The notes beneath the pieces are model-generated. The model did not search any database. It was not told the origin of the DNA and saw nothing but the letters and a program-made list of their open reading frames with translations. Made by a program: the position numbers and the translations under genes. Shown here piece after piece: positions 1 to 64,000 of a stretch of 64,000 nt of DNA. Source of the stretch: a virus. The DNA is taken from IMG/VR virus record IMGVR_UViG_3300009165_000006. One strand, written 5' to 3'. How positions within the stretch are numbered: position 1 is the first letter of the stretch; each line of letters starts with the position of its first letter.

Positions 1-1572
1 AAGATCAACTTCAGGAAGGGCAGGATTCGACGGTCTTACACAGCTCTCTATGCGAAGAGGGACTCTCGTAGGGTTAGGCAAGGTAAGCTAGCTCTACCCT
101 CTTACCGTCATCACATGATGCGATTGAACAGTAATGCCGAGAGTGCCATCCTGGCAGTGATTTTCTTCGGTAAGGATTGGGTAGTGTTCGATCTTCGGGG
201 TCTACTTCGAAACGTTCGATGGCGTAACTTGTTTGTTGATGGGTCAACCCCCAGCACCTTGCTCGGCATGTTCGGGGATCCAGTGATTGACCCCAAGCGT
301 GGAGTTGTGGCCTTCTGCTACAAGGAGCAGATAGTCCCAGTTGTTTCGAAGTCGATCACGAAGATGGTCAAAGCACCGGAGTTATTGAACAAGCTCTACC
401 TAAAAAGTGAGGATCCCTTAGTTCTAGTGGCTATAGATCTAGGTCAAACTAACCCTGTGGGGGTTGGAGTCTATCGAGTGATGAATGCTAGCCTCGACTA
501 TGAGGTTGTTACTCGGTTCGCCTTGGAGTCGGAACTACTCCGTGAAATTGAGTCCTACCGACAGAGAACGAATGCATTCGAGGCTCAGATCAGAGCTGAG
601 ACTTTTGATGCAATGACTTCAGAAGAACAAGAGGAGATTACCCGGGTTAGGGCGTTCTCAGCATCGAAGGCGAAGGAGAATGTGTGCCATCGATTCGGAA
701 TGCCTGTTGATGCCGTGGATTGGGCTACAATGGGATCAAATACCATTCACATAGCCAAATGGGTGATGCGTCACGGTGACCCAAGTTTAGTTGAGGTGCT
801 CGAGTACAGAAAAGACAACGAGATCAAGCTAGATAAGAATGGGGTACCCAAGAAAGTCAAGTTGACGGACAAGAGGATTGCCAACCTGACCAGTATTAGA
901 TTGAGGTTCTCCCAAGAGACCAGCAAGCATTACAACGATACGATGTGGGAGCTGAGACGTAAGCATCCGGTCTACCAGAAGTTGTCCAAGAGCAAGGCAG
1001 ACTTCTCTCGTCGAGTGGTGAACTCCATTATTAGGAGGGTCAATCACCTAGTTCCACGAGCGAGGATTGTATTTATCATCGAGGATCTGAAGAACCTCGG
1101 CAAAGTGTTTCATGGAAGTGGAAAACGCGAGCTCGGTTGGGATTCCTACTTTGAACCAAAGAGTGAAAACCGATGGTTCATCCAGGTGCTTCATAAGGCT
1201 TTCAGCGAGACTGGTAAGCATAAGGGGTACTACATCATAGAGTGTTGGCCAAACTGGACTAGCTGCACATGCCCTAAGTGCAGTTGCTGTGACTCTGAGA
1301 ATCGCCATGGTGAGGTATTCCGGTGCTTAGCCTGCGGATATACTTGCAATACGGATTTTGGTACAGCCCCAGACAACCTAGTCAAAATTGCTACTACAGG
1401 TAAGGGTCTGCCCGGGCCGAAAAAGAGATGCAAAGGGTCCAGTAAGGGGAAAAACCCTAAGATCGCTCGATCGAGCGAAACCGGTGTATCTGTTACCGAA
1501 TCAGGTGCACCAAAGGTCAAAAAGAGTAGCCCAACTCAAACGAGTCAGAGCTCCTCGCAATCTGCGCCCTAA
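1..1572 (+). CDS. cas12j: Cas12j (CasPhi)-like RNA-guided nuclease, 5'-truncated by window edge
   Basis: Frame is open from nt 1. Colinear with CasPhi-2 as I recall it: DWVVFDLRGLLRNVRWR, LVAIDLGQTNP (RuvC-I D), IIEDL (RuvC-II E), GSGKRELGWD..ENRWFIQVLHKAFS, CPKC...CLACG..CNTD (Zn ribbon/RuvC-III). CRISPR array starts 33 nt downstream. Confidence 0.9.
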   Translation, partial: KINFRKGRIRRSYTALYAKRDSRRVRQGKLALPSYRHHMMRLNSNAESAILAVIFFGKDWVVFDLRGLLRNVRWRNLFVDGSTPSTLLGMFGDPVIDPKRGVVAFCYKEQIVPVVSKSITKMVKAPELLNKLYLKSEDPLVLVAIDLGQTNPVGVGVYRVMNASLDYEVVTRFALESELLREIESYRQRTNAFEAQIRAETFDAMTSEEQEEITRVRAFSASKAKENVCHRFGMPVDAVDWATMGSNTIHIAKWVMRHGDPSLVEVLEYRKDNEIKLDKNGVPKKVKLTDKRIANLTSIRLRFSQETSKHYNDTMWELRRKHPVYQKLSKSKADFSRRVVNSIIRRVNHLVPRARIVFIIEDLKNLGKVFHGSGKRELGWDSYFEPKSENRWFIQVLHKAFSETGKHKGYYIIECWPNWTSCTCPKCSCCDSENRHGEVFRCLACGYTCNTDFGTAPDNLVKIATTGKGLPGPKKRCKGSSKGKNPKIARSSETGVSVTESGAPKVKKSSPTQTSQSSSQSAP

Positions 1573-1604
1573 GTCACCTAGATCATTGATAACTCCAGGA
1601 GCTA

Positions 1605-1936
1605 GGATCCAATCCTTTTTGATTGCCCAATTCGTTGGGACTACCCCAAAAAGATCCACGAGGCCCGAGTGATCGACGGATCCAATCCTTTTTGATTGCC
1701 CAATTCGTTGGGACGATGACACTCTGGGTTCCCCAAGCCGGCCACGTTTTCCAAGGATCCAATCCTTTTTGATTGCCCAATTCGTTGGGACTAGGCACCT
1801 TCGGAGAGGTTCGACTGGGCAGCCTTGGATCCAATCCTTTTTGATTGCCCAATTCGTTGGGACATATCGCTTTGTCGGACGCTGAGTTCGAGATGATTAG
1901 GGATCCAACCCTTTTGATTGCCCAATTCGTTGGGAC
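1605..1936 (+). CRISPR. CRISPR array, 5 repeats / 4 spacers, CasPhi-type repeat
   Basis: 37-nt repeat GGATCCAATCCTTTTTGATTGCCCAATTCGTTGGGAC at 1605, 1678, 1755 and 1827. Degenerate 36-nt copy at 1901. Spacers are 36, 40, 35 and 37 nt. The 3' part (GATTGCCC..hairpin CCCAA/TTGGG..GGGAC) resembles the CasPhi-2 repeat end. Same strand as cas12j. Confidence 0.95.
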
Positions 1937-2452
1937 CAGTCTTATTCCTCCTACGAGCATTACACGGTCCTCGAGAACGTGGCCCTCGGTCTGAGGTACC
2001 GAGGGATCCCAAAGAAAGAACGAGAAGCCAAAGCCATGGAGATGATCGTCAAGGTCGGTCTCGAGGGGCATGAGCACAAGTTCGCCAAGTACCCGGACCT
2101 CTCAGGCGGGCAACTCCAACGTGTAGCCATTGCTCGAAGCATCGCCTACGACAGCCGGATCCTCCTAATGGACGAACCCTTTGGAGCCCTTGACCTCGAG
2201 ACTCGTAGCCAGATGCAGGAGATGATCGCTCAATTGTGGTTGAGCATCACCCCTACCATCATCATGGTGACCCATGACATTTCGGAGGCGGTCTACTTGG
2301 GTGATACCATCTATGTGATGGGTAGAAACCCTGGAAACCTCAAGAGGAGTTTCATCTCGCCTTTGCCTCTTGAGCGGAACAAAAGTATGAAACGTAGCCC
2401 TGAATTCACTCGAACTGTTCAAGATATCGAAGACTACATGTCCTCGATATGA
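1937..2452 (+). pseudogene. ABC transporter ATP-binding protein fragment (C-terminal ~170 aa, Walker A missing)
   Basis: In-frame translation starts directly after the last repeat at the Q-loop: QSYSSYEHYTVLENVALGL. Then the signature LSGGQLQRVAIARS, Walker B/D-loop ILLMDEPFGALD and H-loop MVTHD. No N-terminal P-loop region is present. Confidence 0.8.
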
Positions 2453-2484
2453 CTCTTTGCTCACCGAGGAAACGGCAAGACGAT

Positions 2485-3015
2485 TCAGACTTTCCTTCTC
2501 AAGTATTCAATTCGCTCTTGCGTTTTTTGGAGCTCTTCAGGTGAGTACATGTCGAGGTTGACTCTGAGATTGGTTTCGAGAGCTTCCAACTCTCTGCGAG
2601 CCTGGTATTTGGCTTCCGCGGCACGACTTCTGGGTTTAATCAGATACTGGATTTTCCCTTTTAGCTTACGCTTAGCTACGATAGTACCGATAGGGGTTTC
2701 GGTACCAATAGGGATAGATCTAAGAGTAAACGTGGGTCCGAAGTCACTATCGAAACCATGTCCCTCGATTTTGGCGTTTTCCTCTTGGATGAAGCATCCA
2801 TCTTTCCAAGGTTTGTCTGCCTCATCCTTTGGGATCCGCTCTGGTTTGCCAGGTCTACCGCTCTTTGAGAAGTACTGAACCTCTACGGTAGAGTCCAGGT
2901 AGCGCTGTTTAACCTTTTGCGCTTCAGCGTGTTTGTAATCCGACTCCCACTGCTGGTAAACCTTTTTGAGGTTTACCGGGCCTTTTTGGAGTGGACCGGC
3001 TTCGATGGAGATCAA
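2485..3015 (-). CDS. hypothetical protein (start uncertain)
   Basis: 176-aa ORF with TTG start, Lys/Glu-rich, no motif recognised. The upstream in-frame stretch lacks ATG. Lies between the two copies of the 63-nt ABC 3'-end repeat. Confidence 0.5.
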   Translation of the reverse strand: MISIEAGPLQKGPVNLKKVYQQWESDYKHAEAQKVKQRYLDSTVEVQYFSKSGRPGKPERIPKDEADKPWKDGCFIQEENAKIEGHGFDSDFGPTFTLRSIPIGTETPIGTIVAKRKLKGKIQYLIKPRSRAAEAKYQARRELEALETNLRVNLDMYSPEELQKTQERIEYLRRKV

Positions 3016-3211
3016 TCTTTGGATGCTTCCTGGGGCACCCTGTCCGAACTTCCCGTTATCATCAAACTCTGTATTCTCTAACTCCTATGAAAGTGGTCCA
3101 GTACTCACCTTGAGATGGGAGTGACTTAGCCTTGTCGACCAGAGCTTGGATAACTTCGCTTTTCACCTCCTAGTTGTAGTATAAGAACAAAAACTAGGTA
3201 CGTTCAAGGGC

Positions 3212-3274
3212 GAATTCACTCAAACTGTTCAAACCATCGAGGACTATGTGTCCTCGATGTAGTCCTTTGTTCAC
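3212..3274 (+). repeat. Second, diverged copy of the ABC-ATPase 3' end (direct repeat of 2402-2464)
   Basis: GAATTCACTCAAACTGTTCAAACCATCGAGGACTATGTGTCCTCGATGTAG... aligns with 2402-2464. It translates to EFTQTVQTIEDYVSSM*, versus EFTRTVQDIEDYMSSI* for copy 1. Confidence 0.8.
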
Positions 3275-3408
3275 ACATCGGAACGTTATCGAGAGCCACA
3301 GATCTTCAATCCAACTTTCAGTATGCCCCTTAGGCAAATTCTACTTATAATTGTTTCCGTTTGTCCTACTTAGAGGGACGGACACACTATAAGTCTAGAA
3401 AGGAAAGT

Positions 3409-4029
3409 ATGGGACTAGCTCATTTGAACATTTGGGTCCGGAATCGAAACTGTGACCTACTAACCGATATGTGGCGTACTGATTTGGTCATTCAAGCCTG
3501 TACCGGCACGTACCTGGTTGACATTTGGCCGGAGATCTTAAGCCAATTGCAGACTCGGTATCCTACTTACACGATACTGAGTCACTTCTACCAAGGGGCT
3601 CAACGGATCATGATGATGCCGCCGTCAGGGACCTTCTTCAATCACATTGAGGTTGATATCCCTCCTGGCTGTTACAAGGTGTGGACTCGTTGCTGTCACG
3701 GACAGAACGAGGAGACCTCAGTTCAGTTGATCTCTCCACGATGCGGGGAGGAAGCTTGCGTGAATCTGTTGCTGCCGTCTCTCAAGGTATGTGCCCAACA
3801 GATTGTGCACCCGCTCATCGACCATATCGCTGTTCAGGGGGCCTTCCCGGCGGTGGCTGATAGGCTCGTCATTCTGAAAGGGGTGATGTACGCAGGGGAC
3901 ATTGGTCGAGCCCTTTTGCTTGAGCAGTTGCAGTACCGCTTGTCTGAGGCTGTGGCGAAGGGAGACACGGCTCTGCAGGCTCGTGTCAATGCCGTGATAG
4001 CTCTTGCCGATCAGCTTCCAGCTTGCTGA
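3409..4029 (+). CDS. hypothetical protein
   Basis: ORF track 3361..4029. I prefer the ATG at 3409, preceded by AGGAAAG. Cys-rich middle, no family recognised. Confidence 0.6.
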   Translation: MGLAHLNIWVRNRNCDLLTDMWRTDLVIQACTGTYLVDIWPEILSQLQTRYPTYTILSHFYQGAQRIMMMPPSGTFFNHIEVDIPPGCYKVWTRCCHGQNEETSVQLISPRCGEEACVNLLLPSLKVCAQQIVHPLIDHIAVQGAFPAVADRLVILKGVMYAGDIGRALLLEQLQYRLSEAVAKGDTALQARVNAVIALADQLPAC

Positions 4030-4048
4030 TAGTTTGCATCGGAATGTT

Positions 4049-4078
4049 GAAGGGGTCCCTCTGAGTGGGGTCCCCTTC
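4049..4078 (+). terminator. stem-loop downstream of 3409..4029
   Basis: GAAGGGG (4049-4055) pairs with CCCCTTC (4072-4078), 16-nt loop, followed by GCATTT. Weak U-tract. Confidence 0.35.
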
Positions 4079-4281
4079 GCATTTAACACGCTGGCTGTAC
4101 AGTGGTTCGGGACGATATCTCGGGGACTGCGAAGGAGCTACGGGAGTCAGCGGCATCATCTTTGAGCGAGTAGCCTCGATCTCGATCTCGACTGGTCATT
4201 GACTTTACCAGGTCAGAGAAAGCGTGCTACGGTGCGAAGACGTCAAGGGCCGAATATCCTGAACTCACCCTGTAAAACATC

Positions 4282-4569
4282 ATGATCGAAGTACATATTG
4301 ACTTAAACTTATTCGAGATCACTCGAACAGAGGGGGTTCCAGACAACCCTCACGAAAATATCTACTTGGAATTGATCTCTATCCTCTGGAGTGTCAAGGA
4401 ACAAGCTTCAAACTCCTTGGTACTTTTAGCCCTCGGCTCTTACCTGACTCAGAAGTACCCATCAATCCCATGGAAGGTCGTAGCCTTCGTTGACAATGTT
4501 GAGGTGAGTCGACTCGAGTTCCAAAGCTTGGATGAGAGTGCTCCAATCTCCCGCCTAAGATCCGGTTAG
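4282..4569 (+). CDS. hypothetical protein
   Basis: 95-aa ORF, ATG start, no motif recognised. Confidence 0.5.
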   Translation: MIEVHIDLNLFEITRTEGVPDNPHENIYLELISILWSVKEQASNSLVLLALGSYLTQKYPSIPWKVVAFVDNVEVSRLEFQSLDESAPISRLRSG

Positions 4570-4599
4570 GTCTAAACAGATCGGTGTATTTAGACCACT

Positions 4600-5082
4600 A
4601 TGCCAGAAAGTACCATTCCAACTCTCGCAGTACTCGAAGTTGTGGGTTTTGACCAATTCCGTGAGGTAGTAGCCGTCAAGGAATCAGGTTCAAATCGAGT
4701 AAAGTACCTCACCGCTGTGAGTGGTTCTCAGAAGTCATTCGTCGATGTTAGGACTAAGAATGGTCAGATCTTTCGACTTCCAGTAGATCAAGATAGCTAT
4801 GAAGCTATCTGCGAGGATACAATGTCCAACAAAGGTAGTCGTCAAATCAAGAACGTATCTGGGCACCCGCTTCCTAGCTCCTATGCGCGAGATCGAGCTA
4901 AGGAGTATCAAGAGAGGTATGGGTCTCTTGATTCTATCGACTTCAAACGAGCGTGGGCTGAGGCTCAGATGCTCGACTCCACACTACCCCCGAACCCTCC
5001 CAAATATGTCCCTGAGGAAGCTCAGAAGGCCATCACTCTACTGGCTCGGAGAATTCTCAAACTCGAATCGGAGTGGTCATGA
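4600..5082 (+). CDS. hypothetical protein
   Basis: 160-aa ORF, ATG start, protein-like composition. Confidence 0.6.
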   Translation: MPESTIPTLAVLEVVGFDQFREVVAVKESGSNRVKYLTAVSGSQKSFVDVRTKNGQIFRLPVDQDSYEAICEDTMSNKGSRQIKNVSGHPLPSSYARDRAKEYQERYGSLDSIDFKRAWAEAQMLDSTLPPNPPKYVPEEAQKAITLLARRILKLESEWS

Positions 5083-5127
5083 TAGAGACTGCGTGTACTT
5101 GAATGCCAAGTTTGGCCCAGGAAATTC

Positions 5128-5553
5128 ATGCTCCTCTCAAGCCCCCAACGTTTGACTTGGATTTACCTCGTGTTCCAGGATACTCCACCAACATGTGGGG
5201 AGTACGTCGACCCAAAGGGAATCCACTGGCATGTTCGAAACGTGATCCGGGAGCCTGGAGTTGTCCTGCGAGAACCAGCCCCACCGGCATGGTATGTCGA
5301 GATAGCTGCGGACCACCCAGCTTACCAGCTCGAACCCGGATGGGAGCTCCGAAGGTTCTTTAGGCCCGACGAGATTGCTCTTCACCGAGAGCACCTGACG
5401 AACAGCATTCGAAGGATGAGGATCCCAGGATTCGAGTTCGTTGGAGTCTCAGAGGATGAACTCACTCTCGTGGCCAACTTTCAAGGAGTCACTAAGGCTT
5501 CAGGAGTCCCTGATGAGATCGATGGAATGCCGGTTACCATCAATTTCAGGTGA
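5128..5553 (+). CDS. hypothetical protein
   Basis: 141-aa ORF. The competing frame 5103..5363 is Pro/Arg-rich and looks spurious. Confidence 0.5.
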   Translation: MLLSSPQRLTWIYLVFQDTPPTCGEYVDPKGIHWHVRNVIREPGVVLREPAPPAWYVEIAADHPAYQLEPGWELRRFFRPDEIALHREHLTNSIRRMRIPGFEFVGVSEDELTLVANFQGVTKASGVPDEIDGMPVTINFR

Positions 5554-5557
5554 AATC

Positions 5558-5797
5558 ATGAGCTGCAAGTACGAGATAACCATCCTACACCCCAAGTATC
5601 GTGATGATGTAATGGTGTGGAACACAGTATTTAGGTCCGATACATTAACATTGACTGTTCTCAAGCGAAAGATTGATATTGCTCATGAGCTTGGTTTACC
5701 GACGACTGCAGCATATAGTAAAGGTAGTCTAGGTACTGGGAAAATCGTTGAGATGTTTGGTGAGCCTCAGTTCTTCGAGGTGGTAAAGGTTTCCTAG
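5558..5797 (+). CDS. hypothetical protein
   Basis: ATG at 5558, 5 nt after the previous stop (track ORF 5441..5797, internal start MSCKYEITIL). Confidence 0.5.
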   Translation: MSCKYEITILHPKYRDDVMVWNTVFRSDTLTLTVLKRKIDIAHELGLPTTAAYSKGSLGTGKIVEMFGEPQFFEVVKVS

Positions 5798-5825
5798 GTT
5801 ATACAAGCGTCCGGATCTGTCAGCT

Positions 5826-6221
5826 CTACGGTAATACGCTCTGGGGGACTTTAGAGGTATCGTTACGCACCTCCCAGGATACCTCTCCCTCGTCTAACCA
5901 CTTGTAGAAGACCTGGCCTCTTCCGACTTGGTTTCGAACAAGATTTGGCTCACCAAGGTGCACCAAGGCCAAGCAATCATCGGGTACCCCTCTGGACATA
6001 TAGATCTTGGCTCCACGGAAGGTTCCCATGAATCCGATCTTCAGCGAAGCAGGATTCGATTCGGACTCAATCGTGTAGATGTCTCTTCCCCATTTGCGGA
6101 TGTCAGCATATGTACAAGGAGACACCCAGACGTATTCAATCTCAGGAGTTAGCATTCCTCCGAGGATATCAGGAGTTAGCACGTAGGCTCGTTTGACTTC
6201 TTCTCTTTCGATGATGACCAT
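5826..6221 (-). CDS. hypothetical protein
   Basis: 131-aa ORF, ATG start. Confidence 0.6.
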   Translation of the reverse strand: MVIIEREEVKRAYVLTPDILGGMLTPEIEYVWVSPCTYADIRKWGRDIYTIESESNPASLKIGFMGTFRGAKIYMSRGVPDDCLALVHLGEPNLVRNQVGRGQVFYKWLDEGEVSWEVRNDTSKVPQSVLP

Positions 6222-6273
6222 AAGTAGTACCTACACTGATTCAGATGACCCGTTCACAATAATGGCAAGGGCA

Positions 6274-6819
6274 TCACTTCCGTTCTCCAGGTTGACCACA
6301 GACTAAGCACTCATCGGGACATCGATCCTCATCATGATTGTACAAACAACTTCGAGTTGGACTCTTGACGCACTTATGAGTGCCTTCAACTAAGACTGTA
6401 CCTTCAGGCAAACCAAGCTGCTCAGCAGCATACTTCATCAAGTCCGCGTGTACAGATTCGTACCTCGAGAGGGCTTCTTTGAAGTTCTCCCAGGTTCTCC
6501 GACTCTCCCAGTAGACCTCAGGGAGCCGAGATTCTCCCCCCAAGAGGTCGATGGCATAGAGGATCTCTCGGCGAACTCTCTTGTTGATCCTAAGGTTCTG
6601 GCAATCTATTTCGTCCAAAGCCTCAATCAGTGCAGCCTCAGTAGCCCCTACAGGTTTTCTCCCGAGTCGGACAACGGGTATCCCTTTGTCAGCAAAGACT
6701 TTGGCCACGTCCTCACTGATGGTGAATGAGCGGATGACTCGTGGGGCTCCCTCAGGGTACTCTGCACGAAGGCGCCAGTTGGTCTCTTGATTCGGGACTG
6801 GTGGGATGAGGTAGATCAT
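6274..6819 (-). CDS. hypothetical protein with C-terminal Cys cluster
   Basis: Track ORF 6274..6870. ATG at 6819 preferred (MIYLIPP...). C-terminus CPDECLVCG. Confidence 0.55.
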   Translation of the reverse strand: MIYLIPPVPNQETNWRLRAEYPEGAPRVIRSFTISEDVAKVFADKGIPVVRLGRKPVGATEAALIEALDEIDCQNLRINKRVRREILYAIDLLGGESRLPEVYWESRRTWENFKEALSRYESVHADLMKYAAEQLGLPEGTVLVEGTHKCVKSPTRSCLYNHDEDRCPDECLVCGQPGERK

Positions 6820-6910
6820 AAAAGTAGGCTGAGTGCTCAATAACCCTTGGCACCAGAGAGCATACACCAAGAACTTGCTGTTTCCTAGTCATTCAAGTAC
6901 ATTCCGGGGC

Positions 6911-7297
6911 ATGCCAGAATTCAGTGCCGGAGATATTGTTCGAGTAGTCCGTCAGCCAGAGCACCTGATTGTTCAGGTCGTGGGTAAAGTCGGGTTCCTT
7001 ACTAGCTTGACCGCAACCCATGCTGAGTTTACAGGTTTGAATTTAGATGGGTCCTACTCAGGGGGCATTACAACCCAACTTGATTGCCTGGAGCCTGAGA
7101 CCTCCCCTCAGTGGGTTGAAGCCAAAAGGCTTCGAGATGAGGCTTTCAAAAAGACCATAGCCGAGAGTATAGCTCGTGCTGAAAGATACAATGCCAGGAT
7201 GTTCGAACTGTCGGTCAAGTACGGAATCTCGGTGGAGCATGTGAAGGCATTGTTTTCTGACCTAACGTACCTCAATCGTCAGGGTTGGTGGCCGTAA
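6911..7297 (+). CDS. hypothetical protein
   Basis: Track ORF 6833..7297. ATG at 6911 (MPEFSAGDIV...). Confidence 0.55.
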   Translation: MPEFSAGDIVRVVRQPEHLIVQVVGKVGFLTSLTATHAEFTGLNLDGSYSGGITTQLDCLEPETSPQWVEAKRLRDEAFKKTIAESIARAERYNARMFELSVKYGISVEHVKALFSDLTYLNRQGWWP

Positions 7298-7392
7298 GTT
7301 CAGATTTTCAGTTGAACATCAGACCGCTTGTACGTAATAGGAGTTGGCCTGACCAGGTTTTGAGCAAAGCTCAGTCATTCGAGGAGAAGAGT

Positions 7393-7737
7393 ATGAGGAA
7401 TCGAGTATCGCGTGGGTTTACCGTTATAGAGGTGATCATCTGCGTGGCTCTGCTTGGGGTTTTCGCGGTCTTAATTGGGATGCAAGTCATCACGTGGTCA
7501 TCATCTCAGGGCTTGGCCGAAGAAGAAGCCCGAAACTACGCCGCGAAGATGGATAGGACTCTCAAGGGCGTCTCCTGTATGAACCGTGACATAGACGGGG
7601 ATGGTTACGTCTCGTGTACTCTCAACGTGGTCGAGAAAGACGGCTCCCTCTCCCGGGTTCCGATCGAATGCGCGGCCAAATGGACCTACAACAACGAAGG
7701 TTGCAAGGAAGCCTTCGTGAATGTGCTACGAAAGTAA
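7393..7737 (+). CDS. prepilin-type N-terminal cleavage/methylation domain protein (type IV pilin / pseudopilin-like)
   Basis: ATG at 7393 after GAGGAGAAGAGT. N-terminus MRNRVSRG/FTVIEVIICVALLGVFAVLIGM matches the class III signal (G|FT.IE plus hydrophobic helix). Confidence 0.65.
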   Translation: MRNRVSRGFTVIEVIICVALLGVFAVLIGMQVITWSSSQGLAEEEARNYAAKMDRTLKGVSCMNRDIDGDGYVSCTLNVVEKDGSLSRVPIECAAKWTYNNEGCKEAFVNVLRK

Positions 7738-7740
7738 CCC

Positions 7741-8190
7741 ATGGTCGTCAAGTTGGGTTCGGAAAGTGGGTTTGACCTCATCCAAGTACCGGTTTCACGT
7801 CTTTCTGAGATGTGTGACGTTACTCACGGGATAACCCCATGGGGTTATCCGATAAACCCCGAAGAGATTCGGGAAGCTGTAAGTGCCGGTCGAGTAGCGC
7901 CTAAACCCAGAAGGGGATTCCCCGGGTGGCCTACAGAGAGGAAGCGGCAGTATCACATCAAACGCGTGGCCTACTTGGTAATGAACGGATGGTATGATCC
8001 GATTGAGATCGACGTAGGGGTACCAAGCCTGAATTGTTACATTGACTGGCCTATCGTGGACGGAAATCACAGGTTCTATGCGTCTATCGTCCGAGAAGAT
8101 CCTTTCATTCTAGCGGTAATCAGCGGTGAGCTTGACTATGCTGAGGAGGTTCTTGGAGTTAAGTCAAGGGCGACATTGTCGCCCTTGTAG
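7741..8190 (+). CDS. ParB N-terminal/sulfiredoxin-fold nuclease-like protein
   Basis: 149-aa ORF containing WPIVDGNHRFYA (DG.HR motif typical of ParB-like nuclease domains). Confidence 0.45.
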   Translation: MVVKLGSESGFDLIQVPVSRLSEMCDVTHGITPWGYPINPEEIREAVSAGRVAPKPRRGFPGWPTERKRQYHIKRVAYLVMNGWYDPIEIDVGVPSLNCYIDWPIVDGNHRFYASIVREDPFILAVISGELDYAEEVLGVKSRATLSPL

Positions 8191-8272
8191 GTCCCTCATG
8201 CTCTAGGACGGTCGGACTTAAGTTCAAACTTCGATATTTATTGGCATCCCAGTTGAGTTTTGAGTAGGCTTA

Positions 8273-8282
8273 CGCGTAATAC
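8273..8282 (+). promoter_or_regulatory. CGCGTAATAC start-proximal motif
   Basis: CGCGTAATAC, then a 5-nt spacer (TGGGC), then the ATG at 8288. Member of the TGCGTAATA(G/C) motif family. Confidence 0.45.
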
Positions 8283-8287
8283 TGGGC

Positions 8288-9223
8288 ATGGCAAGCAACA
8301 TCAACTACAAGCAACTTCGGGATGGCACGTGGGGAGTTCAGGGGCGCAATCTTGTGACAGGCCGGACCGTGACGGTCACGAAGAAATCTGGTGAGACCAA
8401 GCAAGAAATAGTGGGAGAGATTGTTTGGAAAGGTACTGACGGCTTCTGCTACGCTAGAATTGCCGAACAGGGTGTTTCCTCTAAGTCTTCGACCCGTAGC
8501 AGCTCTACTCGAGGTAGTTCTACTCGTACCACTTCTACCCGGCGAAGCAGCCGGAAAAGCGGTAAGAAAGAGGGCGCCCAAGAGGGCAAATACTCATCAT
8601 CCCGCGAGGGCGATACGGGGGACGAGATCGGGAGAGTCTGCTTCCTCCGTGCGGGTGGAAACCGCATTCCAGTTGTTGTAGTGGGGTGGCAGACGGGCTA
8701 CTGTAGTGAAGATGGTCTCTCCTTTGGGTTACCAATGGATGATGGGTACTACACGGTTTCGTATTACAGAGACGCAACCGAGGAAGAGGCTACTGCACTT
8801 GCCTCCAAGGAAGCTGCTGCGAAGGCTGCGAAGGACTCAGCGGCCCAACAGGCCAAGGATGCTCGGATGGCAGCGGAGACGGCTGCTCGGGCACCTCTCG
8901 CAGGCCTTACGCGAAGTGATAGCTTGAGCACCCCTGCAGGTACCAAGACCTCGGTTGGTACCTACAAGAGTGAGCACGGGTGGGACATTAGCATCACCCG
9001 GGTCGAGATGGGTGATGCTAATGTGGTCTACATCGAGAGTGCCTACGGCTTCGACGACAGCCGAGAGTACCTCTGGGGCACTCCCGAGGTTCTTGCCACC
9101 CTCTACGAAGCCAGACTTGCTGAGCGTTCAATCAGCAAAGAAGAGGCTCAAGAGTACTTGTCCAAGTACTCGGGTTGCTATGGAGCAGACATCTACAAGT
9201 ACGTAGTCGCGCGAGGTGAGTGA
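8288..9223 (+). CDS. hypothetical protein with Ser/Thr/Arg-rich linker
   Basis: 311-aa ORF. Low-complexity SSTRSSSTRGSSTRTTSTRRSSRKS segment between two globular-looking halves. Confidence 0.7.
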   Translation: MASNINYKQLRDGTWGVQGRNLVTGRTVTVTKKSGETKQEIVGEIVWKGTDGFCYARIAEQGVSSKSSTRSSSTRGSSTRTTSTRRSSRKSGKKEGAQEGKYSSSREGDTGDEIGRVCFLRAGGNRIPVVVVGWQTGYCSEDGLSFGLPMDDGYYTVSYYRDATEEEATALASKEAAAKAAKDSAAQQAKDARMAAETAARAPLAGLTRSDSLSTPAGTKTSVGTYKSEHGWDISITRVEMGDANVVYIESAYGFDDSREYLWGTPEVLATLYEARLAERSISKEEAQEYLSKYSGCYGADIYKYVVARGE

Positions 9224-9275
9224 GAAGCTGCTCGATGCCTTGACTCCGCCCAGCACAACGGTGTAGCTGACTTCC

Positions 9276-9740
9276 ATGAAATCCACTGATCTTCTGAAGT
9301 TGGCTTGGAGCAAGATCGATCGACCTCATTCGATGTGTCCTGACATCGAGATTGGCTACGTTCGACGGGTGCTGGGTGAGGTAATGGCGGCCGAGATCAA
9401 GGACCGCGAGATCCTCGCCGAGGAATCCTATCGGTGGGTTTTTGGTCAACTCCTCGTGAGCCCCATGTCCCAGAGTAGTTTGGAGGATGATTGGTACGAG
9501 ACCAATCGAGTGTATCGGGAATGCATTCAACCACCCAACGACAATTACGAGGACGAGGGGTATCAGAAGGCCCTCAGCGACCAGTTCGAGGCTGAGGATC
9601 GGGAGAAGGAGCAACGGGCTGAGGAGGTCTCTGAAGCCCTCAGGTACCTCCTCACACGTGGACTAGTGGGTAGAGATCACGAAAGATACTTCGGCGATCC
9701 GGCAGCCTACCAGATGATGGTCAAGATGTCCTCGGTGTAG
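9276..9740 (+). CDS. hypothetical protein
   Basis: 154-aa acidic ORF. The antisense 9132..9614 ORF looks like a shadow. Confidence 0.6.
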   Translation: MKSTDLLKLAWSKIDRPHSMCPDIEIGYVRRVLGEVMAAEIKDREILAEESYRWVFGQLLVSPMSQSSLEDDWYETNRVYRECIQPPNDNYEDEGYQKALSDQFEAEDREKEQRAEEVSEALRYLLTRGLVGRDHERYFGDPAAYQMMVKMSSV

Positions 9741-9750
9741 CTAACTCGAT

Positions 9751-10338
9751 ATGAAGACCTATCGAGTTGAGTTATCTTCAGATGAAGGGCCTATTCGAAT
9801 TGAGTTACTAATTCGAGATTCGAATTCTACCCTTGAGCCACCTATCAGGAGATGCTTGATACTGAAGGCAAATGGGGTACCCGCATTGGAATACTGTGAC
9901 CAATTACAAGCTGGGGAGCAGCCCAACAGTTTTCGAGTGTTACTTACCCCTAACCCCATCGACTTGACTATGACCGTCGAGGACGAGGTGCTTGAATCCC
10001 AGGACCCCGTTGTCATAGATGGGCTTTATGGTAGGCGTGCGAGAATTAGTGGGGGAATACCTGCTGTTAGAAGAACTCGTGAGGAGTTTCTGGCCTCAAT
10101 GAGCGACGAGTATCGAGAGGCATACCTTACTAAAATTGCACAGAAAAGAGCTCAATATGTAAACCTTGAGGGTCAGTCCCTTTATCGAGTTAACTTAAAC
10201 GAGCTATGGTCCATTCCGGAAGGGATTCCAAGACCCCTTGACTCAAAGTTATTATTGGTTGCTCCGGCTGAGCTACCTCCAGTTGAAGATGGGCCTATCG
10301 TAGTCGAATTTGAATCATGGGAGGGTTCCGATGATTAA
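9751..10338 (+). CDS. hypothetical protein
   Basis: 195-aa ORF, ATG start. Confidence 0.6.
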   Translation: MKTYRVELSSDEGPIRIELLIRDSNSTLEPPIRRCLILKANGVPALEYCDQLQAGEQPNSFRVLLTPNPIDLTMTVEDEVLESQDPVVIDGLYGRRARISGGIPAVRRTREEFLASMSDEYREAYLTKIAQKRAQYVNLEGQSLYRVNLNELWSIPEGIPRPLDSKLLLVAPAELPPVEDGPIVVEFESWEGSDD

Positions 10339-10468
10339 CGGACAAGGCACGGGACTACGCCCCGAAACAGGGCCAATGTGTTTCGAAAGCGATTGGCGTG
10401 GAGTGTTCATCCGCGGGGACAACGCCTTTGGTGTAGCAAATACCCATGGCAAAAGAAGCTTCCTCTGA
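10331..10468 (+). CDS. small hypothetical protein (45 aa)
   Basis: ATG at 10331 overlaps the end of the previous gene (GATGATTAA). MINGQGTGLRPETGPMCFESDWRGVFIRGDNAFG... looks protein-like. Below the track length cut-off. Confidence 0.3.
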   Translation: MINGQGTGLRPETGPMCFESDWRGVFIRGDNAFGVANTHGKRSFL

Positions 10469-10661
10469 ATCCCTTGGGCACGGCAAAGTAGTCAGGGCGT
10501 CGGACAAGGCCCTGCAGATTGAGCTATCCGACATTGGTGAGACCAAGTGGATCCCACGTTCTATTATCCATGACGACTCCGAAGTCTACGATGATGGCGA
10601 GAACAAGGAGGGGGAAGTAGTGGTCAAGCAATGGTGGGCTGTGCAGGAAGGATTGGTCTGA
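10446..10661 (+). CDS. hypothetical protein
   Basis: 71-aa ORF, ATG start. Confidence 0.45.
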   Translation: MAKEASSESLGHGKVVRASDKALQIELSDIGETKWIPRSIIHDDSEVYDDGENKEGEVVVKQWWAVQEGLV

Positions 10662-10699
10662 TGTTGACTATTACCTTCGTGCAGGTGTAGGTTTTTGCT

Positions 10700-10933
10700 A
10701 TGGCTACGCACGAAGAAGAACTCAGGAAGATCGTCGACAACATCGAACTACTCGAGGCCGAGCAAGAGTCCAACACTGAGGAGATGCAGCGAATCGTCCC
10801 TTTGGAGGGCCGTGACAAACGCTTGACGTACCTCAACAAGAGGAATGTGCACATCGAGAACGGCCTCAAGGAATTACACGAGAAGCGTAAGAGCAAGATC
10901 GAAGTTATCGAATGGGAACATCGAACTGGTTAA
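10700..10933 (+). CDS. hypothetical coiled-coil protein
   Basis: 77-aa Glu/Lys-rich ORF. Confidence 0.5.
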   Translation: MATHEEELRKIVDNIELLEAEQESNTEEMQRIVPLEGRDKRLTYLNKRNVHIENGLKELHEKRKSKIEVIEWEHRTG

Positions 10934-11193
10934 GTAACAGACCACCCGCGCTCGAGCGATCGTAGAACCCGGCGAACAGCCCGATCGGCTCCGACAAATT
11001 GGTCCGATCGGAACTTGAGGTTCGGGTGAAGTTCGTGCTCTGAGGTGAAGAACGGATTGCTCGCCCCATCCTGGAAGTACTCAGCGAACCACTCGGTGGT
11101 ATAGCTGTAAGAAAGGGTGGCTCGGTAAGGTGGTATCGAGTATTCCCATGTGTTGTCGGGCTTCAAGTCCCGGGCGATGGCCTTCGGTCTCAT
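10930..11193 (-). CDS. hypothetical protein
   Basis: 87-aa ORF. 4-nt overlap with the upstream gene 11190..11411. Confidence 0.5.
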   Translation of the reverse strand: MRPKAIARDLKPDNTWEYSIPPYRATLSYSYTTEWFAEYFQDGASNPFFTSEHELHPNLKFRSDQFVGADRAVRRVLRSLERGWSVT

Positions 11194-11411
11194 GGATCCT
11201 CAACAACCCAAGCTAGAATCTCAGAGGCTGAGATGAAAGAAAATAGTTGACTCTCTGTCTCTAGCAGAACTTTTGGCTTTCCAGTAGAGGCTACTGAACA
11301 GAAACCTAGGGTGTAGACGTCCCATAGGGTACCTAGTTTGCTGATCGTGCCACAGTATGTTCTACAGTGACATTCGCTCTCTTTCCCTTGGACATTAACT
11401 AACGTTGCCAT
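11190..11411 (-). CDS. hypothetical protein
   Basis: 73-aa ORF, ATG start. Confidence 0.4.
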   Translation of the reverse strand: MATLVNVQGKESECHCRTYCGTISKLGTLWDVYTLGFCSVASTGKPKVLLETESQLFSFISASEILAWVVEDP

Positions 11412-11448
11412 GTGTTGCCCTGACTTCGATGGTTTTGTCTCACTTAGC

Positions 11449-11916
11449 TCACGTTTCTACATGAAACCTACGAAGGCCTATGACGAACGTCATACCGCAC
11501 CCCATTTTTCTACCTTGCTCGTACCAACACCCATTCTTTCGAAGAGTTATGATTCTGACCTCACCCTTCGCATCCCGAATGGCCTCGAGCCCCCCATCCT
11601 TTTCTGAGTGAACGACCAGATCTTGTTGAATGATGAGGGTCTTGTAGCTCAAGAATCTAATGATCGTGTACGGATAGTAATCCGTACCCCAATGGAAGGT
11701 CACCCCCATGCCTATTGCCGGCTCTGGGGTCTGTTTTGCCCACTGTGCCACCAAATCGAGAACGGATGTTTCGGTGTTTGGGCTGTCAATTTCTCCAGGC
11801 CCCCTAAGGTAGAGGCGAATTCCATCCAAACTAACCCAACTCACTTTGGTCATCCGTCCATCAACGTTACAATAGACGGTACCTTCGGAGTCGATTGATA
11901 GGCTTTCTGTTGCCAT
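11449..11916 (-). CDS. hypothetical protein
   Basis: 155-aa ORF, ATG start. Confidence 0.6.
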   Translation of the reverse strand: MATESLSIDSEGTVYCNVDGRMTKVSWVSLDGIRLYLRGPGEIDSPNTETSVLDLVAQWAKQTPEPAIGMGVTFHWGTDYYPYTIIRFLSYKTLIIQQDLVVHSEKDGGLEAIRDAKGEVRIITLRKNGCWYEQGRKMGCGMTFVIGLRRFHVET

Positions 11917-11952
11917 ATCGAATATTGCATGCCAAAGGTGGCGAAATCAACC

Positions 11953-12312
11953 CTAAAATGGCTCGGCAGTGGTTAAAATGATGATGCCTTCCAGCACCTG
12001 AGCCTCGGTGAGCTCCCAATCAACTTCTCGAGGGAGTCCAGCGATAACAGCTACCTTGAACTTCTGGTAGACCTCCAGGGCTTTCTCGTCGTCCCTTAGG
12101 ACGTCTGCGCAGATAGCCAGGGCGAGCTGGGCAGGCCCGCTTCCGGAATAGCCACACTCGAAACCGATCGAATGGTTCCGAAGATCGGAGCGTGGATCGA
12201 TCTTGTTTTCGACCTCACCAATTCGGACGAAAACTGACAGGATATCATCCTCATCACGTTCCCCTATGTAGACTTTCATGAGGTTAACCCCCCCTCCACT
12301 TGCAGGTTTCAT
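11953..12312 (-). CDS. hypothetical protein
   Basis: 119-aa ORF. The start is preceded by the TGCGTAATAC motif. Confidence 0.65.
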   Translation of the reverse strand: MKPASGGGVNLMKVYIGERDEDDILSVFVRIGEVENKIDPRSDLRNHSIGFECGYSGSGPAQLALAICADVLRDDEKALEVYQKFKVAVIAGLPREVDWELTEAQVLEGIIILTTAEPF

Positions 12313-12317
12313 ACTCT

Positions 12318-12327
12318 GTATTACGCA
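12318..12327 (-). promoter_or_regulatory. TGCGTAATAC start-proximal motif
   Basis: Minus strand reads TGCGTAATAC AGAGT ATG (ATG at 12312). Confidence 0.45.
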
Positions 12328-12426
12328 CTAGTCACGACAATCTCAATGACTTTTCAAGCTGCCAGTGCTTTTTTGTTGACTGCTAGGGTGATTCGAGTGC
12401 AATGAGGTGAAATCAGGCAGGTTTCT

Positions 12427-13404
12427 ATGGGCTCATTCAATCAAGTTTGCATGCTTTCTGGGATCCCAATCACCTATCGGGATCCGGTACGGGCTATCCT
12501 CGTGACGGAGCATCCCCGGGCTACCCTTGGTACCGCTGCGCGTGGTTACTCCTCGAAATACATCCCGAGGACCTTTCCAATTCGTGGTACTTACAACGAT
12601 TACGGGTCGTTAGAGAACGTCCCAGACGACGTATTCAAGCGTCTGTGGGTCAAGGGATTGCAGGATGACCTAATCGAGCTTTCGCAAGGTGCGAACCCAA
12701 GAGATGAAGCTGTCACGAAAGACTTGGACTTCGATGACTTGTGGGTGGCTATTTTGCAAGAAAGGCTACTAGTTCCTGGTCACGTTTCGAGGGGAATTGG
12801 CTTTTGTGAGCCGATGCCCTTGGAGGTTGTAGACCATCCGGTTGTTTCGCGACATATACGGAACGTTCGCGTTCAAGTAGCTATGATCCGCGAGGATGTC
12901 TGGCAGTCCATCATGGCTACCCCTCTCAAAACCAGGGCTTTCTTCGAGCTACCTGAGACGTTGGAAGCTCTTCAAGGGGCGGTTCAAGCTTACTGGGGGG
13001 AGTGCTCCACCCTGTTGAACAAGCCCATTAGCAAGTTTGACAAGCAGTTACTTCGAAACACTATTCGTTGTATCCAGCTAGAAGGACCCGTGGCGAACCT
13101 GCCAAGTTATACACTTCGAGACGAATGGGTCTTCGGACTCGGATCGCATTGGCTCATGGCTCTCGAGGGCGAGATTCAAACCCAGGAGTTGAACGACTTC
13201 TACCAAGGCGTAGCCGAGATGGTCTGGTTCATCTGGGTCAACTCCTATCGCAATCGAGAAGGAAGTCTTTGGAAACCCTCCTACGCAGGTGGTGAGGATC
13301 TTCCTTGGAATGACCATCTCCGGTTCCATAAAGACATGGTGCGGATTCTCGAAGGTTTGATTGCCAAGGACAAGGAAGAATACGAAGAATCATGCACACC
13401 ATAA
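12427..13404 (+). CDS. hypothetical protein
   Basis: 325-aa ORF, ATG start. Confidence 0.7.
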   Translation: MGSFNQVCMLSGIPITYRDPVRAILVTEHPRATLGTAARGYSSKYIPRTFPIRGTYNDYGSLENVPDDVFKRLWVKGLQDDLIELSQGANPRDEAVTKDLDFDDLWVAILQERLLVPGHVSRGIGFCEPMPLEVVDHPVVSRHIRNVRVQVAMIREDVWQSIMATPLKTRAFFELPETLEALQGAVQAYWGECSTLLNKPISKFDKQLLRNTIRCIQLEGPVANLPSYTLRDEWVFGLGSHWLMALEGEIQTQELNDFYQGVAEMVWFIWVNSYRNREGSLWKPSYAGGEDLPWNDHLRFHKDMVRILEGLIAKDKEEYEESCTP

Positions 13405-13736
13405 GTCTTGAGCAGGCGCTATCCATATGGTCGGAACTTGAGCAAGCGTATCACAGGCCTGAGACTCATCGTACTATCGAGCTCTACCTGTACCGATTGG
13501 TTACCGGGTCCCCTTCTGCTTATCGAGTTGAACTCATAGAAAGTCCAGGACCTATCGGCGATAACGTTCGGGAAATCTACCGAAAGGCAAATCGAGCTCT
13601 CTATGCTCTATTGAAGCACTTCTGTGACATCAGAGAGGCCTCAATCACTGTGGAGGGCCAAGAGCTTGGACCTTGGTTGGCTGATTCCCTTCAATGTCAC
13701 AGAGTCCAAGTCACTGTGAATCCAAGAAGAAAGTGA
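13392..13736 (+). CDS. hypothetical protein
   Basis: 114-aa ORF overlapping the previous gene by 13 nt. Confidence 0.55.
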   Translation: MHTISLEQALSIWSELEQAYHRPETHRTIELYLYRLVTGSPSAYRVELIESPGPIGDNVREIYRKANRALYALLKHFCDIREASITVEGQELGPWLADSLQCHRVQVTVNPRRK

Positions 13737-13960
13737 TGACTAATAAGCCCGTGATCCAGGTTTCTCACGCTGATCTCGAACGATGGGATGATGGACCTTA
13801 CAAGTCCAAGTGCCCAACCTGCAAGGATGGGATCCTCATGATCTGCCGCGATTCATCTACGTTCAAGCTACAACGTCGAGATCGATGCATCAGTTGTGGT
13901 CAACAATTCAACTACACGGACGCGGAGATCAATGGAGAACGGTTCGAGGGGGACAAGTAA
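13736..13960 (+). CDS. zinc-ribbon protein
   Basis: ATG at 13736 overlaps the previous TGA (GTGATGA). CPTC...CISC four-Cys ribbon. Confidence 0.6.
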   Translation: MTNKPVIQVSHADLERWDDGPYKSKCPTCKDGILMICRDSSTFKLQRRDRCISCGQQFNYTDAEINGERFEGDK

Positions 13961-14104
13961 GCACAAGTAGGTTCTCTGCGGCATTCTGGTTACAAGAACT
14001 CTTGCGGATACTCGCTTGACACGTTGCCTAGATCCTGCTCTCCTTCTTGGTGACTCAATTGTTGAGTTCTAGCCTAGAAGGAATTCGGGGCGGGAAGGAA
14101 CACC

Positions 14105-15250
14105 ATGAAACCTACAGTAGCAGTTATCTCCTTAGTTCTCCAAGCCACAGCCCTAACAGCCTATGCACATCCGGCTTGTCACGGACAGTTACAGGGGGCC
14201 ATCAACACTCCGGCAGATGATTCCGTACATTGCCCGACGGTATGTGATCCGACTGGATGCCAATGTGATCCCACTCAGCTCTCCCCCTATAGCCTCGAGT
14301 GGTGGTACTGGACGGGCCACCTGAAGACACTGAGTGGTCGCAAGTTTGGGTTCTCGAACATCGTCTACACGGGGATCGACCTCGTCACCTACCTTCCACT
14401 CACATGGTCGGACAGTACGGTGGCCGACCTTCGTAACGGCACGTTCAACTATGGTGGACGAGAAGCTATTCTCGGGTTGCCGACGAAGGTCCCCAACGGA
14501 TTCGAGTTCACTTTCCCTCACTCGCAGGTCTTTGGGGGTAATGGAACTGATGCGATCCACTCAGTGATCGTCGACCAAACCTCGGGCAAGCGGTACGAAG
14601 TGGATCTGGCGATTCACTCGGTGAAAAAGCCGGTTCAACAGCGTGCCGATGGACTCGTTTACTACTATTCCCGCGAGCAAATGCTTGCAGTCGGAGCCAT
14701 CGTTATCGATGGGATACCCCAGATCGTAACGGGAACCGTCTGGTTCGACCATCAGTTTGGGGATCAACGAGACGCTTACCAGAATGTCACCACGTGGCAG
14801 TGGTTCGGGATCCAACTCTCGGGCAACCGGCAGCTCGTCCTCTACGACGTCCAGGTGAACGAGAACGAGACTCGCCCCGAGTACGCCTCCGGAGTCATCG
14901 AAGGGACCTTCACGGATCCCAACTGCGGAGTCACTCACCTGACCCGGAACGACTTCACCATCACGCCCCTTGGTAGCTGGCAGTCGGCTTGGATGCCCCC
15001 AGGCTGGGGTGACTTCCAGTGCATCTACCCGATGGGGTGGAGCATCCAAGTCCCCAGCAAGGGGATTGACATCACCGTGGATCCCTACTTCGATGCCCAG
15101 GAGATCATCGCCCCCTTGCCGGCTCCTGAAGGCACATTGACCGTTGGTGACCGGTATTGGGAAGGGGATGCCGCGGTGACGGGTAGCGATACCGGTGAGG
15201 CCTTCGTGGAACTCACCGGCTTCTGCCCATTTGCCCCAGGATCTAACTAG
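14105..15250 (+). CDS. secreted AttH/CrtC-like (lipocalin-like) protein
   Basis: GGAAGGAA RBS. Signal peptide MKPTVAVISLVLQATALTAYA. Blocks EWWYWTGHL, VWFDHQFG and WQWFGIQL resemble the hydroxyneurosporene synthase/AttH family. Confidence 0.6.
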   Translation: MKPTVAVISLVLQATALTAYAHPACHGQLQGAINTPADDSVHCPTVCDPTGCQCDPTQLSPYSLEWWYWTGHLKTLSGRKFGFSNIVYTGIDLVTYLPLTWSDSTVADLRNGTFNYGGREAILGLPTKVPNGFEFTFPHSQVFGGNGTDAIHSVIVDQTSGKRYEVDLAIHSVKKPVQQRADGLVYYYSREQMLAVGAIVIDGIPQIVTGTVWFDHQFGDQRDAYQNVTTWQWFGIQLSGNRQLVLYDVQVNENETRPEYASGVIEGTFTDPNCGVTHLTRNDFTITPLGSWQSAWMPPGWGDFQCIYPMGWSIQVPSKGIDITVDPYFDAQEIIAPLPAPEGTLTVGDRYWEGDAAVTGSDTGEAFVELTGFCPFAPGSN

Positions 15251-15255
15251 TTTGG

Positions 15256-15519
15256 TCAGGTCACGGTACCTGCAATTTCTTTCTTGGCTACAGCTTGCAG
15301 GTACCGTATGACCAACCAATCGTCGACAACGTCCCCTGCTCTTAAGTATTGGGGGGCATCGGGTGGCACGTACTTAGTAAGTTCATCCTTGAAATTTTCA
15401 AGTTCCTCGGGTGTGAGGCCTTGTTTGGTTAGGTCAAAATCATTGTACCCATGAAGACAGAATTCACTAGCTGCATCATTCAGGATAGTCACTAAAACTT
15501 TCAATTGAGCACGATTCAT
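15256..15519 (-). CDS. hypothetical protein
   Basis: 87-aa ORF, ATG start. Confidence 0.55.
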   Translation of the reverse strand: MNRAQLKVLVTILNDAASEFCLHGYNDFDLTKQGLTPEELENFKDELTKYVPPDAPQYLRAGDVVDDWLVIRYLQAVAKKEIAGTVT

Positions 15520-15539
15520 TCCCCGGTGTACACCAGTTC

Positions 15540-15668
15540 ATGCACTTTTGTGGAGACCTATTTCACGATCTGCCGTTTTATTTGGTGACGGCGTTGCCGT
15601 TCTTAGGTACTCTCGTCGCCTGGTGTCGATCCATGGTCAAAAGGCTTCGTGTGGATAGAAGACGATGA
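15540..15668 (+). CDS. small putative membrane peptide (42 aa)
   Basis: ATG ORF in an otherwise empty gap. Hydrophobic core LPFYLVTALPFLGTLVAWC followed by a basic tail. ORF evidence only. Confidence 0.25.
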   Translation: MHFCGDLFHDLPFYLVTALPFLGTLVAWCRSMVKRLRVDRRR

Positions 15669-15705
15669 CTGAGGCTCTTAGGCGAGGCAGAGGTTAAGCT
15701 CACGG

Positions 15706-15912
15706 TCAGCTCTTCATGAAATTCGCTGGGCTATCTTTCCGGACTCGATGCTTGATCTCGTCCCGCACCTTGCATCCCTCGGCTGACTTCGTAGGCTCAA
15801 GTGGGGTAGCAGGGGCTCCACAGTTCTTGCACTTGCCGCCCTTCACATAGAGCGGGTTGTGACAGTAGTGGCACTTCGGCCTTCTCTTCGGCGTGTGCTT
15901 CATAACTACCAC
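15706..15912 (-). CDS. zinc-ribbon protein (paralog of 17357..17551)
   Basis: KCHYCHNPLYVKGGKCKNCGAPATPLEP versus KCYYCHRPLYLSDGKCTNCGAPATPLDP in the paralog. GTG start overlaps the upstream stop (GTGGTAG). Alternative ATG at 15903. Confidence 0.6.
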   Translation of the reverse strand: MVVMKHTPKRRPKCHYCHNPLYVKGGKCKNCGAPATPLEPTKSAEGCKVRDEIKHRVRKDSPANFMKS

Positions 15913-16167
15913 CGGACATCCTCCGGGAGCCTCCCATAGGCCAGCTCACAGGCTTCCTCGTACTTCGTAGCCCGCTCAACCTCACCTTCGAGCCGGAGGC
16001 TCATGGCACACGACTTGTTGATGGCGTAGCAAGCTAGCGTCTCCATGATCCGGCGAGCGCCCTTCCGCTTCCCAGTGACAACGACGGCTTCCTTCTGGGT
16101 GGCGATGTGCCACCCAGAAGTCTCGGAGTTCTTCCCGGCTCATTGCGTCGAAGTTTGGGATTTCCAT
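15906..16167 (-). pseudogene. frameshifted paralog of 17545..17811
   Basis: MEIPNFDAMSREELRDFW matches MELTNLEAMTQDELRAFW. After FW, homology (WHIATQKEAVVVTGKRKGARRIMETLACYAINKSC...LPEDVRW*) continues in the +1 frame, and 5 nt are missing relative to the paralog. Confidence 0.6.
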
Positions 16168-16172
16168 GCCTT

Positions 16173-16182
16173 CTATTACGCA
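16173..16182 (-). promoter_or_regulatory. TGCGTAATAG start-proximal motif
   Basis: Minus strand reads TGCGTAATAG AAGGC ATG (ATG at 16167). Confidence 0.45.
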
Positions 16183-16382
16183 CCACCAGCAGAGAATTCA
16201 ACTGAATCTTTGCTACCCACCTCTCCCCATGGTATCATCTGGCTATGGATACTCGACGAAAAGACCACATCCAAAGAGGAGGTCGTGTATTCCTTCCCCT
16301 TTGGCGTATGAGACAGATTAAGTTCGAAGAGGCTGTACTCAATTCGATAGCCAAGCGCGAGGGATTGACTGGTAGTCTTCAT
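16176..16382 (-). CDS. possible ThiS/MoaD-like ubiquitin-fold protein (C-terminal ..AGGA)
   Basis: 68-aa ORF divergent from the E1-like gene. Its C-terminus IPWGEVGSKDSVEFSAGGA* resembles the ThiS/MoaD ending (..gD.V.f....GG). The stop lies inside the downstream TGCGTAATAG motif. It competes with + ORF 16245..16520. Confidence 0.3.
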   Translation of the reverse strand: MKTTSQSLALGYRIEYSLFELNLSHTPKGKEYTTSSLDVVFSSSIHSQMIPWGEVGSKDSVEFSAGGA

Positions 16383-16598
16383 CACATGGATTGCCGGTGC
16401 GGCTCTATCTACTGCAAGGCGACGCCCTACCTCTCCACGACTAAAGACGCTCGACCCGAAGGATGCACTGAGGAGCCCAAGATGCGGAGCGGTTTCCAGC
16501 CCGGTCGACCTAAGTACTAGGAGTCAAGAGAACGACAAGCGAGTGTTCAATACTGAGGACAAGCAAGTAATCCCCCTCCATCTTTTGTGCTCTGATCT

Positions 16599-17345
16599 AT
16601 GCCTCAGCTAACAATTGAACAGCAAATCCGATATGAGCGTCACGTTAGGCTGCCTGAAGTCAAGGAAGCTGGGCAGATCAAACTGCTTCAGAGCAAGGTC
16701 CTGCTCATAGGGGCGGGCGGGTTAGGATCCCCAGTAGCGCTCTACTTAGCCGCCGCAGGGGTCGGTACCTTGGGGGTCGTGGACTTTGATTCGGTTAGCC
16801 TCTCGAACCTCCAGAGGCAGATCATCCACTCCACCGTCGGAAAACTCAAGGTCCCAAGTGTCACAGAGGCGGTGACCCGGTTGACCCCTGACGTATCCAC
16901 CGTTGAGTATGTCGGTCGCGTGGATGCCTCGACCATAGATCAGATCTTCGAGATTGGTTGGCACGTGGTCATTGACGCCGTGGATAACCTGGAAACTCGG
17001 TACCTCATCAACGAAGCTTGCGTAAAACGTAAGCTCCCATGGATCCACGGGGCCGTTTTCTCGTATGAGGGTCAAGTGACAACCTTCACCCGGGGCGGCC
17101 CCTGCTATCGATGCCTCTATCCAGATGTGCCCCCCAAAGGGGCTGACAAGCCCGGTGGCGTCCTTGGAGTTGTCCCAGGCGTGATAGGTACTATCCAAGC
17201 AACAGAGGCGCTCAAGGTCATCCTGGGGCTCGGACAGACGTTGGAAGGGACGATGCTCAACTACAACGCTCTCTACATGTCCTTCGACCGAATGCCGCTT
17301 GGAGCTCGCAACCCAAACTGCTCAGTTTGCTCGATGACTTACTGA
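16599..17345 (+). CDS. ThiF/MoeB/HesA-family E1-like adenylyltransferase
   Basis: RY.RH..L...G...Q..L..S.VLLIGAGGLGSPVALYLAAAGVG (nucleotide-binding loop), SNLQRQ, Zn motifs CYRC and CSVC. No Cys in the crossover loop (DVPPKGADKPGGVLG). Confidence 0.9.
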   Translation: MPQLTIEQQIRYERHVRLPEVKEAGQIKLLQSKVLLIGAGGLGSPVALYLAAAGVGTLGVVDFDSVSLSNLQRQIIHSTVGKLKVPSVTEAVTRLTPDVSTVEYVGRVDASTIDQIFEIGWHVVIDAVDNLETRYLINEACVKRKLPWIHGAVFSYEGQVTTFTRGGPCYRCLYPDVPPKGADKPGGVLGVVPGVIGTIQATEALKVILGLGQTLEGTMLNYNALYMSFDRMPLGARNPNCSVCSMTY

Positions 17346-17356
17346 GCATAGGTTCA

Positions 17357-17551
17357 TCACTTGAAAAACATGGCTGGTGTGTCCCGACGAAGAGGGTGCT
17401 TGATTTCGTCCTGCACCTTGGGATCTTCAGTGGGCTTCAGCGGGTCAAGTGGAGTAGCGGGGGCACCACAGTTCGTGCACTTGCCATCGCTCAAGTAAAG
17501 CGGACGGTGGCAGTAGTAGCACTTGGGGCGGCCCGTAAGATTACCTACCAC
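17357..17551 (-). CDS. zinc-ribbon protein (paralog of 15706..15912)
   Basis: Track ORF 17357..17590. I prefer the GTG at 17551 overlapping the upstream stop (GTGGTAG), as in the paralog. Confidence 0.6.
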   Translation of the reverse strand: MVGNLTGRPKCYYCHRPLYLSDGKCTNCGAPATPLDPLKPTEDPKVQDEIKHPLRRDTPAMFFK

Positions 17552-17811
17552 CGGACGTCCTCCGGGAGCTTCTCGTACTGGATCTCGCAAGCCTGCTCAT
17601 AGGTCAGGGCAGGTTCAATCTGGCCTTCGAGACGAAGGCCGATAGTACACGATTTGTTGATGGCGTAGCAGGCTAGACTCTCCATGACCTTGCGAGCGTC
17701 TTTCCGGTCACCAAGGAAGAGGCCGGCCTCTTCCTTGGTGGTAACGTGCCACTTCGACCAAAAAGCTCGAAGCTCGTCTTGAGTCATGGCCTCGAGGTTT
17801 GTGAGTTCCAT
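17545..17811 (-). CDS. hypothetical protein (intact copy of duplicated module)
   Basis: 88-aa ORF preceded by the TGCGTAATAG motif. Paralog of 15906..16167. Confidence 0.65.
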   Translation of the reverse strand: MELTNLEAMTQDELRAFWSKWHVTTKEEAGLFLGDRKDARKVMESLACYAINKSCTIGLRLEGQIEPALTYEQACEIQYEKLPEDVRW

Positions 17812-17816
17812 ACGTT

Positions 17817-17826
17817 CTATTACGCA
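17817..17826 (-). promoter_or_regulatory. TGCGTAATAG start-proximal motif
   Basis: Minus strand reads TGCGTAATAG AACGT ATG (ATG at 17811). Confidence 0.45.
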
Positions 17827-17887
17827 CGATTGGGGTGAAACTCAACAAGCAATTGTCTGATTCCTAGGATTGGTGTAGGGTTGAAGC

Positions 17888-18202
17888 ATGGAATGTATTG
17901 ACCAGTCAACTTTGAACTCTGAACCAGATCTCGGAACTATCGCGCAGTTGAATCACGAGGGGGATACGACGTACACGTGGGACAAAACGAATGAAAACGA
18001 GTGCCGGGCCGCCGAGGCACACTTCAACCTGTTGAAGTCGAAAGGATTTCTCACCTTTAAGGTGAAACGTAGTAGACGTAAAAGTCCGGAAGAAGCATTT
18101 GATCCGAAAGCAGGCAAGTACGTCTACGTGGCCCCCGAAATAGCGACCACCCTTGACCCCAAGGCGGACTACGTAGTGACACCACAGATGCGAGGCGGGT
18201 GA
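17888..18202 (+). CDS. hypothetical protein
   Basis: 104-aa ORF, ATG start. Confidence 0.55.
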   Translation: MECIDQSTLNSEPDLGTIAQLNHEGDTTYTWDKTNENECRAAEAHFNLLKSKGFLTFKVKRSRRKSPEEAFDPKAGKYVYVAPEIATTLDPKADYVVTPQMRGG

Positions 18203-18264
18203 TGGGTAGTAGAACTACCCAGTGGATTCCTGAATCAGAACTTAGCCTTAGCAGGAGATAACTT

Positions 18265-18612
18265 GTGCATCTCCTCGTAGGCGTTCTTGATCCAGGTGAG
18301 ATCCCCATTTATGAGTTAGAAGGGGCAGAGCATAGCTATCAGTGGGATGGGGCCTCCAATTTTGCCAATGGAGGAATCTGGGACATCAGGCCCTTAACAG
18401 TCAACCATAGAGTCATAATCAGCTTAGGGCTTGATGAACCACTGACCGTTCTCGTTGCCCAACTTTCAGATCGCCTTCAAGCGTTACCTCAACCACTGGA
18501 TGGTTCCTTGATTCTGTCTATCAGGTCCGTCTATTCTGTTGATGGGGTTACTAATTGGGAATCAGGTCCAGATCAGCATGGGATCTGGATCGTGGGGGTT
18601 TGGCCTTTGTAG
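18265..18612 (+). CDS. hypothetical protein
   Basis: 115-aa ORF with non-ATG start. Weak. Confidence 0.35.
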   Translation: MHLLVGVLDPGEIPIYELEGAEHSYQWDGASNFANGGIWDIRPLTVNHRVIISLGLDEPLTVLVAQLSDRLQALPQPLDGSLILSIRSVYSVDGVTNWESGPDQHGIWIVGVWPL

Positions 18613-19220
18613 AACGAGCCTACACGGGCATAGATCTCGATGGGCAAGATCCAAGCTATTTGATTGAGCAGACGTGCTTGCTTATCGCCGGCAAGGATTA
18701 CGATAGAAACATACCTAGACTTGAAGCTTGGAGGGTTCGTCTCGAAGAAGAAAGGCGCGAGAGGAAAGCCAAGCGTGATAGTGTTGAAGCAAAAGCTCGA
18801 GCTATCCTAATGGCCCATCTCGATGAAACCCAAGTGTCTGAGTTCGAATCCTCTGGATCCTTCCACGTCCTTGGTGCCGATGGTTACACCTATCTCATCA
18901 CCTCCAGGGAACAACACAATGTGTTTCGAATCGAGGAGGGACGTCGAACCTTCGAGTACTGCATCGTGACAAGGGATTTCGTACCCCTTCAGGATCAGAT
19001 GCTGACTCAAATGCTTCTCTTGACGACCCATCCTGCGATGTTTCATCAAATCGCGAACACCTGGGAAATTAGAGAAGATGGGACCCGCATCCGCATAGCA
19101 GGGCGACTAGTTGACGTTCTTGAGAACCCAGCCGCCCAAGTCGGCTGGGTTCTCAAATCTCCTTACCGGCAAGTATCTCTCTGTACATCGGGCCTAGCAC
19201 TTTTGAGACACTCCCCTTGA
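18555..19220 (+). CDS. hypothetical protein (start uncertain)
   Basis: 221-aa ORF with TTG start. The 3' end runs through the 19120-19156 stem-loop and overlaps the ligase gene end. Confidence 0.45.
   Translation: MGIRSRSAWDLDRGGLAFVERAYTGIDLDGQDPSYLIEQTCLLIAGKDYDRNIPRLEAWRVRLEEERRERKAKRDSVEAKARAILMAHLDETQVSEFESSGSFHVLGADGYTYLITSREQHNVFRIEEGRRTFEYCIVTRDFVPLQDQMLTQMLLLTTHPAMFHQIANTWEIREDGTRIRIAGRLVDVLENPAAQVGWVLKSPYRQVSLCTSGLALLRHSP
19120..19156. terminator. perfect 15-bp stem-loop at the convergent gene junction
   Basis: TTGAGAACCCAGCCG (19120-19134), loop CCCAAGT, CGGCTGGGTTCTCAA (19142-19156). It includes the ligase stop codon. No U-tract on either strand. Confidence 0.4.
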
Positions 19221-20094
19221 TGCTCTGCTCGGTAGCCCCGAGTTCGGTCATCTCCCGTTGGCAATCCTTGGCCAGGTCTGCGCAAACCGTGGTCAAGATC
19301 AATGGCATGTCCTTCATGGTATGGGTTAATTCAACCCCTCGGTCGTTAAGGCGTCCGACGGCGTTGATGACTCGCCCCTTCGTGACGTACTTGACGATGA
19401 AGTCATCAATCGGAGAAGGACCCCTTGGAGTTTTCTCTTTGGCGGCGGATGCAACTTCAGCGAACTTGGCGCATTTATGCTTACAGATTAGCCAGTTTCC
19501 AAACACGTTTCGGAGAAGAGGATTCGATCGGATGACCACCCCCTCAGCGATGTTGTCATCCCCAAAACCATTGATCTTCCCAACCGTGCTGGGTTTTTCT
19601 AAGAGCGCATCGAAGTTTGCCTGAGTCGGCTCCCCTCGCCACACCTCGGGTATTACAGGTAGCTCCATCTTGGAGCAAAGCTCGATGAACAGGTCGTAGG
19701 TGACAAAGTTCTTGGCCACCATGATGTCGAAGGCTCTGAAAAGAGGCTCCTGACCACTTGAGTATTGAACTCCCTTGGTTTTGATGCCGGGACCGTGAGC
19801 TTCACCAAAAACGGTGACTTCAGAGAACCCGTAGGACTTGATGACCTCCATCATCCTTGTTAGAAGGTCCTTCTGGGCTTTGAACTTGTTAAGCATGCTC
19901 CCGAGCGGGAAGTTCTGCCCAAGTTGATATTCGACGTCACGTGAACCATAACCAATCTCTTCGATGCTTTTCATCCCGAGTGGGAAAAAGAGACGAAAAT
20001 TCGAACCGTGGATTTTCTCGAGGGCAACTACTTCCCTGACAGAAAAGATCTCTGGGCAGTCGGAGAGTTGAACGATTGAAGGGTACTTTTCCAT
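19153..20094 (-). CDS. Rnl2-family RNA ligase
   Basis: Motif I EKIHGSNF (T4 Rnl2 has EKIHGTNF), VFGEAHGPGIK (T4: VFGEFAGPGIQK), AEGVVIRS, ICKHKCAKFAE (T4: IKCKNSKFSE), plus a C-terminal Rnl2-like domain. Confidence 0.88.
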   Translation of the reverse strand: MEKYPSIVQLSDCPEIFSVREVVALEKIHGSNFRLFFPLGMKSIEEIGYGSRDVEYQLGQNFPLGSMLNKFKAQKDLLTRMMEVIKSYGFSEVTVFGEAHGPGIKTKGVQYSSGQEPLFRAFDIMVAKNFVTYDLFIELCSKMELPVIPEVWRGEPTQANFDALLEKPSTVGKINGFGDDNIAEGVVIRSNPLLRNVFGNWLICKHKCAKFAEVASAAKEKTPRGPSPIDDFIVKYVTKGRVINAVGRLNDRGVELTHTMKDMPLILTTVCADLAKDCQREMTELGATEQSIKGSVSKVLGPMYREILAGKEI

Positions 20095-20193
20095 TGGATC
20101 CTGTATAAATCCACGGATAGGTACTCCAATCCCTTGGCCAAGTCAACATAATGTTGACTTTCTTGATATACCCTGACACCTTGGACTACTACT

Positions 20194-20529
20194 ATGTCAA
20201 AAGACGAATGTCCGGCTGAGGATAGACTGATAATAGGTCCAGATCTTGGGGATGGGTCGCATTCGTGCGTGAGGCATACTCCAGATCACAAGATCCACGT
20301 GGGTAGAGTCCAACCTTTGAGAGATGGGCAATCGATCATTGGGGACCAAGAGATTCTGATGGTGAAGTACGATTCCCAGCAAGGAGACTTTTTGGTACGA
20401 ACTGTATACAATCCTCGTCATCAAGGAGAAGAGTCCAACACCTCGAAGGGCCCAGCCAAGGTCACCAGCGACGCTTATCGAGCCGGCTACGACCGTATCT
20501 TCGGCAAGACTTCGATCGGAACAGCTTGA
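20194..20529 (+). CDS. hypothetical protein
   Basis: 111-aa ORF, ATG start. TACCCT box about 21 nt upstream. Confidence 0.55.
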   Translation: MSKDECPAEDRLIIGPDLGDGSHSCVRHTPDHKIHVGRVQPLRDGQSIIGDQEILMVKYDSQQGDFLVRTVYNPRHQGEESNTSKGPAKVTSDAYRAGYDRIFGKTSIGTA

Positions 20530-20598
20530 TGAGCTGGTTCGGTGTAATCACCGATAGTGTCTCAGGAGTTCAAAAACCCCAATGGGTTTGATCGGTTT

Positions 20599-20639
20599 GA
20601 TCAACTTTGACTAGCTTTGGAGTCAACTGCTACTACCCT
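20599..20639 (+). repeat. 41-nt element, copy A (second copy at 46707..46747)
   Basis: GATCAACTTTGACTAGCTTTGGAGTCAACTGCTACTACCCT versus GATCAACTTTGATCAGGTTTGGAGTCAACTGCTGCGACCCT: 5 mismatches in 41 nt, counted by eye. Confidence 0.7.
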
Positions 20640-20665
20640 GATCGATACAAGCGAGAACCCATGAT

Positions 20666-20869
20666 ATGACTTTCTCCGAAGCCCTTGTTCACCTCAAAGC
20701 TGGTCGACAGATTAAGCGCAAGGGGAGTGTTGTTTGGCTGCATATCGACAAGTACGGGCACATCCGGGAATTGGACTTTGCCTTTGGATTTCCAGACTCC
20801 ACACTCTGGGTACCAACCGAAGAGGACATCTTAGCCGAGGACTGGGAAATGCGCGAAGTTACCAGCTAA
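20666..20869 (+). CDS. DUF2829-like small protein (Tad2-like fold candidate)
   Basis: MTFSEALVHLKAGRQIKRKG...LWVPTEEDILAEDWEM matches the DUF2829 pattern (M.F.EAl..lk.G..v.R.gW ... p...DllA.DWe). Confidence 0.6.
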   Translation: MTFSEALVHLKAGRQIKRKGSVVWLHIDKYGHIRELDFAFGFPDSTLWVPTEEDILAEDWEMREVTS

Positions 20870-20931
20870 ATAGCTCATTGACACATAGTACTTAAATTAA
20901 CACTACCCTCAATTTACACAAAAGGTATCGT

Positions 20932-21561
20932 ATGTTCTTCTGGTTCGGATTGGCCCCTTGGATCTGGGGGTTTGAATTTGTACTGTTTGTAGGGCTTATT
21001 GTGCTAGTCGAATTCGAGTTCTACAAGTGGTCCACCGCAACCCTCATAGGAGCTCTCGTACTGAGTCACTTCCTGCATGCGTTCTCAGTAGTGGATCTAG
21101 TAAGGCATAACCCTGGAACCTCCTTTATCGTAGTCCTGAGCTATTTCCCTGCGGGCACCATATGGGCAACCTTCAAGTGGTTCTTGTTCCTCTATCGGTT
21201 CAAGGACGCCAGGATGGATGCCTTGGATGAGTTCCATGATATTCAGGAAGCGGCTCGAGCTCGAATCGCTTCGGGTGCTGTCTACACAATGGATGAGGAG
21301 TTGGTCAATAAGACGGATTACCAGTATTTGCGTAGCCAATACTTCAAGAAGACCAACCTTTCGAAGATCCCACGTGTCCGTGACTACAAGAGGAAGGTTA
21401 TCGGTTGGATTGCGTTCTGCGTGTTTTCGATAGTTGGCACTATCTTCCACGACCTGGTTCGTAGGATCGCACTCTGGATCTACAATCGAGTCAGCAGTTT
21501 CCTTCAGTGGATGTCAAATCGGATTATCTCCGAGGTGGAAGAAATACCTGAAAAGACCTAG
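20932..21561 (+). CDS. membrane protein
   Basis: 209-aa ORF with several hydrophobic helices (FFWFGLAPWIWGFEFVLFVGLIVLV, ...). Confidence 0.65.
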   Translation: MFFWFGLAPWIWGFEFVLFVGLIVLVEFEFYKWSTATLIGALVLSHFLHAFSVVDLVRHNPGTSFIVVLSYFPAGTIWATFKWFLFLYRFKDARMDALDEFHDIQEAARARIASGAVYTMDEELVNKTDYQYLRSQYFKKTNLSKIPRVRDYKRKVIGWIAFCVFSIVGTIFHDLVRRIALWIYNRVSSFLQWMSNRIISEVEEIPEKT

Positions 21562-22451
21562 TGAACCAAGGTTCGCTCGAAGGCCTCGTTGTTGAGCACA
21601 ATCATGATGGAGGGTGGATCCGGAGCGTTCGCTTGACGAGTTGACTCATCGTACTCGTGGCAACCCCACTCACCCTTCTCCATGTAAGGTTGAACTCTTA
21701 CCCATGTTCCGATACTTGGATCAATGGCTGCAGCAGCCGCTATTGTGTCGTGAAGGGCCTTCCCCTCTGGGCGCTTTTTGAAGTAAAAAGCCATCCCTTC
21801 CTTGATGAGGTCAAGCCCAGCATGGGCTCCGGAAGGGATTCTCTCATTGACCATAGGACCCCAGAAGACACCGTGACAAACGTTCTTGGAAACCATCCGT
21901 CGAGTCCAGATAGGTGAGTTTTTACCCAGTAAACCGAGGGCTGCTTTCGAGTCGCCCCCAAGGTTGAAGGTCGGACAGGTGAGCTTGCCGGCGAACTTGG
22001 GTAGCCGGTGTTCGGGTGGGACGATGTTGTCTCCGGCGAAGCCACCCTGGCAAGTCCACGTACGGAAAAACGGCCACACCTCACTGCTAGCCTTCCAGAT
22101 GTTGGTGAGGGCCGCTCCAGTGATTAGGTGGGTGGTTGGAAAGTCCAGTAGTACCTGCTTAATGACCTCAGTGGCGCTTCCCTGGGGCTGACAGGGGGAG
22201 ATCTTCCCAAGCCAATCATAGTGGAACTGGGACACCTTAGAAGTTTGCTTCTTGAGGCTCCCAATTCCGATAGGCACGTCCGTCCGCCCAAGACGATCGA
22301 GGACATGACGAACTATCCCGACCTGGTCGAAACCTCCTGGATGGATCGTAGCCCCAACGAGTTTGGCTCGGGGATGAGTAGCAAGGAGCGCTAGAGTGAA
22401 CACGTCATCTGGGTCACTCGTTTCCATGTCGAACAGATATTCTTGAGTCAC
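21558..22451 (-). CDS. nucleoside hydrolase-like (IU-NH family) protein
   Basis: N-terminal DMETSDPDDVFTLALL resembles the D.D...DD motif. ALHDTIAAAAAIDPSI resembles the family's LHD..A...a.dP block. GTG start. Confidence 0.6.
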   Translation of the reverse strand: MTQEYLFDMETSDPDDVFTLALLATHPRAKLVGATIHPGGFDQVGIVRHVLDRLGRTDVPIGIGSLKKQTSKVSQFHYDWLGKISPCQPQGSATEVIKQVLLDFPTTHLITGAALTNIWKASSEVWPFFRTWTCQGGFAGDNIVPPEHRLPKFAGKLTCPTFNLGGDSKAALGLLGKNSPIWTRRMVSKNVCHGVFWGPMVNERIPSGAHAGLDLIKEGMAFYFKKRPEGKALHDTIAAAAAIDPSIGTWVRVQPYMEKGEWGCHEYDESTRQANAPDPPSIMIVLNNEAFERTLVH

Positions 22452-22514
22452 TTGAAATCAATCTCAGGTTATAGGAGTGGCTGCCACCTAAATTTCGATG
22501 GTGTATCAGCTACC

Positions 22515-23456
22515 ATGCCCTCTTCGTTGAGTAAAGCCCAAGCTTGTCTGCTGTGTCATGTGGTCGGAGACTCCCTTGGGAGCCTCGTAGAGTTCGAGTC
22601 CGAGGAGACCATCCTTCAGGAGCACCAAGGAGAAAAAGTGCGCTACCTCGCTGATGGGGGCACCTGGGAGACCTTGGCGGGGCAAGGCACAGACGATTCC
22701 GAAATGGCCATCACCCTAGCTAGGACTCTCATTCACCATGGTTTTTACAGCTCAACCATTATGCGGAGTATGTATTGCTATTGGCTCAATAGCCAACCAT
22801 TTGACGTTGGCAGGACCACTCAAAATGGACTCCTGGATATGCCTGACTTCCACAGCCAAGCCAATGGGGCTTTGATGCGTGTCGCCCCCTTGGGGATCTT
22901 TGGAGCGAAGAAGAAGGACTGGAGAAAGACCATGATCTGGGCGATGGAGGATGCCCTTATTACGCACCCAAATCAAATATGCTTACAAATCAATGCACTT
23001 TATGTATCGATGATCGATCAAGCAATCGGAAGTGATGCAAGCCCAGATCAACTCTACGGTGCGCTGGCCGCAACAGCAGTGGATATGGAAGCCCATCCAG
23101 TTATCCTCGAAGCTATCGACCGAGCTAGAACTGCCCCACCGGAAAACTACATGGTGAATATGGGTTGGGTTGTCCTCGCTTTCCAGAATGCGCTCTATCA
23201 ACTACTACACGCCCCGTCATTGACTGAAGGAATTGTCGATACCGTCAATCGCGGAGGTGATACCGATACCAACGGAGCAATTGCCGGTGCTCTGCTTGGG
23301 GCTGTTTACGGGATGGAGCAAGTCCCCAAGGATTGGATCGATGGAGTAACCCAATGTTGCCCATCGGTGACCAACCCCTACTCTAGAAAGCCACGTACAG
23401 GCTTCTTTTGGACTAATGATGTGCTAGAAGTAGCCAAAAAACTACTTGATAGTTGA
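22515..23456 (+). CDS. ADP-ribosylglycohydrolase family protein
   Basis: GDSLGSLVEF, GTDDSEMAITLA and GGDTDTNGAIAGALLGAVYG are classic DraG/ARH motifs. ATG at 22515 within track ORF 22443..23456. Confidence 0.85.
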   Translation: MPSSLSKAQACLLCHVVGDSLGSLVEFESEETILQEHQGEKVRYLADGGTWETLAGQGTDDSEMAITLARTLIHHGFYSSTIMRSMYCYWLNSQPFDVGRTTQNGLLDMPDFHSQANGALMRVAPLGIFGAKKKDWRKTMIWAMEDALITHPNQICLQINALYVSMIDQAIGSDASPDQLYGALAATAVDMEAHPVILEAIDRARTAPPENYMVNMGWVVLAFQNALYQLLHAPSLTEGIVDTVNRGGDTDTNGAIAGALLGAVYGMEQVPKDWIDGVTQCCPSVTNPYSRKPRTGFFWTNDVLEVAKKLLDS

Positions 23457-23488
23457 CACCTGCGCTACTTTAGGGCAAGCATCCGCCC

Positions 23489-23941
23489 ATGAGTGAACAA
23501 ACCCCTGGTAGAGACGAGAAAGGCCTTACGATATCCGGAAGGACGATGCTCCGGATACTCTTGGAGTTTGCGAGGTTACTCGCAGCTTCGAGAAAAGTCG
23601 GAAGTAAGATGACTTATGAGGTTCTCCAGACTCCAACCATTCTCGTTGAGATTCGGACCCTCCTGTGGATTGCATCTGGGATGGCCAAGAGATTGGGTTC
23701 GCTTGTGGAGGTAGAAGACTACTTGGCCGAGCATGCTGAGGAAGACGAGAGGACTGTTTTAGCTGGAACTACTGAACTAGAGAAGACCTTGATAGCGGAA
23801 GCTCTGGCGCGTAGCGGGGTTCCAAGATGCCCCAAGTGTCACGAACCTACCTGCCCAATGTGTAGGGAGTGTCACTCTTGTGAAAAGCGAGAGTCGCACT
23901 CTAGCCCTTTCGATTTCTCAGGTGGTGGAGCGGCTAACTAA
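23489..23941 (+). CDS. hypothetical protein with C-terminal Cys cluster
   Basis: 150-aa ORF. CPKCHEPTCPMCRECHSC near the C-terminus. Confidence 0.55.
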   Translation: MSEQTPGRDEKGLTISGRTMLRILLEFARLLAASRKVGSKMTYEVLQTPTILVEIRTLLWIASGMAKRLGSLVEVEDYLAEHAEEDERTVLAGTTELEKTLIAEALARSGVPRCPKCHEPTCPMCRECHSCEKRESHSSPFDFSGGGAAN

Positions 23942-23948
23942 TGTTGAT

Positions 23949-24221
23949 ATGGAGGCTACGAAGATGATCCGTGCAGTAGGTACTCAGAAAGACGGGCGTA
24001 AGTTACTGATCCTTGGGGTTGATGCGATCAACCTCGAGAACTTGAAGGCCAAGAATGCCATTCTCGTCCGAGGAACTCAGTTCGGTATTAATCTGCCAGT
24101 GGACGTATTGATCATGTATGGGGACACCTTGGAGGAGGTAGCGGAAGACCTTCGTAAGAGTGGGGTTGGATCCATTCCAACCCCACTACCAGATCCCGTA
24201 GAAGGAGGTTCCAATGTCTGA
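23949..24221 (+). CDS. hypothetical protein
   Basis: ATG at 23949 within track ORF 23880..24221. Confidence 0.5.
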   Translation: MEATKMIRAVGTQKDGRKLLILGVDAINLENLKAKNAILVRGTQFGINLPVDVLIMYGDTLEEVAEDLRKSGVGSIPTPLPDPVEGGSNV

Positions 24222-24516
24222 AGTCCGAGCTGTCACCTATGTCTCATTCGCTATCCCTAGAAGAAACCTAGGGGTGCTCATTTTAGAGGGGGAGCTGAAC
24301 GTATCTGAGGCAATCCTTGAAGCTAACCGTCTCAAGTTGAACCCTGGTGGAGAAGTAATCGCGGTCTCATGCAAAGAGACCGATACGGATGTACCAAAGG
24401 AACTCTTTGAAGCCATGTGGAACAATCGGAACCGTCTCATCCCTGAGGTAGAAGCTCGAATTCTATTTGAAGCAGCTTCAATCAGAGATTGGGATGGGAC
24501 TGCGGTTCAATCTTGA
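24214..24516 (+). CDS. hypothetical protein
   Basis: 100-aa ORF. 8-nt overlap with the previous gene. Confidence 0.55.
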   Translation: MSEVRAVTYVSFAIPRRNLGVLILEGELNVSEAILEANRLKLNPGGEVIAVSCKETDTDVPKELFEAMWNNRNRLIPEVEARILFEAASIRDWDGTAVQS

Positions 24517-24791
24517 GTACGTTATCCGGAAGAAGAAATATCGTGGCTGATGATCAAAATCTAGTGCAGTGGTCGAATGCTGATCCCCGAGACACCATTT
24601 ACAAGCGAGCTAACATCATCATTTTGAGACCCAATACCCAAGGTCAATTCGGCAATGAAGTAGGTGAGGGTTGGGTTGAAACTAAAGAAGGATACCACAT
24701 TCATACAACATTTGAGGACCACCGACATATCAGTGCGGACGATAAGTGGGATCCCATATGGTGGTGGGTTAGGGGCCCCATGCAACCGTAG
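24489..24791 (+). CDS. hypothetical protein
   Basis: 100-aa Trp-rich ORF. Start uncertain. Confidence 0.45.
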   Translation: MGWDCGSILSTLSGRRNIVADDQNLVQWSNADPRDTIYKRANIIILRPNTQGQFGNEVGEGWVETKEGYHIHTTFEDHRHISADDKWDPIWWWVRGPMQP

Positions 24792-24843
24792 TTGGTAGGT
24801 TTTGTCATCCAGCTTCCACTTTGTAATCGGTGTAATTTTCAGA

Positions 24844-25092
24844 ATGAACAAAGAAAAGTACGGGTCCCCAGCTGAGGAACAAGCTACCAAGATCCTCGCA
24901 GGCATAAAGATCATTCAGAAGTATTACGCCAAGGTCTCACTGATAGGACTGGATAAGGGAGTGTTCGTCGGTCCCTGCTACGGCCCCAAGGACGCCCCGT
25001 ATCTAGATGCGGACGTGAAGGAGCTTCAGTCCCTAGGATGGAGTTGGAGTCAAGAACAAGGCGCCTGGGAGTTCTATACAGGTCATGGCTAA
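24844..25092 (+). CDS. hypothetical protein
   Basis: ATG at 24844 within track ORF 24802..25092. Confidence 0.5.
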   Translation: MNKEKYGSPAEEQATKILAGIKIIQKYYAKVSLIGLDKGVFVGPCYGPKDAPYLDADVKELQSLGWSWSQEQGAWEFYTGHG

Positions 25093-25441
25093 CGAATCGA
25101 ACCTATTCACGTTTGCCGCTAATTGTGGCTACGAGGTGTGTAAGGTTACACTAACCTCTTTTGGTCCCAACCCCAATCGGATCCGCCAGTACCTTCGTCA
25201 ACGATTCGTCTACACTCTAGCCGAAGTCCTTCGAGTTCGACCACCAGTCCCATTGCTAGAGACCATCTTTTGCGAGGAGGTTCAGCTGATTAAGAATGAG
25301 CTCGAATCCCGTGGTGCGAGAACCAAACTAGATTACGGGTGCAAATCTGCAAGTGAGGATTACCCTAAGGTTAGAATTTCACTCTTCGAATCCATTCCCA
25401 ACCCAACTACCCAAACCTGTAGGGGGTCCAATGGAGGCTAA
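25085..25441 (+). CDS. hypothetical protein
   Basis: 118-aa ORF. 8-nt overlap with the previous gene. Confidence 0.5.
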   Translation: MANESNLFTFAANCGYEVCKVTLTSFGPNPNRIRQYLRQRFVYTLAEVLRVRPPVPLLETIFCEEVQLIKNELESRGARTKLDYGCKSASEDYPKVRISLFESIPNPTTQTCRGSNGG

Positions 25442-25470
25442 TTTCAGTGCCAAGCACGTGTAACTTTCTT

Positions 25471-26094
25471 ATGAATGGCGTTACTAGGTGTAAAATGAAG
25501 AAACCGTCCTGGCTTCGTTGGATCGATGTTGTTACCTTTGGTGGTCTTACGGCCGTCTCTTCTTCAGCGTTCTTCTACGCTCTTACGCACAAGATCGAGA
25601 CCCCTCATGCTACTGAAGGACTGTGTCTGCTTGGTACTGTAGCTCTATGCTTTGGTTTGATCTGGCTCCGTTTTACCCTACTCTACAAAAAGTGGTGGGA
25701 TGCCTTCACTTGGTACCCAGAATATGGATTCATGATCAACCCTGGGAAGTACAAGCTCCCTGATTCCAAGGAGCTGAACAGGCTCGTCAAGAAGACCATC
25801 GACGCTTGGTCACCCTACCACCCAACAGCTTACTTCATTGTTCGATCTGAGGTCAACTGGGTTTGGTTTGAGGAAGGTCTCAACATTAGGGTTCGAGACG
25901 TTGTTGGAAAGCTCTGCAAAGGGTACACTGTGCCCTTTAGTCACTTGATGGGGGTTGACTACGATACCCCGAATGACGTGCTAGAGCTGACAGCCTTTGA
26001 GCATGAGCTAGGCCATGTTATCAGGGGAAATGCCACTGGCATTTGGGACGAAGATGAACACCACAAGTTCATGCGTGAGCACGGACTCAAGTAA
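25471..26094 (+). CDS. membrane-anchored HExxH metallopeptidase-like protein
   Basis: Two N-terminal hydrophobic helices. C-terminal FEHELGHVIRG (HExxH). Start is ATG 25471 or 25495. Confidence 0.55.
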   Translation: MNGVTRCKMKKPSWLRWIDVVTFGGLTAVSSSAFFYALTHKIETPHATEGLCLLGTVALCFGLIWLRFTLLYKKWWDAFTWYPEYGFMINPGKYKLPDSKELNRLVKKTIDAWSPYHPTAYFIVRSEVNWVWFEEGLNIRVRDVVGKLCKGYTVPFSHLMGVDYDTPNDVLELTAFEHELGHVIRGNATGIWDEDEHHKFMREHGLK

Positions 26095-26134
26095 TTTACA
26101 TTCAGACCAGTGTGTGAGCTTCGTAAGCACCATC

Positions 26135-26281
26135 ATGGAACAAGTTGAACGTGAATACTCAGCCCGATTAGGTATTTGTTTGGAACTTCTCCGCAAGATC
26201 AACCAAGCTCGAAGACTTGGGGAATGGGACTTAGCTGAGAACTTGCTGAGAAAGTTGCGTCGAGTTGAAGGCAAAGTGTGA
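26135..26281 (+). CDS. small hypothetical protein
   Basis: 48-aa helical ORF from ATG 26135 (track ORF 26015..26281). Confidence 0.3.
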   Translation: MEQVEREYSARLGICLELLRKINQARRLGEWDLAENLLRKLRRVEGKV

Positions 26282-26297
26282 GGGTATCGGGGGCTAC

Positions 26298-26819
26298 ATG
26301 AAGATCGATACCAAGTTATGGACCTTGAATCAAAGTAGCGGTCCAGTGCTCTTGGTTTGTATTGAGGGCGCTGAGACTTTCTTACTTCGAGACAATGGTG
26401 AGTTAGGGCATCAGGTTGGGAGTAAGATTAAGTGGTATTTCAATAACCGGTTGTCATCAACTCAGGCACTACTTGAGGTAAGGCTTGTTCTTGTACCAGT
26501 ACCTAGGCTAACCCTCTTCGGTGGTCAATTTACAACTAATGAATGGGTTGGGTGGCAAGCTCGGAAGCTAATACAGTTTGCTCAAGAGATGAAAGGATCT
26601 TCGATTGCTGGCACTTTGCACCTGATAGATCTCTGGTCTGAAATCCAGGATGGAATGCCACGAAGGGATCTGGCCCTGCTGTTCTCGTCCTCCAAGTTCG
26701 ATACCTCGGCGCTAACTCCGATACCAGAGTACTGCGGTTGGACTGGAATCTTCAATAGCGATGGAAAAGAAGAGAGCCTTCCTCGAAAGAACCGGTACTC
26801 TAGACCATGGGTTATCTGA
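26298..26819 (+). CDS. hypothetical protein with C-terminal RYxR tail
   Basis: ATG at 26298. Ends ...PRKNRYSRPWVI*. Confidence 0.55.
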   Translation: MKIDTKLWTLNQSSGPVLLVCIEGAETFLLRDNGELGHQVGSKIKWYFNNRLSSTQALLEVRLVLVPVPRLTLFGGQFTTNEWVGWQARKLIQFAQEMKGSSIAGTLHLIDLWSEIQDGMPRRDLALLFSSSKFDTSALTPIPEYCGWTGIFNSDGKEESLPRKNRYSRPWVI

Positions 26820-26898
26820 CCCTCTAGCCGAATTACTAGTCCTCGAACTAATTGGTTGAGAATGTAGAAGCCTGTGCGTAGTACATCGACATAAGTCT

Positions 26899-27291
26899 AT
26901 GCCGATACCTATCCACCAAGAATCAGATCCTGAGATTCCTCGAAACTCGGACCTGGAACGGTGCTGCATCTGCCGAGAACGAACGTCTTGGTGGACTTCC
27001 CTTCCAGACCGTAAACCCGGAGAGCAGGTGGCGATCTGCCCTCATTGTGCATCTCGAGGAAATCCCGAGGACGTCCCCTCGAAGTTGGTTTGGTGCCGGC
27101 GAGAAGACATCGCGTACCACCCGACTTTTGGTGACATCAGTCAAGGTCACGACCGAGAATACCCACCCGCGCCAATAGTTCAACCAGAGGCCAAGAATGA
27201 CCTACTACAGCGACCCAGTCAAAGACAGCGAAGCCCAAAGCATCGTAACTCAAATTCAGGCTCGACTCGCCGAAGTCGGACTCAAGTCTGA
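26899..27291 (+). CDS. Cys-rich hypothetical protein
   Basis: CCICR...CPHC motifs. The basic tail overlaps the next gene by 95 nt. Confidence 0.45.
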   Translation: MPIPIHQESDPEIPRNSDLERCCICRERTSWWTSLPDRKPGEQVAICPHCASRGNPEDVPSKLVWCRREDIAYHPTFGDISQGHDREYPPAPIVQPEAKNDLLQRPSQRQRSPKHRNSNSGSTRRSRTQV

Positions 27292-27997
27292 GATTACCAC
27301 CAACTGGTATCACTATCAGTTAACGGTAAAAGAGCCTCAAGATTACGTAGCATTTCAGGTTTTGGAGGGCGGACTTGAGAGTTTGGAGGGCGGACTTGAC
27401 CGCAAACTAATTGTGGTCTTTAGTACCATTAGGCTAAGTAATGACGGGGAGACCTTATACCATGGGGTCAACCTCAGAGAAGACCTGGAGAACTTCCATG
27501 AGAAGATATTCGATGAAGCCAAGCGCCAGAACGATTGGGTTAAGCAGAAGATACAACGGGAAGTTGAGAGCGCCGAAGCAATCCAAAGTTGCAATCGGAT
27601 CCTTCAACAACTAAAAAACGACTTCCCAACCTATGCCAAGTCCATATTGATTGGGCTGTCGTCTCCTGAGGGGCCTAAGTTCAGCTTGGGGCTCCACGGA
27701 CTTACGGAAGATCGGATCCGTCAAATTCTAAACCTGATCGGGTCACCTTCGATGTACGCAATAATTGGAATTTACTCTGATAAACCTACCATTTGGGGTA
27801 TCGGAGGCACTCCAGATGAGGCCCTAGCTGATGCTCAGAGTAACGGCTTCCAGATATCCAACTGGAGCATCATCCCAATCACCGACGATCAAGTTCGAAT
27901 GATCACCAAGAAGGGGGCCGAGGGTACGGATCCTAGAGCCATTGGAATCGAGCTAGCTGAAAAAGATTGGTTGAACTTAGGATACCGTCGCGCGTAA
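27197..27997 (+). CDS. hypothetical protein
   Basis: 266-aa ORF, ATG start. Confidence 0.65.
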   Translation: MTYYSDPVKDSEAQSIVTQIQARLAEVGLKSEITTNWYHYQLTVKEPQDYVAFQVLEGGLESLEGGLDRKLIVVFSTIRLSNDGETLYHGVNLREDLENFHEKIFDEAKRQNDWVKQKIQREVESAEAIQSCNRILQQLKNDFPTYAKSILIGLSSPEGPKFSLGLHGLTEDRIRQILNLIGSPSMYAIIGIYSDKPTIWGIGGTPDEALADAQSNGFQISNWSIIPITDDQVRMITKKGAEGTDPRAIGIELAEKDWLNLGYRRA

Positions 27998-28169
27998 TAG
28001 GTCCCATACCACTTCACGAACGCATTGCGAAAGCTCTAGGTTGGACGGTCAATGAGACCCAGAGCTTCTCGTTGGCTTCGTTAAGGGATCTGGTTCGTCC
28101 AATCTCTTTGAAGTTGGCCGCTGAGATCACTCAAGCCATCGAGACTGGATCCTACCTTGTAAGCTAATC

Positions 28170-28682
28170 ATGGTCCTTTTCCGCGATATCCCCCTGTTCC
28201 CTCGGGCTCACTACGAGATCGACGTGGATTGGAACTTCCTCGAAAAGTTCATTAGCAATGCCATCAAAGAGGACGGGCTCAACCTTGACCCCGACTTCCA
28301 ACGAGCCCACGTGTGGACTCGGGAACAACAGGTGGCCTACGTCGAGTACATCTTGAAGGGTGGCGAGGTAGGCCGTAATCTAACCTTCAACGCAAAGGGT
28401 TGGGGGTACGATCTTGTAACCGGGTCGTATGAGATCGTGGATGGAAAGCAAAGGCTCGAAGCGGCTCGAGCCTTCCTTCGGGATGACTTTCCAGTCTTTG
28501 GGCACTACCGATCGGAGTATACGGATCGGATGCGGCTCCACGCTGGCTTCAAGTGGCGGATTTGCTCCCTCGAAACTCGAGAGGAAGTCCTCCAACTCTA
28601 CCTCAATATCAATGCCGGTGGGACCCCTCATACGCAAGAGGAACTTGACCGAGTTCGCCACATGCTGCGTTCACGTTCATAG
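28170..28682 (+). CDS. DUF262 (ParB-like/GmrSD N-terminal type) domain protein
   Basis: DPDFQRAHVWTREQQVAYVEYIL and IVDGKQRLEA match the DUF262 FQR..vW / DGQQR blocks. No DUF1524-type nuclease half is present. Confidence 0.6.
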   Translation: MVLFRDIPLFPRAHYEIDVDWNFLEKFISNAIKEDGLNLDPDFQRAHVWTREQQVAYVEYILKGGEVGRNLTFNAKGWGYDLVTGSYEIVDGKQRLEAARAFLRDDFPVFGHYRSEYTDRMRLHAGFKWRICSLETREEVLQLYLNINAGGTPHTQEELDRVRHMLRSRS

Positions 28683-28837
28683 AAGACTCTGGCATCACCG
28701 TCGGACTCATCGAGGCGGTAAGGCACAGAACTCCCGTGCCTCGGCTCCTAAGGGGCTGTTGCCGAGGGTATCTCTTACCTGGATCGCCTCCTGACCCTTC
28801 TCGCGCCCCAGGAAGTACTCGACAAACGTAAAGACCA

Positions 28838-29098
28838 ATGATCTCTCAACTAGCTAATCAACTGTCCTATGCCTTCCTGGGGCTCTCGTTCCTCGTCCTA
28901 TGCACTTGCTTCTGGATGCTCCGGAAAGCTCATAAGCATTTGACCAGAGTCACCAAGATGGCTGCTCCTTGGTGGTTTCTTGAAAGTAAGAAAACTCGGA
29001 TGCTTCCAGATGGGTACCACGAGTTGGCCAATACCCCTGTCGGCGATGCAAGAAAAACCCGAATACTTCCAGTCGGATGCTATGAGAGATCTTCTTGA
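28838..29098 (+). CDS. hypothetical membrane protein
   Basis: 86-aa ORF with N-terminal helix LSYAFLGLSFLVLCTCFWML. Confidence 0.4.
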   Translation: MISQLANQLSYAFLGLSFLVLCTCFWMLRKAHKHLTRVTKMAAPWWFLESKKTRMLPDGYHELANTPVGDARKTRILPVGCYERSS

Positions 29099-29161
29099 GT
29101 CAGAGCTCAGGTAGTGCAGGTGTATGGGATAACGAATCGTCGTAGTCTTGAAGGCAGGCCT

Positions 29162-29497
29162 ATGTGGGCATTATTCAGAAGGAAGCCGAATGAGGATCCC
29201 GTTGAGTACCCTCGCATAGCTAAGATCAAGATCCACCCTCTACGCTGCCACACCTGTGGGGAGTCTTTGAAAGATGGGGACTTAGCTGTATGGTCCGAGA
29301 AGAAGAATGGGTGGAAGGGGGAAATGTCTCACGCTCGATGTGTAGTTTTCATCAGGCACCCTGACTCTTCAACTACCAGACTCGATGGGAGATCAATCAG
29401 AACCGATGGGAGAGGGGGCATCCTAGAACCACTTCCGAAAGGATCTCTGCTCCTGACCGTATCCGAGTGGGAGCATTGGTCGAATATGGCTGACTAG
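29162..29497 (+). CDS. hypothetical protein
   Basis: ATG at 29162 within track ORF 29114..29497. Confidence 0.5.
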   Translation: MWALFRRKPNEDPVEYPRIAKIKIHPLRCHTCGESLKDGDLAVWSEKKNGWKGEMSHARCVVFIRHPDSSTTRLDGRSIRTDGRGGILEPLPKGSLLLTVSEWEHWSNMAD

Positions 29498-29690
29498 ACG
29501 CCTCGCCCGCGCCTTGAAGACTCGAGGTGAGGGCCAACCCCAGAAGGCCAGTGGTTGGACGGTTGGTACTCGGAGCAAGAGGTCTCGTAAGTCAACCTAA
29601 TTACTTGCGAAACTAGGTTGTTAAGGTGTCTTGACTTTTCCACCTCATTCAGGCAACGGTAAGATCTGCTCGAGGAGTCCACCAGGTCAA

Positions 29691-29963
29691 ATGCCAAACT
29701 CACCAAATGATTCTAAGCTAACCATCGGGCAGCCGCGTTCGGAATCCCTCAGCATCCTGACAATCTTCGAGCATCCACTGGACTACCCTACCAAGTACGT
29801 AGTCCGAGAGTTCATTGTGGATGTCGACGGGAAGCTCTATGCTCGAAAGGCGTGCAATCTCGCTGATACTTTAGAGGGCGCCCGCCTACTGATCCCTCCA
29901 GGACGTGTTTGCGTTCAAGAACCAAACACCAAAGAGTTACCAGCCGTGGAGTCCTGGATATGA
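29691..29963 (+). CDS. hypothetical protein
   Basis: ATG at 29691 within track ORF 29631..29963. Confidence 0.5.
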   Translation: MPNSPNDSKLTIGQPRSESLSILTIFEHPLDYPTKYVVREFIVDVDGKLYARKACNLADTLEGARLLIPPGRVCVQEPNTKELPAVESWI

Positions 29964-30376
29964 AATTCGATGCACCTTACGAAGCTCTATTCCTTCTTCC
30001 AGAGCCTATTTGCAAGTCCTGTGGGACCAAGATTCCACGAGACTCTGAGAAGTGCCCCAAGTGTGGATCCCTCTTCGAGTGGTCCCTTCGTGAGAAGCTA
30101 GCTACTGCAGCGATCTTGTCCTACGTTGCTGCTGAGGTTGTCAAAGAAGAGGCGGACCGAGTTCTTCGTGAGTTCAAGGCTCGTAAGTGGTGCAAGCAGC
30201 ATGGATTTCAACGCACTCTTACTTTGCCAAAAGATGGTAGGGAAATCGTGGTCTGCATTCACTGTCTTGCTCATGCGATGATGCAACCGGCTCGGATCTC
30301 TACTGTCCCCGCGTCCCAAAGTGACACGCGAGCAACTCATGGCGAAGAGCAAGACCCGAACAAGTCTCAAGCCTGA
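29960..30376 (+). CDS. zinc-ribbon protein
   Basis: ATGA overlap with the previous stop. CKSCG...CPKCG ribbon. Confidence 0.55.
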   Translation: MKFDAPYEALFLLPEPICKSCGTKIPRDSEKCPKCGSLFEWSLREKLATAAILSYVAAEVVKEEADRVLREFKARKWCKQHGFQRTLTLPKDGREIVVCIHCLAHAMMQPARISTVPASQSDTRATHGEEQDPNKSQA

Positions 30377-30542
30377 ACCCACTCCCAAGCAACTCAAAAC
30401 TCTTTGGGATGCCATCGTCGCTTGGCGGAACGAGCACGAAGTGAGTTGCCCGGAGGCCCTTGTACAAATTGATTCCGTCAACGAGGGCCTACCGATCCTT
30501 GCTGAGAATGCACTGAATATCGTGGGCTATTGGGGCGAGTAG
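30321..30542 (+). CDS. hypothetical protein
   Basis: 73-aa ORF overlapping the previous gene. Start uncertain. Confidence 0.4.
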   Translation: MTREQLMAKSKTRTSLKPEPTPKQLKTLWDAIVAWRNEHEVSCPEALVQIDSVNEGLPILAENALNIVGYWGE

Positions 30543-30669
30543 TCTGATTGTCTTGACCGGGGAGCTGAACTCGTTCGAAAGTTTCACTTTACTGGCTATC
30601 TCGAATAGTGTAGACCCGAACCCCACAAAAAGGGCAGGGTGTCTAGGATTCGAGTAGAAAGGAACGAGC

Positions 30670-33301
30670 ATGGCCGAAGGTAAGAAGGAACTAGTACTAG
30701 TAAACAACGAGTTTGCATGGGTGAAGGATCTGTCAGGGGGTATGATTTGTGTATTGCGGTCCCCACAAGGAGCCGCTATCCGTAGACTCTGTGATTGTGA
30801 TCCAGAATGCGAATAGAGAGTTCGTTCCGATCGGTGGGGACCAACTGAAGGGGCAGACTTTCGTCCAAGCTCTGGAATCCCAGTACATCATCCTACACAA
30901 TCCCGAGACTCCCGGTGCTCGACTGATGACTCGAGGGAAGAACGAAGCCATAGCTCTCCAAACCGGTAAGTGCATCGTCAAACGTGGTCCATGCGAGTTC
31001 CCTCTTTGGCCTGGTCAGCAAGCGGAGGTTGTTGACGGCCATCGCATGACTTCGGACCAGTTCCTTCGAATTCGAGTAGTGGGGGAAGTGGCTCCTGACG
31101 ACGTCAAGGCTCTTCAGTTGTTACTCAAGGAGGACTGGCTCACCTCAAAGCCCATGCCTCAGCCCGTCAAAGCCGAGGAGCCTGCGGGTCTTTTCATCAT
31201 GGCCAGTGCATCCAAGGATCCGGAACCCGTAGAGGATGAGGTCAAGCTACCCGAGCTAACCATCGGCTCTGAGTGGATTGTCCGCGGAATGAAGACCAAG
31301 TTCTTCATTCCTCCTACTGGGGTTACGGTCCTCCCTGCTAATGACCGTGTGACCATAGGGGAAGACCCTTATGTGATGAATGGCGTTCCGCTCGATGCTG
31401 ATGAGTACGTCATTCTGAAGAACCGCAGTGGTCGAATCAGCTACGTTCTAGGCCCAACAACAGTCACCCCCTGCGAAGACCAAGAGTTTCAAGAATCTAA
31501 CAGTGGGTCTCACAACCCAGTCTTCAAGGCCCAAAGTATCGACGAAAACAGCGGTGTTCTACTCCGAACCCTGTTCCCGATGACTCGCAAGACGATCCAA
31601 GAACGTATGGGCTTGGATGTTCAAGTCCAATTTACTCCAATTGCCAACCCCAATGAGGACGGAGAGGAAAGCGATAGGAGAACACCTTCCTCTGATGAGG
31701 TATTACCTCCAGGGACTCAACTTGTCGTTTGGCGGGAGAAGCGATTGGTCTTCCCGGCGGATGGTATCCAGATCATCAAGAAGTTTGAGGCCATCCACAT
31801 TCTAGCGGGTACTGCTCGGTACGTGAAGAACTCGCTGACGGGTAGAACTCGAATCGTGCAAGGGGAATGTCTATACCTAGCTGATCCCCGATGTGAGGAG
31901 TTCACCAGCCGTCGTCTGACCAAAGAGATGATCGGACTCTGGCTTCCGGGGCAAACCTTCGAGACTTACAACCCCGAACTGGTTCCCTGCATTACCGTTC
32001 CTCAGGGTACGGCCGCCATGATCCTCAAGCGAGGAATTGGCTCAAACACTCGCAAGACCATCATTGGTTATGCCACTTACTTTCTGGAGTGGGACGAGAC
32101 CCTCTGCGAGATGAAGCTCTCGACCTCGCGGGGTGGAGAAGCCAAGACCTATCAGAATGCAATCAAGATCTGCTACCTCTGGATGAAGTCCAATCGAATT
32201 AACGATGCTCTACTGGATGGACGTACCCGGGAGGATTGTGAGTTCTCGATCCAATACACCCTGACGGTTGACTTCGAGGAGGAGCACAATGACTCCTGGT
32301 TCAACGTCGATGACTATGTGTTTCTCGTCTGTGAAGAGGTTCGCTCACGTCTACGCGGAGGTCTCCTTGCTACCTCCATCAGCGAATTGTCCACAAACTA
32401 CGTCGAGATCATCCGAGACATAGTTCTCGGCATGAAGCCCAGTGTACCGCTTAAGAGTGAAGACCCACTAGCCAGGCTAGAAGCCTATACCATACCTCAC
32501 CGCCCAGGAATCGAGTTCCCGAGGTTCGGAGCTCGACTGGTCGACATCAACATCAATGCCTTCAGTATTCGAGATCCAGAACTGCAGGGGCAGCTCCGCC
32601 AACTTCAGATGGCGGGGATCAACGAGTCTGTTCGAACTCGAACAGCTCAGATCATCTTAGATGGGGCTCGAATTCGAGCGGAGATTGAGAGGAACCAAGC
32701 CACCCTTGCCACGGAGACCACCAAGTTCAAGAAGGGTCAGGAGCTTATAAACACTGAGGTGGCTGAAGAGACCACTCGTAAGAAAGGTCAGCAAGAGCAT
32801 CAAACGGCCCTTGCTTACTTGGAAGCGGAAAAGGCTCGGTTATTGGCTGAAGCAAGTAAGAACCTTGAGGTAGCTGCGAAGAATGACGAGCTATCGAAAT
32901 CTCAGCTAACTACTCAAGCTACTCTTGCAGATCTTGGACTCAAGATCACCGAGCTCAAGAAGCTGACTGATCTTGCAGTTCTCGAAGTAACTAGCAAGAA
33001 TATGGAGCTCAAACGTCAAGACGAAACCGAAAAGGTGAAGGCAACTGCCGAGGCCGCTGCTATCGTCAACAACTCGGTCTTACCGACTCTCGGGGCACAC
33101 CTGGCGGAGATTCGAGACTCCCTCGTTGCAGACAAGCTGGTTAGTGCCTTCGGTGCAGCGGCAAGCTTCCGAGGCGTGGAAGTCGTCGAGCTTGCTGCTC
33201 AGACCCTCAGCTCGTTACCCGGTTTGGGATCTGTTCTTGGTCGACTACGTCGGAATCCTTCACGGAATGAAGGCCAGGGTAGCCCTCAAGCGACTAGATA
33301 A
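30670..33301 (+). CDS. major vault protein (MVP)-like protein; N-terminal 26 codons in a different frame (+1 shift near 30746-30752)
   Basis: Track ORF 30749..33301 (GTG start). QYIILHNPE...CEFPLWPGQ parallels MVP [9 protein letters not shown]...DPFPLYPGE. The shoulder-like DDYVFLVCEEVRSRLRG and the long C-terminal coiled coil parallel the MVP shoulder and cap-helix. ATG 30670 ORF (MAEGKKELVLVNNEFAWVKDLSGGMI) aligns with the MVP N-terminus. Confidence 0.75.
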
Positions 33302-33304
33302 TCA

Positions 33305-33607
33305 CTACTCGGTGGGCTGAATCATAGCCCCTTCGGTATTCAGTACTGAGGGGGCTGTTGGTCTCTTACCTCTACAACACTTGCAACCCTTCTGCTTAAC
33401 TAGGTTGTTCGTCTGACGTACACTGACCGTCACGATGGCCCCACAGACGAGACAGAGAGCCTTCCAGAAGGACCAGTCAGCATTCGGTCCCTCTCCAGCG
33501 ATCTTGATCAGCTCGTAGGGGCCGAACACTTCCCCCTTGTGACGTTTCCTCGGGTCATAGTTTCTCTTGAGAATAAGGGGTTTTCTCTCATCTGTGGACA
33601 TCGACAT
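33305..33607 (-). CDS. Cys-rich hypothetical protein
   Basis: 100-aa ORF. CLVCG...CKCC motifs. Confidence 0.55.
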   Translation of the reverse strand: MSMSTDERKPLILKRNYDPRKRHKGEVFGPYELIKIAGEGPNADWSFWKALCLVCGAIVTVSVRQTNNLVKQKGCKCCRGKRPTAPSVLNTEGAMIQPTE

Positions 33608-33652
33608 GTGTGCTTACTACACCAATTGATGTGATGTCGAATCCGGAGACCT

Positions 33653-34033
33653 ATGTCCGAAAAACTAGTAATCCCTGCTAAAACTGAACTGATTGTTCTC
33701 CCCGCGGATGCCCACGAGAAAAGGACCTTTGGGTTCGTTGTGCACGAATGGAATGGAGTTCCTCTTCATTCCATTCTCGACGGCAAGATTGTGAAAAAGC
33801 CCGTACCCACAACCGAAGATCTGGTTGTAGGTCATGACTATGCAGCCTGCGGCCTCAGTGGCTATCTGCTCTGGACCGTTGGCAAGGATGCCGATGGAGA
33901 GCTCCACATCACCTGTGGGCCCTACCTGATTGGGTGCCTTGAACGTGGCAGGGATGAGCGCAATTGCTGGGTGGTCACCGGGATGATCAATACTCGGGGG
34001 CTCACGAAGATTAAGAAGGCTTATTCAACTTAG
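33653..34033 (+). CDS. hypothetical protein
   Basis: 126-aa ORF, ATG start. Confidence 0.6.
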   Translation: MSEKLVIPAKTELIVLPADAHEKRTFGFVVHEWNGVPLHSILDGKIVKKPVPTTEDLVVGHDYAACGLSGYLLWTVGKDADGELHITCGPYLIGCLERGRDERNCWVVTGMINTRGLTKIKKAYST

Positions 34034-34245
34034 ACTGTTGGTTTCTTCCAGCCTTCTTGTGCTCGGATCTGTAAGACCTGCGCAATCGAAAGCTTCCCAA
34101 GTTCGGTAGGCCAGCCTTGATCTTGACAATACTTCAGGGCGAAAGCATGACGAGCATCGAGGATTACTTTCGCCCGGTCAGCATCTTCTTGAGTCCCGTG
34201 AGTGGTTACAGATCCAAGGTTACCAGGAAGCTTTATGGTCGGCAT
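34030..34245 (-). CDS. hypothetical protein
   Basis: 71-aa ORF, convergent with the previous gene. Confidence 0.5.
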   Translation of the reverse strand: MPTIKLPGNLGSVTTHGTQEDADRAKVILDARHAFALKYCQDQGWPTELGKLSIAQVLQIRAQEGWKKPTV

Positions 34246-34248
34246 AGT

Positions 34249-34548
34249 TCAGGTTTTCTTGATGTTAGCGTTGTCAAGCGCTTGCTGGACGATCAGCTCA
34301 GCCGCTTCGATCATCGAAAGTCCCGTTGCCCATGACGGTCGTGCATTTTCAGAACACCAGTCCTGTAGTGCTATCACTCCATCTCCCATGTCATGAGCTC
34401 CGTAAGGTGGAACCTCCATCGGTGGCTCCTTGCCTATGAGGACCTTGAGTGCCTCCCGGAAGTAGTTGAGCGCCCCCTCAACATTGCGGCTCTGACCTTT
34501 TCGACCTGAATTCATATGTGTCCTCGAGCTCGACCCCAATCCAACCAT
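34249..34548 (-). CDS. hypothetical protein
   Basis: 99-aa ORF. Confidence 0.5.
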   Translation of the reverse strand: MVGLGSSSRTHMNSGRKGQSRNVEGALNYFREALKVLIGKEPPMEVPPYGAHDMGDGVIALQDWCSENARPSWATGLSMIEAAELIVQQALDNANIKKT

Positions 34549-35486
34549 GCCTGAGTAATCAAATCAAGCTTCCCCTCCATCTCTTCCGTACAAGGATTCT
34601 CTTTTGTAATAGCCTGTAAGGCTGGACCCCACCAGTCTGGGTTATCTCGTAGCTCCTCCAGAATGATTGGGACCACAGGCATGCCCATCTGGATGACTTT
34701 TTGATAGGCTTTGTGGTTCAGGTCAATGGCGGACAATACTTGGGCGTCTTTCTTCCAACTGTCTCTGAGAGCTCTGAAGGAAAGACGCAACGTGATCTTG
34801 GTCTGCAGAGCTTCGAACCTGTTAGCTACCTCCTTTAAACCAAGAGCTCTCCACAGAAGCTGGCGAGTATTTGCCCCCTCGACCCCAGTAGCAAGCTTCG
34901 GGCAGTCATAGAGCAGCCTAGCCATCTCGAGCAGGTCATTGTCGTCCTTAGCTTGACTGAAATGAGCCTCGAGAGATCCATTAGGCGCTCTCGATTCAGA
35001 ATAAGGTTTCTCCTCCCGAAGGTACAAAAGATCTGCCCACAGGTCCTCCAAGAGCCTTCTCTCAGTGTTGTTGAGTCCTGGCCAAAGTCTCTCATCTCGA
35101 CTTACGAGCTTAACACTCTCAGGTTTCTCCAGATTCGGATCTGTTCTAAAAGCATCCCCCAACTTGATGAGGTTGGCAGCACTCTCATAGAAAATTGGTG
35201 AGAGTAGTATTGGCATCTTGGAGTTAGACGTAGGGGTTTTGGGAAGATTCTGGATGACTCTCATCTTACCTTCCTTGGTCAGCTTCCACGCTGACCAAGG
35301 ATAGACAACTCGTTCAACGTACCCATTCAAAATCAGATAGTTCAAGTATGTTTCCGTCTTACCCTCATCTTGAGGGCTTACGACTATGAAGATGGTGTCT
35401 GGATCCATCCTTTTTTGAATCCAATCAGCACCAATCTGGTCTAGTAGGTTAGTAGCGCCCTCACGGATCTCCTCGATCGTCATCAT
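34512..35486 (-). CDS. hypothetical protein
   Basis: 324-aa ORF, ATG start. Confidence 0.7.
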   Translation of the reverse strand: MMTIEEIREGATNLLDQIGADWIQKRMDPDTIFIVVSPQDEGKTETYLNYLILNGYVERVVYPWSAWKLTKEGKMRVIQNLPKTPTSNSKMPILLSPIFYESAANLIKLGDAFRTDPNLEKPESVKLVSRDERLWPGLNNTERRLLEDLWADLLYLREEKPYSESRAPNGSLEAHFSQAKDDNDLLEMARLLYDCPKLATGVEGANTRQLLWRALGLKEVANRFEALQTKITLRLSFRALRDSWKKDAQVLSAIDLNHKAYQKVIQMGMPVVPIILEELRDNPDWWGPALQAITKENPCTEEMEGKLDLITQAWLDWGRARGHI

Positions 35487-35549
35487 TGTGCGCTTTTACT
35501 TCATGTGGTAAGATGTTTCAAGCTGAGAAGTAAAGGTTTGGCGCATAAT

Positions 35550-35831
35550 ATGGCAACCATCAATTTGACCACGCAGTTGTTCGAGGGTTTGACCGACCAA
35601 GAGGTCAATGAGCTTCAGGCATGGGCTGAAGGCGTAGTGCTTCGAGGAGAGTTCCCGCCCAAGCACCCAGACACGATCGAACAATGGTTTGTAAGTTTCG
35701 GTTATGACGCGGATCATCGGCTACTAGTATTCTCCACTGCGCTGCCCCAACGGGTCCTCTTGTCCCTGCTGAAGCGGAAGGATGAGCAGATCTCCAAACT
35801 CTGTGAGTTAATTCACATGCCTATCGAGTAG
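35550..35831 (+). CDS. hypothetical protein
   Basis: ATG at 35550 directly preceded by GCATAAT. Track ORF 35505..35831. Confidence 0.5.
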   Translation: MATINLTTQLFEGLTDQEVNELQAWAEGVVLRGEFPPKHPDTIEQWFVSFGYDADHRLLVFSTALPQRVLLSLLKRKDEQISKLCELIHMPIE

Positions 35832-35902
35832 TGTCACCAAGGTGTAGTGAGTGCCGTCCAATCACTGGTCGACGCACTCGACTTGGCAACAGGAGTACCG
35901 AC

Positions 35903-36223
35903 ATGAGAAATCAAGATCTGATGAAGCGAGTTAAAGGACCCGTCGATGTCCCCAATGAGCCTCACTTCGCAATCCTCATCTATGCAACCCGGAGCATCTA
36001 TCACGAGGGAGATGAACGCTCACGCACTTGCCCAGGTCACGGATACCCAGCTCATACGGAAACGCTCGATGCGTTTGAGCACTGGGTGACGACCGAAAAG
36101 TCCTACCTCGAAGAGTTCATCACCGAACTTGATGCCCGAACCGGGTACGACAAGAAGCCTTACGTCATTCTGGAGGTGACCAAGAAAGGTAGCGTGGCTA
36201 GGAGCACCACGGTTCAGTTCTAA
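35903..36223 (+). CDS. hypothetical protein
   Basis: ATG at 35903 with AGGAG 7 nt upstream. Track ORF 35831..36223. Confidence 0.6.
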   Translation: MRNQDLMKRVKGPVDVPNEPHFAILIYATRSIYHEGDERSRTCPGHGYPAHTETLDAFEHWVTTEKSYLEEFITELDARTGYDKKPYVILEVTKKGSVARSTTVQF

Positions 36224-36636
36224 TGGTCCGCCCAGGTTGGCTCCAAGTAGGGCTTCATCTTCGATCGAAAGAAACGCCGAACGACCTCTTCCGAGTCACG
36301 AAGATCGTTCAGGAGTTCGTCGAGCTCGAGGGGATCAACCACCCAGAGGACAATAAACACAGAACGAAAATCGACTACCTCCATGCCTTCTATTGGGCTC
36401 CGGACTACTTCGAATGTGATGACTGTCGACGCAAGCCTGGGGCCCCTACTCTATGTTCTGATTGCCTCAGACGAAGAGAGGAGTTTTACAGTAATGGTAG
36501 GCTTAAATGTGAGCTACCTCGCTTCTGTTCTAAACCTTACAATGGGTACCCGGCGGTTTACCTCCCAATGGGGCTTTCTAATGATGACGTACCAGTTGTG
36601 AGATTGTCTAGATATCAGAGAAAGTGGGTAGTCTAG
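36223..36636 (+). CDS. hypothetical protein with C-terminal RYxR tail
   Basis: TAATG overlap with the previous gene. Ends ...VVRLSRYQRKWVV*. Confidence 0.6.
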   Translation: MVRPGWLQVGLHLRSKETPNDLFRVTKIVQEFVELEGINHPEDNKHRTKIDYLHAFYWAPDYFECDDCRRKPGAPTLCSDCLRRREEFYSNGRLKCELPRFCSKPYNGYPAVYLPMGLSNDDVPVVRLSRYQRKWVV

Positions 36637-36654
36637 CTGTGGTGTATTCAATGA

Positions 36655-37135
36655 GTGCCGTTCAACAACATCTTGGACTTCGTTGAAGGCCCGATGGGGC
36701 TGAACTGGACTCTCCTGCCGGTCCAGCGCTTCATTTTGAAGCTATACTACGGGATTGAACTCAATACCTCCGAGCGTCGGATCCAGATCTTTGATCCATT
36801 TCAGGAGACGCTTCGATACAGTCTTTCTGAAGACGACTACTTGAGCTACCTCTTTGAAGAAGGTCGGTGCAACGTCCAGGACCAGTCATTGCTGCCCCGT
36901 CCTGGCCTTGTCCTAGCTGCTGGGCGCAGGACGGGGAAGAGCACCTTGGCAGAGCTAACCGCCAGCTACACGGTCATCCAGCTGCTTCAATTGGGGAACG
37001 CTCATGAGGCCTTTGGTGCTTCGAATCCCAACCTGGGAGGTTCAAGTTCTCCCCAGTGGGTTCCTACGCGAGGAGTTCATGCGGGATCCTCATCGATTCT
37101 GGACTGAGTATGGGGCTGAGTTCGCTCCCAGGTAG
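36655..37135 (+). pseudogene. terminase large subunit-like fragment (N-terminal Walker A segment plus frame-shifted short tail)
   Basis: LLPVQRFILKLYYG and Walker A LAAGRRTGKST are typical of TerL N-termini. After about 120 aa the sense continues in the +1 frame (...LPSGFLREEFMRDPHRFWTEYGAEFAPR*). No Walker B or nuclease domain is present. Confidence 0.45.
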
Positions 37136-37151
37136 CTCAGACACGTTAGGA

Positions 37152-37475
37152 TCAATCTCCGGGTTTAATAGCCTCTCTGATGCCTTCAAGAATCTGAGAC
37201 AGAATGCTGTCTTCTAAGCTTTCGAGGGCTATGAGCAACGATCCGGCGCGTTGGGCTATCAAGTGGATCATATCCTTGGCGTATCTCGCAGTCCATCCAT
37301 GCTTACCCCAAGCATCCATCGCTTCTTTAGTTCGATAGACGAAGATCTCAGACGGTTCCCCTCTATCCAATATGGCGGAACCCCATACTCTCTGTATGAC
37401 AACAACCGCGTGAGTTAGAGTGTCATTTGCACCGAATCTCGTTTGAAGAGCTACGTCACAGCCACCTGGAAGCAT
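37152..37475 (-). CDS. hypothetical protein
   Basis: 107-aa ORF, ATG start. Confidence 0.55.
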   Translation of the reverse strand: MLPGGCDVALQTRFGANDTLTHAVVVIQRVWGSAILDRGEPSEIFVYRTKEAMDAWGKHGWTARYAKDMIHLIAQRAGSLLIALESLEDSILSQILEGIREAIKPGD

Positions 37476-37573
37476 GTCACGTTCCTTGGGTCTACGGGAA
37501 TAGTTAGGACAAAAGACGACTTGTGACAGGCTGCTTAACCAAATACGTCAAGGAACCGGATAACCATTGGTTC

Positions 37574-37777
37574 TTAACACCTGTATGGATTGCCACCCTC
37601 CCCCATGTCGTCAAAACCAAGACCACAATCCGGGCAACGCCAATGCCCGCACCCACGGTGGCACTCCCGCATACGCCGATGATCACATTGCCGTAAGACG
37701 GACCAACTCTTACGTGGTCGTAGTATTCTACGTTCGTTCCCACCGAGGTCCCGAACACCTTGCTTGGTCAGCTTCAT
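37574..37777 (-). CDS. Cys/His-rich small protein (alternative: 37504..37758 in another frame)
   Basis: 67-aa ORF with CHRGCGHWRCPDCG. Overlaps an 84-aa Gly/Val-rich ORF on the same strand. I cannot decide between them. Confidence 0.3.
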   Translation of the reverse strand: MKLTKQGVRDLGGNERRILRPRKSWSVLRQCDHRRMRECHRGCGHWRCPDCGLGFDDMGEGGNPYRC

Positions 37778-37792
37778 TCCGATTGGGCTGAC

Positions 37793-38170
37793 CTATGCCA
37801 AGCCAACGAAGGGAGTCGTGAGACGATAGTTGTTTAGGGTCAGCACTTGGGCCTTTACCCCTTCCGGTTCCGCCACTACAAACCAGAATGCAACGACATC
37901 CTTGGTGAGAGGCATACTCCTGGATGCTTTCACTTGAGCCGGCTCGTCAAGGGCCTGCTTGAGTGTATCCCCACATGAACTCGTGATAGACAGGAACTTA
38001 TTTCTGTCCGTTACCAGGAAATCCCCCTTGGCGTCGGAGTCAACGTAGATAACCAAGTCGTTGCTCACCGTCTCTAGCCCTCGCTTCGCTGCTCTCAAGA
38101 GGCGGGCATTCACGTACGGTTTCAGTTCTGTTAGGTTATCTTGAGTCATTTGTCTGGCTGTTCTCCACAC
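37793..38170 (-). CDS. hypothetical protein
   Basis: 125-aa ORF, ATG start. Confidence 0.6.
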   Translation of the reverse strand: MWRTARQMTQDNLTELKPYVNARLLRAAKRGLETVSNDLVIYVDSDAKGDFLVTDRNKFLSITSSCGDTLKQALDEPAQVKASRSMPLTKDVVAFWFVVAEPEGVKAQVLTLNNYRLTTPFVGLA

Positions 38171-38222
38171 TCTGGATTATATAGGTATCCACTCCTACAG
38201 ATCAATACTTTTCAAGTCGTTC

Positions 38223-38765
38223 TCAGATCACCGGGCTACGCTTGTAGCGGCTTGGGATGGTCGTTCGGTCTTTTTTCATGGGCTCCTTCTTCCTCGAAGA
38301 TGAAGGTTCCGGTTCAGACCGTCCTCGCACCCGTTCGACAACAACCTCAAGCCTCTCTCTGATAGGCTCCGTCAGGATGGCGTCAATCAGAGTTCTTCGC
38401 TGAGGGAGATTCAATTCAGTGAGTTCTGTGCGAACCGGCATGAGCCCGACGGACTCTGGCTCAGAATTGAAATAGATATGACCTATGGCGGGGCGAATCC
38501 TTTCCCAGGGCGTCTCTTCAATTAGGTTCTGATTCCTCCTTACTACGACCTGAATGTCATTAGGATTGAATACGACGATCCCACTCTCTATTTGGTTTCG
38601 AAGGCTATTCCAGAAGGTGGCACCCAACTCGCGAGCCAGGTCGAACGGATCCTCGAGTTCACCAGCGCTCCAGGATCGCATAACCTCATCGGTCATTGTG
38701 AATTCAGAGGAGGCTAGGTCCCCACCTTCCCCAATGACTCGAACAAGAACCTGTACCGTTGGCAT
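38223..38765 (-). CDS. hypothetical protein with C-terminal RYxR tail
   Basis: Track ORF 38223..38792 (TTG start). ATG at 38765 preferred. Ends ...TIPSRYKRSPVI*. Confidence 0.6.
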   Translation of the reverse strand: MPTVQVLVRVIGEGGDLASSEFTMTDEVMRSWSAGELEDPFDLARELGATFWNSLRNQIESGIVVFNPNDIQVVVRRNQNLIEETPWERIRPAIGHIYFNSEPESVGLMPVRTELTELNLPQRRTLIDAILTEPIRERLEVVVERVRGRSEPEPSSSRKKEPMKKDRTTIPSRYKRSPVI

Positions 38766-38785
38766 AATCTTAATGAAGCTTACTT

Positions 38786-38833
38786 CAATCAACTTCCGGT
38801 GTAAAGACCTTCATGGATAGGCTGAGCTGATCG
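38786..38833 (+). repeat. 48-nt duplicated 5' region, copy 1 (copy 2 at 42978..43026)
   Basis: CAATCAACTTCCGGTGTAAAGACC..CATGGATA(A)GGCTGAGCTGATCG. This copy lacks one A, so its ATG opens only a 5-codon ORF. Confidence 0.7.
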
Positions 38834-39009
38834 AGTATCGATCTATACGACGATAGACGAGTAGCGGTTCATCGATTGGGGGATGGTGTTCAGTGACCGG
38901 CATCCAGCCTTTTCTTTCGGGTTCAGGCTTCTCTTTCATGGGGGATCCTCCGGTGGCAGGGATACACCGGTTGACTTTTGGAGGTGATCCCCGGATAATG
39001 GGGGTCATT

Positions 39010-39204
39010 ATGGTCACCATTACGAAAGAACACCTTGAGAATTGGAAGACTTCCGGCTTTATCCTAAGTGAACTTTTCCCGATGGGAGTGATGGGAGTGT
39101 TTGATGCTCCGATTTCTTCTGAAATCAAGGTTCGGATTCTCCTACGGGAGGAGATTCTTGGTAGCAGGGGTTTGATCTATGTAACGGCGAGGGCGGTACG
39201 CTGA
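39010..39204 (+). pseudogene. unit A, N-terminal part (interrupted)
   Basis: MVTITKEHLENWKTSGF...GLIYVTARAVR*. Homology to the other units resumes in the +1 frame (YAEGGEIPKEELEKAAEAA) and again in the frame of 39267..40016. Confidence 0.55.
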
Positions 39205-39266
39205 AGGGGGAGAGATCCCGAAGGAAGAGTTAGAGAAGGCTGCTGAGGCTGCTTCTATGGCAGCCG

Positions 39267-40016
39267 TTGAAGCTGTTAGGGGGAATGCTTGGGCTTCTTC
39301 TATTGACTGCTTGGGCTGCTTCTATGGCTGCTTGGGCTAATGCTAGAGTTACTTGGGATGCTACTAATGCCTGGAATAATGCTATCACTGCTGCCCGAGC
39401 CACTGCTTGGATGGATTTTTCTAGTGAGGAGGAAGAGAAAGAAGCCCAACTCACTGATTGCCGAGAGTGGTTGCTGAGGGTTCCTGTACCAACGAATAAT
39501 GGGGGTGATATGATAGCCAATAAGAAAGAGATCATTCCGATGGGGCTTATGGGATTGTTTGAAATCCCTATCTCCCCTATTAATACCCTATTGATACTCT
39601 TACACGAGGAGGTTCTTGGGAGGAGGGGAATGGTCTATGTGGCGGCGAAGGCTGCCCGTCGGGCCTGTACGAAGACAGAATTGTCTCATTCTGATAGCCT
39701 TCGAGCTCTAGATCTATGCGACCGATACGTTGAAGGGGAAGAGATCCCGAAAGAAGAGCTAGCGAGAGCTGCTAATGTGGCTGATGTGGCGGCTCTGTCT
39801 GCTTGTGATGCTACTTGGGGGGCGGCATGGGCTACTTGTAAGGCGGTAAGGGCTGCTAATGCCGCTTCGTCTTTGTCCCCTGTCAGGACTGATGCTTGGG
39901 CCGCTGTGGAGGCAGCTGCTGTTAGAGCCACTTCTAATGAGGAAGGAGAAAGGGAAGAGGAGAGAAAGTCCCAACTCGCTGATTGTCGAGAGTGGTTGCT
40001 GAAAGGGAACACATAA
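39267..40016 (+). CDS. unit A C-terminal part fused in frame to unit B
   Basis: Contains two ..QL(T/A)DCREWLL.. ends. Unit B could start independently at ATG 39510 (MIANKKEIIPMGLMGLFE...). Unit B ends LLKGNT* and lacks the RYQRIMRSL tail (deletion). Confidence 0.5.
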   Translation: MKLLGGMLGLLLLTAWAASMAAWANARVTWDATNAWNNAITAARATAWMDFSSEEEEKEAQLTDCREWLLRVPVPTNNGGDMIANKKEIIPMGLMGLFEIPISPINTLLILLHEEVLGRRGMVYVAAKAARRACTKTELSHSDSLRALDLCDRYVEGEEIPKEELARAANVADVAALSACDATWGAAWATCKAVRAANAASSLSPVRTDAWAAVEAAAVRATSNEEGEREEERKSQLADCREWLLKGNT

Positions 40017-40028
40017 GATGAGGTCGTT

Positions 40029-40565
40029 GTGATTACAATTACGAGTGAACTTCTCGAAAGTTGGGAGGTTTCCGACTTTATCCCAAAAGAACTACTTCCG
40101 ATGGAGGTGATGAGGTTGTTCGAAGCCCCGATTCCCTCTAGGGACAAGGTTCGGGTTCTTTTACGTGAGGAAGTTCTTGGGCGGAGGGGTTTGGTCTATG
40201 TAGCGGCCAGGGCGGCACGCCGAGCCCGTACAGTGACAGGTTGGTACCATTCTGATAGTCTTCGAGCTCTAGATCTATGTGATCGGTACGCTGCTGGAGA
40301 AGATATCCAGAAAGAAGAGTTAGAGAGAGCTATTAAGGCGGCTGAGGTGGCTTCTTCTGAAGCTGCTTCTTCTTGGGCTGCTAGGGCTGCTGCTAATGCT
40401 GCTAGAGCGATTGCTGTTCCTAGGGCTGCTTGGACTGCTACTTCTAATGAAGAGATAGAGAGAAGGTCCCAACTTACTGATTGCCGAGATTGGCTTCTAA
40501 GGGGAAACCCACAAGAAAGAGCCCCCATACTCACAAGGTATCAGCGGATAATGAGGTCCTTGTGA
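40029..40565 (+). CDS. unit C, apparently intact family member
   Basis: 178-aa ORF with GTG start. Full set of family blocks and the TRYQRIMRSL* tail. Confidence 0.65.
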   Translation: MITITSELLESWEVSDFIPKELLPMEVMRLFEAPIPSRDKVRVLLREEVLGRRGLVYVAARAARRARTVTGWYHSDSLRALDLCDRYAAGEDIQKEELERAIKAAEVASSEAASSWAARAAANAARAIAVPRAAWTATSNEEIERRSQLTDCRDWLLRGNPQERAPILTRYQRIMRSL

Positions 40566-41185
40566 TAACCATTACGAGTGAACTCCTTGAGAGGTGGGAA
40601 AATTCTGACCTTATCCCGAACGAACAACTCCCGATGGGGGTGATGGATGTGTTCGGAGCATCGATCCCCTCTAAGAACAAGGTTCGGCTTCTCCTACACG
40701 AGGAGGTTCTTGGGAGGAGGGGAATGGTCTATGTGGCGGCTCGGGCTGCGCGCCGGGCCTGTACGAAGACAGAAGGGTCTCATCCTGGTAGCCTTCAAGC
40801 CTTAGATCTATGCGACCGATACGCTGAGGGGGAAGAGATCCCGAAAGAAGAGCTAGAGAGCGCTTCTAATGCGGCTGACGAAGCGGCTAGGGTTGTTTCT
40901 GAGGCTGCTTCTACTTGAGCTGCTTTTGACGCTTCTGTTTCTGATGTTAGAGATGTTTGGCCAGCGAGAGCTGCTGCTTTTGCTGCTGGAGCTGCTTTGG
41001 GTACTTGGACTGTTTCTGATGCTTGGGATGCTACTACTTGGGCTTGGGATACTACTGATGGGGTTAGTGATGAAGAAAGAAACTCCCAACTCGCCGATTG
41101 CCGCGAGTGGTTGCTGAGGAATTCCCCACAAGAAAAGGCTCCAGTACTTACTCGGTACCAACGGATAATGAGGTCGCTATCCTAA
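40562..41185 (+). pseudogene. unit D, interrupted by a single in-frame TGA (40916-40918)
   Basis: GTG at 40562 overlaps unit C's stop. ORFs 40481..40918 and 40997..41185 are in the same frame. The TGA aligns with a TGG (Trp) codon of unit C (TCT TCT TGG GCT GCT versus TCT ACT TGA GCT GCT). Confidence 0.6.
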
Positions 41186-41353
41186 CCGTAGGACGGGAGC
41201 ACCTTCAAGGCCAGACTCGAGCTAGTCCAGCCCAGATCAGGTTCAGTAGAGTGACCACAATGAGGCACTCAATAGCCGCTTCTTTCGGGAACTTGAGGAC
41301 GGCACAGGTCATCAAGCAGATGACCCAGGAGGTGAGGATCCTCGTGACCACGG

Positions 41354-41650
41354 TCATCCTACGAGTCTGAAGGTCTTCCAGCACCTGACGCAACCGTTGC
41401 TCTCAACGTCATCAAGCTGGTCGAGGGCATTGACCTCAACCTGGACGGCTCGGCCCAGGATAAGTTGCACGACGGATTGGACCTCAAGGATTGAGAGGTC
41501 TTGGTAGCTCGTAAGAGGCGTTCCTACCTTGACGAGGTCAGCCACGACCTCTACGCGAGTGATGTGCCAGCCCAGAGTTGGATCGTTCGGGAGCGTGTAC
41601 TGCACCCTCGCACGTTGGAAACCCTCCATCCTGACGACCTCGATGGTCAT
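41354..41650 (-). CDS. hypothetical protein
   Basis: 98-aa ORF. ATG overlaps the stop of a 14-codon upstream ORF (ATGA). Confidence 0.55.
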   Translation of the reverse strand: MTIEVVRMEGFQRARVQYTLPNDPTLGWHITRVEVVADLVKVGTPLTSYQDLSILEVQSVVQLILGRAVQVEVNALDQLDDVESNGCVRCWKTFRLVG

Positions 41651-41691
41651 GGGGACTCACCTATCAGGATGAGAGAGTACGTCTTTGTCAT
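41647..41691 (-). CDS. 14-codon upstream ORF (MTKTYSLILIGESP)
   Basis: ATG at 41691 sits 5 nt downstream of the CGCGTAATAC motif, the same architecture as full-length genes. TGA overlaps the ATG of 41354..41650. Confidence 0.3.
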   Translation of the reverse strand: MTKTYSLILIGESP

Positions 41692-41696
41692 ACTGG

Positions 41697-41706
41697 GTAT
41701 TACGCG
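41697..41706 (-). promoter_or_regulatory. CGCGTAATAC start-proximal motif
   Basis: Minus strand reads CGCGTAATAC CCAGT ATG (ATG at 41691). The motif contains the TAA stop of 41700..41942. Confidence 0.4.
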
Positions 41707-41942
41707 GCAGGCTTGGATTTCTCAACCACTCTCTTGGGCACCTTGGGGGCGTTCGCGAGCCAAGCCTCAACCTTAATCCGGAAGTCAATCCAAGCCTCAG
41801 TGTTACCCAGAGTCCAATTCTCGGTAGCGTGGTCAATGGTGCGTGCCATATGGATCAGGTCGATGACCGTTGGAAGGAGGAGCTTTCTATTGAGCTTGGC
41901 TGAGATCTCCTCAGCGGGCTTCAATCGTTTTAGGCGTTTCAT
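41700..41942 (-). CDS. hypothetical protein
   Basis: 80-aa ORF. Overlapping + strand ORFs look weaker. Confidence 0.5.
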   Translation of the reverse strand: MKRLKRLKPAEEISAKLNRKLLLPTVIDLIHMARTIDHATENWTLGNTEAWIDFRIKVEAWLANAPKVPKRVVEKSKPAA

Positions 41943-41945
41943 TCG

Positions 41946-42170
41946 TTACTTTTTCAGTAGCTCGGGGGGAATGTTCTCGCAGGAGACTTGGAAGGCCGAT
42001 TGATTCCATAGGCCCATGCAAATCTTTGGGGCTCGCGGATCTCGAAAGTACGTGGGTTGATTCCAAGTCGTTCTCTGCCGGTGCCCAACCCAAAGAAGCA
42101 ACGAAGTTGACCACAAGATCGCTGCTACGACCAGAGCTATGCAACCTATCTGCTTGGAACTTAGAGCCAT
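41946..42170 (-). CDS. small membrane protein
   Basis: 74-aa ORF with helix IGCIALVVAAILWSTSLLLWV. Confidence 0.45.
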   Translation of the reverse strand: MALSSKQIGCIALVVAAILWSTSLLLWVGHRQRTTWNQPTYFRDPRAPKICMGLWNQSAFQVSCENIPPELLKK

Positions 42171-42736
42171 TGGTTTACCTCAGGATCCCAGTACTTCTTC
42201 GACACTGGGCATACTTTGGACACTAGCTGACGCATCTTGGTGTGGTCAACTTTATTCAGCGTTTCGATCCCTATGCAAAGAGCCGCAGTCATCACTCGAC
42301 GATGGCTGACGGCCCCAAAGGTCTGCCTCCACACGTAGTCAACCCCCTCGAGCAACCCCTGCGTGGAAGTACACTCGAGCACCAGGACGAAGTTGGAACA
42401 GATTCGACCCCTCACCTTTCGGGGCGCCCACTTCTCGATTAGCTGCTTAAGTGTACTCTGGGGCTTCCTCTTGAGTATTTGAATGCCTATAACTATCGCG
42501 GTTTTAGCCAACCTGTGTTTGGTAACGGTGCATTTGATTCTACCCTCACCCTTGTCCTTAGTTGAGGCCAAAAGTGCCATCATGATCTCAGCACTCTCTG
42601 GACTACCAACCAAGTTGAGTACCGAATTGCGACGAATTGCCAAAAGAAACCCCTCGAGATGCCAAATCCCCGAAGCAACGTAGGTTATGGCATTTGACTG
42701 TGCGAGAGGGTACACGAGCTTTTTGGCCCATGACAA
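42161..42736 (-). CDS. hypothetical protein
   Basis: 191-aa ORF, ATG start. Confidence 0.6.
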   Translation of the reverse strand: MSWAKKLVYPLAQSNAITYVASGIWHLEGFLLAIRRNSVLNLVGSPESAEIMMALLASTKDKGEGRIKCTVTKHRLAKTAIVIGIQILKRKPQSTLKQLIEKWAPRKVRGRICSNFVLVLECTSTQGLLEGVDYVWRQTFGAVSHRRVMTAALCIGIETLNKVDHTKMRQLVSKVCPVSKKYWDPEVNQWL

Positions 42737-42977
42737 GGAAGAAATGCTAAAAAGAACGTGGATTTATCGGCGGTGCTGGGTCAAGCAGAATGAGGTGGTT
42801 GAGTTTTTAGGGGCTTTCAGCTACGAGGCTCGATTACTGCTCGAAAAACTCGTTACAATCGTTCGTTGTGCGTCCCGGATTAGGGACTTCGTTCCGACGA
42901 GGACCCGCAAGATGGGTTGTCTACCGGGCCGGTAAAAGGGCCAGGGTCACTTTTGGCATGATCTTGATGGTTTACCC

Positions 42978-43026
42978 CAATCAACTTCCGGTGTAAAGAC
43001 CCACATGGATAAGGCTGAGCTGATCG
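42978..43026 (+). repeat. 48-nt duplicated 5' region, copy 2
   Basis: Same sequence as 38786..38833. Here it carries the functional ATG of 43005..43244. Confidence 0.7.
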
Positions 43027-43244
43027 CAAGCTACAAGTTCGAGAAGGGTCGTCAAGTCATGGTTGAGAAGGCCCAAGAGATTCAGAAGCGAAAGCTCTCT
43101 AGTATCTGCAAAGAACTACTCGAGAAATACGGCAAAGGTCCACATGACCTTGGAGATGGGAACTCCGAAGGGTACAACATCATCCAAAAAGGCGATACTT
43201 GTTACTTGAGTCAAGTTCGAGCCAAGAAGGCTGCTTCCGGTTGA
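43005..43244 (+). CDS. hypothetical protein
   Basis: 79-aa ORF, ATG start inside the duplicated block. Confidence 0.55.
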   Translation: MDKAELIASYKFEKGRQVMVEKAQEIQKRKLSSICKELLEKYGKGPHDLGDGNSEGYNIIQKGDTCYLSQVRAKKAASG

Positions 43245-43265
43245 ATCCTATGACCCAGGCTGGCG

Positions 43266-43637
43266 TTATGGTTTCCAACCAGCAGGTGGTTGGAAACCAG
43301 CATCCTTAGCTTTCACGGCCCAATCAGGCCATGGACGTTCAACTCCCAGCAATGCAACGTTGGCAGCATCTAGCGCTTGCTGAGCGCGTTTCTTCGAGTT
43401 GAACTCGAAGACATCCTCTTTCGGGTCAATCGCGTAGGACCTAACAGCCTTCTGTGCTATCGTGAAATCGCGATCGTAGGTTTTAAAATCCCCCAAGGGG
43501 GCATCGGCCGGATCCGATCCTTCCTCTGCTTGAGGATAGTACCATCCGATGGCATATGCATGCCTCGTTTCAAAGAGAGCAAGAACCGCGCCATCCGAGG
43601 TGGTGTACTTTGGTTGCTTAGTAGCTTGCTTTGGCAT
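43266..43637 (-). CDS. hypothetical protein
   Basis: 123-aa ORF. TGCGTAATAG motif 11 nt upstream. Confidence 0.65.
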   Translation of the reverse strand: MPKQATKQPKYTTSDGAVLALFETRHAYAIGWYYPQAEEGSDPADAPLGDFKTYDRDFTIAQKAVRSYAIDPKEDVFEFNSKKRAQQALDAANVALLGVERPWPDWAVKAKDAGFQPPAGWKP

Positions 43638-43648
43638 ATGACGAAACC

Positions 43649-43658
43649 CTATTACGCA
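43649..43658 (-). promoter_or_regulatory. TGCGTAATAG start-proximal motif
   Basis: Minus strand reads TGCGTAATAG, then 11 nt, then ATG (43637). Confidence 0.4.
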
Positions 43659-43764
43659 CGAGATCTGGGGAACTCAATGAGAAAGTATACCGTTTAGCAA
43701 TGCCTACCGCTGCTTGGAGCTGGGGGCTGAACATCGTGGGATCGCTCGGTTTGGTAGGGGCTAA

Positions 43765-44484
43765 TCATCGCTCACTGCGTTGTATTAGCGGGCGAGAGCT
43801 CTCATTCCACAAGCCATCCAACCTTTGGATCTCTCGCCTGATAAGGGATACATTCTCATCGATCTCGGGCTTCAAGTACTTGAGGTACACTTCGCGTCTC
43901 TTACTGAGCCAGACCTCTTGGGCATCCTCATCATCCATGGGCCTCTTCCCGAAGGCACTCACCTCTTCTAGGATCTTGTCCCGATCAGGACCATACACCC
44001 AAAACAAAACATCCCCTTGATGGTCCACAGAGGAAGGGCCGATTCGAACACCCCATGGATCCACAGCCCAATGACGACGTCTCTTACTGAGGGACGCCTC
44101 CTGTTCTTCAGTGACTACTAGTACAGGAATGTTGTGAGCATCACAGTCATAGTTGTAGTAGGGGACCGCCTCTTGAAAGAGAACCAACTCTGAGCTGATA
44201 TCAGTTGACATCCTACTCTCTCGGTCCCCAACCTTAATCGCAATCCAACGAGTAACACTGTAGATGTAGTCTCGTTCGAATCCGAACATCCCCGATTGGT
44301 AATCAAATCCAATGGAAGTCGGACGTTTGAAGATGTCGTCGGTGGGGGGACTTGCCGATCCGTGCCATTCGTCAGGATTCTTTCCTGACACCTTGTCCCA
44401 AGACAAGAAGTTCTCCTCCATGAAACAGAAGAACTTCATCCTGAGTTTCTTATCCCCAATTGGAACGGATATTGAATAACCCAT
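43765..44484 (-). CDS. hypothetical protein
   Basis: 239-aa ORF, ATG start. Confidence 0.65.
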   Translation of the reverse strand: MGYSISVPIGDKKLRMKFFCFMEENFLSWDKVSGKNPDEWHGSASPPTDDIFKRPTSIGFDYQSGMFGFERDYIYSVTRWIAIKVGDRESRMSTDISSELVLFQEAVPYYNYDCDAHNIPVLVVTEEQEASLSKRRRHWAVDPWGVRIGPSSVDHQGDVLFWVYGPDRDKILEEVSAFGKRPMDDEDAQEVWLSKRREVYLKYLKPEIDENVSLIRREIQRLDGLWNESSRPLIQRSER

Positions 44485-44600
44485 CGAGGCAACTACACCA
44501 GGCTTTGGTGACTCCCCTTAGGATCGTAATGGTAGCCCACTTGTACCCCTATGTTATCTACCTCTTGACCAAGATAGTAAGACAGAGTACACCTACCTAC

Positions 44601-44792
44601 ATGGAATCAGACCAAGCAATCCACTACCTTCTCCATACCTTGTGGACGAAGGCCGTAGGGACTGAGAACTACGACAAATCCGAGTGGAAACGCATGAGCG
44701 CCTTTATCTACGCTCACTTGGACAGAAACAAGATCTACACAAGAAGTCCCCGAAACGATCAACAAGAGGTCGAGCGAAAGCCCGTGATCTAA
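44601..44792 (+). CDS. small hypothetical protein ending ..EVERKPVI
   Basis: ATG at 44601 within track ORF 44460..44792. The C-terminus resembles the RYERKPVI tail but lacks RY. Confidence 0.4.
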   Translation: MESDQAIHYLLHTLWTKAVGTENYDKSEWKRMSAFIYAHLDRNKIYTRSPRNDQQEVERKPVI

Positions 44793-45244
44793 GAGATGGG
44801 CTTGGTGTGAGTGTACCTGGGTTCAACTTCTTTGACCACCTTGTTCAAAAAGTCAGCCAAATGCTTTGCTACCTGAGCCGGAGTACCAGTTTTCCCTCGG
44901 AGTCGATACTCTCGGGGCATAGCCGATAACCTATGCTCGACCTGGACCTTACCTGTTGGTGGGGGGCTGTGTGGAGTCTCCTTTCCGAAGCCTTTGATCG
45001 AGAAGGCCATGCGGTTGTTCTCGGCTTCTGCTCCTCCGCCGGCACTCCCCACACCTTTGGGCAGATTGATGAAATTGACAAACACCGTGTCGTATCGGAC
45101 TCCAGCGAGTTTACTCACGTTGTCGAATTTAATCTGGCGGCCCTGAAGATTGAGATGGGACTCAACCATCTTGATGAACTCTTCGGATCCTCCACTCTCA
45201 GCAGCGAATCTTGTGGCAACTCTCTTGGTTAGATCTTGGGTCAT
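44789..45244 (-). CDS. hypothetical protein
   Basis: 151-aa ORF, ATG start. Confidence 0.6.
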   Translation of the reverse strand: MTQDLTKRVATRFAAESGGSEEFIKMVESHLNLQGRQIKFDNVSKLAGVRYDTVFVNFINLPKGVGSAGGGAEAENNRMAFSIKGFGKETPHSPPPTGKVQVEHRLSAMPREYRLRGKTGTPAQVAKHLADFLNKVVKEVEPRYTHTKPIS

Positions 45245-45249
45245 ACCCT

Positions 45250-45520
45250 TGAACCTCGATAAGAACTATCGCACGCCTTGACTCCAGTGACGAACTGTGA
45301 ACCGCTTCAACCACTCTTACGCGCGAGCTTGTCTGAATCTCAACTAAATTGAGTATAGCCTTCCAAAAGACCGTTCTGTGAAACTTATTCAAAGTTGCTC
45401 ATAGGAGAACTCCGATGTTCACTTCCTGCTTCAACGAGACATGACTCGTAGGCCGAAGGGTTCTCCTTCGTTCCGCCGCTAGAGGACTCTCCACAGGCTT
45501 TTTAGCGCCGAAGGCGCCTA
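45250..45520 (-). ncRNA. predicted omega RNA (reRNA) region of the TnpB element
   Basis: By analogy with IS200/605 TnpB loci, the guide RNA scaffold overlaps the tnpB 3' end and the right end. The 154-nt non-coding stretch after the stop contains the hairpin CTCAA-CTAAA-TTGAG (45339-45353). Boundaries are not determinable by eye. Confidence 0.35.
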
Positions 45521-46643
45521 GGTTCCTCGGGAACTCCGAGTACCTTTCCAAATTCTTCGCCGCATTCTCATCTCGATCATGAATAGCTCCACATCCTTCA
45601 CAAACCCACTCTCTCACAGAAAGAGCCAGCTGCGGCCGTTTAAGGCCGCAGCTGGTACATATCTTCGAGGATGGGAACCATCGATCAGCTACTTCTAGCT
45701 TAGATCCATACCAAGTGGTCTTGTAGGAAAGTAGCCTCTTACTTTCAAACCACCCTTGGTCCAAGATCGACCGAGAAAGGTGAGGATTCTTACTCATTCC
45801 ACGAATACCAAGGTCTTCCACAACGATGGCTGACTTGGTTTTCGCCAGCCCCGTTGTGAACTTATGAAGGAAATCCCTTCGAACGTTTGCTACTCGTGAG
45901 TGAATCCTCGCTAATCTTTGAGCTGATTTCCTCCTATTTGACGAACCCTTACGCTTCCTCGAATGAGAGCGTTGAGCCCTTCTTAACCGACTTAACGCTT
46001 GTTTCAATGGATTCGGGGCATGTATCTTCGTACAGGCCCCGTCCGAAGAGACCGTAGCGAAAGTAAGAATCCCTAGATCTACCCCAGCTTTTGGTCCTTG
46101 GATAGGAATAGGATCCGTCACGACCTCAACGGTATTGACGGATACGAACCATCGATCTGCTACCCTCGAAATCGTAGCTGAAAGGATCTCCCCACTAATC
46201 CTGCCGTTGATCTTCTCTTTGGTTCGAATAGTCCCAAGCCTAGGGAGCTTAATATACCTAGTTTGTGGCTCAATTGAACCATAGAGACGGAAGGAATCCT
46301 TTGATTTATGCTTCTTTTTGAACTTTGGGAAGCCAACTCCTTCTGATCTTCTGGACCAGAAAGCTTTGAAAGCTTTGTCAAGATCACGAAGAGCTTCCTG
46401 AGGGGCACACTTGGAAACCTCGTACATCCAAGGGAAGTCAGGGCCCTTGCGGGCGTTGAGGTCCCGATGTTCAGCGATGGCGTTGGTGAACTTCTCCTTA
46501 CCTTCTTGGGTTCGGAAGCGTTCGATCCTCCTTTGGAGGGACCAATTCCAAGCGAAGCGAGCCGTTCCGGCATGCTTCGCCAAGAACGTCCGAACCCGAT
46601 TGTTCGGATCTAACTCGAACTTATACGCCTTCCGAAGTTCCAT
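45399..46643 (-). CDS. tnpB: TnpB (IS200/IS605 OrfB-family RNA-guided endonuclease)
   Basis: MELRKAYKFELDPN...FLAKHAGTARFAWNW (OrfB N-terminus), RuvC-I GVDLGILTFAT, RuvC-II AIVVEDLGIRGM, Zn finger CTSCG...CEGCG, RuvC-III HDRDENAAKNL. Confidence 0.92.
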   Translation of the reverse strand: MELRKAYKFELDPNNRVRTFLAKHAGTARFAWNWSLQRRIERFRTQEGKEKFTNAIAEHRDLNARKGPDFPWMYEVSKCAPQEALRDLDKAFKAFWSRRSEGVGFPKFKKKHKSKDSFRLYGSIEPQTRYIKLPRLGTIRTKEKINGRISGEILSATISRVADRWFVSVNTVEVVTDPIPIQGPKAGVDLGILTFATVSSDGACTKIHAPNPLKQALSRLRRAQRSHSRKRKGSSNRRKSAQRLARIHSRVANVRRDFLHKFTTGLAKTKSAIVVEDLGIRGMSKNPHLSRSILDQGWFESKRLLSYKTTWYGSKLEVADRWFPSSKICTSCGLKRPQLALSVREWVCEGCGAIHDRDENAAKNLERYSEFPRNLGAFGAKKPVESPLAAERRRTLRPTSHVSLKQEVNIGVLL

Positions 46644-46706
46644 GAAGAATGGGTATCTTACACCAAGTTCAGAAAAAGTTATCGAAATTCAAGTTTGAAT
46701 AGGGTC

Positions 46707-46747
46707 GATCAACTTTGATCAGGTTTGGAGTCAACTGCTGCGACCCT
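46707..46747 (+). repeat. 41-nt element, copy B (copy A at 20599..20639)
   Basis: See copy A. Here it lies on the + strand between two minus-strand genes, just upstream of tnpB. Confidence 0.7.
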
Positions 46748-46842
46748 CGGAGGAGCCCCCAGCTCCTCCAGCTCCATTTGCTCGATAGGTTTTTCAGGAT
46801 CCCGCCTCCAAACTACATGGAATCGGAGGCTAGGAGTCAGAC

Positions 46843-47340
46843 CTAGGTCCGAGCAGCCAAAGCCCGAGCGATAAACCGTCGAGCCTCGGGGTCCGAGGGA
46901 TCGAAGGCAATCGAGGCGCGTCCGGTGATTGGCACCGGGGGTTGTACGGATTTTGAACCGCCATCAATAGCAGGCTTCTTGGCGGACTTCCCCTCCGCCT
47001 TCTTGTCAGCACTCCGGAGAGTGTAAATCGTATTCGGGGTAATTACGGCTCCAAGTGCAGCTGCCTTCTCGACGATCTGCGCAGCCGAGAGCTTGGGATA
47101 CTTTCGAATAAACGCAGACTTATTGAGGGGGTTCCCCTCAACTTTCTTGGCAGCCTTGGCGGTCTTCTTGGCAGCCTTGCCAACCTTCCCCTCCGCCTTG
47201 CGCTTGTCCGCACTTCGGAGAGTCCAGATCGTTCCTGGACTTATTTCTTCCCCCAGTTTAGCCGCTTCCTCGACGACTTCTGCAGGCTTGAGGTTGGGAA
47301 ACCTGCGGATGAACTCTGATTTGTTGAATCTTTCTCCCAT
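46843..47340 (-). CDS. Lys/Ala-rich protein with internal tandem duplication (putative DNA-binding, histone-like)
   Basis: NKSEFIRRFPNLKPAEVVEEAAKLGEEISPGTIWTLRSADKRKAEGK is repeated as NKSAFIRKYPKLSAAQIVEKAAALGAVITPNTIYTLRSADKKAEGK. K/A-rich linkers. The function is inferred only. Confidence 0.6.
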   Translation of the reverse strand: MGERFNKSEFIRRFPNLKPAEVVEEAAKLGEEISPGTIWTLRSADKRKAEGKVGKAAKKTAKAAKKVEGNPLNKSAFIRKYPKLSAAQIVEKAAALGAVITPNTIYTLRSADKKAEGKSAKKPAIDGGSKSVQPPVPITGRASIAFDPSDPEARRFIARALAART

Positions 47341-47839
47341 GTGCTTATTACTTTCTAGCCATTTAGGCTGTGGCCATCAATAGTGGATCAAAGTAGATCG
47401 AGGTACAACCTGAAAAGTACGTGCAGAGCTTGACTATCGTCAAAACCTGTAACTTCAGCCATAAGGCCCGTGAGGGATCTGTATATAAAATGAGGCATTT
47501 CGACCAAGGTAGTAGATGATAACTGTATGATAGAGCTAAGAAATGAAGCTAGTAAGGCGGACTTAAGGGTAGTTCGTTGGGGCCTACTGACTGAGAATCC
47601 TTGGACTCGGCGATGCTAGTGCGTCTAATCTCGGAAGAATTGGGTTTCAAGCGACGGCAGAGTACCTACGCAGTCAAAGCAATCGAGGGCTTCGAGACGG
47701 GCAAGCGAATACGCTCCCCCAAGGATGATTGGAGTCCATTGGTTCTAGGACTAACTTGGCCAAGCACACCTACCGCAATGAACTCACCCTGTCAGACACC
47801 AAGCGTGGTTTGCGGGTCTTGCCGATGCCACGACAGCCT

Positions 47840-47901
47840 AAAAAAGCAAAAAGCCCATCCAGCTCCGCTCTGTGGGACTGGATGGGCTTTTTGCTTTTTT
47901 T
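47840..47901. terminator. bidirectional intrinsic terminator
   Basis: A6 run, then GCAAAAAGCCCATCCAG (47846-47862), a 15-nt loop, CTGGATGGGCTTTTTGC (47878-47894), then a T7 run. Perfect 17-bp stem. Lies 3 nt after the stop of 47904..48941. Confidence 0.85.
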
Positions 47902-47903
47902 GG

Positions 47904-48941
47904 TCAACAACCCAAAGTGTCGACGATTCGGCTAATCTTCTGGACCTTGGACCGGAGCTGATCTTCGGCAGCCATTCGGGCCACGGATCGATCCTCATCG
48001 TTACCCTCGCACCACAGTTCAAGACCGTGCACGAAGATTTCGGTGTGCCACTTCCCACCTGTTTGCTTCTCGGAAAGAACAACATCCTCGTTCTGGTAGT
48101 GGCAATGAGTTGGGTTTACCGAGTGCATGGGTTGGTTCATCCATGTCGAGAACTCTGACTGTACTTTGGCTTTGCTCTTAGCGAGATCAGCATCGTCCTC
48201 ATCATCGTCATCGGACTCGTCACCCTCCTCGTCATCATCGTTCTCAGACTCATCATTCTTCCCCTCATCCTCATCAGACTCGTCGCTCATAGCTTGAAGA
48301 GCTTCTCCAAGATCTAGGGTATCATTTGAGGGGTCATCTCCGAGGATTGGGCTAATCTTCGCTTTGGTTGCTAGAGAGTACCTGCCCCTCACGGGGCAGA
48401 TGAACCGATTCTTGTGTGCCGAAAGTATATTACTTACTGAACTCCTTCGCTTGGGCATCCAACATCTCTTCTCCAGCCTAGTGCAAATCTCGCCGACGCT
48501 GAGAGTCTCAGTTCCAATGACATAGATTACCCTATCGAGTAACTTTTGAGGTTTTTCATCTTCCGACATCACAACTTCCTCCTCCACCGATACTGACACC
48601 TCTACCACAGGTGCCCGAGTATCGGAACTACTTACTGAGGTGGCGGGGCTCGTCGGGGTTAGCCCTGTCCCATTAAGCAGTTTCTTATGTTCAATCACGG
48701 CTATAGCGGTTGCCCTCCTTTCTTTCTCTTGCAACCGCCTCGCTTCAACGATTGCCAGCCTGCGGTCCGTGAACAAGCAGCTCTCGCTGGCCACGAATTC
48801 GTAATGGTCTTCAACTGAACGTACGGTCACAGGATCAGGAGGGGCATTCGTCGGCGAATGCCCTTCAGTACCAGCTTTTATGATGAAAACTGGTATGATC
48901 TGCCCCGTTCCCGCTATCCAGCGCATAGGGTGGGTAGTCAT
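47904..48941 (-). CDS. hypothetical protein with poly-acidic segment
   Basis: Track ORF 47904..48968 uses TTG. ATG at 48941 preferred, 8 nt after the TGCGTAATAA motif. Contains DESDEDEGKNDESENDDDEEGDESDDDDEDD. Confidence 0.7.
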   Translation of the reverse strand: MTTHPMRWIAGTGQIIPVFIIKAGTEGHSPTNAPPDPVTVRSVEDHYEFVASESCLFTDRRLAIVEARRLQEKERRATAIAVIEHKKLLNGTGLTPTSPATSVSSSDTRAPVVEVSVSVEEEVVMSEDEKPQKLLDRVIYVIGTETLSVGEICTRLEKRCWMPKRRSSVSNILSAHKNRFICPVRGRYSLATKAKISPILGDDPSNDTLDLGEALQAMSDESDEDEGKNDESENDDDEEGDESDDDDEDDADLAKSKAKVQSEFSTWMNQPMHSVNPTHCHYQNEDVVLSEKQTGGKWHTEIFVHGLELWCEGNDEDRSVARMAAEDQLRSKVQKISRIVDTLGC

Positions 48942-48949
48942 GCCCCGTG

Positions 48950-48959
48950 TTATTACGCA
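48950..48959 (-). promoter_or_regulatory. TGCGTAATAA start-proximal motif
   Basis: Minus strand reads TGCGTAATAA CACGGGGC ATG (ATG at 48941). Confidence 0.4.
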
Positions 48960-49055
48960 TAGATGCAAGAAAATTCAACAGAAATTGTCGAGTGGTGAAA
49001 TCTCCTACCTTGTACCCAATCGTGACCAGGCGCATCCTCGGTGTAGCCCATCTGA

Positions 49056-49541
49056 ATGGCACTCCTAGACTTCGTTCTCAGTGAAAATGAGAGCTACATC
49101 AACCGATCCTACTACCATTCGCACTGCGAAGAGCACGAAGCCTCCCGAGAGGAAGTCCTTCTGTGGCGTAAAGTGAAGGAGCTGGAAGCTATCCTTCAGA
49201 GCCTCCGACCTCAGGTTGTCAATGAGCTCCTAGCGGCTATCCCTAGGGATACTGAAAAGGTGTGGGTAAATGTCAGAAGCATGGAACTCCTGAAGAAGTA
49301 CGCTGGAGACCTAATCAGACAAGAGATCCTCTCTAGTATTGACAGCACCTACCAAGAGATCTGGGGATCAATTCAGGTCCTCTCCGACTATGACGAGGAG
49401 CCGCATACCATCTGGCTCGCGGTGGACCCAAACTTACCAGATGATGGGGTCAGCACTGAGAGAGCTTCCACGTACCTGACCCCGGTAATCGAAACTCTCC
49501 GATCTGCAATTGACCATCAGCCTGTTGAGGTGGATTCATAA
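49056..49541 (+). CDS. hypothetical protein
   Basis: 161-aa ORF, ATG start. Confidence 0.6.
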   Translation: MALLDFVLSENESYINRSYYHSHCEEHEASREEVLLWRKVKELEAILQSLRPQVVNELLAAIPRDTEKVWVNVRSMELLKKYAGDLIRQEILSSIDSTYQEIWGSIQVLSDYDEEPHTIWLAVDPNLPDDGVSTERASTYLTPVIETLRSAIDHQPVEVDS

Positions 49542-49803
49542 TTACAGTGATATTGCTCCCTTTAAAGCTCTCCAGGAAATCACTGCCCACTATGATCCTC
49601 TTCACCTCATATTGAAAGACCTTCGCCCTCAACAGGAATAGTCGAAGCTCGTTCAAGTTACTGAAGCAAGGTAGGTAGTAGCGACCTGGTGTAGTCGATT
49701 GAATGTAGATCGGCGACCCGTTTGCCCAAGGGAGTAATGCCCCGGAGAGGCTACCTCGCACTGATTTAGGTCCTTCAGTCACGCAGCAGCACCCTAGCAC
49801 CAA
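49450..49803 (-). CDS. hypothetical protein
   Basis: 117-aa ORF. Convergent 92-nt overlap with 49056..49541. Confidence 0.45.
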   Translation of the reverse strand: MVLGCCCVTEGPKSVRGSLSGALLPWANGSPIYIQSTTPGRYYLPCFSNLNELRLFLLRAKVFQYEVKRIIVGSDFLESFKGSNITVIMNPPQQADGQLQIGEFRLPGSGTWKLSQC

Positions 49804-49805
49804 TT

Positions 49806-50108
49806 ATGGATACAACGCAAATCCTAAAAGTATCGGAGAGATACAGATCAATATTTCAGCTTGCAGGAGCTACTCCTCGAAAGTGGGATACCTCTCTGAA
49901 CACTTGTCCAGGAAACCTCTGCGCTTATGATCACTGCTTTTGGATGTGCGAGGAGATTCGGAAGATGATACCAGCGAATCCGGAAAAGGCTGTTCGTTGG
50001 TTGTGCTTCGTTCAGGGCATCCTCTGGGTTTCTGGAAAATCTAGTATCGATTCTATGCGGGAGGATAATCGACTCATCCTCGGTAGTCAAGCCGACTGCC
50101 GAGGATGA
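49806..50108 (+). CDS. hypothetical protein
   Basis: 100-aa ORF, ATG start. Confidence 0.55.
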   Translation: MDTTQILKVSERYRSIFQLAGATPRKWDTSLNTCPGNLCAYDHCFWMCEEIRKMIPANPEKAVRWLCFVQGILWVSGKSSIDSMREDNRLILGSQADCRG

Positions 50109-50233
50109 GGGGGCGCATGACCCCGAAGTGGCTCAGCGTCGCTCATCACTTCGACTCCGACACAGTCCGTTCAAGGCGGTTAGCAGCCTCTGAGAGGTCT
50201 CCGTTAATGAGTTGGGCACCCGCCACGCTTCTT

Positions 50234-50269
50234 CACTACACCAAACTCAAACACGATTCTGGTGTAGTG
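50234..50269 (+). promoter_or_regulatory. 10-bp-stem hairpin upstream of the Cas-like operon
   Basis: CACTACACCA (50234-50243), a 16-nt loop, TGGTGTAGTG (50260-50269). Ends 22 nt before the GTG at 50292. Single copy in the window. Confidence 0.35.
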
Positions 50270-50291
50270 TACTGCGACGAATGAGGTGTGA

Positions 50292-51218
50292 GTGCTAGCA
50301 ACAAGAAAATGCGCATTCGACTCATGCGAGATAGAGTTCGAACCAACACATCCATACCAACAATACTGCTGTACTAGGTGCAAGGAGCGCGCTCGTTGGC
50401 ATCGTTCAGAACAGATTGAAAAATCCAAGAAACGCAGCCAAAAGTGGTACTCCGATCCGGAAAATAAGCTCAACCACAGGGTAGCTCGAAGGGGTAGACG
50501 CATGTCAGTAAAAACTGGTAGAGGTGAATGGGAGATGCCAGCCCCAATGATCGAATACCTACCGGGCGGATGCGTCCCGATTGCTATTGAGTGTGGGTAT
50601 AAGTTCGAACATTGGCAACTTGCATCACTTCACGGAATGATGAGTACGATCACTGGACCTCACTCAGCCAACAACCCAGTATTTACACTGTTTCCGTGGC
50701 ACATAGGGTGCGGATGGGCCGCGTACATTCGAGATATTGAGTTAGCCAGATCGATTGCCATGCGTACACACGTGGTCAACTTCAATGACCGTGAGCAGGA
50801 ACTCGCTCTAGGATGGCTCGTACGTGTCAAAGCACCACAGATCAAGCCAGGTGCTTGGAAACTTCGAATCACAACTATTACACCTGTGTGTTGTCGCGCA
50901 ACTGGAGGGACTTATTACATGGCTCCAACTGCGAACAACATCAAAGGGACTCTTGAGGTAAACGTTGCACGAAGGCTTGGAATAAAGACTGAGAAACACG
51001 ACGTTCAGGTCAGATTGCTTGACTCAAAAGCCTTCTTAGACAAGCTTCGACTATCTGGCAATGGCAGCAAGCTTGGTGACATTTGTGGGTGGTCTGGAAG
51101 CATCGACATTGAAGTGAATGCGCTTGGTAGGCTTCTGCTTGAATGTGCCGCCCTCGGCATGGGATTGGGAGGCAAGTTGGCGTTTGGATTTGGGCGAATC
51201 AAGGTAGAGACAATATGA
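50292..51218 (+). CDS. Cas6-like RAMP protein with N-terminal zinc-ribbon extension
   Basis: The C-terminus GMGLGGKLAFGFGRIKVETI is the glycine-rich loop typical of Cas6/RAMP C-termini. N-terminus CAFDSC...CCTRC. GTG start. First gene of a 6-gene operon. Confidence 0.55.
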   Translation: MLATRKCAFDSCEIEFEPTHPYQQYCCTRCKERARWHRSEQIEKSKKRSQKWYSDPENKLNHRVARRGRRMSVKTGRGEWEMPAPMIEYLPGGCVPIAIECGYKFEHWQLASLHGMMSTITGPHSANNPVFTLFPWHIGCGWAAYIRDIELARSIAMRTHVVNFNDREQELALGWLVRVKAPQIKPGAWKLRITTITPVCCRATGGTYYMAPTANNIKGTLEVNVARRLGIKTEKHDVQVRLLDSKAFLDKLRLSGNGSKLGDICGWSGSIDIEVNALGRLLLECAALGMGLGGKLAFGFGRIKVETI

Positions 51219-52387
51219 GGCCCTCGCCAAGTCAGCTGCTTCACAAAGCAATAGGAAGCCCGCGGGTTGACGGGTGCTCGGAGGCAAACGGTCTTTGCTA
51301 CGTTTGCGCAGGTCCTGTAGTTCGAGGAAAACCCGTTGTCGACTGGTGTACTTCAAGTTACACAGATCAGAATCGTGCGCGTTGTCCTGCAGCAATTTAC
51401 GTCTGTGAGGCATGTTGCATGCTTGCTGCACGTACTTTTCCAGTCCCTGGGCGCCCGCCAGGACAGTGTTCGGTTTGCGAGGGAACCGGAACTGTGAAAA
51501 AGATTCCTCCCAAGGGCAAAGGAAAGGCGTCCAAGATCGGAGACGCTTGCCCTAAGTGTGGTGGTACGGGCGAAGCGTCGTTCGGTGGCAACTTCCGCAA
51601 TTACAGCCACCTATATGAGGAGGGGTGGGATTCACCGTCACTTCCGGATGGAACCGTGATCCCAGGCTACCTGAACGCATCAAAGGGAGAAAAACCGATC
51701 GTGCTTAACTTCCTAAGGCGTGACCACCACGGCATGTGGTTCGCTGCAATCGCAGACAGTGGACAGAAGCATGTGGTGCATCATACACCACCGAACCTGC
51801 TCGGTCCAGGCGGAACGGTGCTGTTCGAGGAGACGCTTGTTAGCATCCCACCAGGTCTCTCGCTGGTAGACGAAATGACAGCACTTCTCACCGCTGGAGC
51901 AACAAAGGAAGAGATTCTCATCGGAGAATATAGCCAGTTCACATGGCTGCGCTTGGAGACAGCAATCCGTGAATTTGAGGGTCGTAACGCGAAGCGGCGG
52001 CATACTGGGTGGTTTCGTTTGGCGCTATGGCTATCTCAACGAGATGAGGCAGCAGTAGCTATAAGGATTGAAGCCGAGAAGGCAGCAGAGAAAGAACGTA
52101 AGGCACGGACCAAACAGAGAACCAAGGAGACTCAAAGTGTTGAAACAGGAAGAAAGAAAGCATCTCGAAACACTTCTTGTCGAGATGCTGTTATCGATCC
52201 GAGACCGGTATGTGAAGGACAAAGGGGGGAAGGTAAAGCCGGACTACCTCGAACAGATCCAAAACCGAGCCAGAACAAGTGCAGAAATGTCACCGACCAT
52301 CAATCGGTGGGTGAACGAGCTTCAAATAGACCTACAAATGCAGAGCATCGACACGTGGGGCAGCTCAGCCTCTTCAACGCTCCTTGA
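51215..52387 (+). CDS. Csf1-like (type IV Cas8-like) zinc-finger large subunit candidate
   Basis: ATGA overlap with the upstream stop. N-terminus CYVCAG...SSYTDQN...VCEACC has the Csf1-like CxxC..FTD-like..CxxC layout. Inserted DnaJ-type CSVCEGTG...CPKCGGTG. The last ~85 codons are low-complexity and overlap the next ORF. Confidence 0.45.
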   Translation: MRPSPSQLLHKAIGSPRVDGCSEANGLCYVCAGPVVRGKPVVDWCTSSYTDQNRARCPAAIYVCEACCMLAARTFPVPGRPPGQCSVCEGTGTVKKIPPKGKGKASKIGDACPKCGGTGEASFGGNFRNYSHLYEEGWDSPSLPDGTVIPGYLNASKGEKPIVLNFLRRDHHGMWFAAIADSGQKHVVHHTPPNLLGPGGTVLFEETLVSIPPGLSLVDEMTALLTAGATKEEILIGEYSQFTWLRLETAIREFEGRNAKRRHTGWFRLALWLSQRDEAAVAIRIEAEKAAEKERKARTKQRTKETQSVETGRKKASRNTSCRDAVIDPRPVCEGQRGEGKAGLPRTDPKPSQNKCRNVTDHQSVGERASNRPTNAEHRHVGQLSLFNAP

Positions 52388-52607
52388 TCTAGTAAGCTTC
52401 TGCGACGAACACTCGTGCCACAGAGAAGCGAAAATGATGGTAATTCGCGATGGTGCGTTCTTGTTTGCATTGCTCCGCAAACAGATCGAACTTCGCAAAG
52501 AAGAACGGGAGCGAGAGAAGCAGGAGCGAATCCTTGGGAAACTTACCAAGGAAGACATGTTGGCAGCAGCAGAAGAGAATGGATTGTTAGTTGAGGAAAC
52601 GGCATAA
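52137..52607 (+). CDS. Cas11-like small subunit candidate
   Basis: GTG at 52137 preceded by AAGGAGA (6-nt spacer). About 156 aa, helical and charged. Sits between the large-subunit-like and Cas7-like genes. Frame is +1 relative to the upstream ORF. Track ORF 52068..52607. Confidence 0.4.
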   Translation: MLKQEERKHLETLLVEMLLSIRDRYVKDKGGKVKPDYLEQIQNRARTSAEMSPTINRWVNELQIDLQMQSIDTWGSSASSTLLDLVSFCDEHSCHREAKMMVIRDGAFLFALLRKQIELRKEEREREKQERILGKLTKEDMLAAAEENGLLVEETA

Positions 52608-53590
52608 TGGAGACAACTCGATACATTTCGGTGGTCAGGGCAGTTCAACCGATCGCGCATCACAAGGGTAGTATCGGAAATCACGCAACGATCATGCGTG
52701 CAGCTGTAAGGCTTCCTGGCGGAGAGATCGCAGACGTGCCAGAGGGCACTGGTAACGCAGTTAGAAATCGATTACGCCGAGCTGCCGCGATCTGTTCATT
52801 GGACGCAGCTGGAATTCTGGGGGATCCCCAACTCGAACGTGGAGCGATGCGGCTGCTGTTCAACGGCGGAATGCTCACTGGAAAGGGTGATGGGACCACG
52901 ATCAACATCGATCGATGGCGCGAGCTTGTGACGCTATTCCCGTTTCTTGGGATCCTTGGGGGTTGCATCGACAATCGTACCCAAGGCGGACAACTCAATG
53001 TTGACGCACTGAAGCTCATCTGCGAGGAAAACATGCACTCGCTAAATCCATGGACGCGACAGTGGCTCAAGGATAACAATGAAGGGATCTGCGAAAGCTC
53101 CTACCTACTTGAGAAAGTTCAACGGGTGAATATGGACCCGGAGATCCTTCCCGAGAACCTGAAACTGCTTTCGGAGGGTGCGAGGTTACAAGTCTATAAC
53201 AAGCTACTAGCACAGGGTAAAGCTCACGAGGAGGGGAACGCGATCGAGGCCGCAAAAGTCAAGAGCGACATGATGCCGCATACGTTCGAGCGAATCATTC
53301 GCGGGTCATTGTTTCAACTGTCGTTCTTGTTGAGGTCTTATAACGAGCTTGAGCGAGACGCTTTCGAGTACGCCTACTCCTGCCTATTGAACAACTTCCG
53401 TTTCGGAGGAAAACAAGCATCAGAACACGGGGAACTCGAATTCCTTGCGGGTGCCAGGGTTCACTTCAAACAATACACAGGAGAGCTCGACATCGGTGAG
53501 CGAAAAGGAACCGGTGATCTGTTCCGAGCGCACGTTACCGATCACAAGGAACAGCTGGTGAACTGGTTACGGCACGAGGTAGCAGCGTGA
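52607..53590 (+). CDS. Csf2/Cas7-like RAMP backbone subunit
   Basis: Three blocks as in Csf2/Cas7: VPEGTGNAVRNRLRR (..GNslRg.lR), LLFNGGMLTGKG (L.sGG.l) and LFPFLGILGG (..P...LFGG). TAATG overlap with the upstream gene. Confidence 0.6.
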   Translation: METTRYISVVRAVQPIAHHKGSIGNHATIMRAAVRLPGGEIADVPEGTGNAVRNRLRRAAAICSLDAAGILGDPQLERGAMRLLFNGGMLTGKGDGTTINIDRWRELVTLFPFLGILGGCIDNRTQGGQLNVDALKLICEENMHSLNPWTRQWLKDNNEGICESSYLLEKVQRVNMDPEILPENLKLLSEGARLQVYNKLLAQGKAHEEGNAIEAAKVKSDMMPHTFERIIRGSLFQLSFLLRSYNELERDAFEYAYSCLLNNFRFGGKQASEHGELEFLAGARVHFKQYTGELDIGERKGTGDLFRAHVTDHKEQLVNWLRHEVAA

Positions 53591-54240
53591 ACTACGAGCC
53601 AATCAAGGTCAGCTGCAAGCTTGCCGAGGGGTTCGTAATGCGAACCCCTACCGTGTTGGATTCACTATTGGCCGCAGTGATAGCAATGCGTGAGCAGTTG
53701 CCTACTCCGATATCCGAGGACGAAATCAAAGAGATCCCAGTACCCATTGACGAAGCTGCTGGGATTCGACTGTGCTCATCGGCCATGTTTGAGATAGAGG
53801 AGACATTCGGCTCATTTCGAACACGACGCCCACCAATCGAAGAATACTGCCACTTTGGAAAGCGTGGTGGTTCCGTATCGATTGCTAGTGGCCCCGACAA
53901 GCTCTATATGATGGAGTATGACTACCAGTTCGCAGTTGACGACAAAGTGACATGGTTTGCATTGGGAGACATTGTCAGTGTACACAACTTACTGACGGAT
54001 GTATTCTACCTCGGCAAACATCGCTCAATCGGCAAAGGGCGGATCATTGAAGGCTCATGGAAGGTTGAAAGCTGTAAACCCTGGGGTGAAGGGTTTCCGG
54101 TGGTTCATAACGGCACTCCGAAGCGTCCCTTGCCGTTAGGTTGGCCTGGCGTGGCCACGACAACCAGGACCGGTTACGCAACGTTACGACCCCCCTATTG
54201 GATGTACTCTCGTGAGGAAGCCTGCTTCCTCCCAGGATAG
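53587..54240 (+). CDS. Csf3/Cas5-like RAMP subunit
   Basis: N-terminus ..RTPTVLDSLLAAVIA (LDgLL-type block) and glycine-rich loop LGKHRSIGKGRI. 217 aa. GTGA overlap with the Cas7-like gene. Confidence 0.5.
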   Translation: MNYEPIKVSCKLAEGFVMRTPTVLDSLLAAVIAMREQLPTPISEDEIKEIPVPIDEAAGIRLCSSAMFEIEETFGSFRTRRPPIEEYCHFGKRGGSVSIASGPDKLYMMEYDYQFAVDDKVTWFALGDIVSVHNLLTDVFYLGKHRSIGKGRIIEGSWKVESCKPWGEGFPVVHNGTPKRPLPLGWPGVATTTRTGYATLRPPYWMYSREEACFLPG

Positions 54241-55701
54241 ATGAAAGCTCTAGCTTGCACGCTCGACACATGGGATGCCTTCGCAAGGGCCACCGGAAGA
54301 ACTGAGACCACCGGTCTCACGTTTCCCCTACGAATACTCGAGATTATCGGAAAGCCCTACGGACTAGAGCTCGAATACGCGAACAAACTGAACCGCCATG
54401 ACGCAGTGTTCATAGCGGTTCACGACTTTAGTTCGATGCTGTCCCTTGGAAAGGCGATGCAGAAGCTGAAATTGCCGCTACTTGCCAAAGACCGCGACCG
54501 AAGTCACCCGCTCGTATGGATGGGCGGACAAGGTACACGCAATCCGCTACCTATTGCCGATATTGCTGACTTGATAGTGCTTGGGGATGCAGAGCTCTCG
54601 CTGCCTCAATTACTCCAAATATGGGAGCGAAATGGGAACAGTAGAGAGTTCCTGGTGGGAGCGTCTACTGTCTCTGGGGTATTCGTTCCTTCGATCCACA
54701 ACGAAAATGAGGTGACCCTGAAAATGGGTTGGTCACCGGATATACGAACTTCACTTCAAAGCAGAAGCCTACCAATGGAACAGCATGCCAGAATCGAGCT
54801 CTCGCGTGGATGCAAGAGCAAGTGCTCATTCTGCGGACTCGGATGGATGGGTCCAGTTCGACATAACACCTTGGACGACGTACGGGATGCTATCCGAGGA
54901 GTGCCTTCGGTCCACCTGCAGGCTTGCGATGCCGAAGCTTACCCGGACATCGTTCGGTTGCGTGAGTGGATGCGCGAGAGAGGAATCAAAGACACCGGGT
55001 GTACCTCACGTCTCGATTCTAATTACGATGCTAGGAGCGAATTTCTATTCGACAAGTTGTTCAATTTCGGAATCGAGGCTGTGACCGAGCGTGTCCGCCG
55101 CAAAATCGGCAAGGCCAGACTAACGAACGACTTCATCGTTGAGGCTATGTGCGGGCTATACGAGAGACAGAAAACGCGGAAGGGTGAAGCCTGTGAGAAG
55201 ACCAATTGGCACATGATCTCTGGACTTCCGGGGGAGTTGGTATCTGAAACCGCGGAACTGGCGCAGACAATCCGAAGGCTCGATGCGACAATGCTGGAAC
55301 GGAGAATCACCGGGCAGCTAACGATCCGATGGCAACCGTTACTACCCTGTCCTGGGACACCACTGCAGTGGTGTCCCATTGGGCCGGATTGCGAGCCGTG
55401 GAGTAAGGCCTTGGCCAGAAACATCCGCAAAACGTACTGTCTGAAGCTAGAACATGGTTCCGGGAGACAGGAACGAAAGCACGCCCTGACCTGTATACTG
55501 ATGCGGTCAGGGCGTGTGGGGGCAAAGCTGATCGCACTTGAGTCAAAGTCTGCGGTTACCCCAGTTGCCGCGGTCGAGCTTACCGGGACGACTACCGGTA
55601 AGCTCGACCTTAGTGGTCCGCTTCCATGGGATTTCGTGCATGGTTACTACCCGCGAGGGGTGCTCGAAAAGGCCTACAAAAAGACCATACAATGCACGTA
55701 G
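54241..55701 (+). CDS. radical SAM enzyme with N-terminal B12-binding-like domain
   Basis: IELSRGCKSKCSFCGLGW gives CX3CX2C at 54811-54834 (aa 191-198). N-terminal VWMGGQGTRNP...DLIVLGDAELSLPQLL resembles the class B (cobalamin-domain) rSAM fold. The start abuts the Cas5-like stop. Confidence 0.8.
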   Translation: MKALACTLDTWDAFARATGRTETTGLTFPLRILEIIGKPYGLELEYANKLNRHDAVFIAVHDFSSMLSLGKAMQKLKLPLLAKDRDRSHPLVWMGGQGTRNPLPIADIADLIVLGDAELSLPQLLQIWERNGNSREFLVGASTVSGVFVPSIHNENEVTLKMGWSPDIRTSLQSRSLPMEQHARIELSRGCKSKCSFCGLGWMGPVRHNTLDDVRDAIRGVPSVHLQACDAEAYPDIVRLREWMRERGIKDTGCTSRLDSNYDARSEFLFDKLFNFGIEAVTERVRRKIGKARLTNDFIVEAMCGLYERQKTRKGEACEKTNWHMISGLPGELVSETAELAQTIRRLDATMLERRITGQLTIRWQPLLPCPGTPLQWCPIGPDCEPWSKALARNIRKTYCLKLEHGSGRQERKHALTCILMRSGRVGAKLIALESKSAVTPVAAVELTGTTTGKLDLSGPLPWDFVHGYYPRGVLEKAYKKTIQCT

Positions 55702-55715
55702 ACTGGAACGAGGAA

Positions 55716-55958
55716 TCAGTTAGATCGTTTTGGCGGAAGAAGCTCGTGAAAAACGAATCCATCCGTAGACTCTGTAAGAAACAGACGCATCCCCGGCTTC
55801 AATTCCGGGTACTTCGCCACATCCTCAGCGGTAATAGTGAACTTGAAAATCGTATCATCCACTTCGTCTGCCATACCCTTTTGGGCGCGTTCCCAAAAGT
55901 CAAGAACAAACTTGGGCTCTCCTTGAAACTTGTCAGTCAATCGATCTCCATTCAGCAT
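55716..55958 (-). CDS. hypothetical protein
   Basis: 80-aa ORF preceded by the TGCGTAATAG motif. Confidence 0.6.
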   Translation of the reverse strand: MLNGDRLTDKFQGEPKFVLDFWERAQKGMADEVDDTIFKFTITAEDVAKYPELKPGMRLFLTESTDGFVFHELLPPKRSN

Positions 55959-55963
55959 ACCCT

Positions 55964-55973
55964 CTATTACGCA
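55964..55973 (-). promoter_or_regulatory. TGCGTAATAG start-proximal motif
   Basis: Minus strand reads TGCGTAATAG AGGGT ATG (ATG at 55958). Confidence 0.45.
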
Positions 55974-56025
55974 TGAAGAACCAATAACTAAACCAAGAAT
56001 CCGAATTTTGGTGTATTAGCACCCC

Positions 56026-56481
56026 ATGGAATACTCAATTCTGGTTGAAGGTGGGTCTATCACATTGGACGAAAAGGTGGATTGTCGAAAGATTATCGAC
56101 GGTTGCATCTACTTAGGCCTTCTCGCCAATTCCAAAAGTGAAGTCAAAACCGAGTCAAAACCCATCTACCTGAAGGTCAGTGCGTACTACTTCCTCAACC
56201 TTGGGTGCCTCGTCATGCTTCGAAACATCAAAGACGACACCGTCCTCGAACACCGATCTGCCATCATCGCTTGGCAGGGTGGTCTCGTAACGCACATGGA
56301 GGTGGACCGTTTCTTGGCCCAGTCCATTCATTGGTCTGCTGTTCGGATAAGAGATGCGGACTTCCTTGGCGGGAGGTTCGCCAAGGGCTACTTCGAACCA
56401 GCATCATCTCTCGCCGAAATCTTCAACCCATCTGAGCCCAGGGTGCCCACTCCAATGAGCGCGGCTCCGGTTCCTAGTTGA
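56026..56481 (+). CDS. hypothetical protein
   Basis: 151-aa ORF, ATG start. Confidence 0.55.
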   Translation: MEYSILVEGGSITLDEKVDCRKIIDGCIYLGLLANSKSEVKTESKPIYLKVSAYYFLNLGCLVMLRNIKDDTVLEHRSAIIAWQGGLVTHMEVDRFLAQSIHWSAVRIRDADFLGGRFAKGYFEPASSLAEIFNPSEPRVPTPMSAAPVPS

Positions 56482-56523
56482 GGATTGACATAGTATTGAA
56501 GCTTGAGCACTGTTCCGCATTGT

Positions 56524-56754
56524 ATGGAACCCAAGAAACTCCGGCAATACGGTAAGGTAATTAACTTCAACCCTATTATAATGGGCTACCCAATCCGTTC
56601 GGTTGCTCCTGCCAAGGGACTTCGTTCAGGTCCCCACCGGGATGGGGACCTGAACAGTGCTCTAGCTATACAGTCTCCTCAGGCACCTCCAACTTCAATG
56701 GTACGAGTAAGTCGATACCAAAGGGTCTTGAATCGGGGGAAATGGTTAATCTAG
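56524..56754 (+). CDS. small protein with extended RYxR tail
   Basis: ATG at 56524 within track ORF 56503..56754. Ends ...VRVSRYQRVLNRGKWLI*. Confidence 0.4.
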   Translation: MEPKKLRQYGKVINFNPIIMGYPIRSVAPAKGLRSGPHRDGDLNSALAIQSPQAPPTSMVRVSRYQRVLNRGKWLI

Positions 56755-56790
56755 TGACATCAGAACCGAGAGCAGTGAACGGGACAACCC

Positions 56791-57069
56791 ATGAGTCAGC
56801 GTAGGTTGGAAGTAAAGGTCCTCCCCGCGAATGGGTCAAGTCCTGAGGTTGTCGAGATCCCACTAGACAATCCGTCAGCCAGCAAGCTCAACTTGTTCGT
56901 CTTTCGACGCCCGACCTCTATGGGCGAACGGGACATCGAAGAGCTCGTTCAGATCTCAACTCAGGTATCTGGGCATCCAGGTGCTGCGATAATTCTCGGA
57001 GAAGAAGACAAGTTTGAAGTGTATGAAGTAGAGATCCCAACCCGGTACGAAAGAAAGCCGGTCATCTAG
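56791..57069 (+). CDS. hypothetical protein with C-terminal RYxR tail
   Basis: 92-aa ORF. Ends ...EIPTRYERKPVI*. Confidence 0.55.
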   Translation: MSQRRLEVKVLPANGSSPEVVEIPLDNPSASKLNLFVFRRPTSMGERDIEELVQISTQVSGHPGAAIILGEEDKFEVYEVEIPTRYERKPVI

Positions 57070-57088
57070 TTTCGGTGTACTTGATTGA

Positions 57089-57727
57089 ATGCGACCGCGC
57101 TACGGAGATTGGGTGCAAACCCTGACAGGACATAGATTCTATGTCCTAGACCCAGAACCAGAGGACATACAAATCGCAGATATCTCTGGTTCCTTGGGGA
57201 AAATCTGCCGATTCAACGGGCACCCCCGAATCCCATACTATGTCGGCCAACATTGTGTCTTGGGCTCTCACGTTGTCGAGGAGCAGACTCACAACTTGAT
57301 CCTAGCCTTGGCGTTTCTCCTTCATGACTCGGGAGAAGCCTATTTGATGGACATGGTCCGTCCGTTGAAAGTGATGCCTGAGTTGGAAGCCTACCGTTTG
57401 GCTTCCAAGAGACTGGATAGGGTGATCGAGAAGCGGTTCAACTTACCAGAGGGGATCCTGGACCACCAAGTCATCAAGGAAACGGACAATCGAATGCTCT
57501 TCACTGAGAAGAGAGACCTGCTCGTTGCTCTTCAGTGGGATCAATCAGCCCAACCTTACGACTTCAAGATCAAACCTTGGAGCTGGCAGAAAGCTCAGAA
57601 GAGGTACTTGTTTCGATATCACGAGTTGTGCCTAAGGCTTGATGGTTATCCAGAGATGGCTACCAAAGCACTCTCCTTGACTCGATTGCTACCAGTTGTC
57701 GGCAAGTTCTCGACTAGAGAACGGTAG
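57089..57727 (+). CDS. HD-domain phosphohydrolase
   Basis: ..YYVGQHCVLGS.. (H) and FLLHDSGEAYLMDMV (HD...E..D) match the HD metal-binding pattern. Confidence 0.7.
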   Translation: MRPRYGDWVQTLTGHRFYVLDPEPEDIQIADISGSLGKICRFNGHPRIPYYVGQHCVLGSHVVEEQTHNLILALAFLLHDSGEAYLMDMVRPLKVMPELEAYRLASKRLDRVIEKRFNLPEGILDHQVIKETDNRMLFTEKRDLLVALQWDQSAQPYDFKIKPWSWQKAQKRYLFRYHELCLRLDGYPEMATKALSLTRLLPVVGKFSTRER

Positions 57728-58088
57728 CCACTCCATCGTCCACAGGATGATCACTTAGCACCAGCTTGATGGTGGAGACCAGCTCGGTCAAGTGAAAGGG
57801 CTTGGACAGAAAGTAAGGAAAACCCTCAAGATCCGGCCATCCTGAGACCACGATGAACCTGTCCTTCAGCTGGAGGTCTTTATCGACGAGCCATTGATAC
57901 AATTCCGTTGCTGTACCGGCACCCAACTTGAAGTCAGCCACGATTACTTCGACTAATCCCGTAGCTATGATACGCTTAGCCCCCTCTACGGAGTCAGTCT
58001 CCTCAACAATGTAGTTTTCGGCTTTCAGAAAAGTCCGTATCAGCTTCCTGAGAGCAGACTCATCCTCCACCAGCAAAACGCGGTTCAT
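57714..58088 (-). CDS. stand-alone response-regulator receiver (CheY-like) domain
   Basis: VLLVEDE acidic pocket, VIVADFKL (phospho-acceptor Asp position), IVVSG (Ser/Thr position), LSKPF (Lys-Pro). No output domain. Confidence 0.8.
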   Translation of the reverse strand: MNRVLLVEDESALRKLIRTFLKAENYIVEETDSVEGAKRIIATGLVEVIVADFKLGAGTATELYQWLVDKDLQLKDRFIVVSGWPDLEGFPYFLSKPFHLTELVSTIKLVLSDHPVDDGVATVL

Positions 58089-58122
58089 TCCTTACCTATT
58101 CAAAAGTAGAATCCTACGTGCC

Positions 58123-59478
58123 ATGAAAGTCCCTGAAAGAGTCCGTTTTATCTGCAGTATCTTGAATCAAGCAGGCTTTGAAGCCTGGGTTGTTGGTGGC
58201 GCAGTGCGCGACTCTATACTTGGCCGAGAAGCTCACGACTTCGATGTGGCCACTAATGCTCTCCCTGATAGAGTCGTCAGGCTGTTCAGTCGTGTCATTG
58301 AGACCGGTATCCAACATGGAACGGTCACGGTCATGATTGAAAACGAGGGCTTCGAGGTCACCACCTTCCGTGGTGAAGGTACCTACTCGGATGGGCGCCA
58401 CCCAGATAGTGTCAGGTTCTTGGACTCTATCATCGAGGACTTGGCTCGTCGAGACTTCACAATGAATGCGGTCGCGTACGACCCCTTGACAGGGAAGTTC
58501 TGTGACCCCTTCGGTGGGGTGCAGGATATCGAATGCATGCTCATCCGAGCTGTAGGATCTCCTGAAGAAAGATTCCAAGAAGACGGCTTGAGAGTCATGC
58601 GAGCTATTCGTTTCATGAGTACTCTGGGATTCTCCATTGAACCACGTACTCTCGAAGGTATGGCGAAGATTGATTCCCTAGCCTCCCTAGCCAAGGTCAG
58701 CGTTGAACGGGTCAGGGACGAGCTCTTTAGGATCATGGGCTCGAAAGCACCCTCTCGTTCAATGAATGCCATAGTTCATACCGGAGTCTTGGACGTGATC
58801 CTACTAGAGATGCGCCCGATGGTTGGGTGTACTCAAAATCGGTACCATTCCTACGACGTTTGGACCCACACGATGGTTACTCTCGACCATTGTCCGGATG
58901 ACAACCCTATCCTCAGGTTTGGGGCTCTCTTTCACGATATCGCAAAGCCCGAGGTGAAAGGGGTTCACCCAGTCCATGGGGATGCCACTTTCTACGATCA
59001 TGAGCTGGTGGGGGCAAAGAAGACCGATGAGATCTTGACTCGGTTGAGGTTCTCAACCGAAGATCGGGAGAAGATTGTTCACTTGGTTGAGCACCACTTC
59101 ATCCGGTACGAACACGAGTGGTCGAATTCAGCGCTTCGTCGTTGGGTTCGGAAGGTTGGATTGGAGAGCGTCCCCACTTTCTGCACTCTCGCCCGGGCGG
59201 ACATCGCCGGGAAAGGGCCTATAGCCACAGTTGAATCCGAGAATTCAGTCATTGATGACCTGGAGAATCGGGTATCCAGACTGCAATTGACCGAAGTGAT
59301 CCCAACGTCAATCAAGGTGCTTGCCATCGACGGGAACGACGTGATGGCTCACTTGGGTATAGGACCAGGCCCTAGGATAGGAAGAGTGCTAGAAAGCCTT
59401 CTAGACGCCGTAACGGAGGACCCAGAACTCAACACCCGGGAGAAGCTCTTGGAGCTTGCCAGGGAAGTTCAAGTGTGA
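58123..59478 (+). CDS. cca: CCA-adding enzyme / tRNA nucleotidyltransferase with HD domain
   Basis: VVGGAVRDSILGREAHDFDVAT (GG.vRD...G....D.D), ERV.DEL, and a C-terminal HD domain (LFHDIAKP...HH). Confidence 0.9.
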   Translation: MKVPERVRFICSILNQAGFEAWVVGGAVRDSILGREAHDFDVATNALPDRVVRLFSRVIETGIQHGTVTVMIENEGFEVTTFRGEGTYSDGRHPDSVRFLDSIIEDLARRDFTMNAVAYDPLTGKFCDPFGGVQDIECMLIRAVGSPEERFQEDGLRVMRAIRFMSTLGFSIEPRTLEGMAKIDSLASLAKVSVERVRDELFRIMGSKAPSRSMNAIVHTGVLDVILLEMRPMVGCTQNRYHSYDVWTHTMVTLDHCPDDNPILRFGALFHDIAKPEVKGVHPVHGDATFYDHELVGAKKTDEILTRLRFSTEDREKIVHLVEHHFIRYEHEWSNSALRRWVRKVGLESVPTFCTLARADIAGKGPIATVESENSVIDDLENRVSRLQLTEVIPTSIKVLAIDGNDVMAHLGIGPGPRIGRVLESLLDAVTEDPELNTREKLLELAREVQV

Positions 59479-59496
59479 GAAAAAGTGCAAAACGAG

Positions 59497-59586
59497 ATGC
59501 TACTAGTACTCGGCTTGTCCTTCTTGGCTATACTCGTAATAACCACGGTCATCATCACGCTAATCGTGGTCAACCTCCGTGACTGA
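59497..59586 (+). CDS. 29-aa hydrophobic peptide
   Basis: MLLVLGLSFLAILVITTVIITLIVVNLRD*: a single TM-like helix, 18 nt after the cca stop. ORF evidence only. Confidence 0.3.
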   Translation: MLLVLGLSFLAILVITTVIITLIVVNLRD

Positions 59587-59658
59587 AAAAACCGCGGATA
59601 CAGCTGAAAGAGCTGCAGGCCGAAACGAAATCAGTGTGAACAGTTCGTATGTAGCCTT

Positions 59659-59697
59659 AAAAAGCGAGACCCCAAGTCGGAGGAAATGGGGTCTCGC
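59659..59697 (-). terminator. intrinsic terminator for the 59766..62007 minus-strand genes
   Basis: GCGAGACCCCA (59664-59674), a 12-nt loop, TGGGGTCTCGC (59687-59697). On the minus strand the stem is followed by TTTTT (59659-59663). Confidence 0.7.
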
Positions 59698-59765
59698 CGA
59701 AGAACGGCATCAAATGGCAATTTACGATGAGCAACAATACATCATTGATCCCCAATAAAAGGATT

Positions 59766-60089
59766 CTACATTTCTCGGGGGCACGGGATCCCAGTTGCCA
59801 TTCTACCCGCTAGGTACTCTCTTTCGGCTTCTTCTACCTCTTCTGGCAAAAGCTCTCCCCCAAAAGTACTGTTCATGATGTCCTTGACTTTCATGTCTTC
59901 TGGGAGCAAGTCCTCAAGACAGAACAGTCCCTTAGTGGCTTCTCCGTTGTCGCCTTCGATATTGGACTCAACAAACAGATGCGGGTAGCCCTCGTTGTCA
60001 ATAACGAGTTGCCACTTGCCACTCTTGGGACGAATTACGCCTTGTGCCTGAGGATCACGGTCATAACGACCGACGATTATGTCTTCCAC
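59766..60089 (-). CDS. hypothetical protein
   Basis: 107-aa ORF, ATG start. Confidence 0.6.
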   Translation of the reverse strand: MEDIIVGRYDRDPQAQGVIRPKSGKWQLVIDNEGYPHLFVESNIEGDNGEATKGLFCLEDLLPEDMKVKDIMNSTFGGELLPEEVEEAEREYLAGRMATGIPCPREM

Positions 60090-60180
60090 GTCAATACCCT
60101 TTCGAGCTCCTCACGGAGCGGTTAGGGCCAGTGGTCATCCCCCATTGGCTCCCCAAGCCTAAGACACCAAGAACGGGAGG

Positions 60181-62007
60181 TCAAGAAAATTCTTGCAGGT
60201 ACCTTTGAGCCACTAAAGTCACGAGGTCGTCCATCGACGAGAAGACGGATCTGAAGGATTCAAGCTGATCTCGATCCATGTCCATCTCCAACACGTAGTG
60301 AGTGAAAGCTTCAGCGAAAGCCTCATCTATATTGGCTCCCCCATACTCGGAAACTGGGGCGACAGGGCGAGTATCCTCTCTGAATCTTCGATCCCAATCC
60401 TCTACGACTCTCTTCCCCTTAGTATTCTCGTACTCGTTGGTTGCCTCAACCGCAATCGTCACATAATGGTGCGCAGCCTTAACCGTACGATTGATCAAAT
60501 CTAGCGTCTTGTCTAGCCACTTACCTCGCTCGACTCGGAACACTTGATTGAAGTCAGTTCCATCTGGGTACTTGTTCACAGTGCTATTCAAGACTTCACT
60601 CATATTCGCACAAGTGGTGTGCACCTCAGCAACCAGATCTAAGACATCTAGTAGGGCTTTCCTGACTGTCTGATTAACTGGCGAGTCAGCGCTTGAAGAA
60701 TGAACCGCTGTGATCATTTCATTCTTGAAATCCCAGGCCGTATCGTTGATTGGTCGGGAGAAAGCATCCAAGATCTTCATGTACCAACGAAGCTTTGACT
60801 TGCGGAATAGTTCCAACTTCTGCTTGATAGGCTCGGCTACACTGTCAATCTTAGCCTGAGCTGCTTGTACCTTCTCTTCTGGGATTGTGTAGGTTGGGAT
60901 GTCACTCTCTGAAGGGCGAATTGCGGTTGGTCTTACCTTTATCAGACTGTTGAATTTGGCTCTCTGAGTTGAGGTCATCTGTTTGAACCAATAGCGATGA
61001 CCGAGTTCATGAACTAGAAGCTTCACAATAAACTTACCAGGCTTCGAGTAGCAGTTGATGGTATCTGGTCCGATTCGGTAATCCCCACCGGTCTCACCTG
61101 ATAGTGAGTTAGGATTTACTCCTCCACAATTATGGCACCTAACAAAGAACGTGCCATACCAAGCTTTCCCGAACCCCTTGGTTTTCATTCTCGTGTGAGC
61201 TTCGTCTATGTATTTGACATAATCCTCGGTGTCCATCTCAGTTACGGTTGAATCGTCAATGACGACCTTCATCCTGTACATGTCAAATTCACGAAAGATA
61301 TTACTATTCTGAACCGCTTGCTCAGTGTAGTTGGACTTCAGTACTTCACAGACCCAATCGAACCACTTGATGGGGTTGAAGTTGTCGATCCTAATTCGCT
61401 TGACGGTCTTGAGTGCTTCACGCTTGAACCCAACAGCAGCTAGAAAGGCGGTGACAACCCTGAAGTTCCGATCAATATCAGCGTCCACTAGAGCTTTAAT
61501 TTGGGTTGGAGTAGCCTTATTGATGGTTTGTTGCACGAGGCGCTCTATGGCAGCCTCATCAATGACCCAACCCCAAGTAAAAAACCCCCCAAAGGTTTTT
61601 GTTGTACTTGCAATCTTTTCTCGGATCTCTACGGCTGCCCGCCATGTTAGGTACTGTGTTGGATCACTAATGTCAACGTAATTTCCGTACCTTCCAACTG
61701 CGTCTAACGATTCCGTGATTACCTCCAGTTTGTCCTGGGCTTCCTTAACCCTACGATGAACAGACTCTAGGGCTGGTTCGAATGTAACCATGCTCTTGAA
61801 GTCTTTTTCAAATTTCGTTAGGAAACCCCCAACCTTGTCATCCAACAAGTGAGCCCACCACTTAGATTGATGGCCTTCAATTGGGGTCTTCAAGATAGCT
61901 ACGAGTTCCGCCCTCTTCGCTTTGAACCACTTGTCTGGGATGAAAGTAGCAACAATCCCTCTCTGGAAGCGGGCAGCTACTCGAAGGATGATAAGATCTT
62001 CTCGCAT
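60181..62007 (-). CDS. large hypothetical protein with HExxH zincin motif
   Basis: 608-aa ORF. KLLVHELGHRYWF, and a C-terminal EAFAEAFTHYVL that may supply a third ligand. Confidence 0.65.
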   Translation of the reverse strand: MREDLIILRVAARFQRGIVATFIPDKWFKAKRAELVAILKTPIEGHQSKWWAHLLDDKVGGFLTKFEKDFKSMVTFEPALESVHRRVKEAQDKLEVITESLDAVGRYGNYVDISDPTQYLTWRAAVEIREKIASTTKTFGGFFTWGWVIDEAAIERLVQQTINKATPTQIKALVDADIDRNFRVVTAFLAAVGFKREALKTVKRIRIDNFNPIKWFDWVCEVLKSNYTEQAVQNSNIFREFDMYRMKVVIDDSTVTEMDTEDYVKYIDEAHTRMKTKGFGKAWYGTFFVRCHNCGGVNPNSLSGETGGDYRIGPDTINCYSKPGKFIVKLLVHELGHRYWFKQMTSTQRAKFNSLIKVRPTAIRPSESDIPTYTIPEEKVQAAQAKIDSVAEPIKQKLELFRKSKLRWYMKILDAFSRPINDTAWDFKNEMITAVHSSSADSPVNQTVRKALLDVLDLVAEVHTTCANMSEVLNSTVNKYPDGTDFNQVFRVERGKWLDKTLDLINRTVKAAHHYVTIAVEATNEYENTKGKRVVEDWDRRFREDTRPVAPVSEYGGANIDEAFAEAFTHYVLEMDMDRDQLESFRSVFSSMDDLVTLVAQRYLQEFS

Positions 62008-62058
62008 CTTACGTAAGCGGGCCCAACAAGAGAAAACCGCTCGGTGTACTAACCCTTT

Positions 62059-62430
62059 GTGAAACCAGGTGATAATCTCGACGGGCCAGTACCTTACGTA
62101 GTGTGTGCGACTCTCAATGACTTGGACCAGTTTGTTACGATCCCCAAGTTCATTGTCGATGGGGTAGTCAAAGCTTCTGGGTTGACACCATGGTGGCCCC
62201 TAGGAGTGTTCGTCATCTTCACGGATGAGGGGGCTACTGTCTGCGTCTACGGGCATGACGAGAATCTGGTCTTCGGCTTCAGACGCAACACCATCCCTCT
62301 TAGCGACGATGAGTCCAAGAATCCACCGATCGGAGAAGCTGTTCTGAAAATGTGGAAGGAACTCCGGAGCACACCTGAGTCCGTCCTATCGGAAAACCTC
62401 AACAAATTGAGGTCCAAAAGTGACACATGA
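62059..62430 (+). CDS. hypothetical protein
   Basis: 123-aa ORF, GTG start. Confidence 0.5.
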   Translation: MKPGDNLDGPVPYVVCATLNDLDQFVTIPKFIVDGVVKASGLTPWWPLGVFVIFTDEGATVCVYGHDENLVFGFRRNTIPLSDDESKNPPIGEAVLKMWKELRSTPESVLSENLNKLRSKSDT

Positions 62431-63038
62431 TCACCTTCGACGATATCACACCTCTACCATTAGCCGGCCAGTACTGGGCAAATTTACTCGAATTATCTCT
62501 CATGCGAGTAATAGAGGGATACCCAAATCCGCTTGCATACGCATTCACACAATGGTGTCTAGGTCAAGAATCCGAAACTCTGTACAGTTTTATCCCACCA
62601 TTAAATAGGGAGTTTAAGCTACTGCGCTGGTCCTACCCCTACAGTGATGAGCGAATCTCCAATGATCTGGGATACAAGTTCAAATCTCGCATGGGCGACA
62701 TTCTAGAGCTCTCATCTGGGCTCCTAGCATTTGTCGTGATAGTTGATGAGGCAGTCTTTCTCTACACGGATGAGCAATTGCCTCTTGCAATTGACTATGT
62801 TGAACCGTCAGTTTACACTGTAGTTCAACGGGGTCCTGGTCCTCTTGAGGCCGCACCTCCCCCAAAGAAACCCCCCTACCTCAATCGTTACGAGAGAGTC
62901 CTCAATGCGATGTCCAATCGATCGATGCCACGACCTGAGGATCCTCTACGAAAAACAGACTTACCGTTCTATGACTCTCAGAATCATAGAACGGTTTTCA
63001 CAAACGCCAACCTAGTAGGGAGATGGCGACACCTCTAG
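62427..63038 (+). CDS. hypothetical protein (internal YLNRYERVLN motif)
   Basis: 203-aa ORF with ATGA overlap to the previous gene. Confidence 0.6.
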   Translation: MITFDDITPLPLAGQYWANLLELSLMRVIEGYPNPLAYAFTQWCLGQESETLYSFIPPLNREFKLLRWSYPYSDERISNDLGYKFKSRMGDILELSSGLLAFVVIVDEAVFLYTDEQLPLAIDYVEPSVYTVVQRGPGPLEAAPPPKKPPYLNRYERVLNAMSNRSMPRPEDPLRKTDLPFYDSQNHRTVFTNANLVGRWRHL

Positions 63039-63092
63039 TTAAGCCCTTTACAAGAAGGCCTACCTTGCTCAAAAGACGGGAAATCGAGTGCT

Positions 63093-63518
63093 TCAGCTAG
63101 AGGTCTTGGTTGGTAGCTTGATGTCGAAGTGATCGAGTAGTGCTTGGGACATTTCTTTCAGCTCTCGCACACAGGCATGCAAGCACTTCAACTCATTAGC
63201 GACGGAGTTGCTCTCATTCTCGTGTACTGCTGCAGACCCCTCGAAACGAGATATGGCAGTGTCCAATTTAGCCTGAACAATGCCCAATTGCTCGTGTACT
63301 TGCTGTTGCGACTCGTGAACTTCCTCGACTTTCTTGCCGTACCATACAGCTTGGACCAAAGCCGATTCTCCGATATCACTCAGGGTCAACAAACCTTGGG
63401 TGATGGTCTCCGGATCCAAGGGGTTTTCGTTGAATCGGTCTCTCCATTCCCGTAGGCTCGAGAGCACTACTACTTCCGATTGCACTCTTTCACTAGATCT
63501 CGTTTGATTTTCACCCAT
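63093..63518 (-). CDS. hypothetical coiled-coil protein
   Basis: 141-aa ORF, ATG start. Confidence 0.6.
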   Translation of the reverse strand: MGENQTRSSERVQSEVVVLSSLREWRDRFNENPLDPETITQGLLTLSDIGESALVQAVWYGKKVEEVHESQQQVHEQLGIVQAKLDTAISRFEGSAAVHENESNSVANELKCLHACVRELKEMSQALLDHFDIKLPTKTSS

Positions 63519-63618
63519 TGGACTAACTCCAGAAGCTTTTACCTAAGCTAGGGGAACCCATCAGGCATTTAATCACTAGACTTATAATCGCTAAGACCCC
63601 CTGAGCCCCAAAAAGCTC

Positions 63619-63897
63619 TTAAACTGGAATGCAGCAACAATTGGAGGTTTGGAGGGGTTGAGGTAGTACAAGCACCGATTCAAAAACTATCCTTGTGTGA
63701 TACCCAGCAGGCAAACCAAGTATGGGGGTAAGGTCCTTGGGGAAGACCCCTAGAGAGATAGTTCGGTAAGCAGGCTCTACAGTCCACCCAATACTGTCAG
63801 AGTACCAAAGAGCGGCGCCAGGCCCCTCCGCTACCAGGCTGACATAGTGACCGCTTCTCGGAGTTCCCATAACTAAGACTTCCAAAAGGACTTCCAA
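63619..63897 (-). CDS. hypothetical protein
   Basis: 92-aa ORF near the window end. Start uncertain. Confidence 0.35.
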   Translation of the reverse strand: MEVLLEVLVMGTPRSGHYVSLVAEGPGAALWYSDSIGWTVEPAYRTISLGVFPKDLTPILGLPAGYHTRIVFESVLVLPQPLQTSNCCCIPV

Positions 63898-64000
63898 CGG
63901 TGTAGTTAGGCCCCATGATCAGAGAAACGCTAACTAGCGTGGAAAGGCTCAGAATCCTCACCGGTCCAATGTTCTCCGACAAGACGGAAACGTTGATTCA

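Follow-up and report, generated by a model that had tools for sequence, protein, structure and literature searches.

Positions 1–1936 of the viral DNA analysed here, a 64-kb stretch that we refer to as the window, are the distal part of a type V-J (Cas12j/CasPhi) locus on a large phage-like genome, as judged from the sequence. It is a typical member of its family apart from the fusion of its CRISPR array end to a truncated ABC transporter gene. Taken together, the observations are best explained by a genuine, apparently working Cas12j locus with a proposed recombination scar at its array end, an overall explanation that we regard as quite probable.

The source contig spans at least 102 kb, its Cas12j relatives reside on contigs of 126–570 kb, and the window contains genes of the huge-phage type, namely a CCA-adding enzyme, an RNA ligase and a Tad2-like anti-defence gene. 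As no phage structural genes are present in the window, the assignment as a phage rests on this gene content and on the relatives. In total, 41 Cas12j homologues were found, many on contigs of 200–570 kb. An alignment-based scan of IMG/VR yielded relatives on three viral contigs of 126–529 kb, whereas a scan with a single protein as query had yielded none; neither megablast of window positions 1–4000 nor a tblastn search with the protein was informative against GenBank phages.

The effector is a full-length Cas12j protein

CasPhi-2, CasPhi-3 and Cas12j-SF05 are type V-J effectors of huge 'Biggiephage' genomes. The corresponding gene in the window is cut by the window edge, since reading frame 1 is open from the first base and lacks an upstream stop. 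Positions 1–1572 (plus strand) comprise codons 271–793 and the stop codon at 1570–1572, representing the distal two-thirds of cas12j, whereas the missing 5' end, outside the window, was taken from an overlapping contig. The resulting full-length protein (P0001) has 793 residues, is 100% identical over the window part and fits the compact Cas12j size class of about 700–800 residues. In phmmer comparisons it aligned end to end with CasPhi-2, CasPhi-3 and Cas12j-SF05 (E-values from 5e-140 to 3e-128), in support of the original prediction of a CasPhi-type effector. For CasPhi-2 (7lys) the E-value was 5.4e-140, with residues 19–784 mapping onto 18–756 of 763, and the window part alone yielded 1.4e-91; the values for CasPhi-3 and Cas12j-SF05 were 4.4e-134 and 2.8e-128, respectively, covering residues ~18–784.

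The catalytic residues, which had been described as intact, are indeed all in place. The RuvC-I motif AIDLGQ (D416; nt 436–453), the RuvC-II motif IIEDL (E631; nt 1075–1089) and the RuvC-III motif CNTDFG (D722), all encoded on the plus strand, fall on the D/E/D columns of a Cas12j alignment, and these three residues as well as the four intact cysteines of the zinc ribbon (C694/C697/C712/C715) are invariant in 36 of 36 homologues. The RuvC triad of Cas12j3 consists of D413, E618 and D708 (PMC8298400). The residues K26, K30 and Q123 in the PAM region of Cas12j3 are conserved as K30, K34 and Q131, whereas the PAM-reading Q197, a Gln in 29 of the 36 relatives, is replaced by V207. Given this valine, the PAM of the Cas12j in the window may differ from TTN, which might be of some interest for editing tools. 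The carboxy-terminal tail is basic and Ser-rich.

Compared with the structurally characterized CasPhi-2/Cas12j-2 (7LYS, 7LYT, 7M5O), CasPhi-3/Cas12j-3 (7ODF) and Cas12j-SF05 (8IEW), the locus shares the size class of the protein (793 residues versus 737–766), the RuvC D/E/D residues, the CxxC...CxxC zinc ribbon, the equivalents of K26, K30 and Q123, an array directly downstream in the same orientation with 36–37-nt repeats ending in GATTGC-hairpin-GAC, the lack of adaptation genes and a large phage-like carrier genome. In contrast, the protein is only about 39–40% identical, with Val in place of Q197 of Cas12j3. As an orthologue, about 40% identical to CasPhi-2, it contributes little more than another compact effector. 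The locus further differs in the fusion of its array end to the truncated ABC gene and in a solitary upstream handle.

A short array with a CasPhi-type handle

The CRISPR array extends from position 1605 to 1936 (plus strand) and consists of five repeats and four spacers. The gap between the cas12j stop codon and the first repeat (1573–1604, plus strand) measures 32 nt, confirming the predicted arrangement of gene, gap, four-spacer array and degenerate distal repeat. Repeats 1–4 (1605–1641, 1678–1714, 1755–1791 and 1827–1863) are identical 37-nt copies of GGATCCAATCCTTTTTGATTGCCCAATTCGTTGGGAC, whereas repeat 5 (1901–1936) is a degenerate 36-nt copy with a T>C substitution and a single-T deletion. 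The spacers (1642–1677, 1715–1754, 1792–1826 and 1864–1900) are 36, 40, 35 and 37 nt long, respectively, unique, and without match to the phage itself. Their lengths had been called unusually variable, a view not upheld by the comparison with 13 other Cas12j arrays, where repeat–spacer units measure 66–80 nt (n = 82, mode 72–74) versus 72–77 nt here.

The 3' 21 nt of the repeat correspond to the hairpin of the crRNA handle, GATTGCCC-AATTCGTT-GGGAC. The predicted fold comprises a 5-bp stem and a 4-nt loop as in the CasPhi-2 repeat, with which the GATTGCCC...GGGAC elements are shared. The layout GATTGC-stem-loop-stem-GAC, described for the CasPhi-2 repeat (PMC11048056), recurs in the repeats of about 15 other Cas12j loci. 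The 21-nt core occurs at the five array sites only in the 64 kb, with 0 sites expected by chance, showing that the repeats are not a generic genomic repeat. No further CRISPR array was detected, either within the window or over the 10 kb past its 3' end, and a search of both window strands, tolerating up to 3 mismatches, revealed no anti-repeat copy of the core.

Searches for consensus promoter and terminator motifs near the gene and the array were uninformative, with no consensus promoter detected. As the 32-nt gap contains no separate promoter-like site, the array is probably co-transcribed with cas12j. By analogy to the biochemistry of CasPhi-1/2/3, gene and array would be transcribed together, and Cas12j would cut the pre-crRNA in its own RuvC site with no need for a tracrRNA, keep a handle of roughly 21 nt together with the guide, and find and cleave double-stranded DNA next to a T-rich PAM. 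Judging from other huge phages, the likely targets would be rival phages or further mobile elements that share the host.

The array end is fused to a truncated ABC transporter gene

Directly after the last repeat lies a 5'-truncated gene for a NitT/TauT-type ABC transporter ATPase (1937–2452, plus strand), comprising codons 100–270 plus the stop codon. The gene lacks its first 99 codons and the Walker A motif, and begins at the Gln codon of the Q-loop. The last repeat is joined to codon 100 with zero intervening bases, and trailer DNA is absent. DNA homology to the closely related phage-like contigs L010 and L011, which carry intact homologues (94–95% at the amino acid level), begins at window position 1936/1937, exactly where the repeat ends. 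Downstream of the ABC gene, L011 is syntenic with the window, yet it possesses the whole ATPase, and L010 contains the whole transporter operon. Three assemblies made independently (L001, L002, L003), which derive from two or more samples, contain the junction. The fusion had been missed in the original prediction.

In the intact genes the breakpoint position is preceded by TTC in L010 (...ATG ATC TTC|CAG) and by TTT in L011 (...ATG ATT TTT|CAG), which we take to be a Cas12j-type PAM. The dN/dS values of the remnant against the intact homologues are 0.05 and 0.02, compared with 0.04 between the intact genes, which shows no sign of relaxed selection on the remnant. A breakpoint at the repeat end, its PAM-preceded position and the absence of relaxed selection fit a recent recombination scar, and we consider it somewhat more likely than not that the junction arose in this way through homologous recombination between a spacer and its protospacer in the ABC gene. 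A former spacer would have recombined with a PAM-flanked protospacer in the ABC gene, carried either by a related phage during co-infection or by the phage itself, in the latter case with subsequent loss of the intervening DNA, and the event would have been a recent one. The former donor array would have carried the ABC sequence (CAGTCTTATTCC... / CAGTCTTATTCCTCC...) between two repeats. The repeat and the ABC remnant could by now function as a fixed fifth guide directed at intact copies of the ABC gene, with the first ~20 nt of the remnant serving as this hard-wired guide upon transcription read-through.

Recombination between spacers and their targets is well established (Varble 2019, cited in PMC8616872). 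The work of Varble et al. (2019, Nat Microbiol) predicts a complete repeat followed by target sequence from just after the PAM into the rest of the target gene, as seen here. Those experiments used bacterial type II/III arrays and staphylococcal phages, whereas the present case would be a single natural scar in a phage-borne type V-J array, the partner being an ABC transporter gene found in related huge phages. The donor spacer of the scar model was not observed.

The junction could also be an accident, in which an illegitimate deletion or insertion removed the array trailer together with the 5' part of the transporter operon, the Cas12j locus still being normal and functional and the TTY before the breakpoint in the intact homologues being a coincidence. 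We give this reading an appreciable, though less than even, chance. Both the implied PAM (TTC/TTT) and the PAM argument for a scar rest on one junction, and while only 3.8–4.4% of the positions in the ABC gene are TTN-preceded, this value rises to 18% under the loosest published PAM (TBN). Furthermore, an ABC-matching spacer is absent from all arrays seen, the 12-mer matches of spacers 2 and 3 to ABC genes are at chance level, and the region contains other rearrangement debris in form of a second ABC ATPase 3'-end remnant (3212–3274, plus strand), comprising the last 16 codons plus downstream sequence. This second remnant is 79% identical to positions 2402–2464 and 88% identical to the L010 gene end, which points to repeated rearrangements with ABC genes in this region. 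An accident would, however, have to place the breakpoint at the exact end of a complete repeat, for which we estimate a chance of about 1 in 73 from the unit length, and at a TTN-flanked position (about 4%), and the lack of relaxed selection argues against the ABC remnant being old, eroded debris.

Two further origins of the junction were considered. A simple insertion, with the missing 5' part of the ABC gene located upstream of cas12j, was rejected, as the three upstream ORFs have no ABC domain and the upstream region shows no DNA homology to the L010 operon. An ancestral adjacency of Cas12j and the ABC operon is not supported, the two lying >10 kb apart in L012, which has both on one contig. 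Microhomology exists between the 3' end of the repeat and a stretch of the ABC gene 8 nt before the breakpoint (TTCGTTGGGA versus TACGTCGGGA in L010). Since the junction lies elsewhere, we treat the similarity as a coincidence.

If the scar is true, a virus-encoded array can rearrange viral genomes in nature, moving by homology with its own targets; to our knowledge, the only demonstrations of spacer–target recombination to date come from laboratory staphylococcal systems. The scar would also offer indirect evidence, obtained in vivo, on both the PAM (TTY) and the target class, a transporter operon of related huge phages, for an array that otherwise lacks targets.

Spacer targets and the state of the locus

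The first 22 nt of each of the four spacers gave no match in IMG/VR, and blastn of all four spacers gave none in GenBank phages or PLSDB plasmids. Likewise, 22-mers of spacers 2 and 3 had no match in GTDB genomes, no self-targets were present in the window and the upstream contig, and about 200 kb of fetched related loci contained no spacer match. As no protospacer was found, it is by inference that we speak of the targeting, PAM and activity of the Cas12j locus. The 21-mer core of the repeat had 0 matches in the collections viral_contigs and metagenome_contigs, in which the source contig is evidently not included. The 20-mer of ABC sequence after repeat 5, the putative pseudo-guide, had no match in viral_contigs, again a collection without the source contig, and no donor array with an ABC-matching spacer between two repeats was found, which is weak evidence given that the collections searched do not contain the source contig.

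A derivation of spacers 2 and 3 from ABC ATPase genes was considered, as their reverse complements hold 12-mers that code for LENVA and NLS, similar to conserved motifs of ABC proteins. It was rejected, since the full-length match was no better than for shuffled spacers and the 12-mers were at chance level.

In agreement with the initial reading of the region downstream, no cas1, cas2 or cas4 was identified by Pfam annotation of the flanks (13 kb on the downstream side, 2 kb on the upstream side), and when 106 ORFs were scanned with PADLOC, the best 25 of the 34 matched families included no adaptation genes. Together with the four spacers and the lack of identified targets, this could indicate a decaying relic that no longer works, with a frozen array, nothing targeted and a gene persisting by chance. 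The closest relative (L006, 61% identity) has a visibly degraded gene with an internal deletion and solitary repeats only, without an array, which shows that Cas12j loci do decay. We consider a relic improbable for the locus in the window, because its 793-codon ORF is uninterrupted and keeps all invariant family residues, the first four repeats are 100% identical, and phage-encoded CRISPR systems normally have short arrays, with six repeats as the median, and lack adaptation genes (PMC7162821).

Solitary handles upstream of cas12j

A solitary handle-only repeat, consisting of the bare 21-nt 3' handle, precedes the cas12j start codon by about 109 nt and thus lies outside the window (positions 2015–2035 of the overlapping sequence L005). 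Similar solitary units adjoin cas12j in L008, L012, L022 and L024, giving 5 of about 20 loci in all. The solitary handle probably yields a crRNA-like RNA or a 5'-UTR element that binds Cas12j, with autoregulation as the leading guess for its role; a complementary site with a PAM was not present near the cas12j start.

Standalone repeats are reported for ~49–56% of type V-A loci, mostly upstream of cas12a, in the available text of a recent survey (bioRxiv 10.1101/2023.03.03.530964), and the same text contains 0 occurrences of Cas12j. The units described here resemble the type V-A standalone repeats and the autoregulatory crRNA-like RNAs of the CreR/tracr-L type (10.1101/2023.03.03.530964; 10.1101/2023.03.10.532045) in being solitary, repeat-derived, located just upstream of the effector gene and recurrent in related loci. 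They differ in that the unit here is a bare 21-nt 3' handle, and that the locus in the window has no complementary target in the promoter region. The recurrent solitary handles add type V-J to the type I and V-A loci in which this phenomenon has so far been surveyed, and represent a testable candidate for Cas12j autoregulation.

Combining these handles with the array-end junction, we tentatively consider a wider possibility, which we deem rather doubtful as a whole: the spacers of phage Cas12j arrays might be portable homology patches that recombine with their targets, so that the cassette fuses to a rival phage genome, giving rise to chimeric huge phages with the captured stub as a permanent guide, while the bare handles, placed at the cas12j promoter or 5' UTR, would be a family-wide feedback element. 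The junction between the repeat and the TTY-flanked ABC position would then represent the first scar of this kind from nature in a CRISPR system encoded by a virus.

TnpB and a type IV-B-like module in the same window

The same 64 kb had been predicted to encode three RNA-guided lineages. Cas12j, a TnpB and a Csf module do coexist in the window, whereas the term 'RNA-guided' is generous for the array-less, IV-B-like Csf module; we know of no guided interference by the IV-B subtype. The coexistence of Cas12j with a class 1 system in one phage genome has been reported before, for a type I-C variant together with CasPhi (PMC7162821).

The predicted intact TnpB was confirmed at 45399–46643 on the minus strand. 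The protein of 414 residues contains an HTH, a RuvC domain with the motifs GVDLGI, VVEDL and HDRDENAA, and a zinc ribbon (Pfam: OrfB_IS605 1e-27, TNB 4e-19, HTH 3e-13). It resembles ISDra2 TnpB of the IS200/IS605 group (8BF8, 8EXA, 8H1J) in its full-length alignment, with an E-value of 3e-68 and residues 4–368 mapping onto 5–372 (8bf8/8exa), as well as in the HTH, the RuvC triad motifs and the zinc ribbon. In contrast to ISDra2, no TnpA gene was found alongside, the neighbouring ORFs having no transposase domain above threshold, and no omega-RNA near TnpB was matched by Rfam at the gathering threshold.

The type IV-like module, originally placed at 50292–55701, was narrowed to 51143–54240 (plus strand), where it is type IV-B-like and has no array. 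It comprises, all on the plus strand, csf1 (51143–52387; PADLOC Csf1 2e-13), a cas11-like ORF that overlaps csf1 in another frame and is conserved in L016 (52068–52607), csf2/cas7 (52607–53590; Csf2 9e-33) and csf3/cas5 (53587–54240; Csf3 1.3e-29). The Csf proteins are divergent, as indicated by NCBIfam equivalog scores far below the curated cut-offs. Of the flanking segments, positions 54241–55701 (plus strand) encode a radical SAM enzyme with a B12-binding domain (Radical_SAM_N2 3e-18, Radical_SAM 1e-8), and the ORF at 50292–51218 (plus strand) is only weakly Cas6-like in its carboxy-terminal half. As this ORF has no tblastn match in L016 and L017, the two homologous Csf loci with searchable DNA, its membership of the module is uncertain.

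The Csf module has no second array within about 77 kb, comprising the window and 10 kb beyond its 3' end. That the Cas12j array, as the sole one in this range, is shared with the Csf complex 50 kb away and supplies the same guides to both, possibly with the help of the weakly Cas6-like ORF preceding the csf genes, is highly improbable, since that ORF is not conserved in L016 or L017, nothing ties the 37-nt repeat to class 1 processing, and the homologous Csf loci have a IV-B layout with a CysH-like gene after csf3, a subtype characteristically without array and Cas6 (PMC11656645).

The csf1/cas11-like/csf2/csf3 gene order and the lack of an array and of adaptation genes are features that the module shares with type IV-B. 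In homologous loci with 36–52% Csf2 identity, the slot directly after csf3 holds a CysH-like gene of the PAPS reductase family, as in the L016 and P0183 loci, and L017 contains two CysH-like genes further downstream of csf3. In the window, by contrast, this slot is occupied by the radical SAM enzyme, and the associated CysH-like gene is absent there. A B12-binding radical SAM enzyme occupies the CysH slot also in L032, a 78%-identical locus in another genome, and the IV-B-like module with this replacement constitutes a separate lead on type IV-B function.

Identification of Cas12j and its CRISPR array

In frame 1 the cas12j ORF extends from base 1 to its stop at 1570–1572, the 5′ part of the gene lying outside the window. 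The full-length 793-residue protein P0001, found by a protein search and 100% identical across the window-encoded part, is encoded on the overlapping contig L005, which matches window 1–1633 exactly and reaches 2,954 nt further upstream. Already the window fragment alone matched CasPhi-2 (7LYS; E = 1.4e-91), CasPhi-3 (7ODF; 1.5e-90) and Cas12j-SF05 (8IEW; 9e-87). Residues 19–784 of P0001 align to 18–756 of the 763-residue CasPhi-2 (E = 5.4e-140), and the full protein aligns similarly to CasPhi-3 and Cas12j-SF05. The original prediction of a Cas12j locus is hence correct and well localised. In an alignment of 36 homologues (28–40% identity) D416, E631 and D722 occupy invariant columns and correspond to the catalytic residues D413, E618 and D708 of Cas12j3 (PMC8298400), confirming the RuvC residues as intact; the four zinc-ribbon cysteines are likewise invariant. 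In Cas12j3, PAM reading or unwinding has been attributed to four residues (K26, K30, Q123 and Q197). The first three are kept in P0001 as K30, K34 and Q131, whereas the PAM-reading Q197 is replaced by Val207, encoded upstream of the window, at a position where 29 of the 36 relatives carry Gln; the PAM preference may be altered. P0001, which shares 61% and 48% identity with its nearest database relatives and ~40% with the characterised enzymes, is a new orthologue of the known Cas12j family in its usual setting.

The cas12j stop is separated by 32 nt from the first of five direct repeats. Repeats 1–4, starting at 1605, 1678, 1755 and 1827, are identical 37-mers (GGATCCAATCCTTTTTGATTGCCCAATTCGTTGGGAC), and the fifth (1901–1936) is a 36-nt variant that has lost one T and carries one T>C change. 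They enclose four unique spacers of 36, 40, 35 and 37 nt, a variability that had been considered unusual but is normal for the family, as the repeat-plus-spacer units measure 72–77 nt here versus 66–80 nt (n = 82, mode 72–74) in 13 other Cas12j arrays. The repeat has GATTGCCC...GGGAC in common with the CasPhi-2 repeat (GTCGGAACGCTCAACGATTGCCCCTCACGAGGGGAC; PMC11048056), and in both the predicted hairpin, located two bases from the 3′ terminus, has a stem of 5 bp and a loop of 4 nt. Arrays at ~15 other Cas12j loci from IMG/VR, JGI metagenomes and NCBI show the same (G/A)ATTGC-stem-loop-stem-GAC pattern. The array is not built from a generic genomic repeat, because its 21-nt core has no further copy in the 64 kb (0 expected by chance) and neither the window nor the 10 kb past its 3′ end contained a second CRISPR array. 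Searching the four spacers against sequence collections, where the source contig itself is missing from the contig collections scanned, gave no match and hence no PAM from protospacers, leaving family membership and the 3′ junction of the array as the grounds on which we infer probable activity, targets and PAM.

In line with the original prediction, no cas1, cas2 or cas4 was seen near cas12j: the precomputed Pfam annotation of all called genes at 1834–15082 comprises just ABC_tran, DUF6166 and AttH, the three genes upstream of cas12j carry no relevant domain, and a PADLOC scan of 106 further ORFs gave no adaptation gene among the best 25 of 34 matched families. This agrees with the CRISPR systems of huge phages, almost all of which are devoid of adaptation genes and carry short arrays (median, six repeats; PMC7162821).

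The array is fused to a truncated ABC ATPase gene

What this locus adds is that its array is joined in PAM register to a truncated ABC gene and that solitary handles recur near cas12j; we regard both as testable leads rather than settled results. Directly 3′ of the last repeat, nucleotides 1937–2452 encode the C-terminal 171 residues of an ABC ATPase, covering positions 71–136 of the 137 in the Pfam ABC_tran profile. The remnant starts at the Q-loop Gln and therefore lacks the Walker A motif. Two intact homologues are available: P0043 (270 residues, 94% identical to the remnant), the last gene of a complete NitT/TauT-type operon (binding protein, permease, DUF6733, ATPase) on the 293-kb phage-like contig L010, and P0042 (95% identical) on L011, a contig syntenic with window 1943–12752. 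DNA homology to both contigs sets in where the last repeat ends (1936/1937). In both intact genes this breakpoint corresponds to codon 100, preceded by ...ATC TTC in L010 and ...ATT TTT in L011. This 5′-TTY is the PAM type of Cas12j enzymes, for which a TTN PAM has been described (PMC11048056) and TTC substrates have been used (PMC8298400); as a background, 3.8–4.4% of positions in the ABC gene follow TTN and 18% follow TBN.

Homologous recombination of a spacer with its protospacer leaves a complete repeat followed by the target from the 3′ side of the PAM onward into the rest of the gene, as in the junction seen here. For bacterial arrays and phages the process has been described in work cited in PMC8616872 (Varble 2019). 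Judged from sequence, we therefore lean, with modest confidence, towards the junction being a scar of homologous recombination of this kind. It could have arisen by a crossover, which Cas12j cleavage may have stimulated, between the array of this phage and the ABC gene of a co-infecting relative, or a self-derived spacer might have recombined with the phage's own ABC gene, deleting the intervening DNA; both routes would leave an identical scar. An unrelated illegitimate deletion is the less probable origin, although one to be taken seriously; from the unit length we estimate that a randomly placed deletion endpoint would coincide exactly with a repeat/spacer boundary in ~1 in 73 cases. An assembly artefact can be dismissed, because three independent assemblies (L001, L002 and L003) span the junction.

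The dN/dS of the remnant against the two intact genes is 0.05 and 0.02, essentially no higher than that between the intact genes (0.04), indicating that the truncation is recent relative to the synonymous divergence of 0.6–1.5. Read-through transcription would give a crRNA with the guide CAGUCUUAUUCCUCCUACGA..., from which the phage's own remnant would be protected because the repeat (GAC) precedes it, and an intact ABC gene preceded by TTY would be its target. Over its first 20 positions, the two intact genes show 3 and 6 differences from this pseudo-guide, and no exact match was found in IMG/VR.

In the L010 operon (L010:6960–10813; JGI 3300056874) an OmpA domain is fused to the substrate-binding protein. 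ATPase homologues at greater distance (60–63%) come from MAGs annotated as Bacteroidetes, Sphingobacteriales and Saprospiraceae, a hint at the host phylum. A second ABC ATPase 3′-end remnant, comprising the last 16 codons and downstream sequence (3212–3274, matching 2402–2464), lies 810 nt past the first and flanks a minus-strand 176-residue ORF.

Solitary handles recur near cas12j

An exact copy of the handle (GATTGCCCAATTCGTTGGGAC), the 3′ 21 nt of the repeat, without the repeat's 5′ part lies outside the window at L005:2015–2035, ~920–940 nt upstream of window base 1. It directly follows the stop of a 104-residue ORF, 109 nt before the cas12j ATG. Handle-only units also occur near the cas12j start in four other loci: five behind a TTGACT-N17-TACAAT promoter in L008; one behind a TTGACA-N17-TATACT promoter in L012, positioned in the cas12j 5′ UTR 19 nt before the ATG, so that its 'guide' contains the ribosome-binding site; and antisense copies in L022 and L024. 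For type V-A, standalone repeats are reported in ~49–56% of loci, in most cases upstream of cas12a, with a role proposed for them in regulation or as recombination sites; the text of that preprint has no occurrence of Cas12j (bioRxiv 10.1101/2023.03.03.530964). No complementary target for the L005 handle RNA was found near the cas12j promoter. Our guess for the function of this handle is autoregulation by Cas12j binding its own 5′ UTR, or something else.

The L005 handle is followed by AGCAGAGCGCTCC(TTTCC)x4, a weak promoter-like site (TTGAGA-N17-TACAAC, read by eye) lies just upstream of it, and a 9-bp hairpin spans the cas12j start codon. The five handle-only repeats of L008 form a mini-array upstream of cas12j (L008:7555–7582, 7651–7876; IMG/VR UViG_3300048837_000975) with a near-consensus promoter and spacers of 24–38 nt. 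Spacer 4 of this mini-array (24 nt) has a perfect self-match with PAM: the identical sequence, preceded by TTC, lies 273 nt upstream at the 3′ end of the neighbouring ORF. Besides its 5′-UTR handle, L012 (L012:9960–9981, 11354–11389, 12260–12951) has a downstream array of handle-only repeats at an irregular spacing of 42–82 nt, and both L012 and L023 (L023:5062–5084) bear a further copy of the handle within the coding sequence of cas12j. The closest Cas12j relative, 61% identical (L006:5210–6762, 6881–6909, 11115–11143; Logan SRR18214623), is degraded by deletion of ~residues 20–270 and a frame change; its locus has no array, just two solitary handle repeats 4.2 kb apart.

Coexistence with TnpB and a Csf module

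An intact TnpB, as predicted, is encoded at 45399–46643 on the minus strand, with Pfam OrfB_IS605, TNB and HTH domains, a full-length alignment to ISDra2 TnpB (E = 3e-68) and the motifs GVDLGI, VVEDL and HDRDENAA. No TnpA was found beside tnpB, and no Rfam match for an omega-RNA. The predicted coexistence of three systems is real, the third member being an array-less IV-B-like variant. PADLOC models identify Csf1 (51143–52387), Csf2 (52607–53590) and Csf3 (53587–54240), and NCBIfam equivalogs match the same proteins far below their cut-offs; an ORF in the cas11 position (52068–52607) overlaps csf1 and is conserved in the homologous locus L016. Arrays, and possibly target recognition altogether, are missing from type IV-B systems (PMC11656645). 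A type I-C variant together with CasPhi has already been described on one phage genome (PMC7162821). The co-occurrence of Cas12j with TnpB and the Csf module is only mildly surprising.

Csf2 homologues form a small family of 30 proteins. A CysH-like (PAPS-reductase) gene, the hallmark of type IV-B, directly follows csf3 in loci with 52% and 40% Csf2 identity, and the locus with 36% identity has two PAPS-reductase genes further downstream. This window instead has a radical SAM enzyme with a B12-binding domain after csf3 (module and enzyme, 51143–55701), which fills the same slot in a 78%-identical locus of a second genome with a different gene neighbourhood (L032:7532–11096). The 'Cas6-like' ORF upstream of the csf genes is a weak match (E = 3e-5) and is absent from L016 and L017, two homologous loci with searchable DNA. 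The csf1 and cas11-like ORFs overlap by ~320 nt in different frames (52068–52387), as they do in L016 (6754–7764 versus 7499–7996).

No phage structural genes were found in the window. It carries huge-phage-type genes for a CCA-adding enzyme, an RNA ligase, a dNMP phosphatase, an ADP-ribosylglycohydrolase and a Tad2-like anti-Thoeris protein (20666–20866), and Cas12j relatives reside on viral contigs of 126–529 kb in IMG/VR and up to 570 kb elsewhere. The 49 nt just upstream of the Tad2-like gene (20591–20639) recur with 84% identity just upstream of tnpB (46699–46747). Among the 106 ORFs scanned with PADLOC, one protein resembles many E1-E2 (ubiquitin-like conjugation) models (best E = 3e-17), and single matches were obtained to NsnA (1e-9) and PD-T4-2_A (1.5e-7). 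An 850-residue ORF (30749–33301) contains a major-vault-protein shoulder domain (Pfam MVP_shoulder, E = 3e-9), and 39194–41187 comprises three to four tandem diverged copies (63–78% identity) of a ~530–560-nt unit spanning several ORFs rich in Ala/Glu repeats.

Follow-up and report, generated by a model that had tools for sequence, protein, structure and literature searches.

A phage Cas12j array ending on the Q-loop of a truncated ABC ATPase gene: a candidate for guide-directed cassette exchange

Phages carry compact CRISPR arrays without acquisition genes, directed at competing phages (PMC7162821). The Cas12j (CasPhi, type V-J) loci of huge 'Biggiephage' genomes combine a compact array, whose 36–37 nt repeat ends in a hairpin and GAC, with the absence of Cas1, Cas2 and Cas4 nearby (Al-Shayeb 2020, PMC7162821; Carabias 2021, PMC8298400). 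The PAM of Cas12j is TTN/TBN (PMC8298400; PMC12841931), and repeat positions C-1, A-2, G-17 and U-18 are contacted in Cas12j3 (PMC8298400). In Cas12a systems, the terminal repeat and the downstream DNA yield a functional crRNA unless the hairpin is mutated, and 79% of the native terminal repeats surveyed there (11/14) carry mutations expected to disrupt this extraneous crRNA (Liao et al. 2019, PMC6610086). The TnpB/IscB elements of the IS200/IS605 group home with an omega-RNA whose guide is the 3' flank of the element (Meers et al. 2023, PMC10055086; Karvelis 2021, PMC8612924). Targeting spacers have also recombined with phage genomes (Varble 2019, Watson 2018, as far as the citing source, 10.1101/2020.10.09.333658, describes them), and some viruses encode short mini-CRISPR arrays aimed at close viral relatives (Medvedeva 2019, PMC6858448).

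Here, we analyzed 64,000 nucleotides of a huge phage (virus record IMG/VR IMGVR_UViG_3300009165_000006), referred to as the window, in which a Cas12j array runs directly into a piece of an ABC transporter gene. The locus is like those of the Biggiephages in its effector (CasPhi-2 and CasPhi-3 match it over the full length), phage context and array architecture. Unlike them, its array ends in a gene remnant, the intact form of which is PAM-flanked in related phages, and the common ancestor of the cassette is much younger than that of its flanks. With the Cas12a case it shares the repeat-then-spacer polarity and an intact terminal-repeat hairpin; that work used synthetic arrays, whereas the window keeps the handle and has a PAM-flanked natural target, giving a candidate crRNA by sequence. 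Mini-arrays rely on true spacers and host Cas proteins, while here the flank is the candidate guide and the nuclease is phage-encoded. The joint has exactly the repeat|protospacer-flank form that spacer recombination would produce, although the known cases, as that citing source presents them, combine a bacterial array with a phage, and the exchange here would be between phages or within one genome.

The anatomy is also that of TnpB elements: the candidate guide is the 3' flank, a candidate PAM takes the place of the TAM 5' of the target in the unoccupied allele, and break-induced copying of the element would be the predicted outcome. Unlike those elements, the cassette has neither TnpA nor LE/RE ends and is a full CRISPR-Cas system in a phage; its insertion is not scarless, as the operon and the 5' half of the ABC gene are gone, and its copying is a tentative reading of two genomes. 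No Y1 transposase was matched by Pfam in the gene lists around the cassette. The window holds a single IS605-type gene, a TnpB at 45399–46643, which is unrelated.

The window begins inside a Cas12j (CasPhi) gene on the plus strand (1..1572) and holds the 3' 523 codons of its 793; the start lies 810 nt to the left. The encoded sequence is 100% identical to protein P0121, for which phmmer against the PDB returned CasPhi-2 (7lys, 5e-140, residues 19–784), CasPhi-3 (7odf, 4e-134) and Cas12j-SF05 (8iew, 3e-128), revealing homology to characterised Cas12j proteins across the full length. Pfam matched a TNB domain in the gene. The RuvC motifs are conserved (AIDLG at nt 430, IEDL at nt 1075, NTD at nt 1345), and the segments AIDLGQTNP, IIEDL and CNTD of P0121 align with the CasPhi-2 motifs. 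In CasPhi-2, these motifs contain the catalytic D/E/D residues.

The cassette, as we use the term, starts some 70 nt ahead of the cas gene and ends with the terminal repeat, whose last base it includes. In contig L015, which carries a diverged variant of the locus, no Cas1, Cas2 or Cas4 was matched by Pfam among the genes about 10 kb either side of the cassette, in agreement with compact phage arrays without acquisition genes (PMC7162821). Positions 1–6000 of the window had no megablast match in the INPHARED public phage genomes, and Rfam gave no match in 1400–3600.

The array has the same orientation as the cas gene, its first repeat lying about 33 nt past the cas stop codon, behind a leader or intergenic stretch (1573..1604, plus strand) that is 100% identical in L015. 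It comprises five direct repeats with 3' ends at 1641, 1714, 1791, 1863 and 1936. Repeats 1–4 (1605–1641, 1678–1714, 1755–1791, 1827–1863; plus strand) are 37 nt each and read GGATCCAATCCTTTTTGATTGCCCAATTCGTTGGGAC; spacers 1–4 (1642–1677, 1715–1754, 1792–1826, 1864–1900) measure 36, 40, 35 and 37 nt. The terminal repeat (1901–1936, plus strand) has 36 nt, with T>C at repeat position 9 and a T-run that is one T short. Both changes locate 5' of position -21, leaving the 3' 21-nt handle, GATTGCCCAATTCGTTGGGAC, equal to the consensus, and its C-1, A-2, G-17 and U-18 match the description of Cas12j3. The missing T could impair 5' processing. The repeat hairpin, CCCAA-TTCG-TTGGG followed by AC, is predicted in the consensus repeat and in the terminal repeat together with its flank. 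For the terminal repeat folded alone, no handle hairpin is predicted, which counts against reading it as the source of an extraneous crRNA. No intrinsic terminator was predicted between the array and the flank.

Neither the PAM-proximal 20-mers of spacers 1–4 nor the flank-guide 18-mer had an exact match in IMG/VR, and the four spacers gave no meaningful match in the fetched loci or elsewhere in the window. As these searches returned no natural protospacers for the spacers, the PAM is not inferable from natural targets. The 3' 23-mer and 21-mer of the repeat were absent from IMG/VR and the JGI metagenome collection. The arrays recovered are those of the window, L015, L016 and L017. They are static, with one set of four spacers and one joint common to all; among them, no version was found in which the flank is a true spacer bounded by repeats.

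Immediately past the terminal repeat lies the 3' part of a NitT/TauT-family ABC ATPase gene (1937..2452, plus strand; residues 100–270 and the stop codon). A sequence-only reading of the stretch had placed the fusion exactly at the Q-loop and followed the ABC homology from 1937 to the stop at 2452. Our comparison bears this out: the repeat adjoins Q100, and the frame from 1937 reads QSYSSYEHYTVLENVALGL... and is open to the native stop at 2450–2452. Full-length 270-aa relatives read ...IGMIFQSYSSYEHY... at this place, and the homology sets in with residue 100, the Gln of the Q-loop. In the nucleotide sequence, the breakpoint can be placed in two ways, 1 nt apart, C1936 being either the last base of the repeat or the C of a Phe codon TTC. 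The fragment contains the Q-loop Gln (QSY...), LSGGQLQRV, Walker B with the D-loop (ILLMDEPFGALD) and the H-loop (VTHD). The P-loop half is indeed absent, and the Pfam ABC_tran profile is matched only at positions 71–136 of 137. The nearest solved relatives are NrtD and CmpD. Because Walker A is lacking, the piece is a remnant and not a functional member of the family.

The joint is common to six assemblies (the window, L003, L004, L015, L016 and L017) in two variants. Four of them (L003, L004, L016 and L017) come from other samples and match the window across the joint with 100% identity, and the diverged L015 has the same joint; hence it is not an assembly artefact. Two other short ATPase matches were considered as independent truncations and rejected, as neither is an array joint: the contig of P0032 begins with a Nextera adapter, and P0080 is full-length but interrupted by an in-frame stop. 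Given that the terminal repeat retains the 3' crRNA handle, the flank occupies the place that a last spacer would have. Its first 36 nt (1937..1972, plus strand) stand at this spacer position.

The closest full-length ATPases (94–95% amino acid identity) are found on huge-phage contigs, as the last gene of an SBP–permease–(DUF6733)–ATPase operon; phage origin and operon context were taken from L001, L008–L012 and L018–L020. Using L001 queries, tblastn located SBP, permease and DUF6733 in all of L008–L011, and gene calls revealed the same transporter operon in L012 and L018. The same tblastn queries found no SBP, permease or DUF6733 homolog in the 64-kb window. From the ABC gene on, L002 and the window are collinear, and in L002 the ATPase is intact and preceded by the permease. 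These comparisons show what 1937–2452 is: the 3' end of an ATPase gene, left behind from a NitT/TauT-type ABC importer operon.

The sequence-only reading had suggested that a host-targeting spacer recombined with its chromosomal protospacer and dragged host DNA into the array end. The position of the joint, where a spacer would stand, and the T-rich 5' flank in the intact gene are what such an event would leave, and recombination between a targeting spacer and a phage genome is on record (Varble 2019, to the extent covered in 10.1101/2020.10.09.333658). Against this, the closest intact genes locate in huge-phage contigs with phage synteny to the window, whereas the matches that a source names bacterial are only 60–63% identical. 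Since the near relatives are phage-borne and the bacterial matches distant, nothing was dragged in from a host: the ABC fragment is a leftover of the phage lineage's own operon, and we regard host capture as scarcely credible. Related genomes carry an intact ABC gene, an outcome which that reading had itself set against capture. Despite these intact genes, a spacer–protospacer crossover between two phages is possible.

We notice that the breakpoint site in the intact alleles fits the anatomy of a Cas12j protospacer. The codon before the Gln had been expected to be Phe and to provide a T-rich flank, and TTC or TTT lies directly 5' of the breakpoint in 10/10 intact-allele loci (TTC in 7, TTT in 3), as the T-rich 5' PAM predicted for this ortholog would require. 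The intact L012 allele reads TTC and then CAGTCCTATTCC... at the site. The L015 flank matches the intact alleles of L012, L013 and L014 at 20/20 and 35/36 nt, with TTC 5' of the match. The window flank has one derived mismatch, T1942, so that guide position 6 is mismatched to all intact alleles. Shared ancestry gives the same match, and the agreement with L012–L014 is therefore not independent evidence of targeting.

Comparing the window with L015 revealed an abrupt divergence step at the joint. The cas gene and the array are 99.7–100% identical. The 2816 nt of the cassette contain 8 differences, whereas the ABC fragment has 40 in its 516 nt (Fisher p = 1e-25), and the flanks of the cassette differ by 5–8% between the two genomes. 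A distance of 6 nt from the joint is enough for divergence to jump to 7.8%, and maximum likelihood puts the change-point at 1942 (95% support 1917–1942). The 40 differences in the fragment comprise 34.5 synonymous and 5.5 non-synonymous changes, giving a dN/dS of 0.036 (p = 7e-17 versus neutrality), a constraint equal to that of full-length ATPase genes (0.024–0.049). Changes derived in L015 are 0 N : 7 S (p = 3e-5), and those of the window lineage are 3 N : 4 S, showing partly relaxed constraint. The almost purely synonymous changes show that the ABC flank has evolved as an intact gene under selection does, and indicate that it belonged to such a gene until recently. One old truncation followed by neutral decay is ruled out by the divergence step and by this dN/dS.

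On the other hand, the two fragments are mutual closest relatives (92.2% identity, versus at most 89% to any intact allele); they share six derived changes, and their last 120 nt are identical, which fits one common origin followed by later mosaicism. Quartet site patterns (9 vs 2 and 7 vs 2) give a hint of separate allele lineages behind the two fragments, the numbers being small and the synonymous sites saturated. We rejected gene conversion by an intact paralog of the same genome as unsupported: the best full-length protein has 95% amino acid and 89% nucleotide identity, and we found no full-length paralog that is at least 97% identical and none with window- or L015-specific residues.

Upstream of the cas gene, L006 and L015 have unrelated small genes, with no ABC 5' half and no operon. 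A clean insertion with the 5' half of the ABC gene preserved there was thus rejected, and the insertion is not scarless on the left. At both cassette edges of L015 we observed the 7-nt GACCAGT, but it has 8 copies in 22 kb and is too weak to use; the same holds for a degenerate repeat at L015 9809–9838 (score 22 versus a null 95th percentile of 20).

The 3' end of the ABC gene had been described as duplicated around a 747-bp insert, and the duplication itself is beyond doubt. Copy 1 (2402–2464, plus strand) covers the last 16 codons, the stop codon and 12 nt; copy 2 (3212–3274, plus strand; EFTQTVQTIEDYVSSM*, stop TAG) shares 50/63 nt with it (79%), far beyond chance, and the similarity stops 12 nt past the stop codon. 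The proposed origin from two different ABC genes holds to the extent that copy 2 is like the tail of a different allele, an orphan relic with an open frame in which TGA has become TAG. In L015, copy 2 has an inverted hairpin loop and stops early, and in L002 only a trace of about 20 nt is left.

The two copies do bracket a minus-strand ORF (2485..3015), as proposed, but this ORF is only the larger piece of a frameshifted gene, referred to as gene X (2485–3168, minus strand). Gene X is a conserved hypothetical phage gene of 227 aa when intact, split in the window by a 2-nt deletion near 3085. It is intact in L002 and L015, and homologs with 53% identity locate elsewhere in L012, L013, L018 and L019. 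Since gene X follows the intact ATPase in the sister phage L002, it is older than the truncation, and the insert is not a new cassette tied to the array event. The duplicated tail around gene X is an older, separate recombination scar. Gene X had no Pfam or PHROG match, and we rejected it as a mobile or integrase gene. The copies were likewise rejected as the target duplication of an integrative element, given the absence of a recombinase match, their 79% identity and the different-allele changes of copy 2.

For the joint itself we lean, tentatively and with somewhat less than even confidence, towards guide- or spacer-directed recombination at a protospacer and a homing-like exchange of the cassette. 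In this process, the joint would have arisen when a terminal spacer of ABC origin crossed over with its protospacer, or when a Cas12j cut at that site was repaired, and not by random breakage. As the terminal repeat keeps its handle, we propose that the repeat and its flank may be processed into an extraneous crRNA with ABC sequence as the guide. Such a crRNA would spare its own locus, because GAC instead of a PAM precedes the flank, and would cut the intact alleles of co-infecting relatives. Break-stimulated recombination would then join the cassette to a fresh ABC tail, deleting the operon and spreading the cassette in the manner of an element mobilised by TnpB or by a homing endonuclease. 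A count against the guided reading is that only two diverged cassette-bearing variants are at hand, so that 'recurrent' means n=2. We consider it unlikely that the Cas12j-CRISPR cassette behaves as an RNA-guided homing element or gene drive, in which the crRNA from the terminal repeat and the ABC stump would cut the transporter gene of co-infecting relatives, and repair from the genome with the cassette would put it in place of their operon; if it did, this CRISPR system would have retained, or evolved anew, the way in which TnpB takes its guide from flanking DNA.

Ordinary mosaicism, which we hold to be somewhat unlikely, would explain the joint as a chance illegitimate deletion or insertion at the repeat boundary that left a dead ABC stump, with the cassette later swapped by homologous recombination. 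The terminal repeat would then be the last island of identity, and the flank would have been refreshed from the intact alleles of other phages, with no guide function; the perfectly conserved repeats are natural crossover islands and could alone be enough to set a mosaic boundary at the terminal repeat. The clade is visibly mosaic, with blocks rearranged between L002, L012 and L015 and segments of 88–100% identity alternating, and the shared derived changes and identical ends of the two fragments agree with this origin, as do the relaxed constraint in the window lineage and the other decay nearby (gene X is frameshifted, copy 2 has degenerated and the ATPase of L022 contains an in-frame stop). 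Several coincidences would nevertheless be needed: the breakpoint would have to fall exactly on the 3' end of a repeat, the intact allele to carry a PAM there, the handle to survive, and the divergence step to lie at most 26 nt from the joint. Refreshing the flank further requires a left crossover within the first 5–47 nt of homology, a confinement imposed by the end of homology to intact alleles at 1937. Part of these data might be technical, if L015, one contig from one sample, were a strain-collapsed metagenome contig that switches strain at the array. CRISPR repeats break or tangle assembly graphs, and L003, L004 and L006 end inside the array, yet we find this account of the step improbable: it needs two switches, since L015 is diverged, and in part non-homologous, on the left side as well, and the L015 cassette, with its 8 differences, is not exactly of the window type. 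Such an artefact would remove the discontinuity only, leaving the joint, the PAM and the synonymous bias.

It is also improbable, in our judgement, that a single old truncation has been followed by selection on an expressed fragment, of 157 aa (GTG at 1979) or 138 aa (ATG at 2036), acting for example as a dominant-negative partner of the NBDs of the host or a rival phage, while the near-identity of the cassette reflects a separate recent exchange. In its favour, gene callers report products of 138 or 157 aa, both variants keep an uninterrupted frame between 1937 and the native stop, and the dN/dS between them is low. In an ABC NBD, however, Walker A and the N-terminal strands belong to the RecA-like core, and stable folding in their absence is doubtful. 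The fragment is as constrained as full-length genes are and shows no change of pattern. Of the 11 changes that lie ahead of ATG 2036, 10 are synonymous, which a 138-aa product leaves unexplained; unexplained, too, is the divergence step at the joint.

The locus bears on how adaptation-less CRISPR-Cas cassettes arrive in and move between phage genomes, and on the role of the sequence past the terminal repeat. Our comparisons document that the complete NitT/TauT importer operon is a recurrent accessory module of huge phages that has been repeatedly lost, and that the Cas12j cassette goes back to a much younger common ancestor than the DNA around it, direct evidence that phages have exchanged the cassette horizontally. 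If the flank does guide against intact alleles, it would link TnpB-style selfish homing, interphage CRISPR interference and the loss of an auxiliary metabolic operon, and a simple rule would lead to more cases: look at what the terminal repeat abuts.

Position 1 of the window lies within a plus-strand gene. Its product is 100% identical to residues 271–793 of P0121, a 793-aa Cas12j (CasPhi) protein, and its stop codon is read from the sequence at 1570–1572. Over its full length, P0121 aligns with CasPhi-2 (7lys, 5e-140), and also with CasPhi-3 and Cas12j-SF05, and it keeps the RuvC motifs; judged by sequence, the cas gene encodes a genuine Cas12j. Five direct repeats form a CRISPR array that starts 33 nt past the stop codon. 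Repeats 1–4 are 37 nt each (GGATCCAATCCTTTTTGATTGCCCAATTCGTTGGGAC), and spacers 1–4 measure 36, 40, 35 and 37 nt. The fifth, terminal repeat (1901–1936) differs by one T>C change and by a T-run that is one T shorter, a loss that might affect processing. Within the 3' part of the repeat, C-1, A-2, G-17 and U-18 agree with the handle contacts seen in the Cas12j3 structure (PMC8298400), and the full crRNA handle is present in the terminal repeat. When the terminal repeat is folded alone, the handle hairpin is not predicted; it is predicted once the flanking sequence is attached. Searching spacer 20-mers against IMG/VR and the fetched loci revealed no protospacers of the four spacers. In family terms, the locus is an ordinary Cas12j cassette.

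Solitary repeats occur in two related loci. In L006, which extends the window leftward, a partial repeat of 22 nt (TGATTGCCCAATTCGTTGGGAC) matches the crRNA handle exactly at 2014–2035, approximately 920–940 nt left of window position 1, with the cas start codon 110 nt downstream. A (CCTTT)4-rich stretch of 39 nt separates it from the start of a block near-identical to L015, a diverged variant, which has a different 559-nt segment there and no solitary repeat. The L006 repeat may represent a relic, a cr-like regulatory RNA or a further flank-guide unit. L007 has no array and encodes a Cas12j homolog of 61% identity (495-aa ORF, N-terminus apparently degraded). Its two solitary repeats (6881–6909 and 11115–11143) have a common 29-nt core, CCCTGATTGATTGCCCAATTCGTTGGGAC; one lies 127 nt past the cas gene, and the other immediately precedes the start codon of a small gene. 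They are possible single-guide units or Racr-like decoys (cf. PMC10651486).

The terminal repeat directly abuts a truncated ABC ATPase gene (1937–2452), as the sequence-only reading had noticed, so that ABC sequence sits at the spacer position. The frame from 1937 reads QSYSSYEHYTVLENVALGL... and stays open to the stop at 2450–2452, and the Pfam ABC_tran match starts only at profile position 71. Full-length relatives read ...IGMIFQSYSSYEHY..., and in a nucleotide alignment similarity sets in with CAG, the Q-loop Gln codon, the only ambiguity being one shared C at 1936. The possibility of a chimeric assembly was checked in other samples: L003, L004, L016 and L017 are 100% identical across the joint, and L015 shares both array and joint, so the joint is no assembly error.

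The fragment belongs to the NitT/TauT family, with NrtD and CmpD as the closest solved relatives. Full-length genes of 94–95% identity lie in contigs of many small unannotated genes, as the last gene of an operon that encodes an NMT1/OmpA-type binding protein, a permease, usually a DUF6733-like protein, and the ATPase (for example, L001, L012 and L018); the same operon genes occur in L008–L011, IMG/VR huge-phage contigs of 62–435 kb. Matches named bacterial by a source reach 60–63% identity. The fragment is thus evidently not host DNA, and the earlier proposal that host DNA was captured at the array end fails. From the ABC gene onward, L002 and the window are collinear (87–90% nucleotide identity), and in L002 the ATPase is intact with the permease before it. 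Within the 64 kb of the window, we found no trace of the binding protein, permease or DUF6733 genes; upstream of the cas gene, in the region recovered in L006 and L015, lie unrelated small genes. Since relatives have the intact operon and the window has none of its other genes, the fragment is the stranded end of an operon lost by this lineage.

The importer operon itself is complete and conserved in at least eight huge-phage contigs (L001 6960–10813, L012 6919–10813, L018 2382–6252; also L008–L011), with a binding protein of ~515 aa (NMT1 and OmpA domains), permease, DUF6733-like protein and ATPase, preceded by two conserved genes of ~212 and ~337 aa. In a further relative, L022 (896–1720), the ATPase gene has an in-frame stop (…VALG*) and no permease upstream, which is independent decay of the same transporter module. 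P0032, a 161-aa 'truncated ATPase' in the protein database, was rejected as an artefact because its ENA contig, L023, opens at 1–18 with the Nextera adapter GATGTGTATAAGAGACAG.

The last 63 nt of the gene (2402–2464) do recur at 3212–3274, with 50/63 positions identical. The minus-strand ORF 2485..3015 noticed between the copies is real, but it is only the larger piece of a 227-aa gene (2485–3168, minus strand; gene X) that is intact in L002 and L015 and is broken in the window lineage by a 2-nt deletion near 3085. Homologs of 53% identity are located elsewhere in L012 and L018. Because gene X also follows the intact ATPase in L002, it arrived before the truncation and has no connection with the array. 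In the second copy the frame is still open, the stop TGA has become TAG, and Q and M are as in L001, which suggests that it is the tail of a different ABC allele, left by an unequal exchange that placed gene X beside the ATPase. The tail duplication, for which a second recombination had been suggested earlier, is an older scar separate from the array joint. The second copy is now decaying: an inverted hairpin loop introduces an early stop in L015, and only ~20 nt are recognisable in L002. The hairpin (window 3236–3258 and its L015 equivalent) has the stem ATCGAGGA/TCCTCGAT and an exactly inverted 7-nt loop, CTATGTG in the window versus CACATAG in L015, a template-switch type mutation.

A ~2.7-kb block with a ~650-aa minus-strand gene (L015 1604–4256, L002 2901–5558) lies directly after a 206-aa gene in L002 and 8 kb upstream of the cas gene in L015, and is absent at the corresponding window position 4096–4280; its placement shows block rearrangement around the locus. 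The window carries a canonical IS605-type TnpB (45399–46643, minus strand; HTH_OrfB, OrfB_IS605 and TNB domains; PHROG transposase 1e-106), whose short flanking stretches match L015 5150–5320 and 15620–15679, the latter being where window/L015 synteny breaks. L015 also has a further TNB-domain gene (21212–22382, minus strand, 476 aa as called), located ~9 kb downstream of its array; the window, in which collinearity ends at 11565, lacks a counterpart at the matching place. The heptamer GACCAGT at both cassette edges in L015 (9928–9934 and 12744–12750) may be there by chance, given 8 copies in 22 kb. The accessory gene content at 14105–62007 is typical of huge phages, including a lipocalin/CrtC-like protein (14105), an ADP-ribosylglycohydrolase (22443), an 850-aa protein with an MVP-shoulder domain (30749), a radical SAM enzyme (54241) and a CCA-adding tRNA nucleotidyltransferase (58123); no tRNA genes were found in the 64-kb window.

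Comparing the window, lengthened leftward with L006, against L015 revealed a step in divergence at the joint, with only two diverged variants (n = 2) behind the comparison. The 2816 nt that run from ~70 nt upstream of the cas gene to the terminal repeat's last base hold 8 differences, none of them in the 364 nt of leader and array. The 516-nt ABC fragment holds 40, the first at 1942, and identity further right is 88–98%. Left of the cassette lies a non-homologous replacement and then 94.6% identity; this side is no scarless insertion. The maximum-likelihood change-point falls at 1942 (95% support 1917–1942; Fisher p = 1e-25). The 40 differences divide into 34.5 synonymous and 5.5 non-synonymous, and the dN/dS of 0.036 is in line with intact-gene comparisons (0.024–0.049). 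Polarised against four intact alleles, changes derived in L015 are 0 N : 7 S (p = 3e-5 under neutrality), and those derived in the window 3 N : 4 S. Since the truncation is common to both variants and the differences are mostly synonymous, one old truncation with neutral decay ever since is ruled out. Either the stump is a selected coding sequence, or it received recent sequence from intact alleles up to the joint, or the joint formed more than once; one of these must hold. No near-identical intact paralog able to supply sequence by conversion within one genome was found.

At all ten intact-allele loci (10/10), a Phe codon, TTC or TTT, directly precedes the breakpoint, bearing out the earlier expectation of a T-rich flank. 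The Cas12j PAM is TTN/TBN (PMC8298400; PMC12841931), and these codons would supply the PAM predicted for P0121. At its own locus, the flank is preceded by GAC of the repeat. In Cas12a arrays, a handle-bearing terminal repeat with downstream DNA yields a working 'extraneous' crRNA, and 11/14 (79%) native terminal repeats have mutations expected to block it (PMC6610086). The L015 flank matches the intact L012–L014 alleles at 20/20 nt adjoining TTC; the window guide has a derived mismatch at position 6. What best fits the joint, we infer, is a guide- or spacer-directed process. If this site were cut in a co-infecting relative, recombination would be concentrated a few to ~25 nt from the joint, which is where the allele switch is observed. 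Repair driven by the cut would attach the cassette to the tail of a gene working until that moment, which would account for the synonymous bias. A crossover between a spacer derived from ABC sequence and the matching protospacer could just as well have produced the first fusion; such crossovers are documented for bacterial arrays and phages (Varble 2019, as cited in 10.1101/2020.10.09.333658). Among the recovered arrays, none holds the postulated spacer. A common origin of both stumps with later mosaicism also fits: the stumps are nearest relatives of each other, have six derived changes in common and are identical over the last 120 nt. Conserved repeats are natural crossover islands within diverged DNA. 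L015 could, less probably, be a strain-chimeric contig.

The proposed flank guidance shares the logic of TnpB, for which the guide is the DNA flanking the element and the target is the unoccupied allele (PMC10055086). Because the joint is to a PAM-flanked protospacer-equivalent, the terminal handle is intact and divergence steps up at the joint, we consider the locus a natural candidate for a CRISPR cassette that spreads between phages in a flank-guided, homing-like manner.

Follow-up and report, generated by a model that had tools for sequence, protein, structure and literature searches.

In Deinococcus radiodurans about 30% of the ORFs have a -10 element, TANNNT, located about 6–7 bp upstream of the start codon and with no Shine-Dalgarno sequence. 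These leaderless promoters become stronger when a -35 element is added at 17 bp, and leadered genes with Shine-Dalgarno sequences are found in the same genome. A leaderless -10 arrangement is likewise present in Actinobacteria. The large Thermus phage phiYS40 is said to have distinct temporal promoter classes; many of its middle and late genes are reportedly leaderless, with promoters directly upstream of the ATG that are described as canonical -10-type and read by the host holoenzyme. In T4, the late promoters (TATAAATA) are read by gp55. ECF promoters are near-consensus with spacers of 14–17 bp, and the sigma-W promoters of B. subtilis have the form TGAAAC-N16-CGTA, with CGTA as the -10 core (PMC5758882). 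Sigma-H of M. tuberculosis reads G-T-T-N-N-N-S (bioRxiv 10.1101/534826).

We have analyzed a stretch of 64,000 nucleotides of viral DNA (IMG/VR record IMGVR_UViG_3300009165_000006, hereafter the window), which carries CasPhi and a CRISPR array and therefore belongs to a Biggiephage-type huge phage. Two motifs precede many of its start codons, here called class A (TGCG-TAATA-S with a -35 element) and class B (GGTGTA). Like the leaderless promoters of D. radiodurans, class A has a -10-like element a few bp ahead of the start codon without a Shine-Dalgarno sequence, and leadered Shine-Dalgarno genes coexist with it. Unlike TANNNT, neither motif has T at the last position; the conservation is also far stricter, and the setting is a phage clade rather than a cellular genome. 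Compared to phiYS40, the consensus is non-canonical, and the two classes are defined here by sequence. Leaderless promoters as such are a known kind, of which class A would be a variant consensus.

The box and its two-part architecture

An earlier note on this DNA had described a near-identical 10-mer ending in G or C, 5–11 nt upstream of eight start codons. All eight sites are present at the coordinates and strands that it gave, with spacers of 5 nt at six of them, 8 nt at 48950 and 11 nt at 43649. The description of the sequence has to be relaxed: the copies at 8273 and 41697 are CGCGTAATAC, with C as first base, and the one at 48950 is TGCGTAATAA, with A as tenth base. The exact 10-mer TGCGTAATAS was found five times (12318, 16173, 17817, 43649 and 55964, all on the minus strand) against 0.03 expected from shuffles. 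Allowing up to one mismatch to TGCGTAATA gave 17 matches versus 5.1 expected, and an isolated box at 22958 (minus), with neither -35 nor ATG, had been overlooked. The mean pairwise identity of the copies was 0.89, and that of the flanks 0.25–0.26 with the exception of one paralogue pair. The TAA of the box doubles as the stop codon of 41700..41942, as had been proposed, and also of 27197..27997; an open frame at 16176..16382 does end in the box too, but this frame is only putatively coding.

Each of the 12 class A sites also has a -35-like TTGA(G/A) located 14 nt upstream of the box (15 nt in three), which had been overlooked. Counted as hexamers, the arrangement is TTGAGA, a spacer of 17 bp (9 sites) or 18 bp (3 sites) and TAATAS; counted in the ECF style it is TGAGA, 15–16 bp and CGTA. 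From 5' to 3' we observed an A/T-rich tract, g-TTGAGA(TC) at about -34 to -29, a non-conserved spacer, (CTC)R-TGCG-TAATA-S, W-G-G-G-Y and the ATG. All 12 bipartite sites scored at least 22.6 bits, and shuffled sequence gave 0–2 sites even at 14 bits. Four of them, 7331 (plus), 26875 (plus, TGCGTAGTA), 27991 (plus) and 45314 (minus, CGCGTAAGA), were absent from the earlier note. With gene calls that were home-made and based on a codon-usage score, 10 of the 12 sites are intergenic and all 12 face a downstream ORF on the same strand.

Six sites have the ATG exactly 6 nt past the end of TAATA, versus 1.6% per site by chance. On the plus strand, the predicted leaderless promoter at 8253..8290 (-35 TTGAGT 8253-8258, 18-bp spacer, box 8273-8282) precedes ATG 8288 of a 311-aa gene. 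The others are on the minus strand. That at 12310..12346, also predicted to be leaderless (-35 TTGAGA 12346-12341, box TGCGTAATAC 12327-12318), precedes ATG 12312 (119 aa, DUF6166). Three share the box TGCGTAATAG: 16165..16201 (-35 TTGAAT 16201-16196, box 16182-16173, ATG 16167, 61 aa), 17809..17845 (-35 TTGAGT 17845-17840, box 17826-17817, ATG 17811, 88 aa) and 55956..55992 (-35 TTTAGT 55992-55987, box 55973-55964, ATG 55958, 80 aa). The 61-aa gene is apparently a frameshifted paralogue of the 17811 gene. At 41689..41725 (-35 TTGAGA 41725-41720, box 41706-41697), ATG 41691 opens an ORF of 14 codons whose TGA overlaps (ATGA) ATG 41650 of a 98-aa gene.

At three more sites the predicted leader is very short: about 3 nt at 48939..48978 (minus; -35 TTGAAT 48978-48973, box 48959-48950, ATG 48941, 345 aa), about 6 nt at 43635..43677 (minus; -35 TTGAGT 43677-43672, box TGCGTAATAG 43658-43649, ATG 43637, 123 aa) and about 9 nt at the variant 26856..26901 (plus; -35 TTGAGA 26856-26861, box TGCGTAGTAC 26875-26884), where ATG 26899 opens a zinc-finger-like ORF of 130 aa. 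The remaining three have long leaders, of about 45 to 165 nt. The leadered site at 7312..7340 (plus; -35 TTGAAC 7312-7317, 17-bp spacer, box TACGTAATAG 7331-7340) has its next real start at ATG 7393 of a prepilin-like gene (MRNRVSRGFTVIE...). The variant at 45314..45343 (minus; -35 TTGAGA 45343-45338, 18-bp spacer, box CGCGTAAGAG 45323-45314) has a GAGG Shine-Dalgarno ahead of ATG 45244, in a leader of about 60 nt. For 27971..28000 (plus; -35 TTGAAC 27971-27976, 18-bp spacer, box CGCGTAATAG 27991-28000) the next gene starts at 28170, implying either a leader of about 165 nt or a non-coding RNA product.

The GGTGTA motif

Class B, cGGTGTA-N9-11-ATG, is commoner than class A, with which it has in common a G-Y-G-T-A core and the distance to the ATG, and has no -35. 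In the window an ATG follows 20 of 43 GGTGTA sites at +8 to +12, versus 7.6% by chance. Clade DNA totalling 349 kb contains 192 sites, of which 54 have the ATG at +9 to +11, with 9 expected. The motif is kept upstream of orthologous dCTP deaminase genes in L218, L219, L226 and L228. On the plus strand, 9 nt separate GGTGTA from the ATG at 22500..22517 (ATG 22515, ADP-ribosylglycohydrolase, 313 aa), 24829..24846 (ATG 24844, 82 aa), 42990..43007 (ATG 43005, 79 aa) and 57074..57091 (ATG 57089, 212 aa). The distance is 10 nt at 9260..9278 (ATG 9276, 154 aa), 10430..10448 (ATG 10446, 71 aa), 10684..10702 (ATG 10700, 77 aa), 17872..17890 (ATG 17888, 104 aa), 49040..49058 (ATG 49056, 161 aa), 56010..56028 (ATG 56026, 151 aa) and 63899..63917 (ATG 63915), where the ORF runs off the window and is a thymidine kinase gene in L152. 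It is 11 nt at 4583..4602 (ATG 4600, 160 aa) and 9734..9753 (ATG 9751, 195 aa). On the minus strand we found 15517..15534 (9 nt, ATG 15519, 87 aa), within the palindrome GGTGTACACC, 44482..44499 (9 nt, ATG 44484, 239 aa) and 33605..33623 (10 nt, ATG 33607, 100 aa). The last had been taken for a partial version of the box (GTAGTAA) and has to be reassigned to class B; another supposed partial version, GTAATAA before ATG 47340, matches neither class. The class B promoters of the 17888 and 49056 genes lie back to back with the class A promoters at 17809..17845 and 48939..48978, respectively.

From its sequence and position, class B would drive many further genes and constitute one of two promoter classes in the phage. 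It can be compared to the late promoters of T4, although the sequence is different (GGTGTA) and its placement predicts leaderless transcripts.

Conservation in relatives and metagenomes

Similar arrangements were found outside the window. The 8288 gene has an orthologue in L129 (55.6% identical) with the class A promoter kept upstream; in the upstream DNA only the -35, the -10 and the ATG region are conserved, together with one block of 11 nt about 75 nt upstream. The divergent intergenic promoter of the 12312 gene (12313-12426) is retained in L069, and the 55956..55992 promoter is identical in L151, a relative of 120 kb. At orthologues in other contigs both class A elements are conserved and the spacer is variable. 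The same architecture appears in IMG/VR and JGI contigs that have no similarity to the window at the nucleotide level, including contigs of 297 kb and 443 kb. Scanning metagenomes with a pattern consisting of the -35 and -10 elements only, the ATG was at +6 in 19 of 46 unique sites versus 0.7 expected. Over all family-like loci it was at +6 in 53 of 92. Of these 53 sites, 50 have C or T directly before the ATG, which fits the start-site preference for a pyrimidine at -1 and a purine at +1, and 40 have G or C as the tenth base of the box. Class A sites with a 14-nt leader and GAGG are present in L161 and L207.

What the box does and what reads it

The earlier note had left two readings side by side, a -10-like element with a TAATA core giving leaderless or near-leaderless mRNAs and an RNA-level signal for initiation. 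The former is supported by the -35 at 17–18 bp, the pyrimidine before the ATG, the intergenic location of most sites, the conservation of both elements at orthologues and the three long leaders. We consider it very probable that the box works as a promoter element and yields leaderless mRNAs, and, with slightly less confidence, that it is the -10 of a bipartite sigma-70-family promoter producing such mRNAs. RNA polymerase holoenzyme would melt the DNA at the GTA/TAATA core and, judging from the geometry, transcription would begin at the ATG, on its A or no more than about 1 nt away. A point against this is that, with TA at -12/-11, this A is only the sixth base after the hexamer, the seventh being usual. 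The resulting mRNA, having neither 5' UTR nor Shine-Dalgarno, would undergo leaderless translation. From a class A promoter whose box is farther from the start codon, the product would be an mRNA with an ordinary leader, in some cases including a GAGG Shine-Dalgarno.

That the box acts instead in the RNA, replacing the Shine-Dalgarno as translation initiation signal, is very improbable. Its position 5–11 nt before eight start codons, leaving no room for a Shine-Dalgarno in the gap, would agree with such a role. Still, it leaves unexplained the TTGAG conserved 14 nt upstream across a non-conserved spacer, and because long-leader sites exist (three in the window, plus L161 and L207) the box has to be a transcription rather than a translation signal. 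The use of GAGG by internal operon genes implies an ordinary anti-Shine-Dalgarno in the host, and a comparison of the box with Rfam gave no matching family. With transcription starting at the ATG, the mRNA would not even include the box. Even less credit can be given to a functionless remnant of duplicated segments or a small mobile repeat: the 16167 and 17811 genes are indeed paralogues with downstream flanks 68% identical, but every other flank is at random identity, the downstream proteins are mutually unrelated and the motif turns up again in contigs that do not resemble the window in nucleotide sequence. A binding site for a phage repressor or activator overlapping the promoters is also improbable. 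The conservation does go beyond the usual needs of a sigma factor (CTC-R-TGCGTAATA, and GATC after TTGA in relatives), but the box is not palindromic, its distance is fixed to both the -35 and the ATG, class B places the GYGTA core equally far from the ATG and, were the box an operator only, the interval would contain no other -10 candidate.

As to the factor involved, we give some preference, by a narrow balance of the evidence, to an ECF-like sigma encoded by the phage clade over the primary sigma of the host. Class A resembles ECF promoters in its CGTA core, the G/C four bases after GTA, the TGAGA-CGTA spacing and the tight consensus; the box, G-T-A-A-T-A-S, can be set beside the sigma-H element. 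It differs in the -35, which is GAGA(TC) and not AAC: the consensus TTGAGA is closer to the TTGACA of primary sigma, and TGAAC appears at 2 of the 12 sites. Huge phages having genes in common with the class A contigs encode a conserved sigma, and each of the 9 proteins of this family that were tested gave a match to Sigma70_r2. In a set of 5.8 billion proteins the family is rare, with 69 members in all, encoded on contigs as long as 512 kb; ECF sigma structures are the best match to its predicted model, and it has an HNH-like insertion. The family was not found in the window or in any examined contig with class A sites, and in the 200 kb surrounding the sigma genes there were class B sites but no class A site. 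The sigma genes themselves have neither promoter, so that, unlike ECF systems, the clade sigma would not be autoregulated from class A. Its tie to the class A box is circumstantial.

Reading of the box by the host primary sigma, also giving leaderless mRNA, is less probable. Class A would then comprise strong early promoters, with class B transcribed through a phage factor; the early promoters of T4, tuned to the E. coli consensus, are the model. TTGAGA equals TTGACA at 5 of 6 positions, 17 bp to TAATAS is the optimal spacer, the A/T-rich tract resembles an UP element and the promoter is common to contigs with few genes in common. Besides, the extended consensus occurs twice in the MAG CAWEUH01 ('uncultured delta proteobacterium'), once before a tyrosine integrase gene, and neighbouring lipoprotein genes there have GGCGTATA(G/C)T 11–13 nt before the ATG, with GCGTA common to the box. 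Against this, the primary sigma would have to read TAATAS, without the T at -7 of its own promoters and with G or C as tenth base at about 75% of sites. Class A sites contain about 25–30 bits of information, far more than housekeeping promoters do. Among 185,579 species genomes scanned there were 27 matches, a number not above chance, and no single genome had many; canonical TTGACA/TATAAT matches were rarer than chance (3 versus 8.9 expected). A weaker point is that upstream of several clade sigma genes there are TTGACA/TATAAT-like sequences that come closer to the canonical form, together with a Shine-Dalgarno, suggesting that the host enzyme reads ordinary promoters.

Taken at this strength, the data indicate that the class A leaderless arrangement is most likely in wide use in this CasPhi-carrying huge phage and its uncultivated relatives.

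A probable bipartite promoter upstream of start codons

The conserved 10-mer TGCGTAATA(G/C), noticed before as a box lying 5–11 nt upstream of eight start codons, is real, with five exact copies in the window against 0.03 expected from dinucleotide-preserving shuffles. Allowing one mismatch at most, the 9-mer TGCGTAATA occurs 17 times (5.1 expected). All eight sites named in the earlier note are present, with the ATG spacers that it gave, and the consensus holds at five of them; the other three depart from it by a single base, the first being C at 8273 and 41697 and the last A at 48950. The box has an upstream partner. TTGA(G/A) is located exactly 14 nt before the 9-mer (15 nt in three sites), with TTTAG in its place at one site. 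Read as hexamers, the arrangement is TTGAGN, a spacer of 17 bp (9/12 sites) or 18 bp (3/12) and TAATAS, where the −35 consensus is TTGAGA(TC), and TTGAAC appears only at 7312 and 27971. CGTAATA or CGTAGTA is found in 11 of the 12 sites and CGTAAGA in the remaining one. These 12 sites, which we call class A, are those scoring 22.6 bits or more across the 64 kb with a weight matrix built on both halves, i.e., the −35 and the box; shuffled sequence gave 0–2 sites even at 14 bits.

Mean pairwise identity among the copies was 0.89 for the box, 0.31 for the spacer, 0.25 upstream and 0.26 downstream, and the sole pair with similar flanks belongs to the paralogous small genes at 16167 and 17811. Since the flanks are unrelated outside both elements, a mobile repeat is ruled out. 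Both elements are conserved, and the sequence between them varies but keeps its length, as in promoters of the sigma-70 family. One isolated exact TGCGTAATA at 22958–22966 (−), antisense inside an ADP-ribosylglycohydrolase gene, has neither a −35 nor an ATG and is probably a chance occurrence.

Location of class A sites relative to genes

Every class A site faces a downstream ORF on the same strand and 10 of the 12 are in intergenic DNA (genes were called with a home-made codon-usage score). At six of the 12 the ATG is found exactly 6 nt after the 9-mer (hereafter +6), a position that has a chance of 1.6% per site, and further sites have it at +9 and +12 (two sites) or +15 (one site). In the +6 sites 5 bp separate TAATAS from the ATG, within the 5–7 bp of leaderless promoters and with no room for a Shine-Dalgarno sequence. 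There are also three sites with long leaders: 7331 (+), about 50 nt before the ATG at 7393 of a prepilin-like gene; 27991 (+), about 165 nt before a gene at 28170; and 45314 (−), about 60 nt before the ATG at 45244, here with a GAGG Shine-Dalgarno. The −35 is thus retained even where the box is far from a start codon, indicating a transcription signal and not a translation signal. The suggestion of an RNA-level initiation signal is not borne out, because the −35 is kept at the three long-leader sites. The other proposal of the earlier note, a −10-like element that would give leaderless mRNAs, is supported by the −35 at fixed spacing together with the placement of the ATG.

At 27971–28000 and 41697–41725 the site overlaps the end of the coding sequence before it, which takes its stop codon from the TAA of the box. 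Such a double use had been put forward for two upstream genes; it stands at 41697–41725, and 16176..16382 is a doubtful ORF. The ATG at 41691, at the predicted 5′ end of the transcript, opens a 14-codon ORF (41647–41691) whose TGA overlaps (ATGA) the ATG of a 98-aa gene at 41650, and looks like a leaderless mini-ORF coupled to this gene. GAGG was found 8–12 nt before the internal genes of co-directional blocks, e.g., at 40029, 40562, 52607 and 53587, which implies a normal anti-Shine-Dalgarno in the host.

The doubtful ORF overlaps a canonical extended −10 promoter at 16210–16247 (+) (TTGCTA, 17 bp, TGgTATCAT, 6 nt, ATG at 16245), which diverges from the class A site at 16173 and is also placed for a leaderless start. 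Intrinsic terminators were not enriched in the window (10 versus 9.7 expected), and Rfam and tRNA scans of it gave no match.

A probable second class of promoters

When the upstream regions of all ORFs were listed, another motif emerged, cGGTGTA followed after 9–11 nt by ATG (class B), more common than the class A box. In the window, 20 of the 43 GGTGTA are followed by an ATG at +8 to +12 (7.6% expected), at sites that span 4583–63917, and 15 of these ATGs open ORFs of at least 60 codons. Over 349 kb of related DNA the ATG was at +9 to +11 in 54 of 192 GGTGTA, against 9 expected for any triplet, and GTG in 20, i.e., there is a preference for AUG. No −35 was conserved at class B sites. Counted from TA plus 4, the distance to the ATG is 5–7 bp. 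Both classes have G-Y-G-T-A in common, and the GTA is separated from the ATG by 9 nt in class A and 9–11 nt in class B. The GTAGTAA before the ATG at 33607, taken before for a partial version of the box, turned out to be a class B site.

Divergent genes are often served by one promoter of each class, the two facing away from each other (17811/17888, 48941/49056 and 55958/56026). Class B was also found in a 120-kb relative of the window (L151) and in the contigs L156, L157 and L217–L229, and in huge phages of 45–60% G+C it has been conserved in front of dCTP deaminase orthologues. Palindromic pairs (TACACC..GGTGTA or GGTGTACACC) at 15525–15534 and 50237–50266 of the window, and at 2960–2972 and 14092–14106 of the 120-kb relative, are two back-to-back class B elements, serving divergent genes in the latter.

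Class A sites in other genomes

We searched IMG/VR with the pattern TTGAG-N14-TGCGTAATA. Most hits were single chance matches, with a few contigs of about 50% G+C that had the full architecture and the ATG at +6, and one contig, L018, carried seven class A sites in 11 kb. None of the IMG/VR class A contigs aligned to the window at the DNA level. Several class A contigs encode proteins 35–62% identical to window proteins, and two orthologous upstream regions could be aligned. For the 311-aa gene at 8288 and its counterpart in L129 (proteins 55.6% identical), the −35, the −10, the ATG region and an 11-nt block about 75 nt upstream are conserved; L069 retains the promoter of the divergent intergenic region 12313–12426. 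The 11-nt block, CTAGGACGGTC, is located at 8203–8213 of the window and about 1935–1945 of L129, outside the promoter proper, and may bind a regulator or form part of a hairpin terminating the preceding gene. Searches of IMG/VR and the JGI metagenomes for relatives of the 311-aa protein returned none.

As an unbiased test, the JGI metagenomes were scanned with TTGAGATC-N11-TGCGTAATA, leaving the ATG out of the pattern. Among the 46 unique sites the ATG was exactly at +6 in 19, versus 0.7 expected, and these 19 were the ones from contigs of 49–55% G+C, one of which, of 443 kb, has at least three. A 297-kb contig carries both class A and class B. Considering all family-like loci, the ATG is at +6 in 53 of 92 sites, with an interval that reads S-W-G-G-G-Y. 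Bacterial RNA polymerase prefers start sites with a pyrimidine at −1 and a purine at +1, and the C or T that precedes the ATG in 50 of the 53 matches this preference.

Two copies with the extended consensus were detected in the MAG CAWEUH01 (‘uncultured delta proteobacterium MFD01476.bin.3.99’), one each in chromosomal contigs of 571 kb (L141, 4500–7500) and 821 kb (L142, 300–1400). One of them precedes a split tyrosine integrase, and the other a small gene beside a Sigma70_r2 protein, a CopG-like gene and a class B site. Both look like integrated mobile DNA, probably integrated relatives, and provide a lead to the host lineage. L129 itself is a phage fragment, in a 5.3-kb contig binned with an Omnitrophota MAG.

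A candidate sigma factor for the class A promoters

Relatives of the TnpB of the window led to a 90-kb phage contig encoding a 396-aa sigma-like protein. Its homologues are on IMG/VR contigs of about 114–513 kb, where peptide deformylase and dCTP deaminase are conserved neighbors. The family (L157, 7855–9045; L217–L229; proteins P0121–P0189) is rare: of 5.8 billion proteins, 69 belong to it. Sigma70_r2 was matched by each of the nine members tested. Region 2 is split in two by an HNH (ZRANB3-like) insertion, the C-terminus carries a LuxR-like helix-turn-helix, and region 2.3/2.4 (FKLYLARSVHNIYANWCRTR) is almost invariant. The sigma-like gene beside the MAG copy (L141, 5461–6270) showed no detectable relation to this family (hhalign probability 0.7%).

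A phage-clade ECF-like sigma of this kind is the reader of the class A box that we favor, by a modest degree of confidence. In ECF promoters the −10 core is CGT (CGTA for sigma-W), the spacer measures 14–17 bp and the sequence stays close to the consensus (PMC5758882), and the −10 read by sigma-H of M. tuberculosis is G-T-T-N-N-N-S (bioRxiv 10.1101/534826). Similarly, the box reads G-T-A-A-T-A-S and contains the CGT core, with 15–16 bp from TGAGA to CGTA. The phages that carry the sigma gene have genes in common with the class A contigs and carry class B sites. However, the class A −35 lacks the AAC motif of ECF promoters, a search with a profile of the family came back empty for the window and for the class A contigs and contig pieces covered, and the 200 kb around the sigma genes contain no class A site. 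An ECF sigma is usually encoded close to the promoter that it reads and drives its own gene from it. The regions upstream of the sigma genes are not class A; they have a more ordinary promoter-like sequence, with a Shine-Dalgarno and GTG, weak evidence that would fit early expression of these genes by the host polymerase.

The alternative is that the primary sigma of the host reads the box, and weighing all the evidence for and against the phage sigma we consider it less likely. A primary sigma would recognize TANNNT (A at −11, T at −7), but the 10-nt box ends in G or C in 40 of the 53 +6 sites and in T in four, and a consensus scanner requiring the T finds no class A site. Besides, the window has fewer canonical sigma-70 matches than expected (3 versus 8.9). 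The missing final T and this depletion both argue against the host primary sigma. Among 185,579 species genomes, TTGAG-N14-TGCGTAATA-N6-ATG gave 27 matches, at the chance level and with no genome having many, so that the scan gives no support to the box as a host-type consensus and names no host; its only leads are the L129 fragment and the two CAWEUH01 copies.

Origin and gene content of the window

Near-identical pieces of the window were found in the metagenomes JGI 3300009146, 3300027675 and 3300027693 and in SRR5468433. The closest relative among the contigs compared is the 120-kb contig, from sample 3300081805, 97–98% identical over the shared parts. An exact 40-mer of the window was absent from IMG/VR, and a megablast with 20 kb of sequence gave no match to INPHARED phages. 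The ORF at 1–1572, its 5′ end cut by the window edge, matches CasPhi-2 (7LYS; E 1.4e-91), and is followed at about 1605–1936 by a CRISPR array with five 37-nt repeats (GGATCCAATCCTTTTTGATTGCCCAATTCGTTGGGAC) and four spacers, which had no match among the loci compared. Cas12j/CasPhi has been described in huge phages of the Biggiephage clade (PMC8298400), and by CasPhi alone the window would be part of a Biggiephage-type huge phage. Contigs sharing these promoters reach 297 and 443 kb.

The recognizable genes are typical of large phages (RNA ligase, Tad2-like protein, ThiF, ADP-ribosylglycohydrolase, CCA-adding enzyme and TnpB), with thymidine kinase and NADAR just outside the window, and the rest are mostly of no recognized family. 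Pfam and PHROGs searches of about 88 window ORFs detected no sigma factor, RNA polymerase or structural gene, and no terminase was identified. The TnpB, of the IS605 type (45399–46643, −), has a GGTGTA 15 nt before its ATG. Copies are 93% identical in the 120-kb relative and 66–70% in the 297-kb and 90-kb phage contigs (two in the latter); it is apparently an element in circulation among these phages. As a pointer to the host it was discarded, the named matches being about 57% identical and from several phyla.

The co-directional block at 50292–55701 codes for RAMP-like proteins, the first of which (50292–51218) ends in a G-rich loop (GFGRIKVETI); 52607–53590 matches phrog_22746, 53587–54240 matches phrog_34599, and a radical SAM protein comes after. 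It may be a Cas6/Cas7/Cas5-like module, although Pfam gives it no support. Four tandem paralogues at 39267–41185 (+), with alanine- and tryptophan-rich repeats and a common C-terminal ...QL(A/T)DCR(E/D)WLL..., matched no family.

Predicted leaderless expression in a huge-phage clade

Leaderless mRNAs from a −10 directly before the start codon are established in Actinobacteria and in the Thermus phage phiYS40. In Deinococcus-Thermus, where the arrangement is established too, about 30% of the ORFs have TANNNT some 6–7 bp upstream of the start, enhanced by a −35 at 17 bp (PMC12340547). Class A would work alike, with the −10 directly before the start codon and a predicted leaderless message, but here the elements do not follow the canonical sequence, hold very strictly to their own consensus, fall into two classes and belong to an uncultivated clade of huge phages. 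Our literature search found no paper describing these promoters, the motif string returning only primers and unrelated matches, and the huge-phage survey that reports phage sigma-70 genes does not mention leaderless promoters (PMC7162821).

We tentatively propose, as a possibility still short of an even chance, that an ECF-like sigma of the CasPhi huge phages redirects the host core RNA polymerase to G-Y-G-T-A promoters, with nearly all genes expressed leaderless. The sigma of the clade would do so with a layout of sigma-2, an HNH insertion and then a sigma-4-like helix-turn-helix. If true, the phage messages would be marked at both transcription and translation and uncoupled from the promoter and Shine-Dalgarno rules of the host, a phage-specific expression code possibly operating alongside phage-encoded translation factors and peptide deformylase. 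The two consensuses and the rare clade-specific sigma make a pair directly testable in vitro and a possible route to the host of the CasPhi phages; as tools, the promoters would be compact parts taken from phages that are already the source of CasPhi.

There is also a consequence for annotation. Gene finders that model Shine-Dalgarno sequences will miscall starts in these phages, for which the two motifs offer a simple rule for starts and transcription units; our mechanical ORF list had TTG at 48968 where the promoter indicates ATG at 48941, and TTG at 7285 versus the ATG at 7393 of the prepilin-like gene. Altogether, the sequence patterns suggest that in an uncultivated clade of huge phages, the largest being at least 443 kb, most genes are expressed singly, from short promoters and as leaderless mRNAs, and that only internal operon genes use GAGG, which bears on how huge phages take over the transcription and translation of their hosts.
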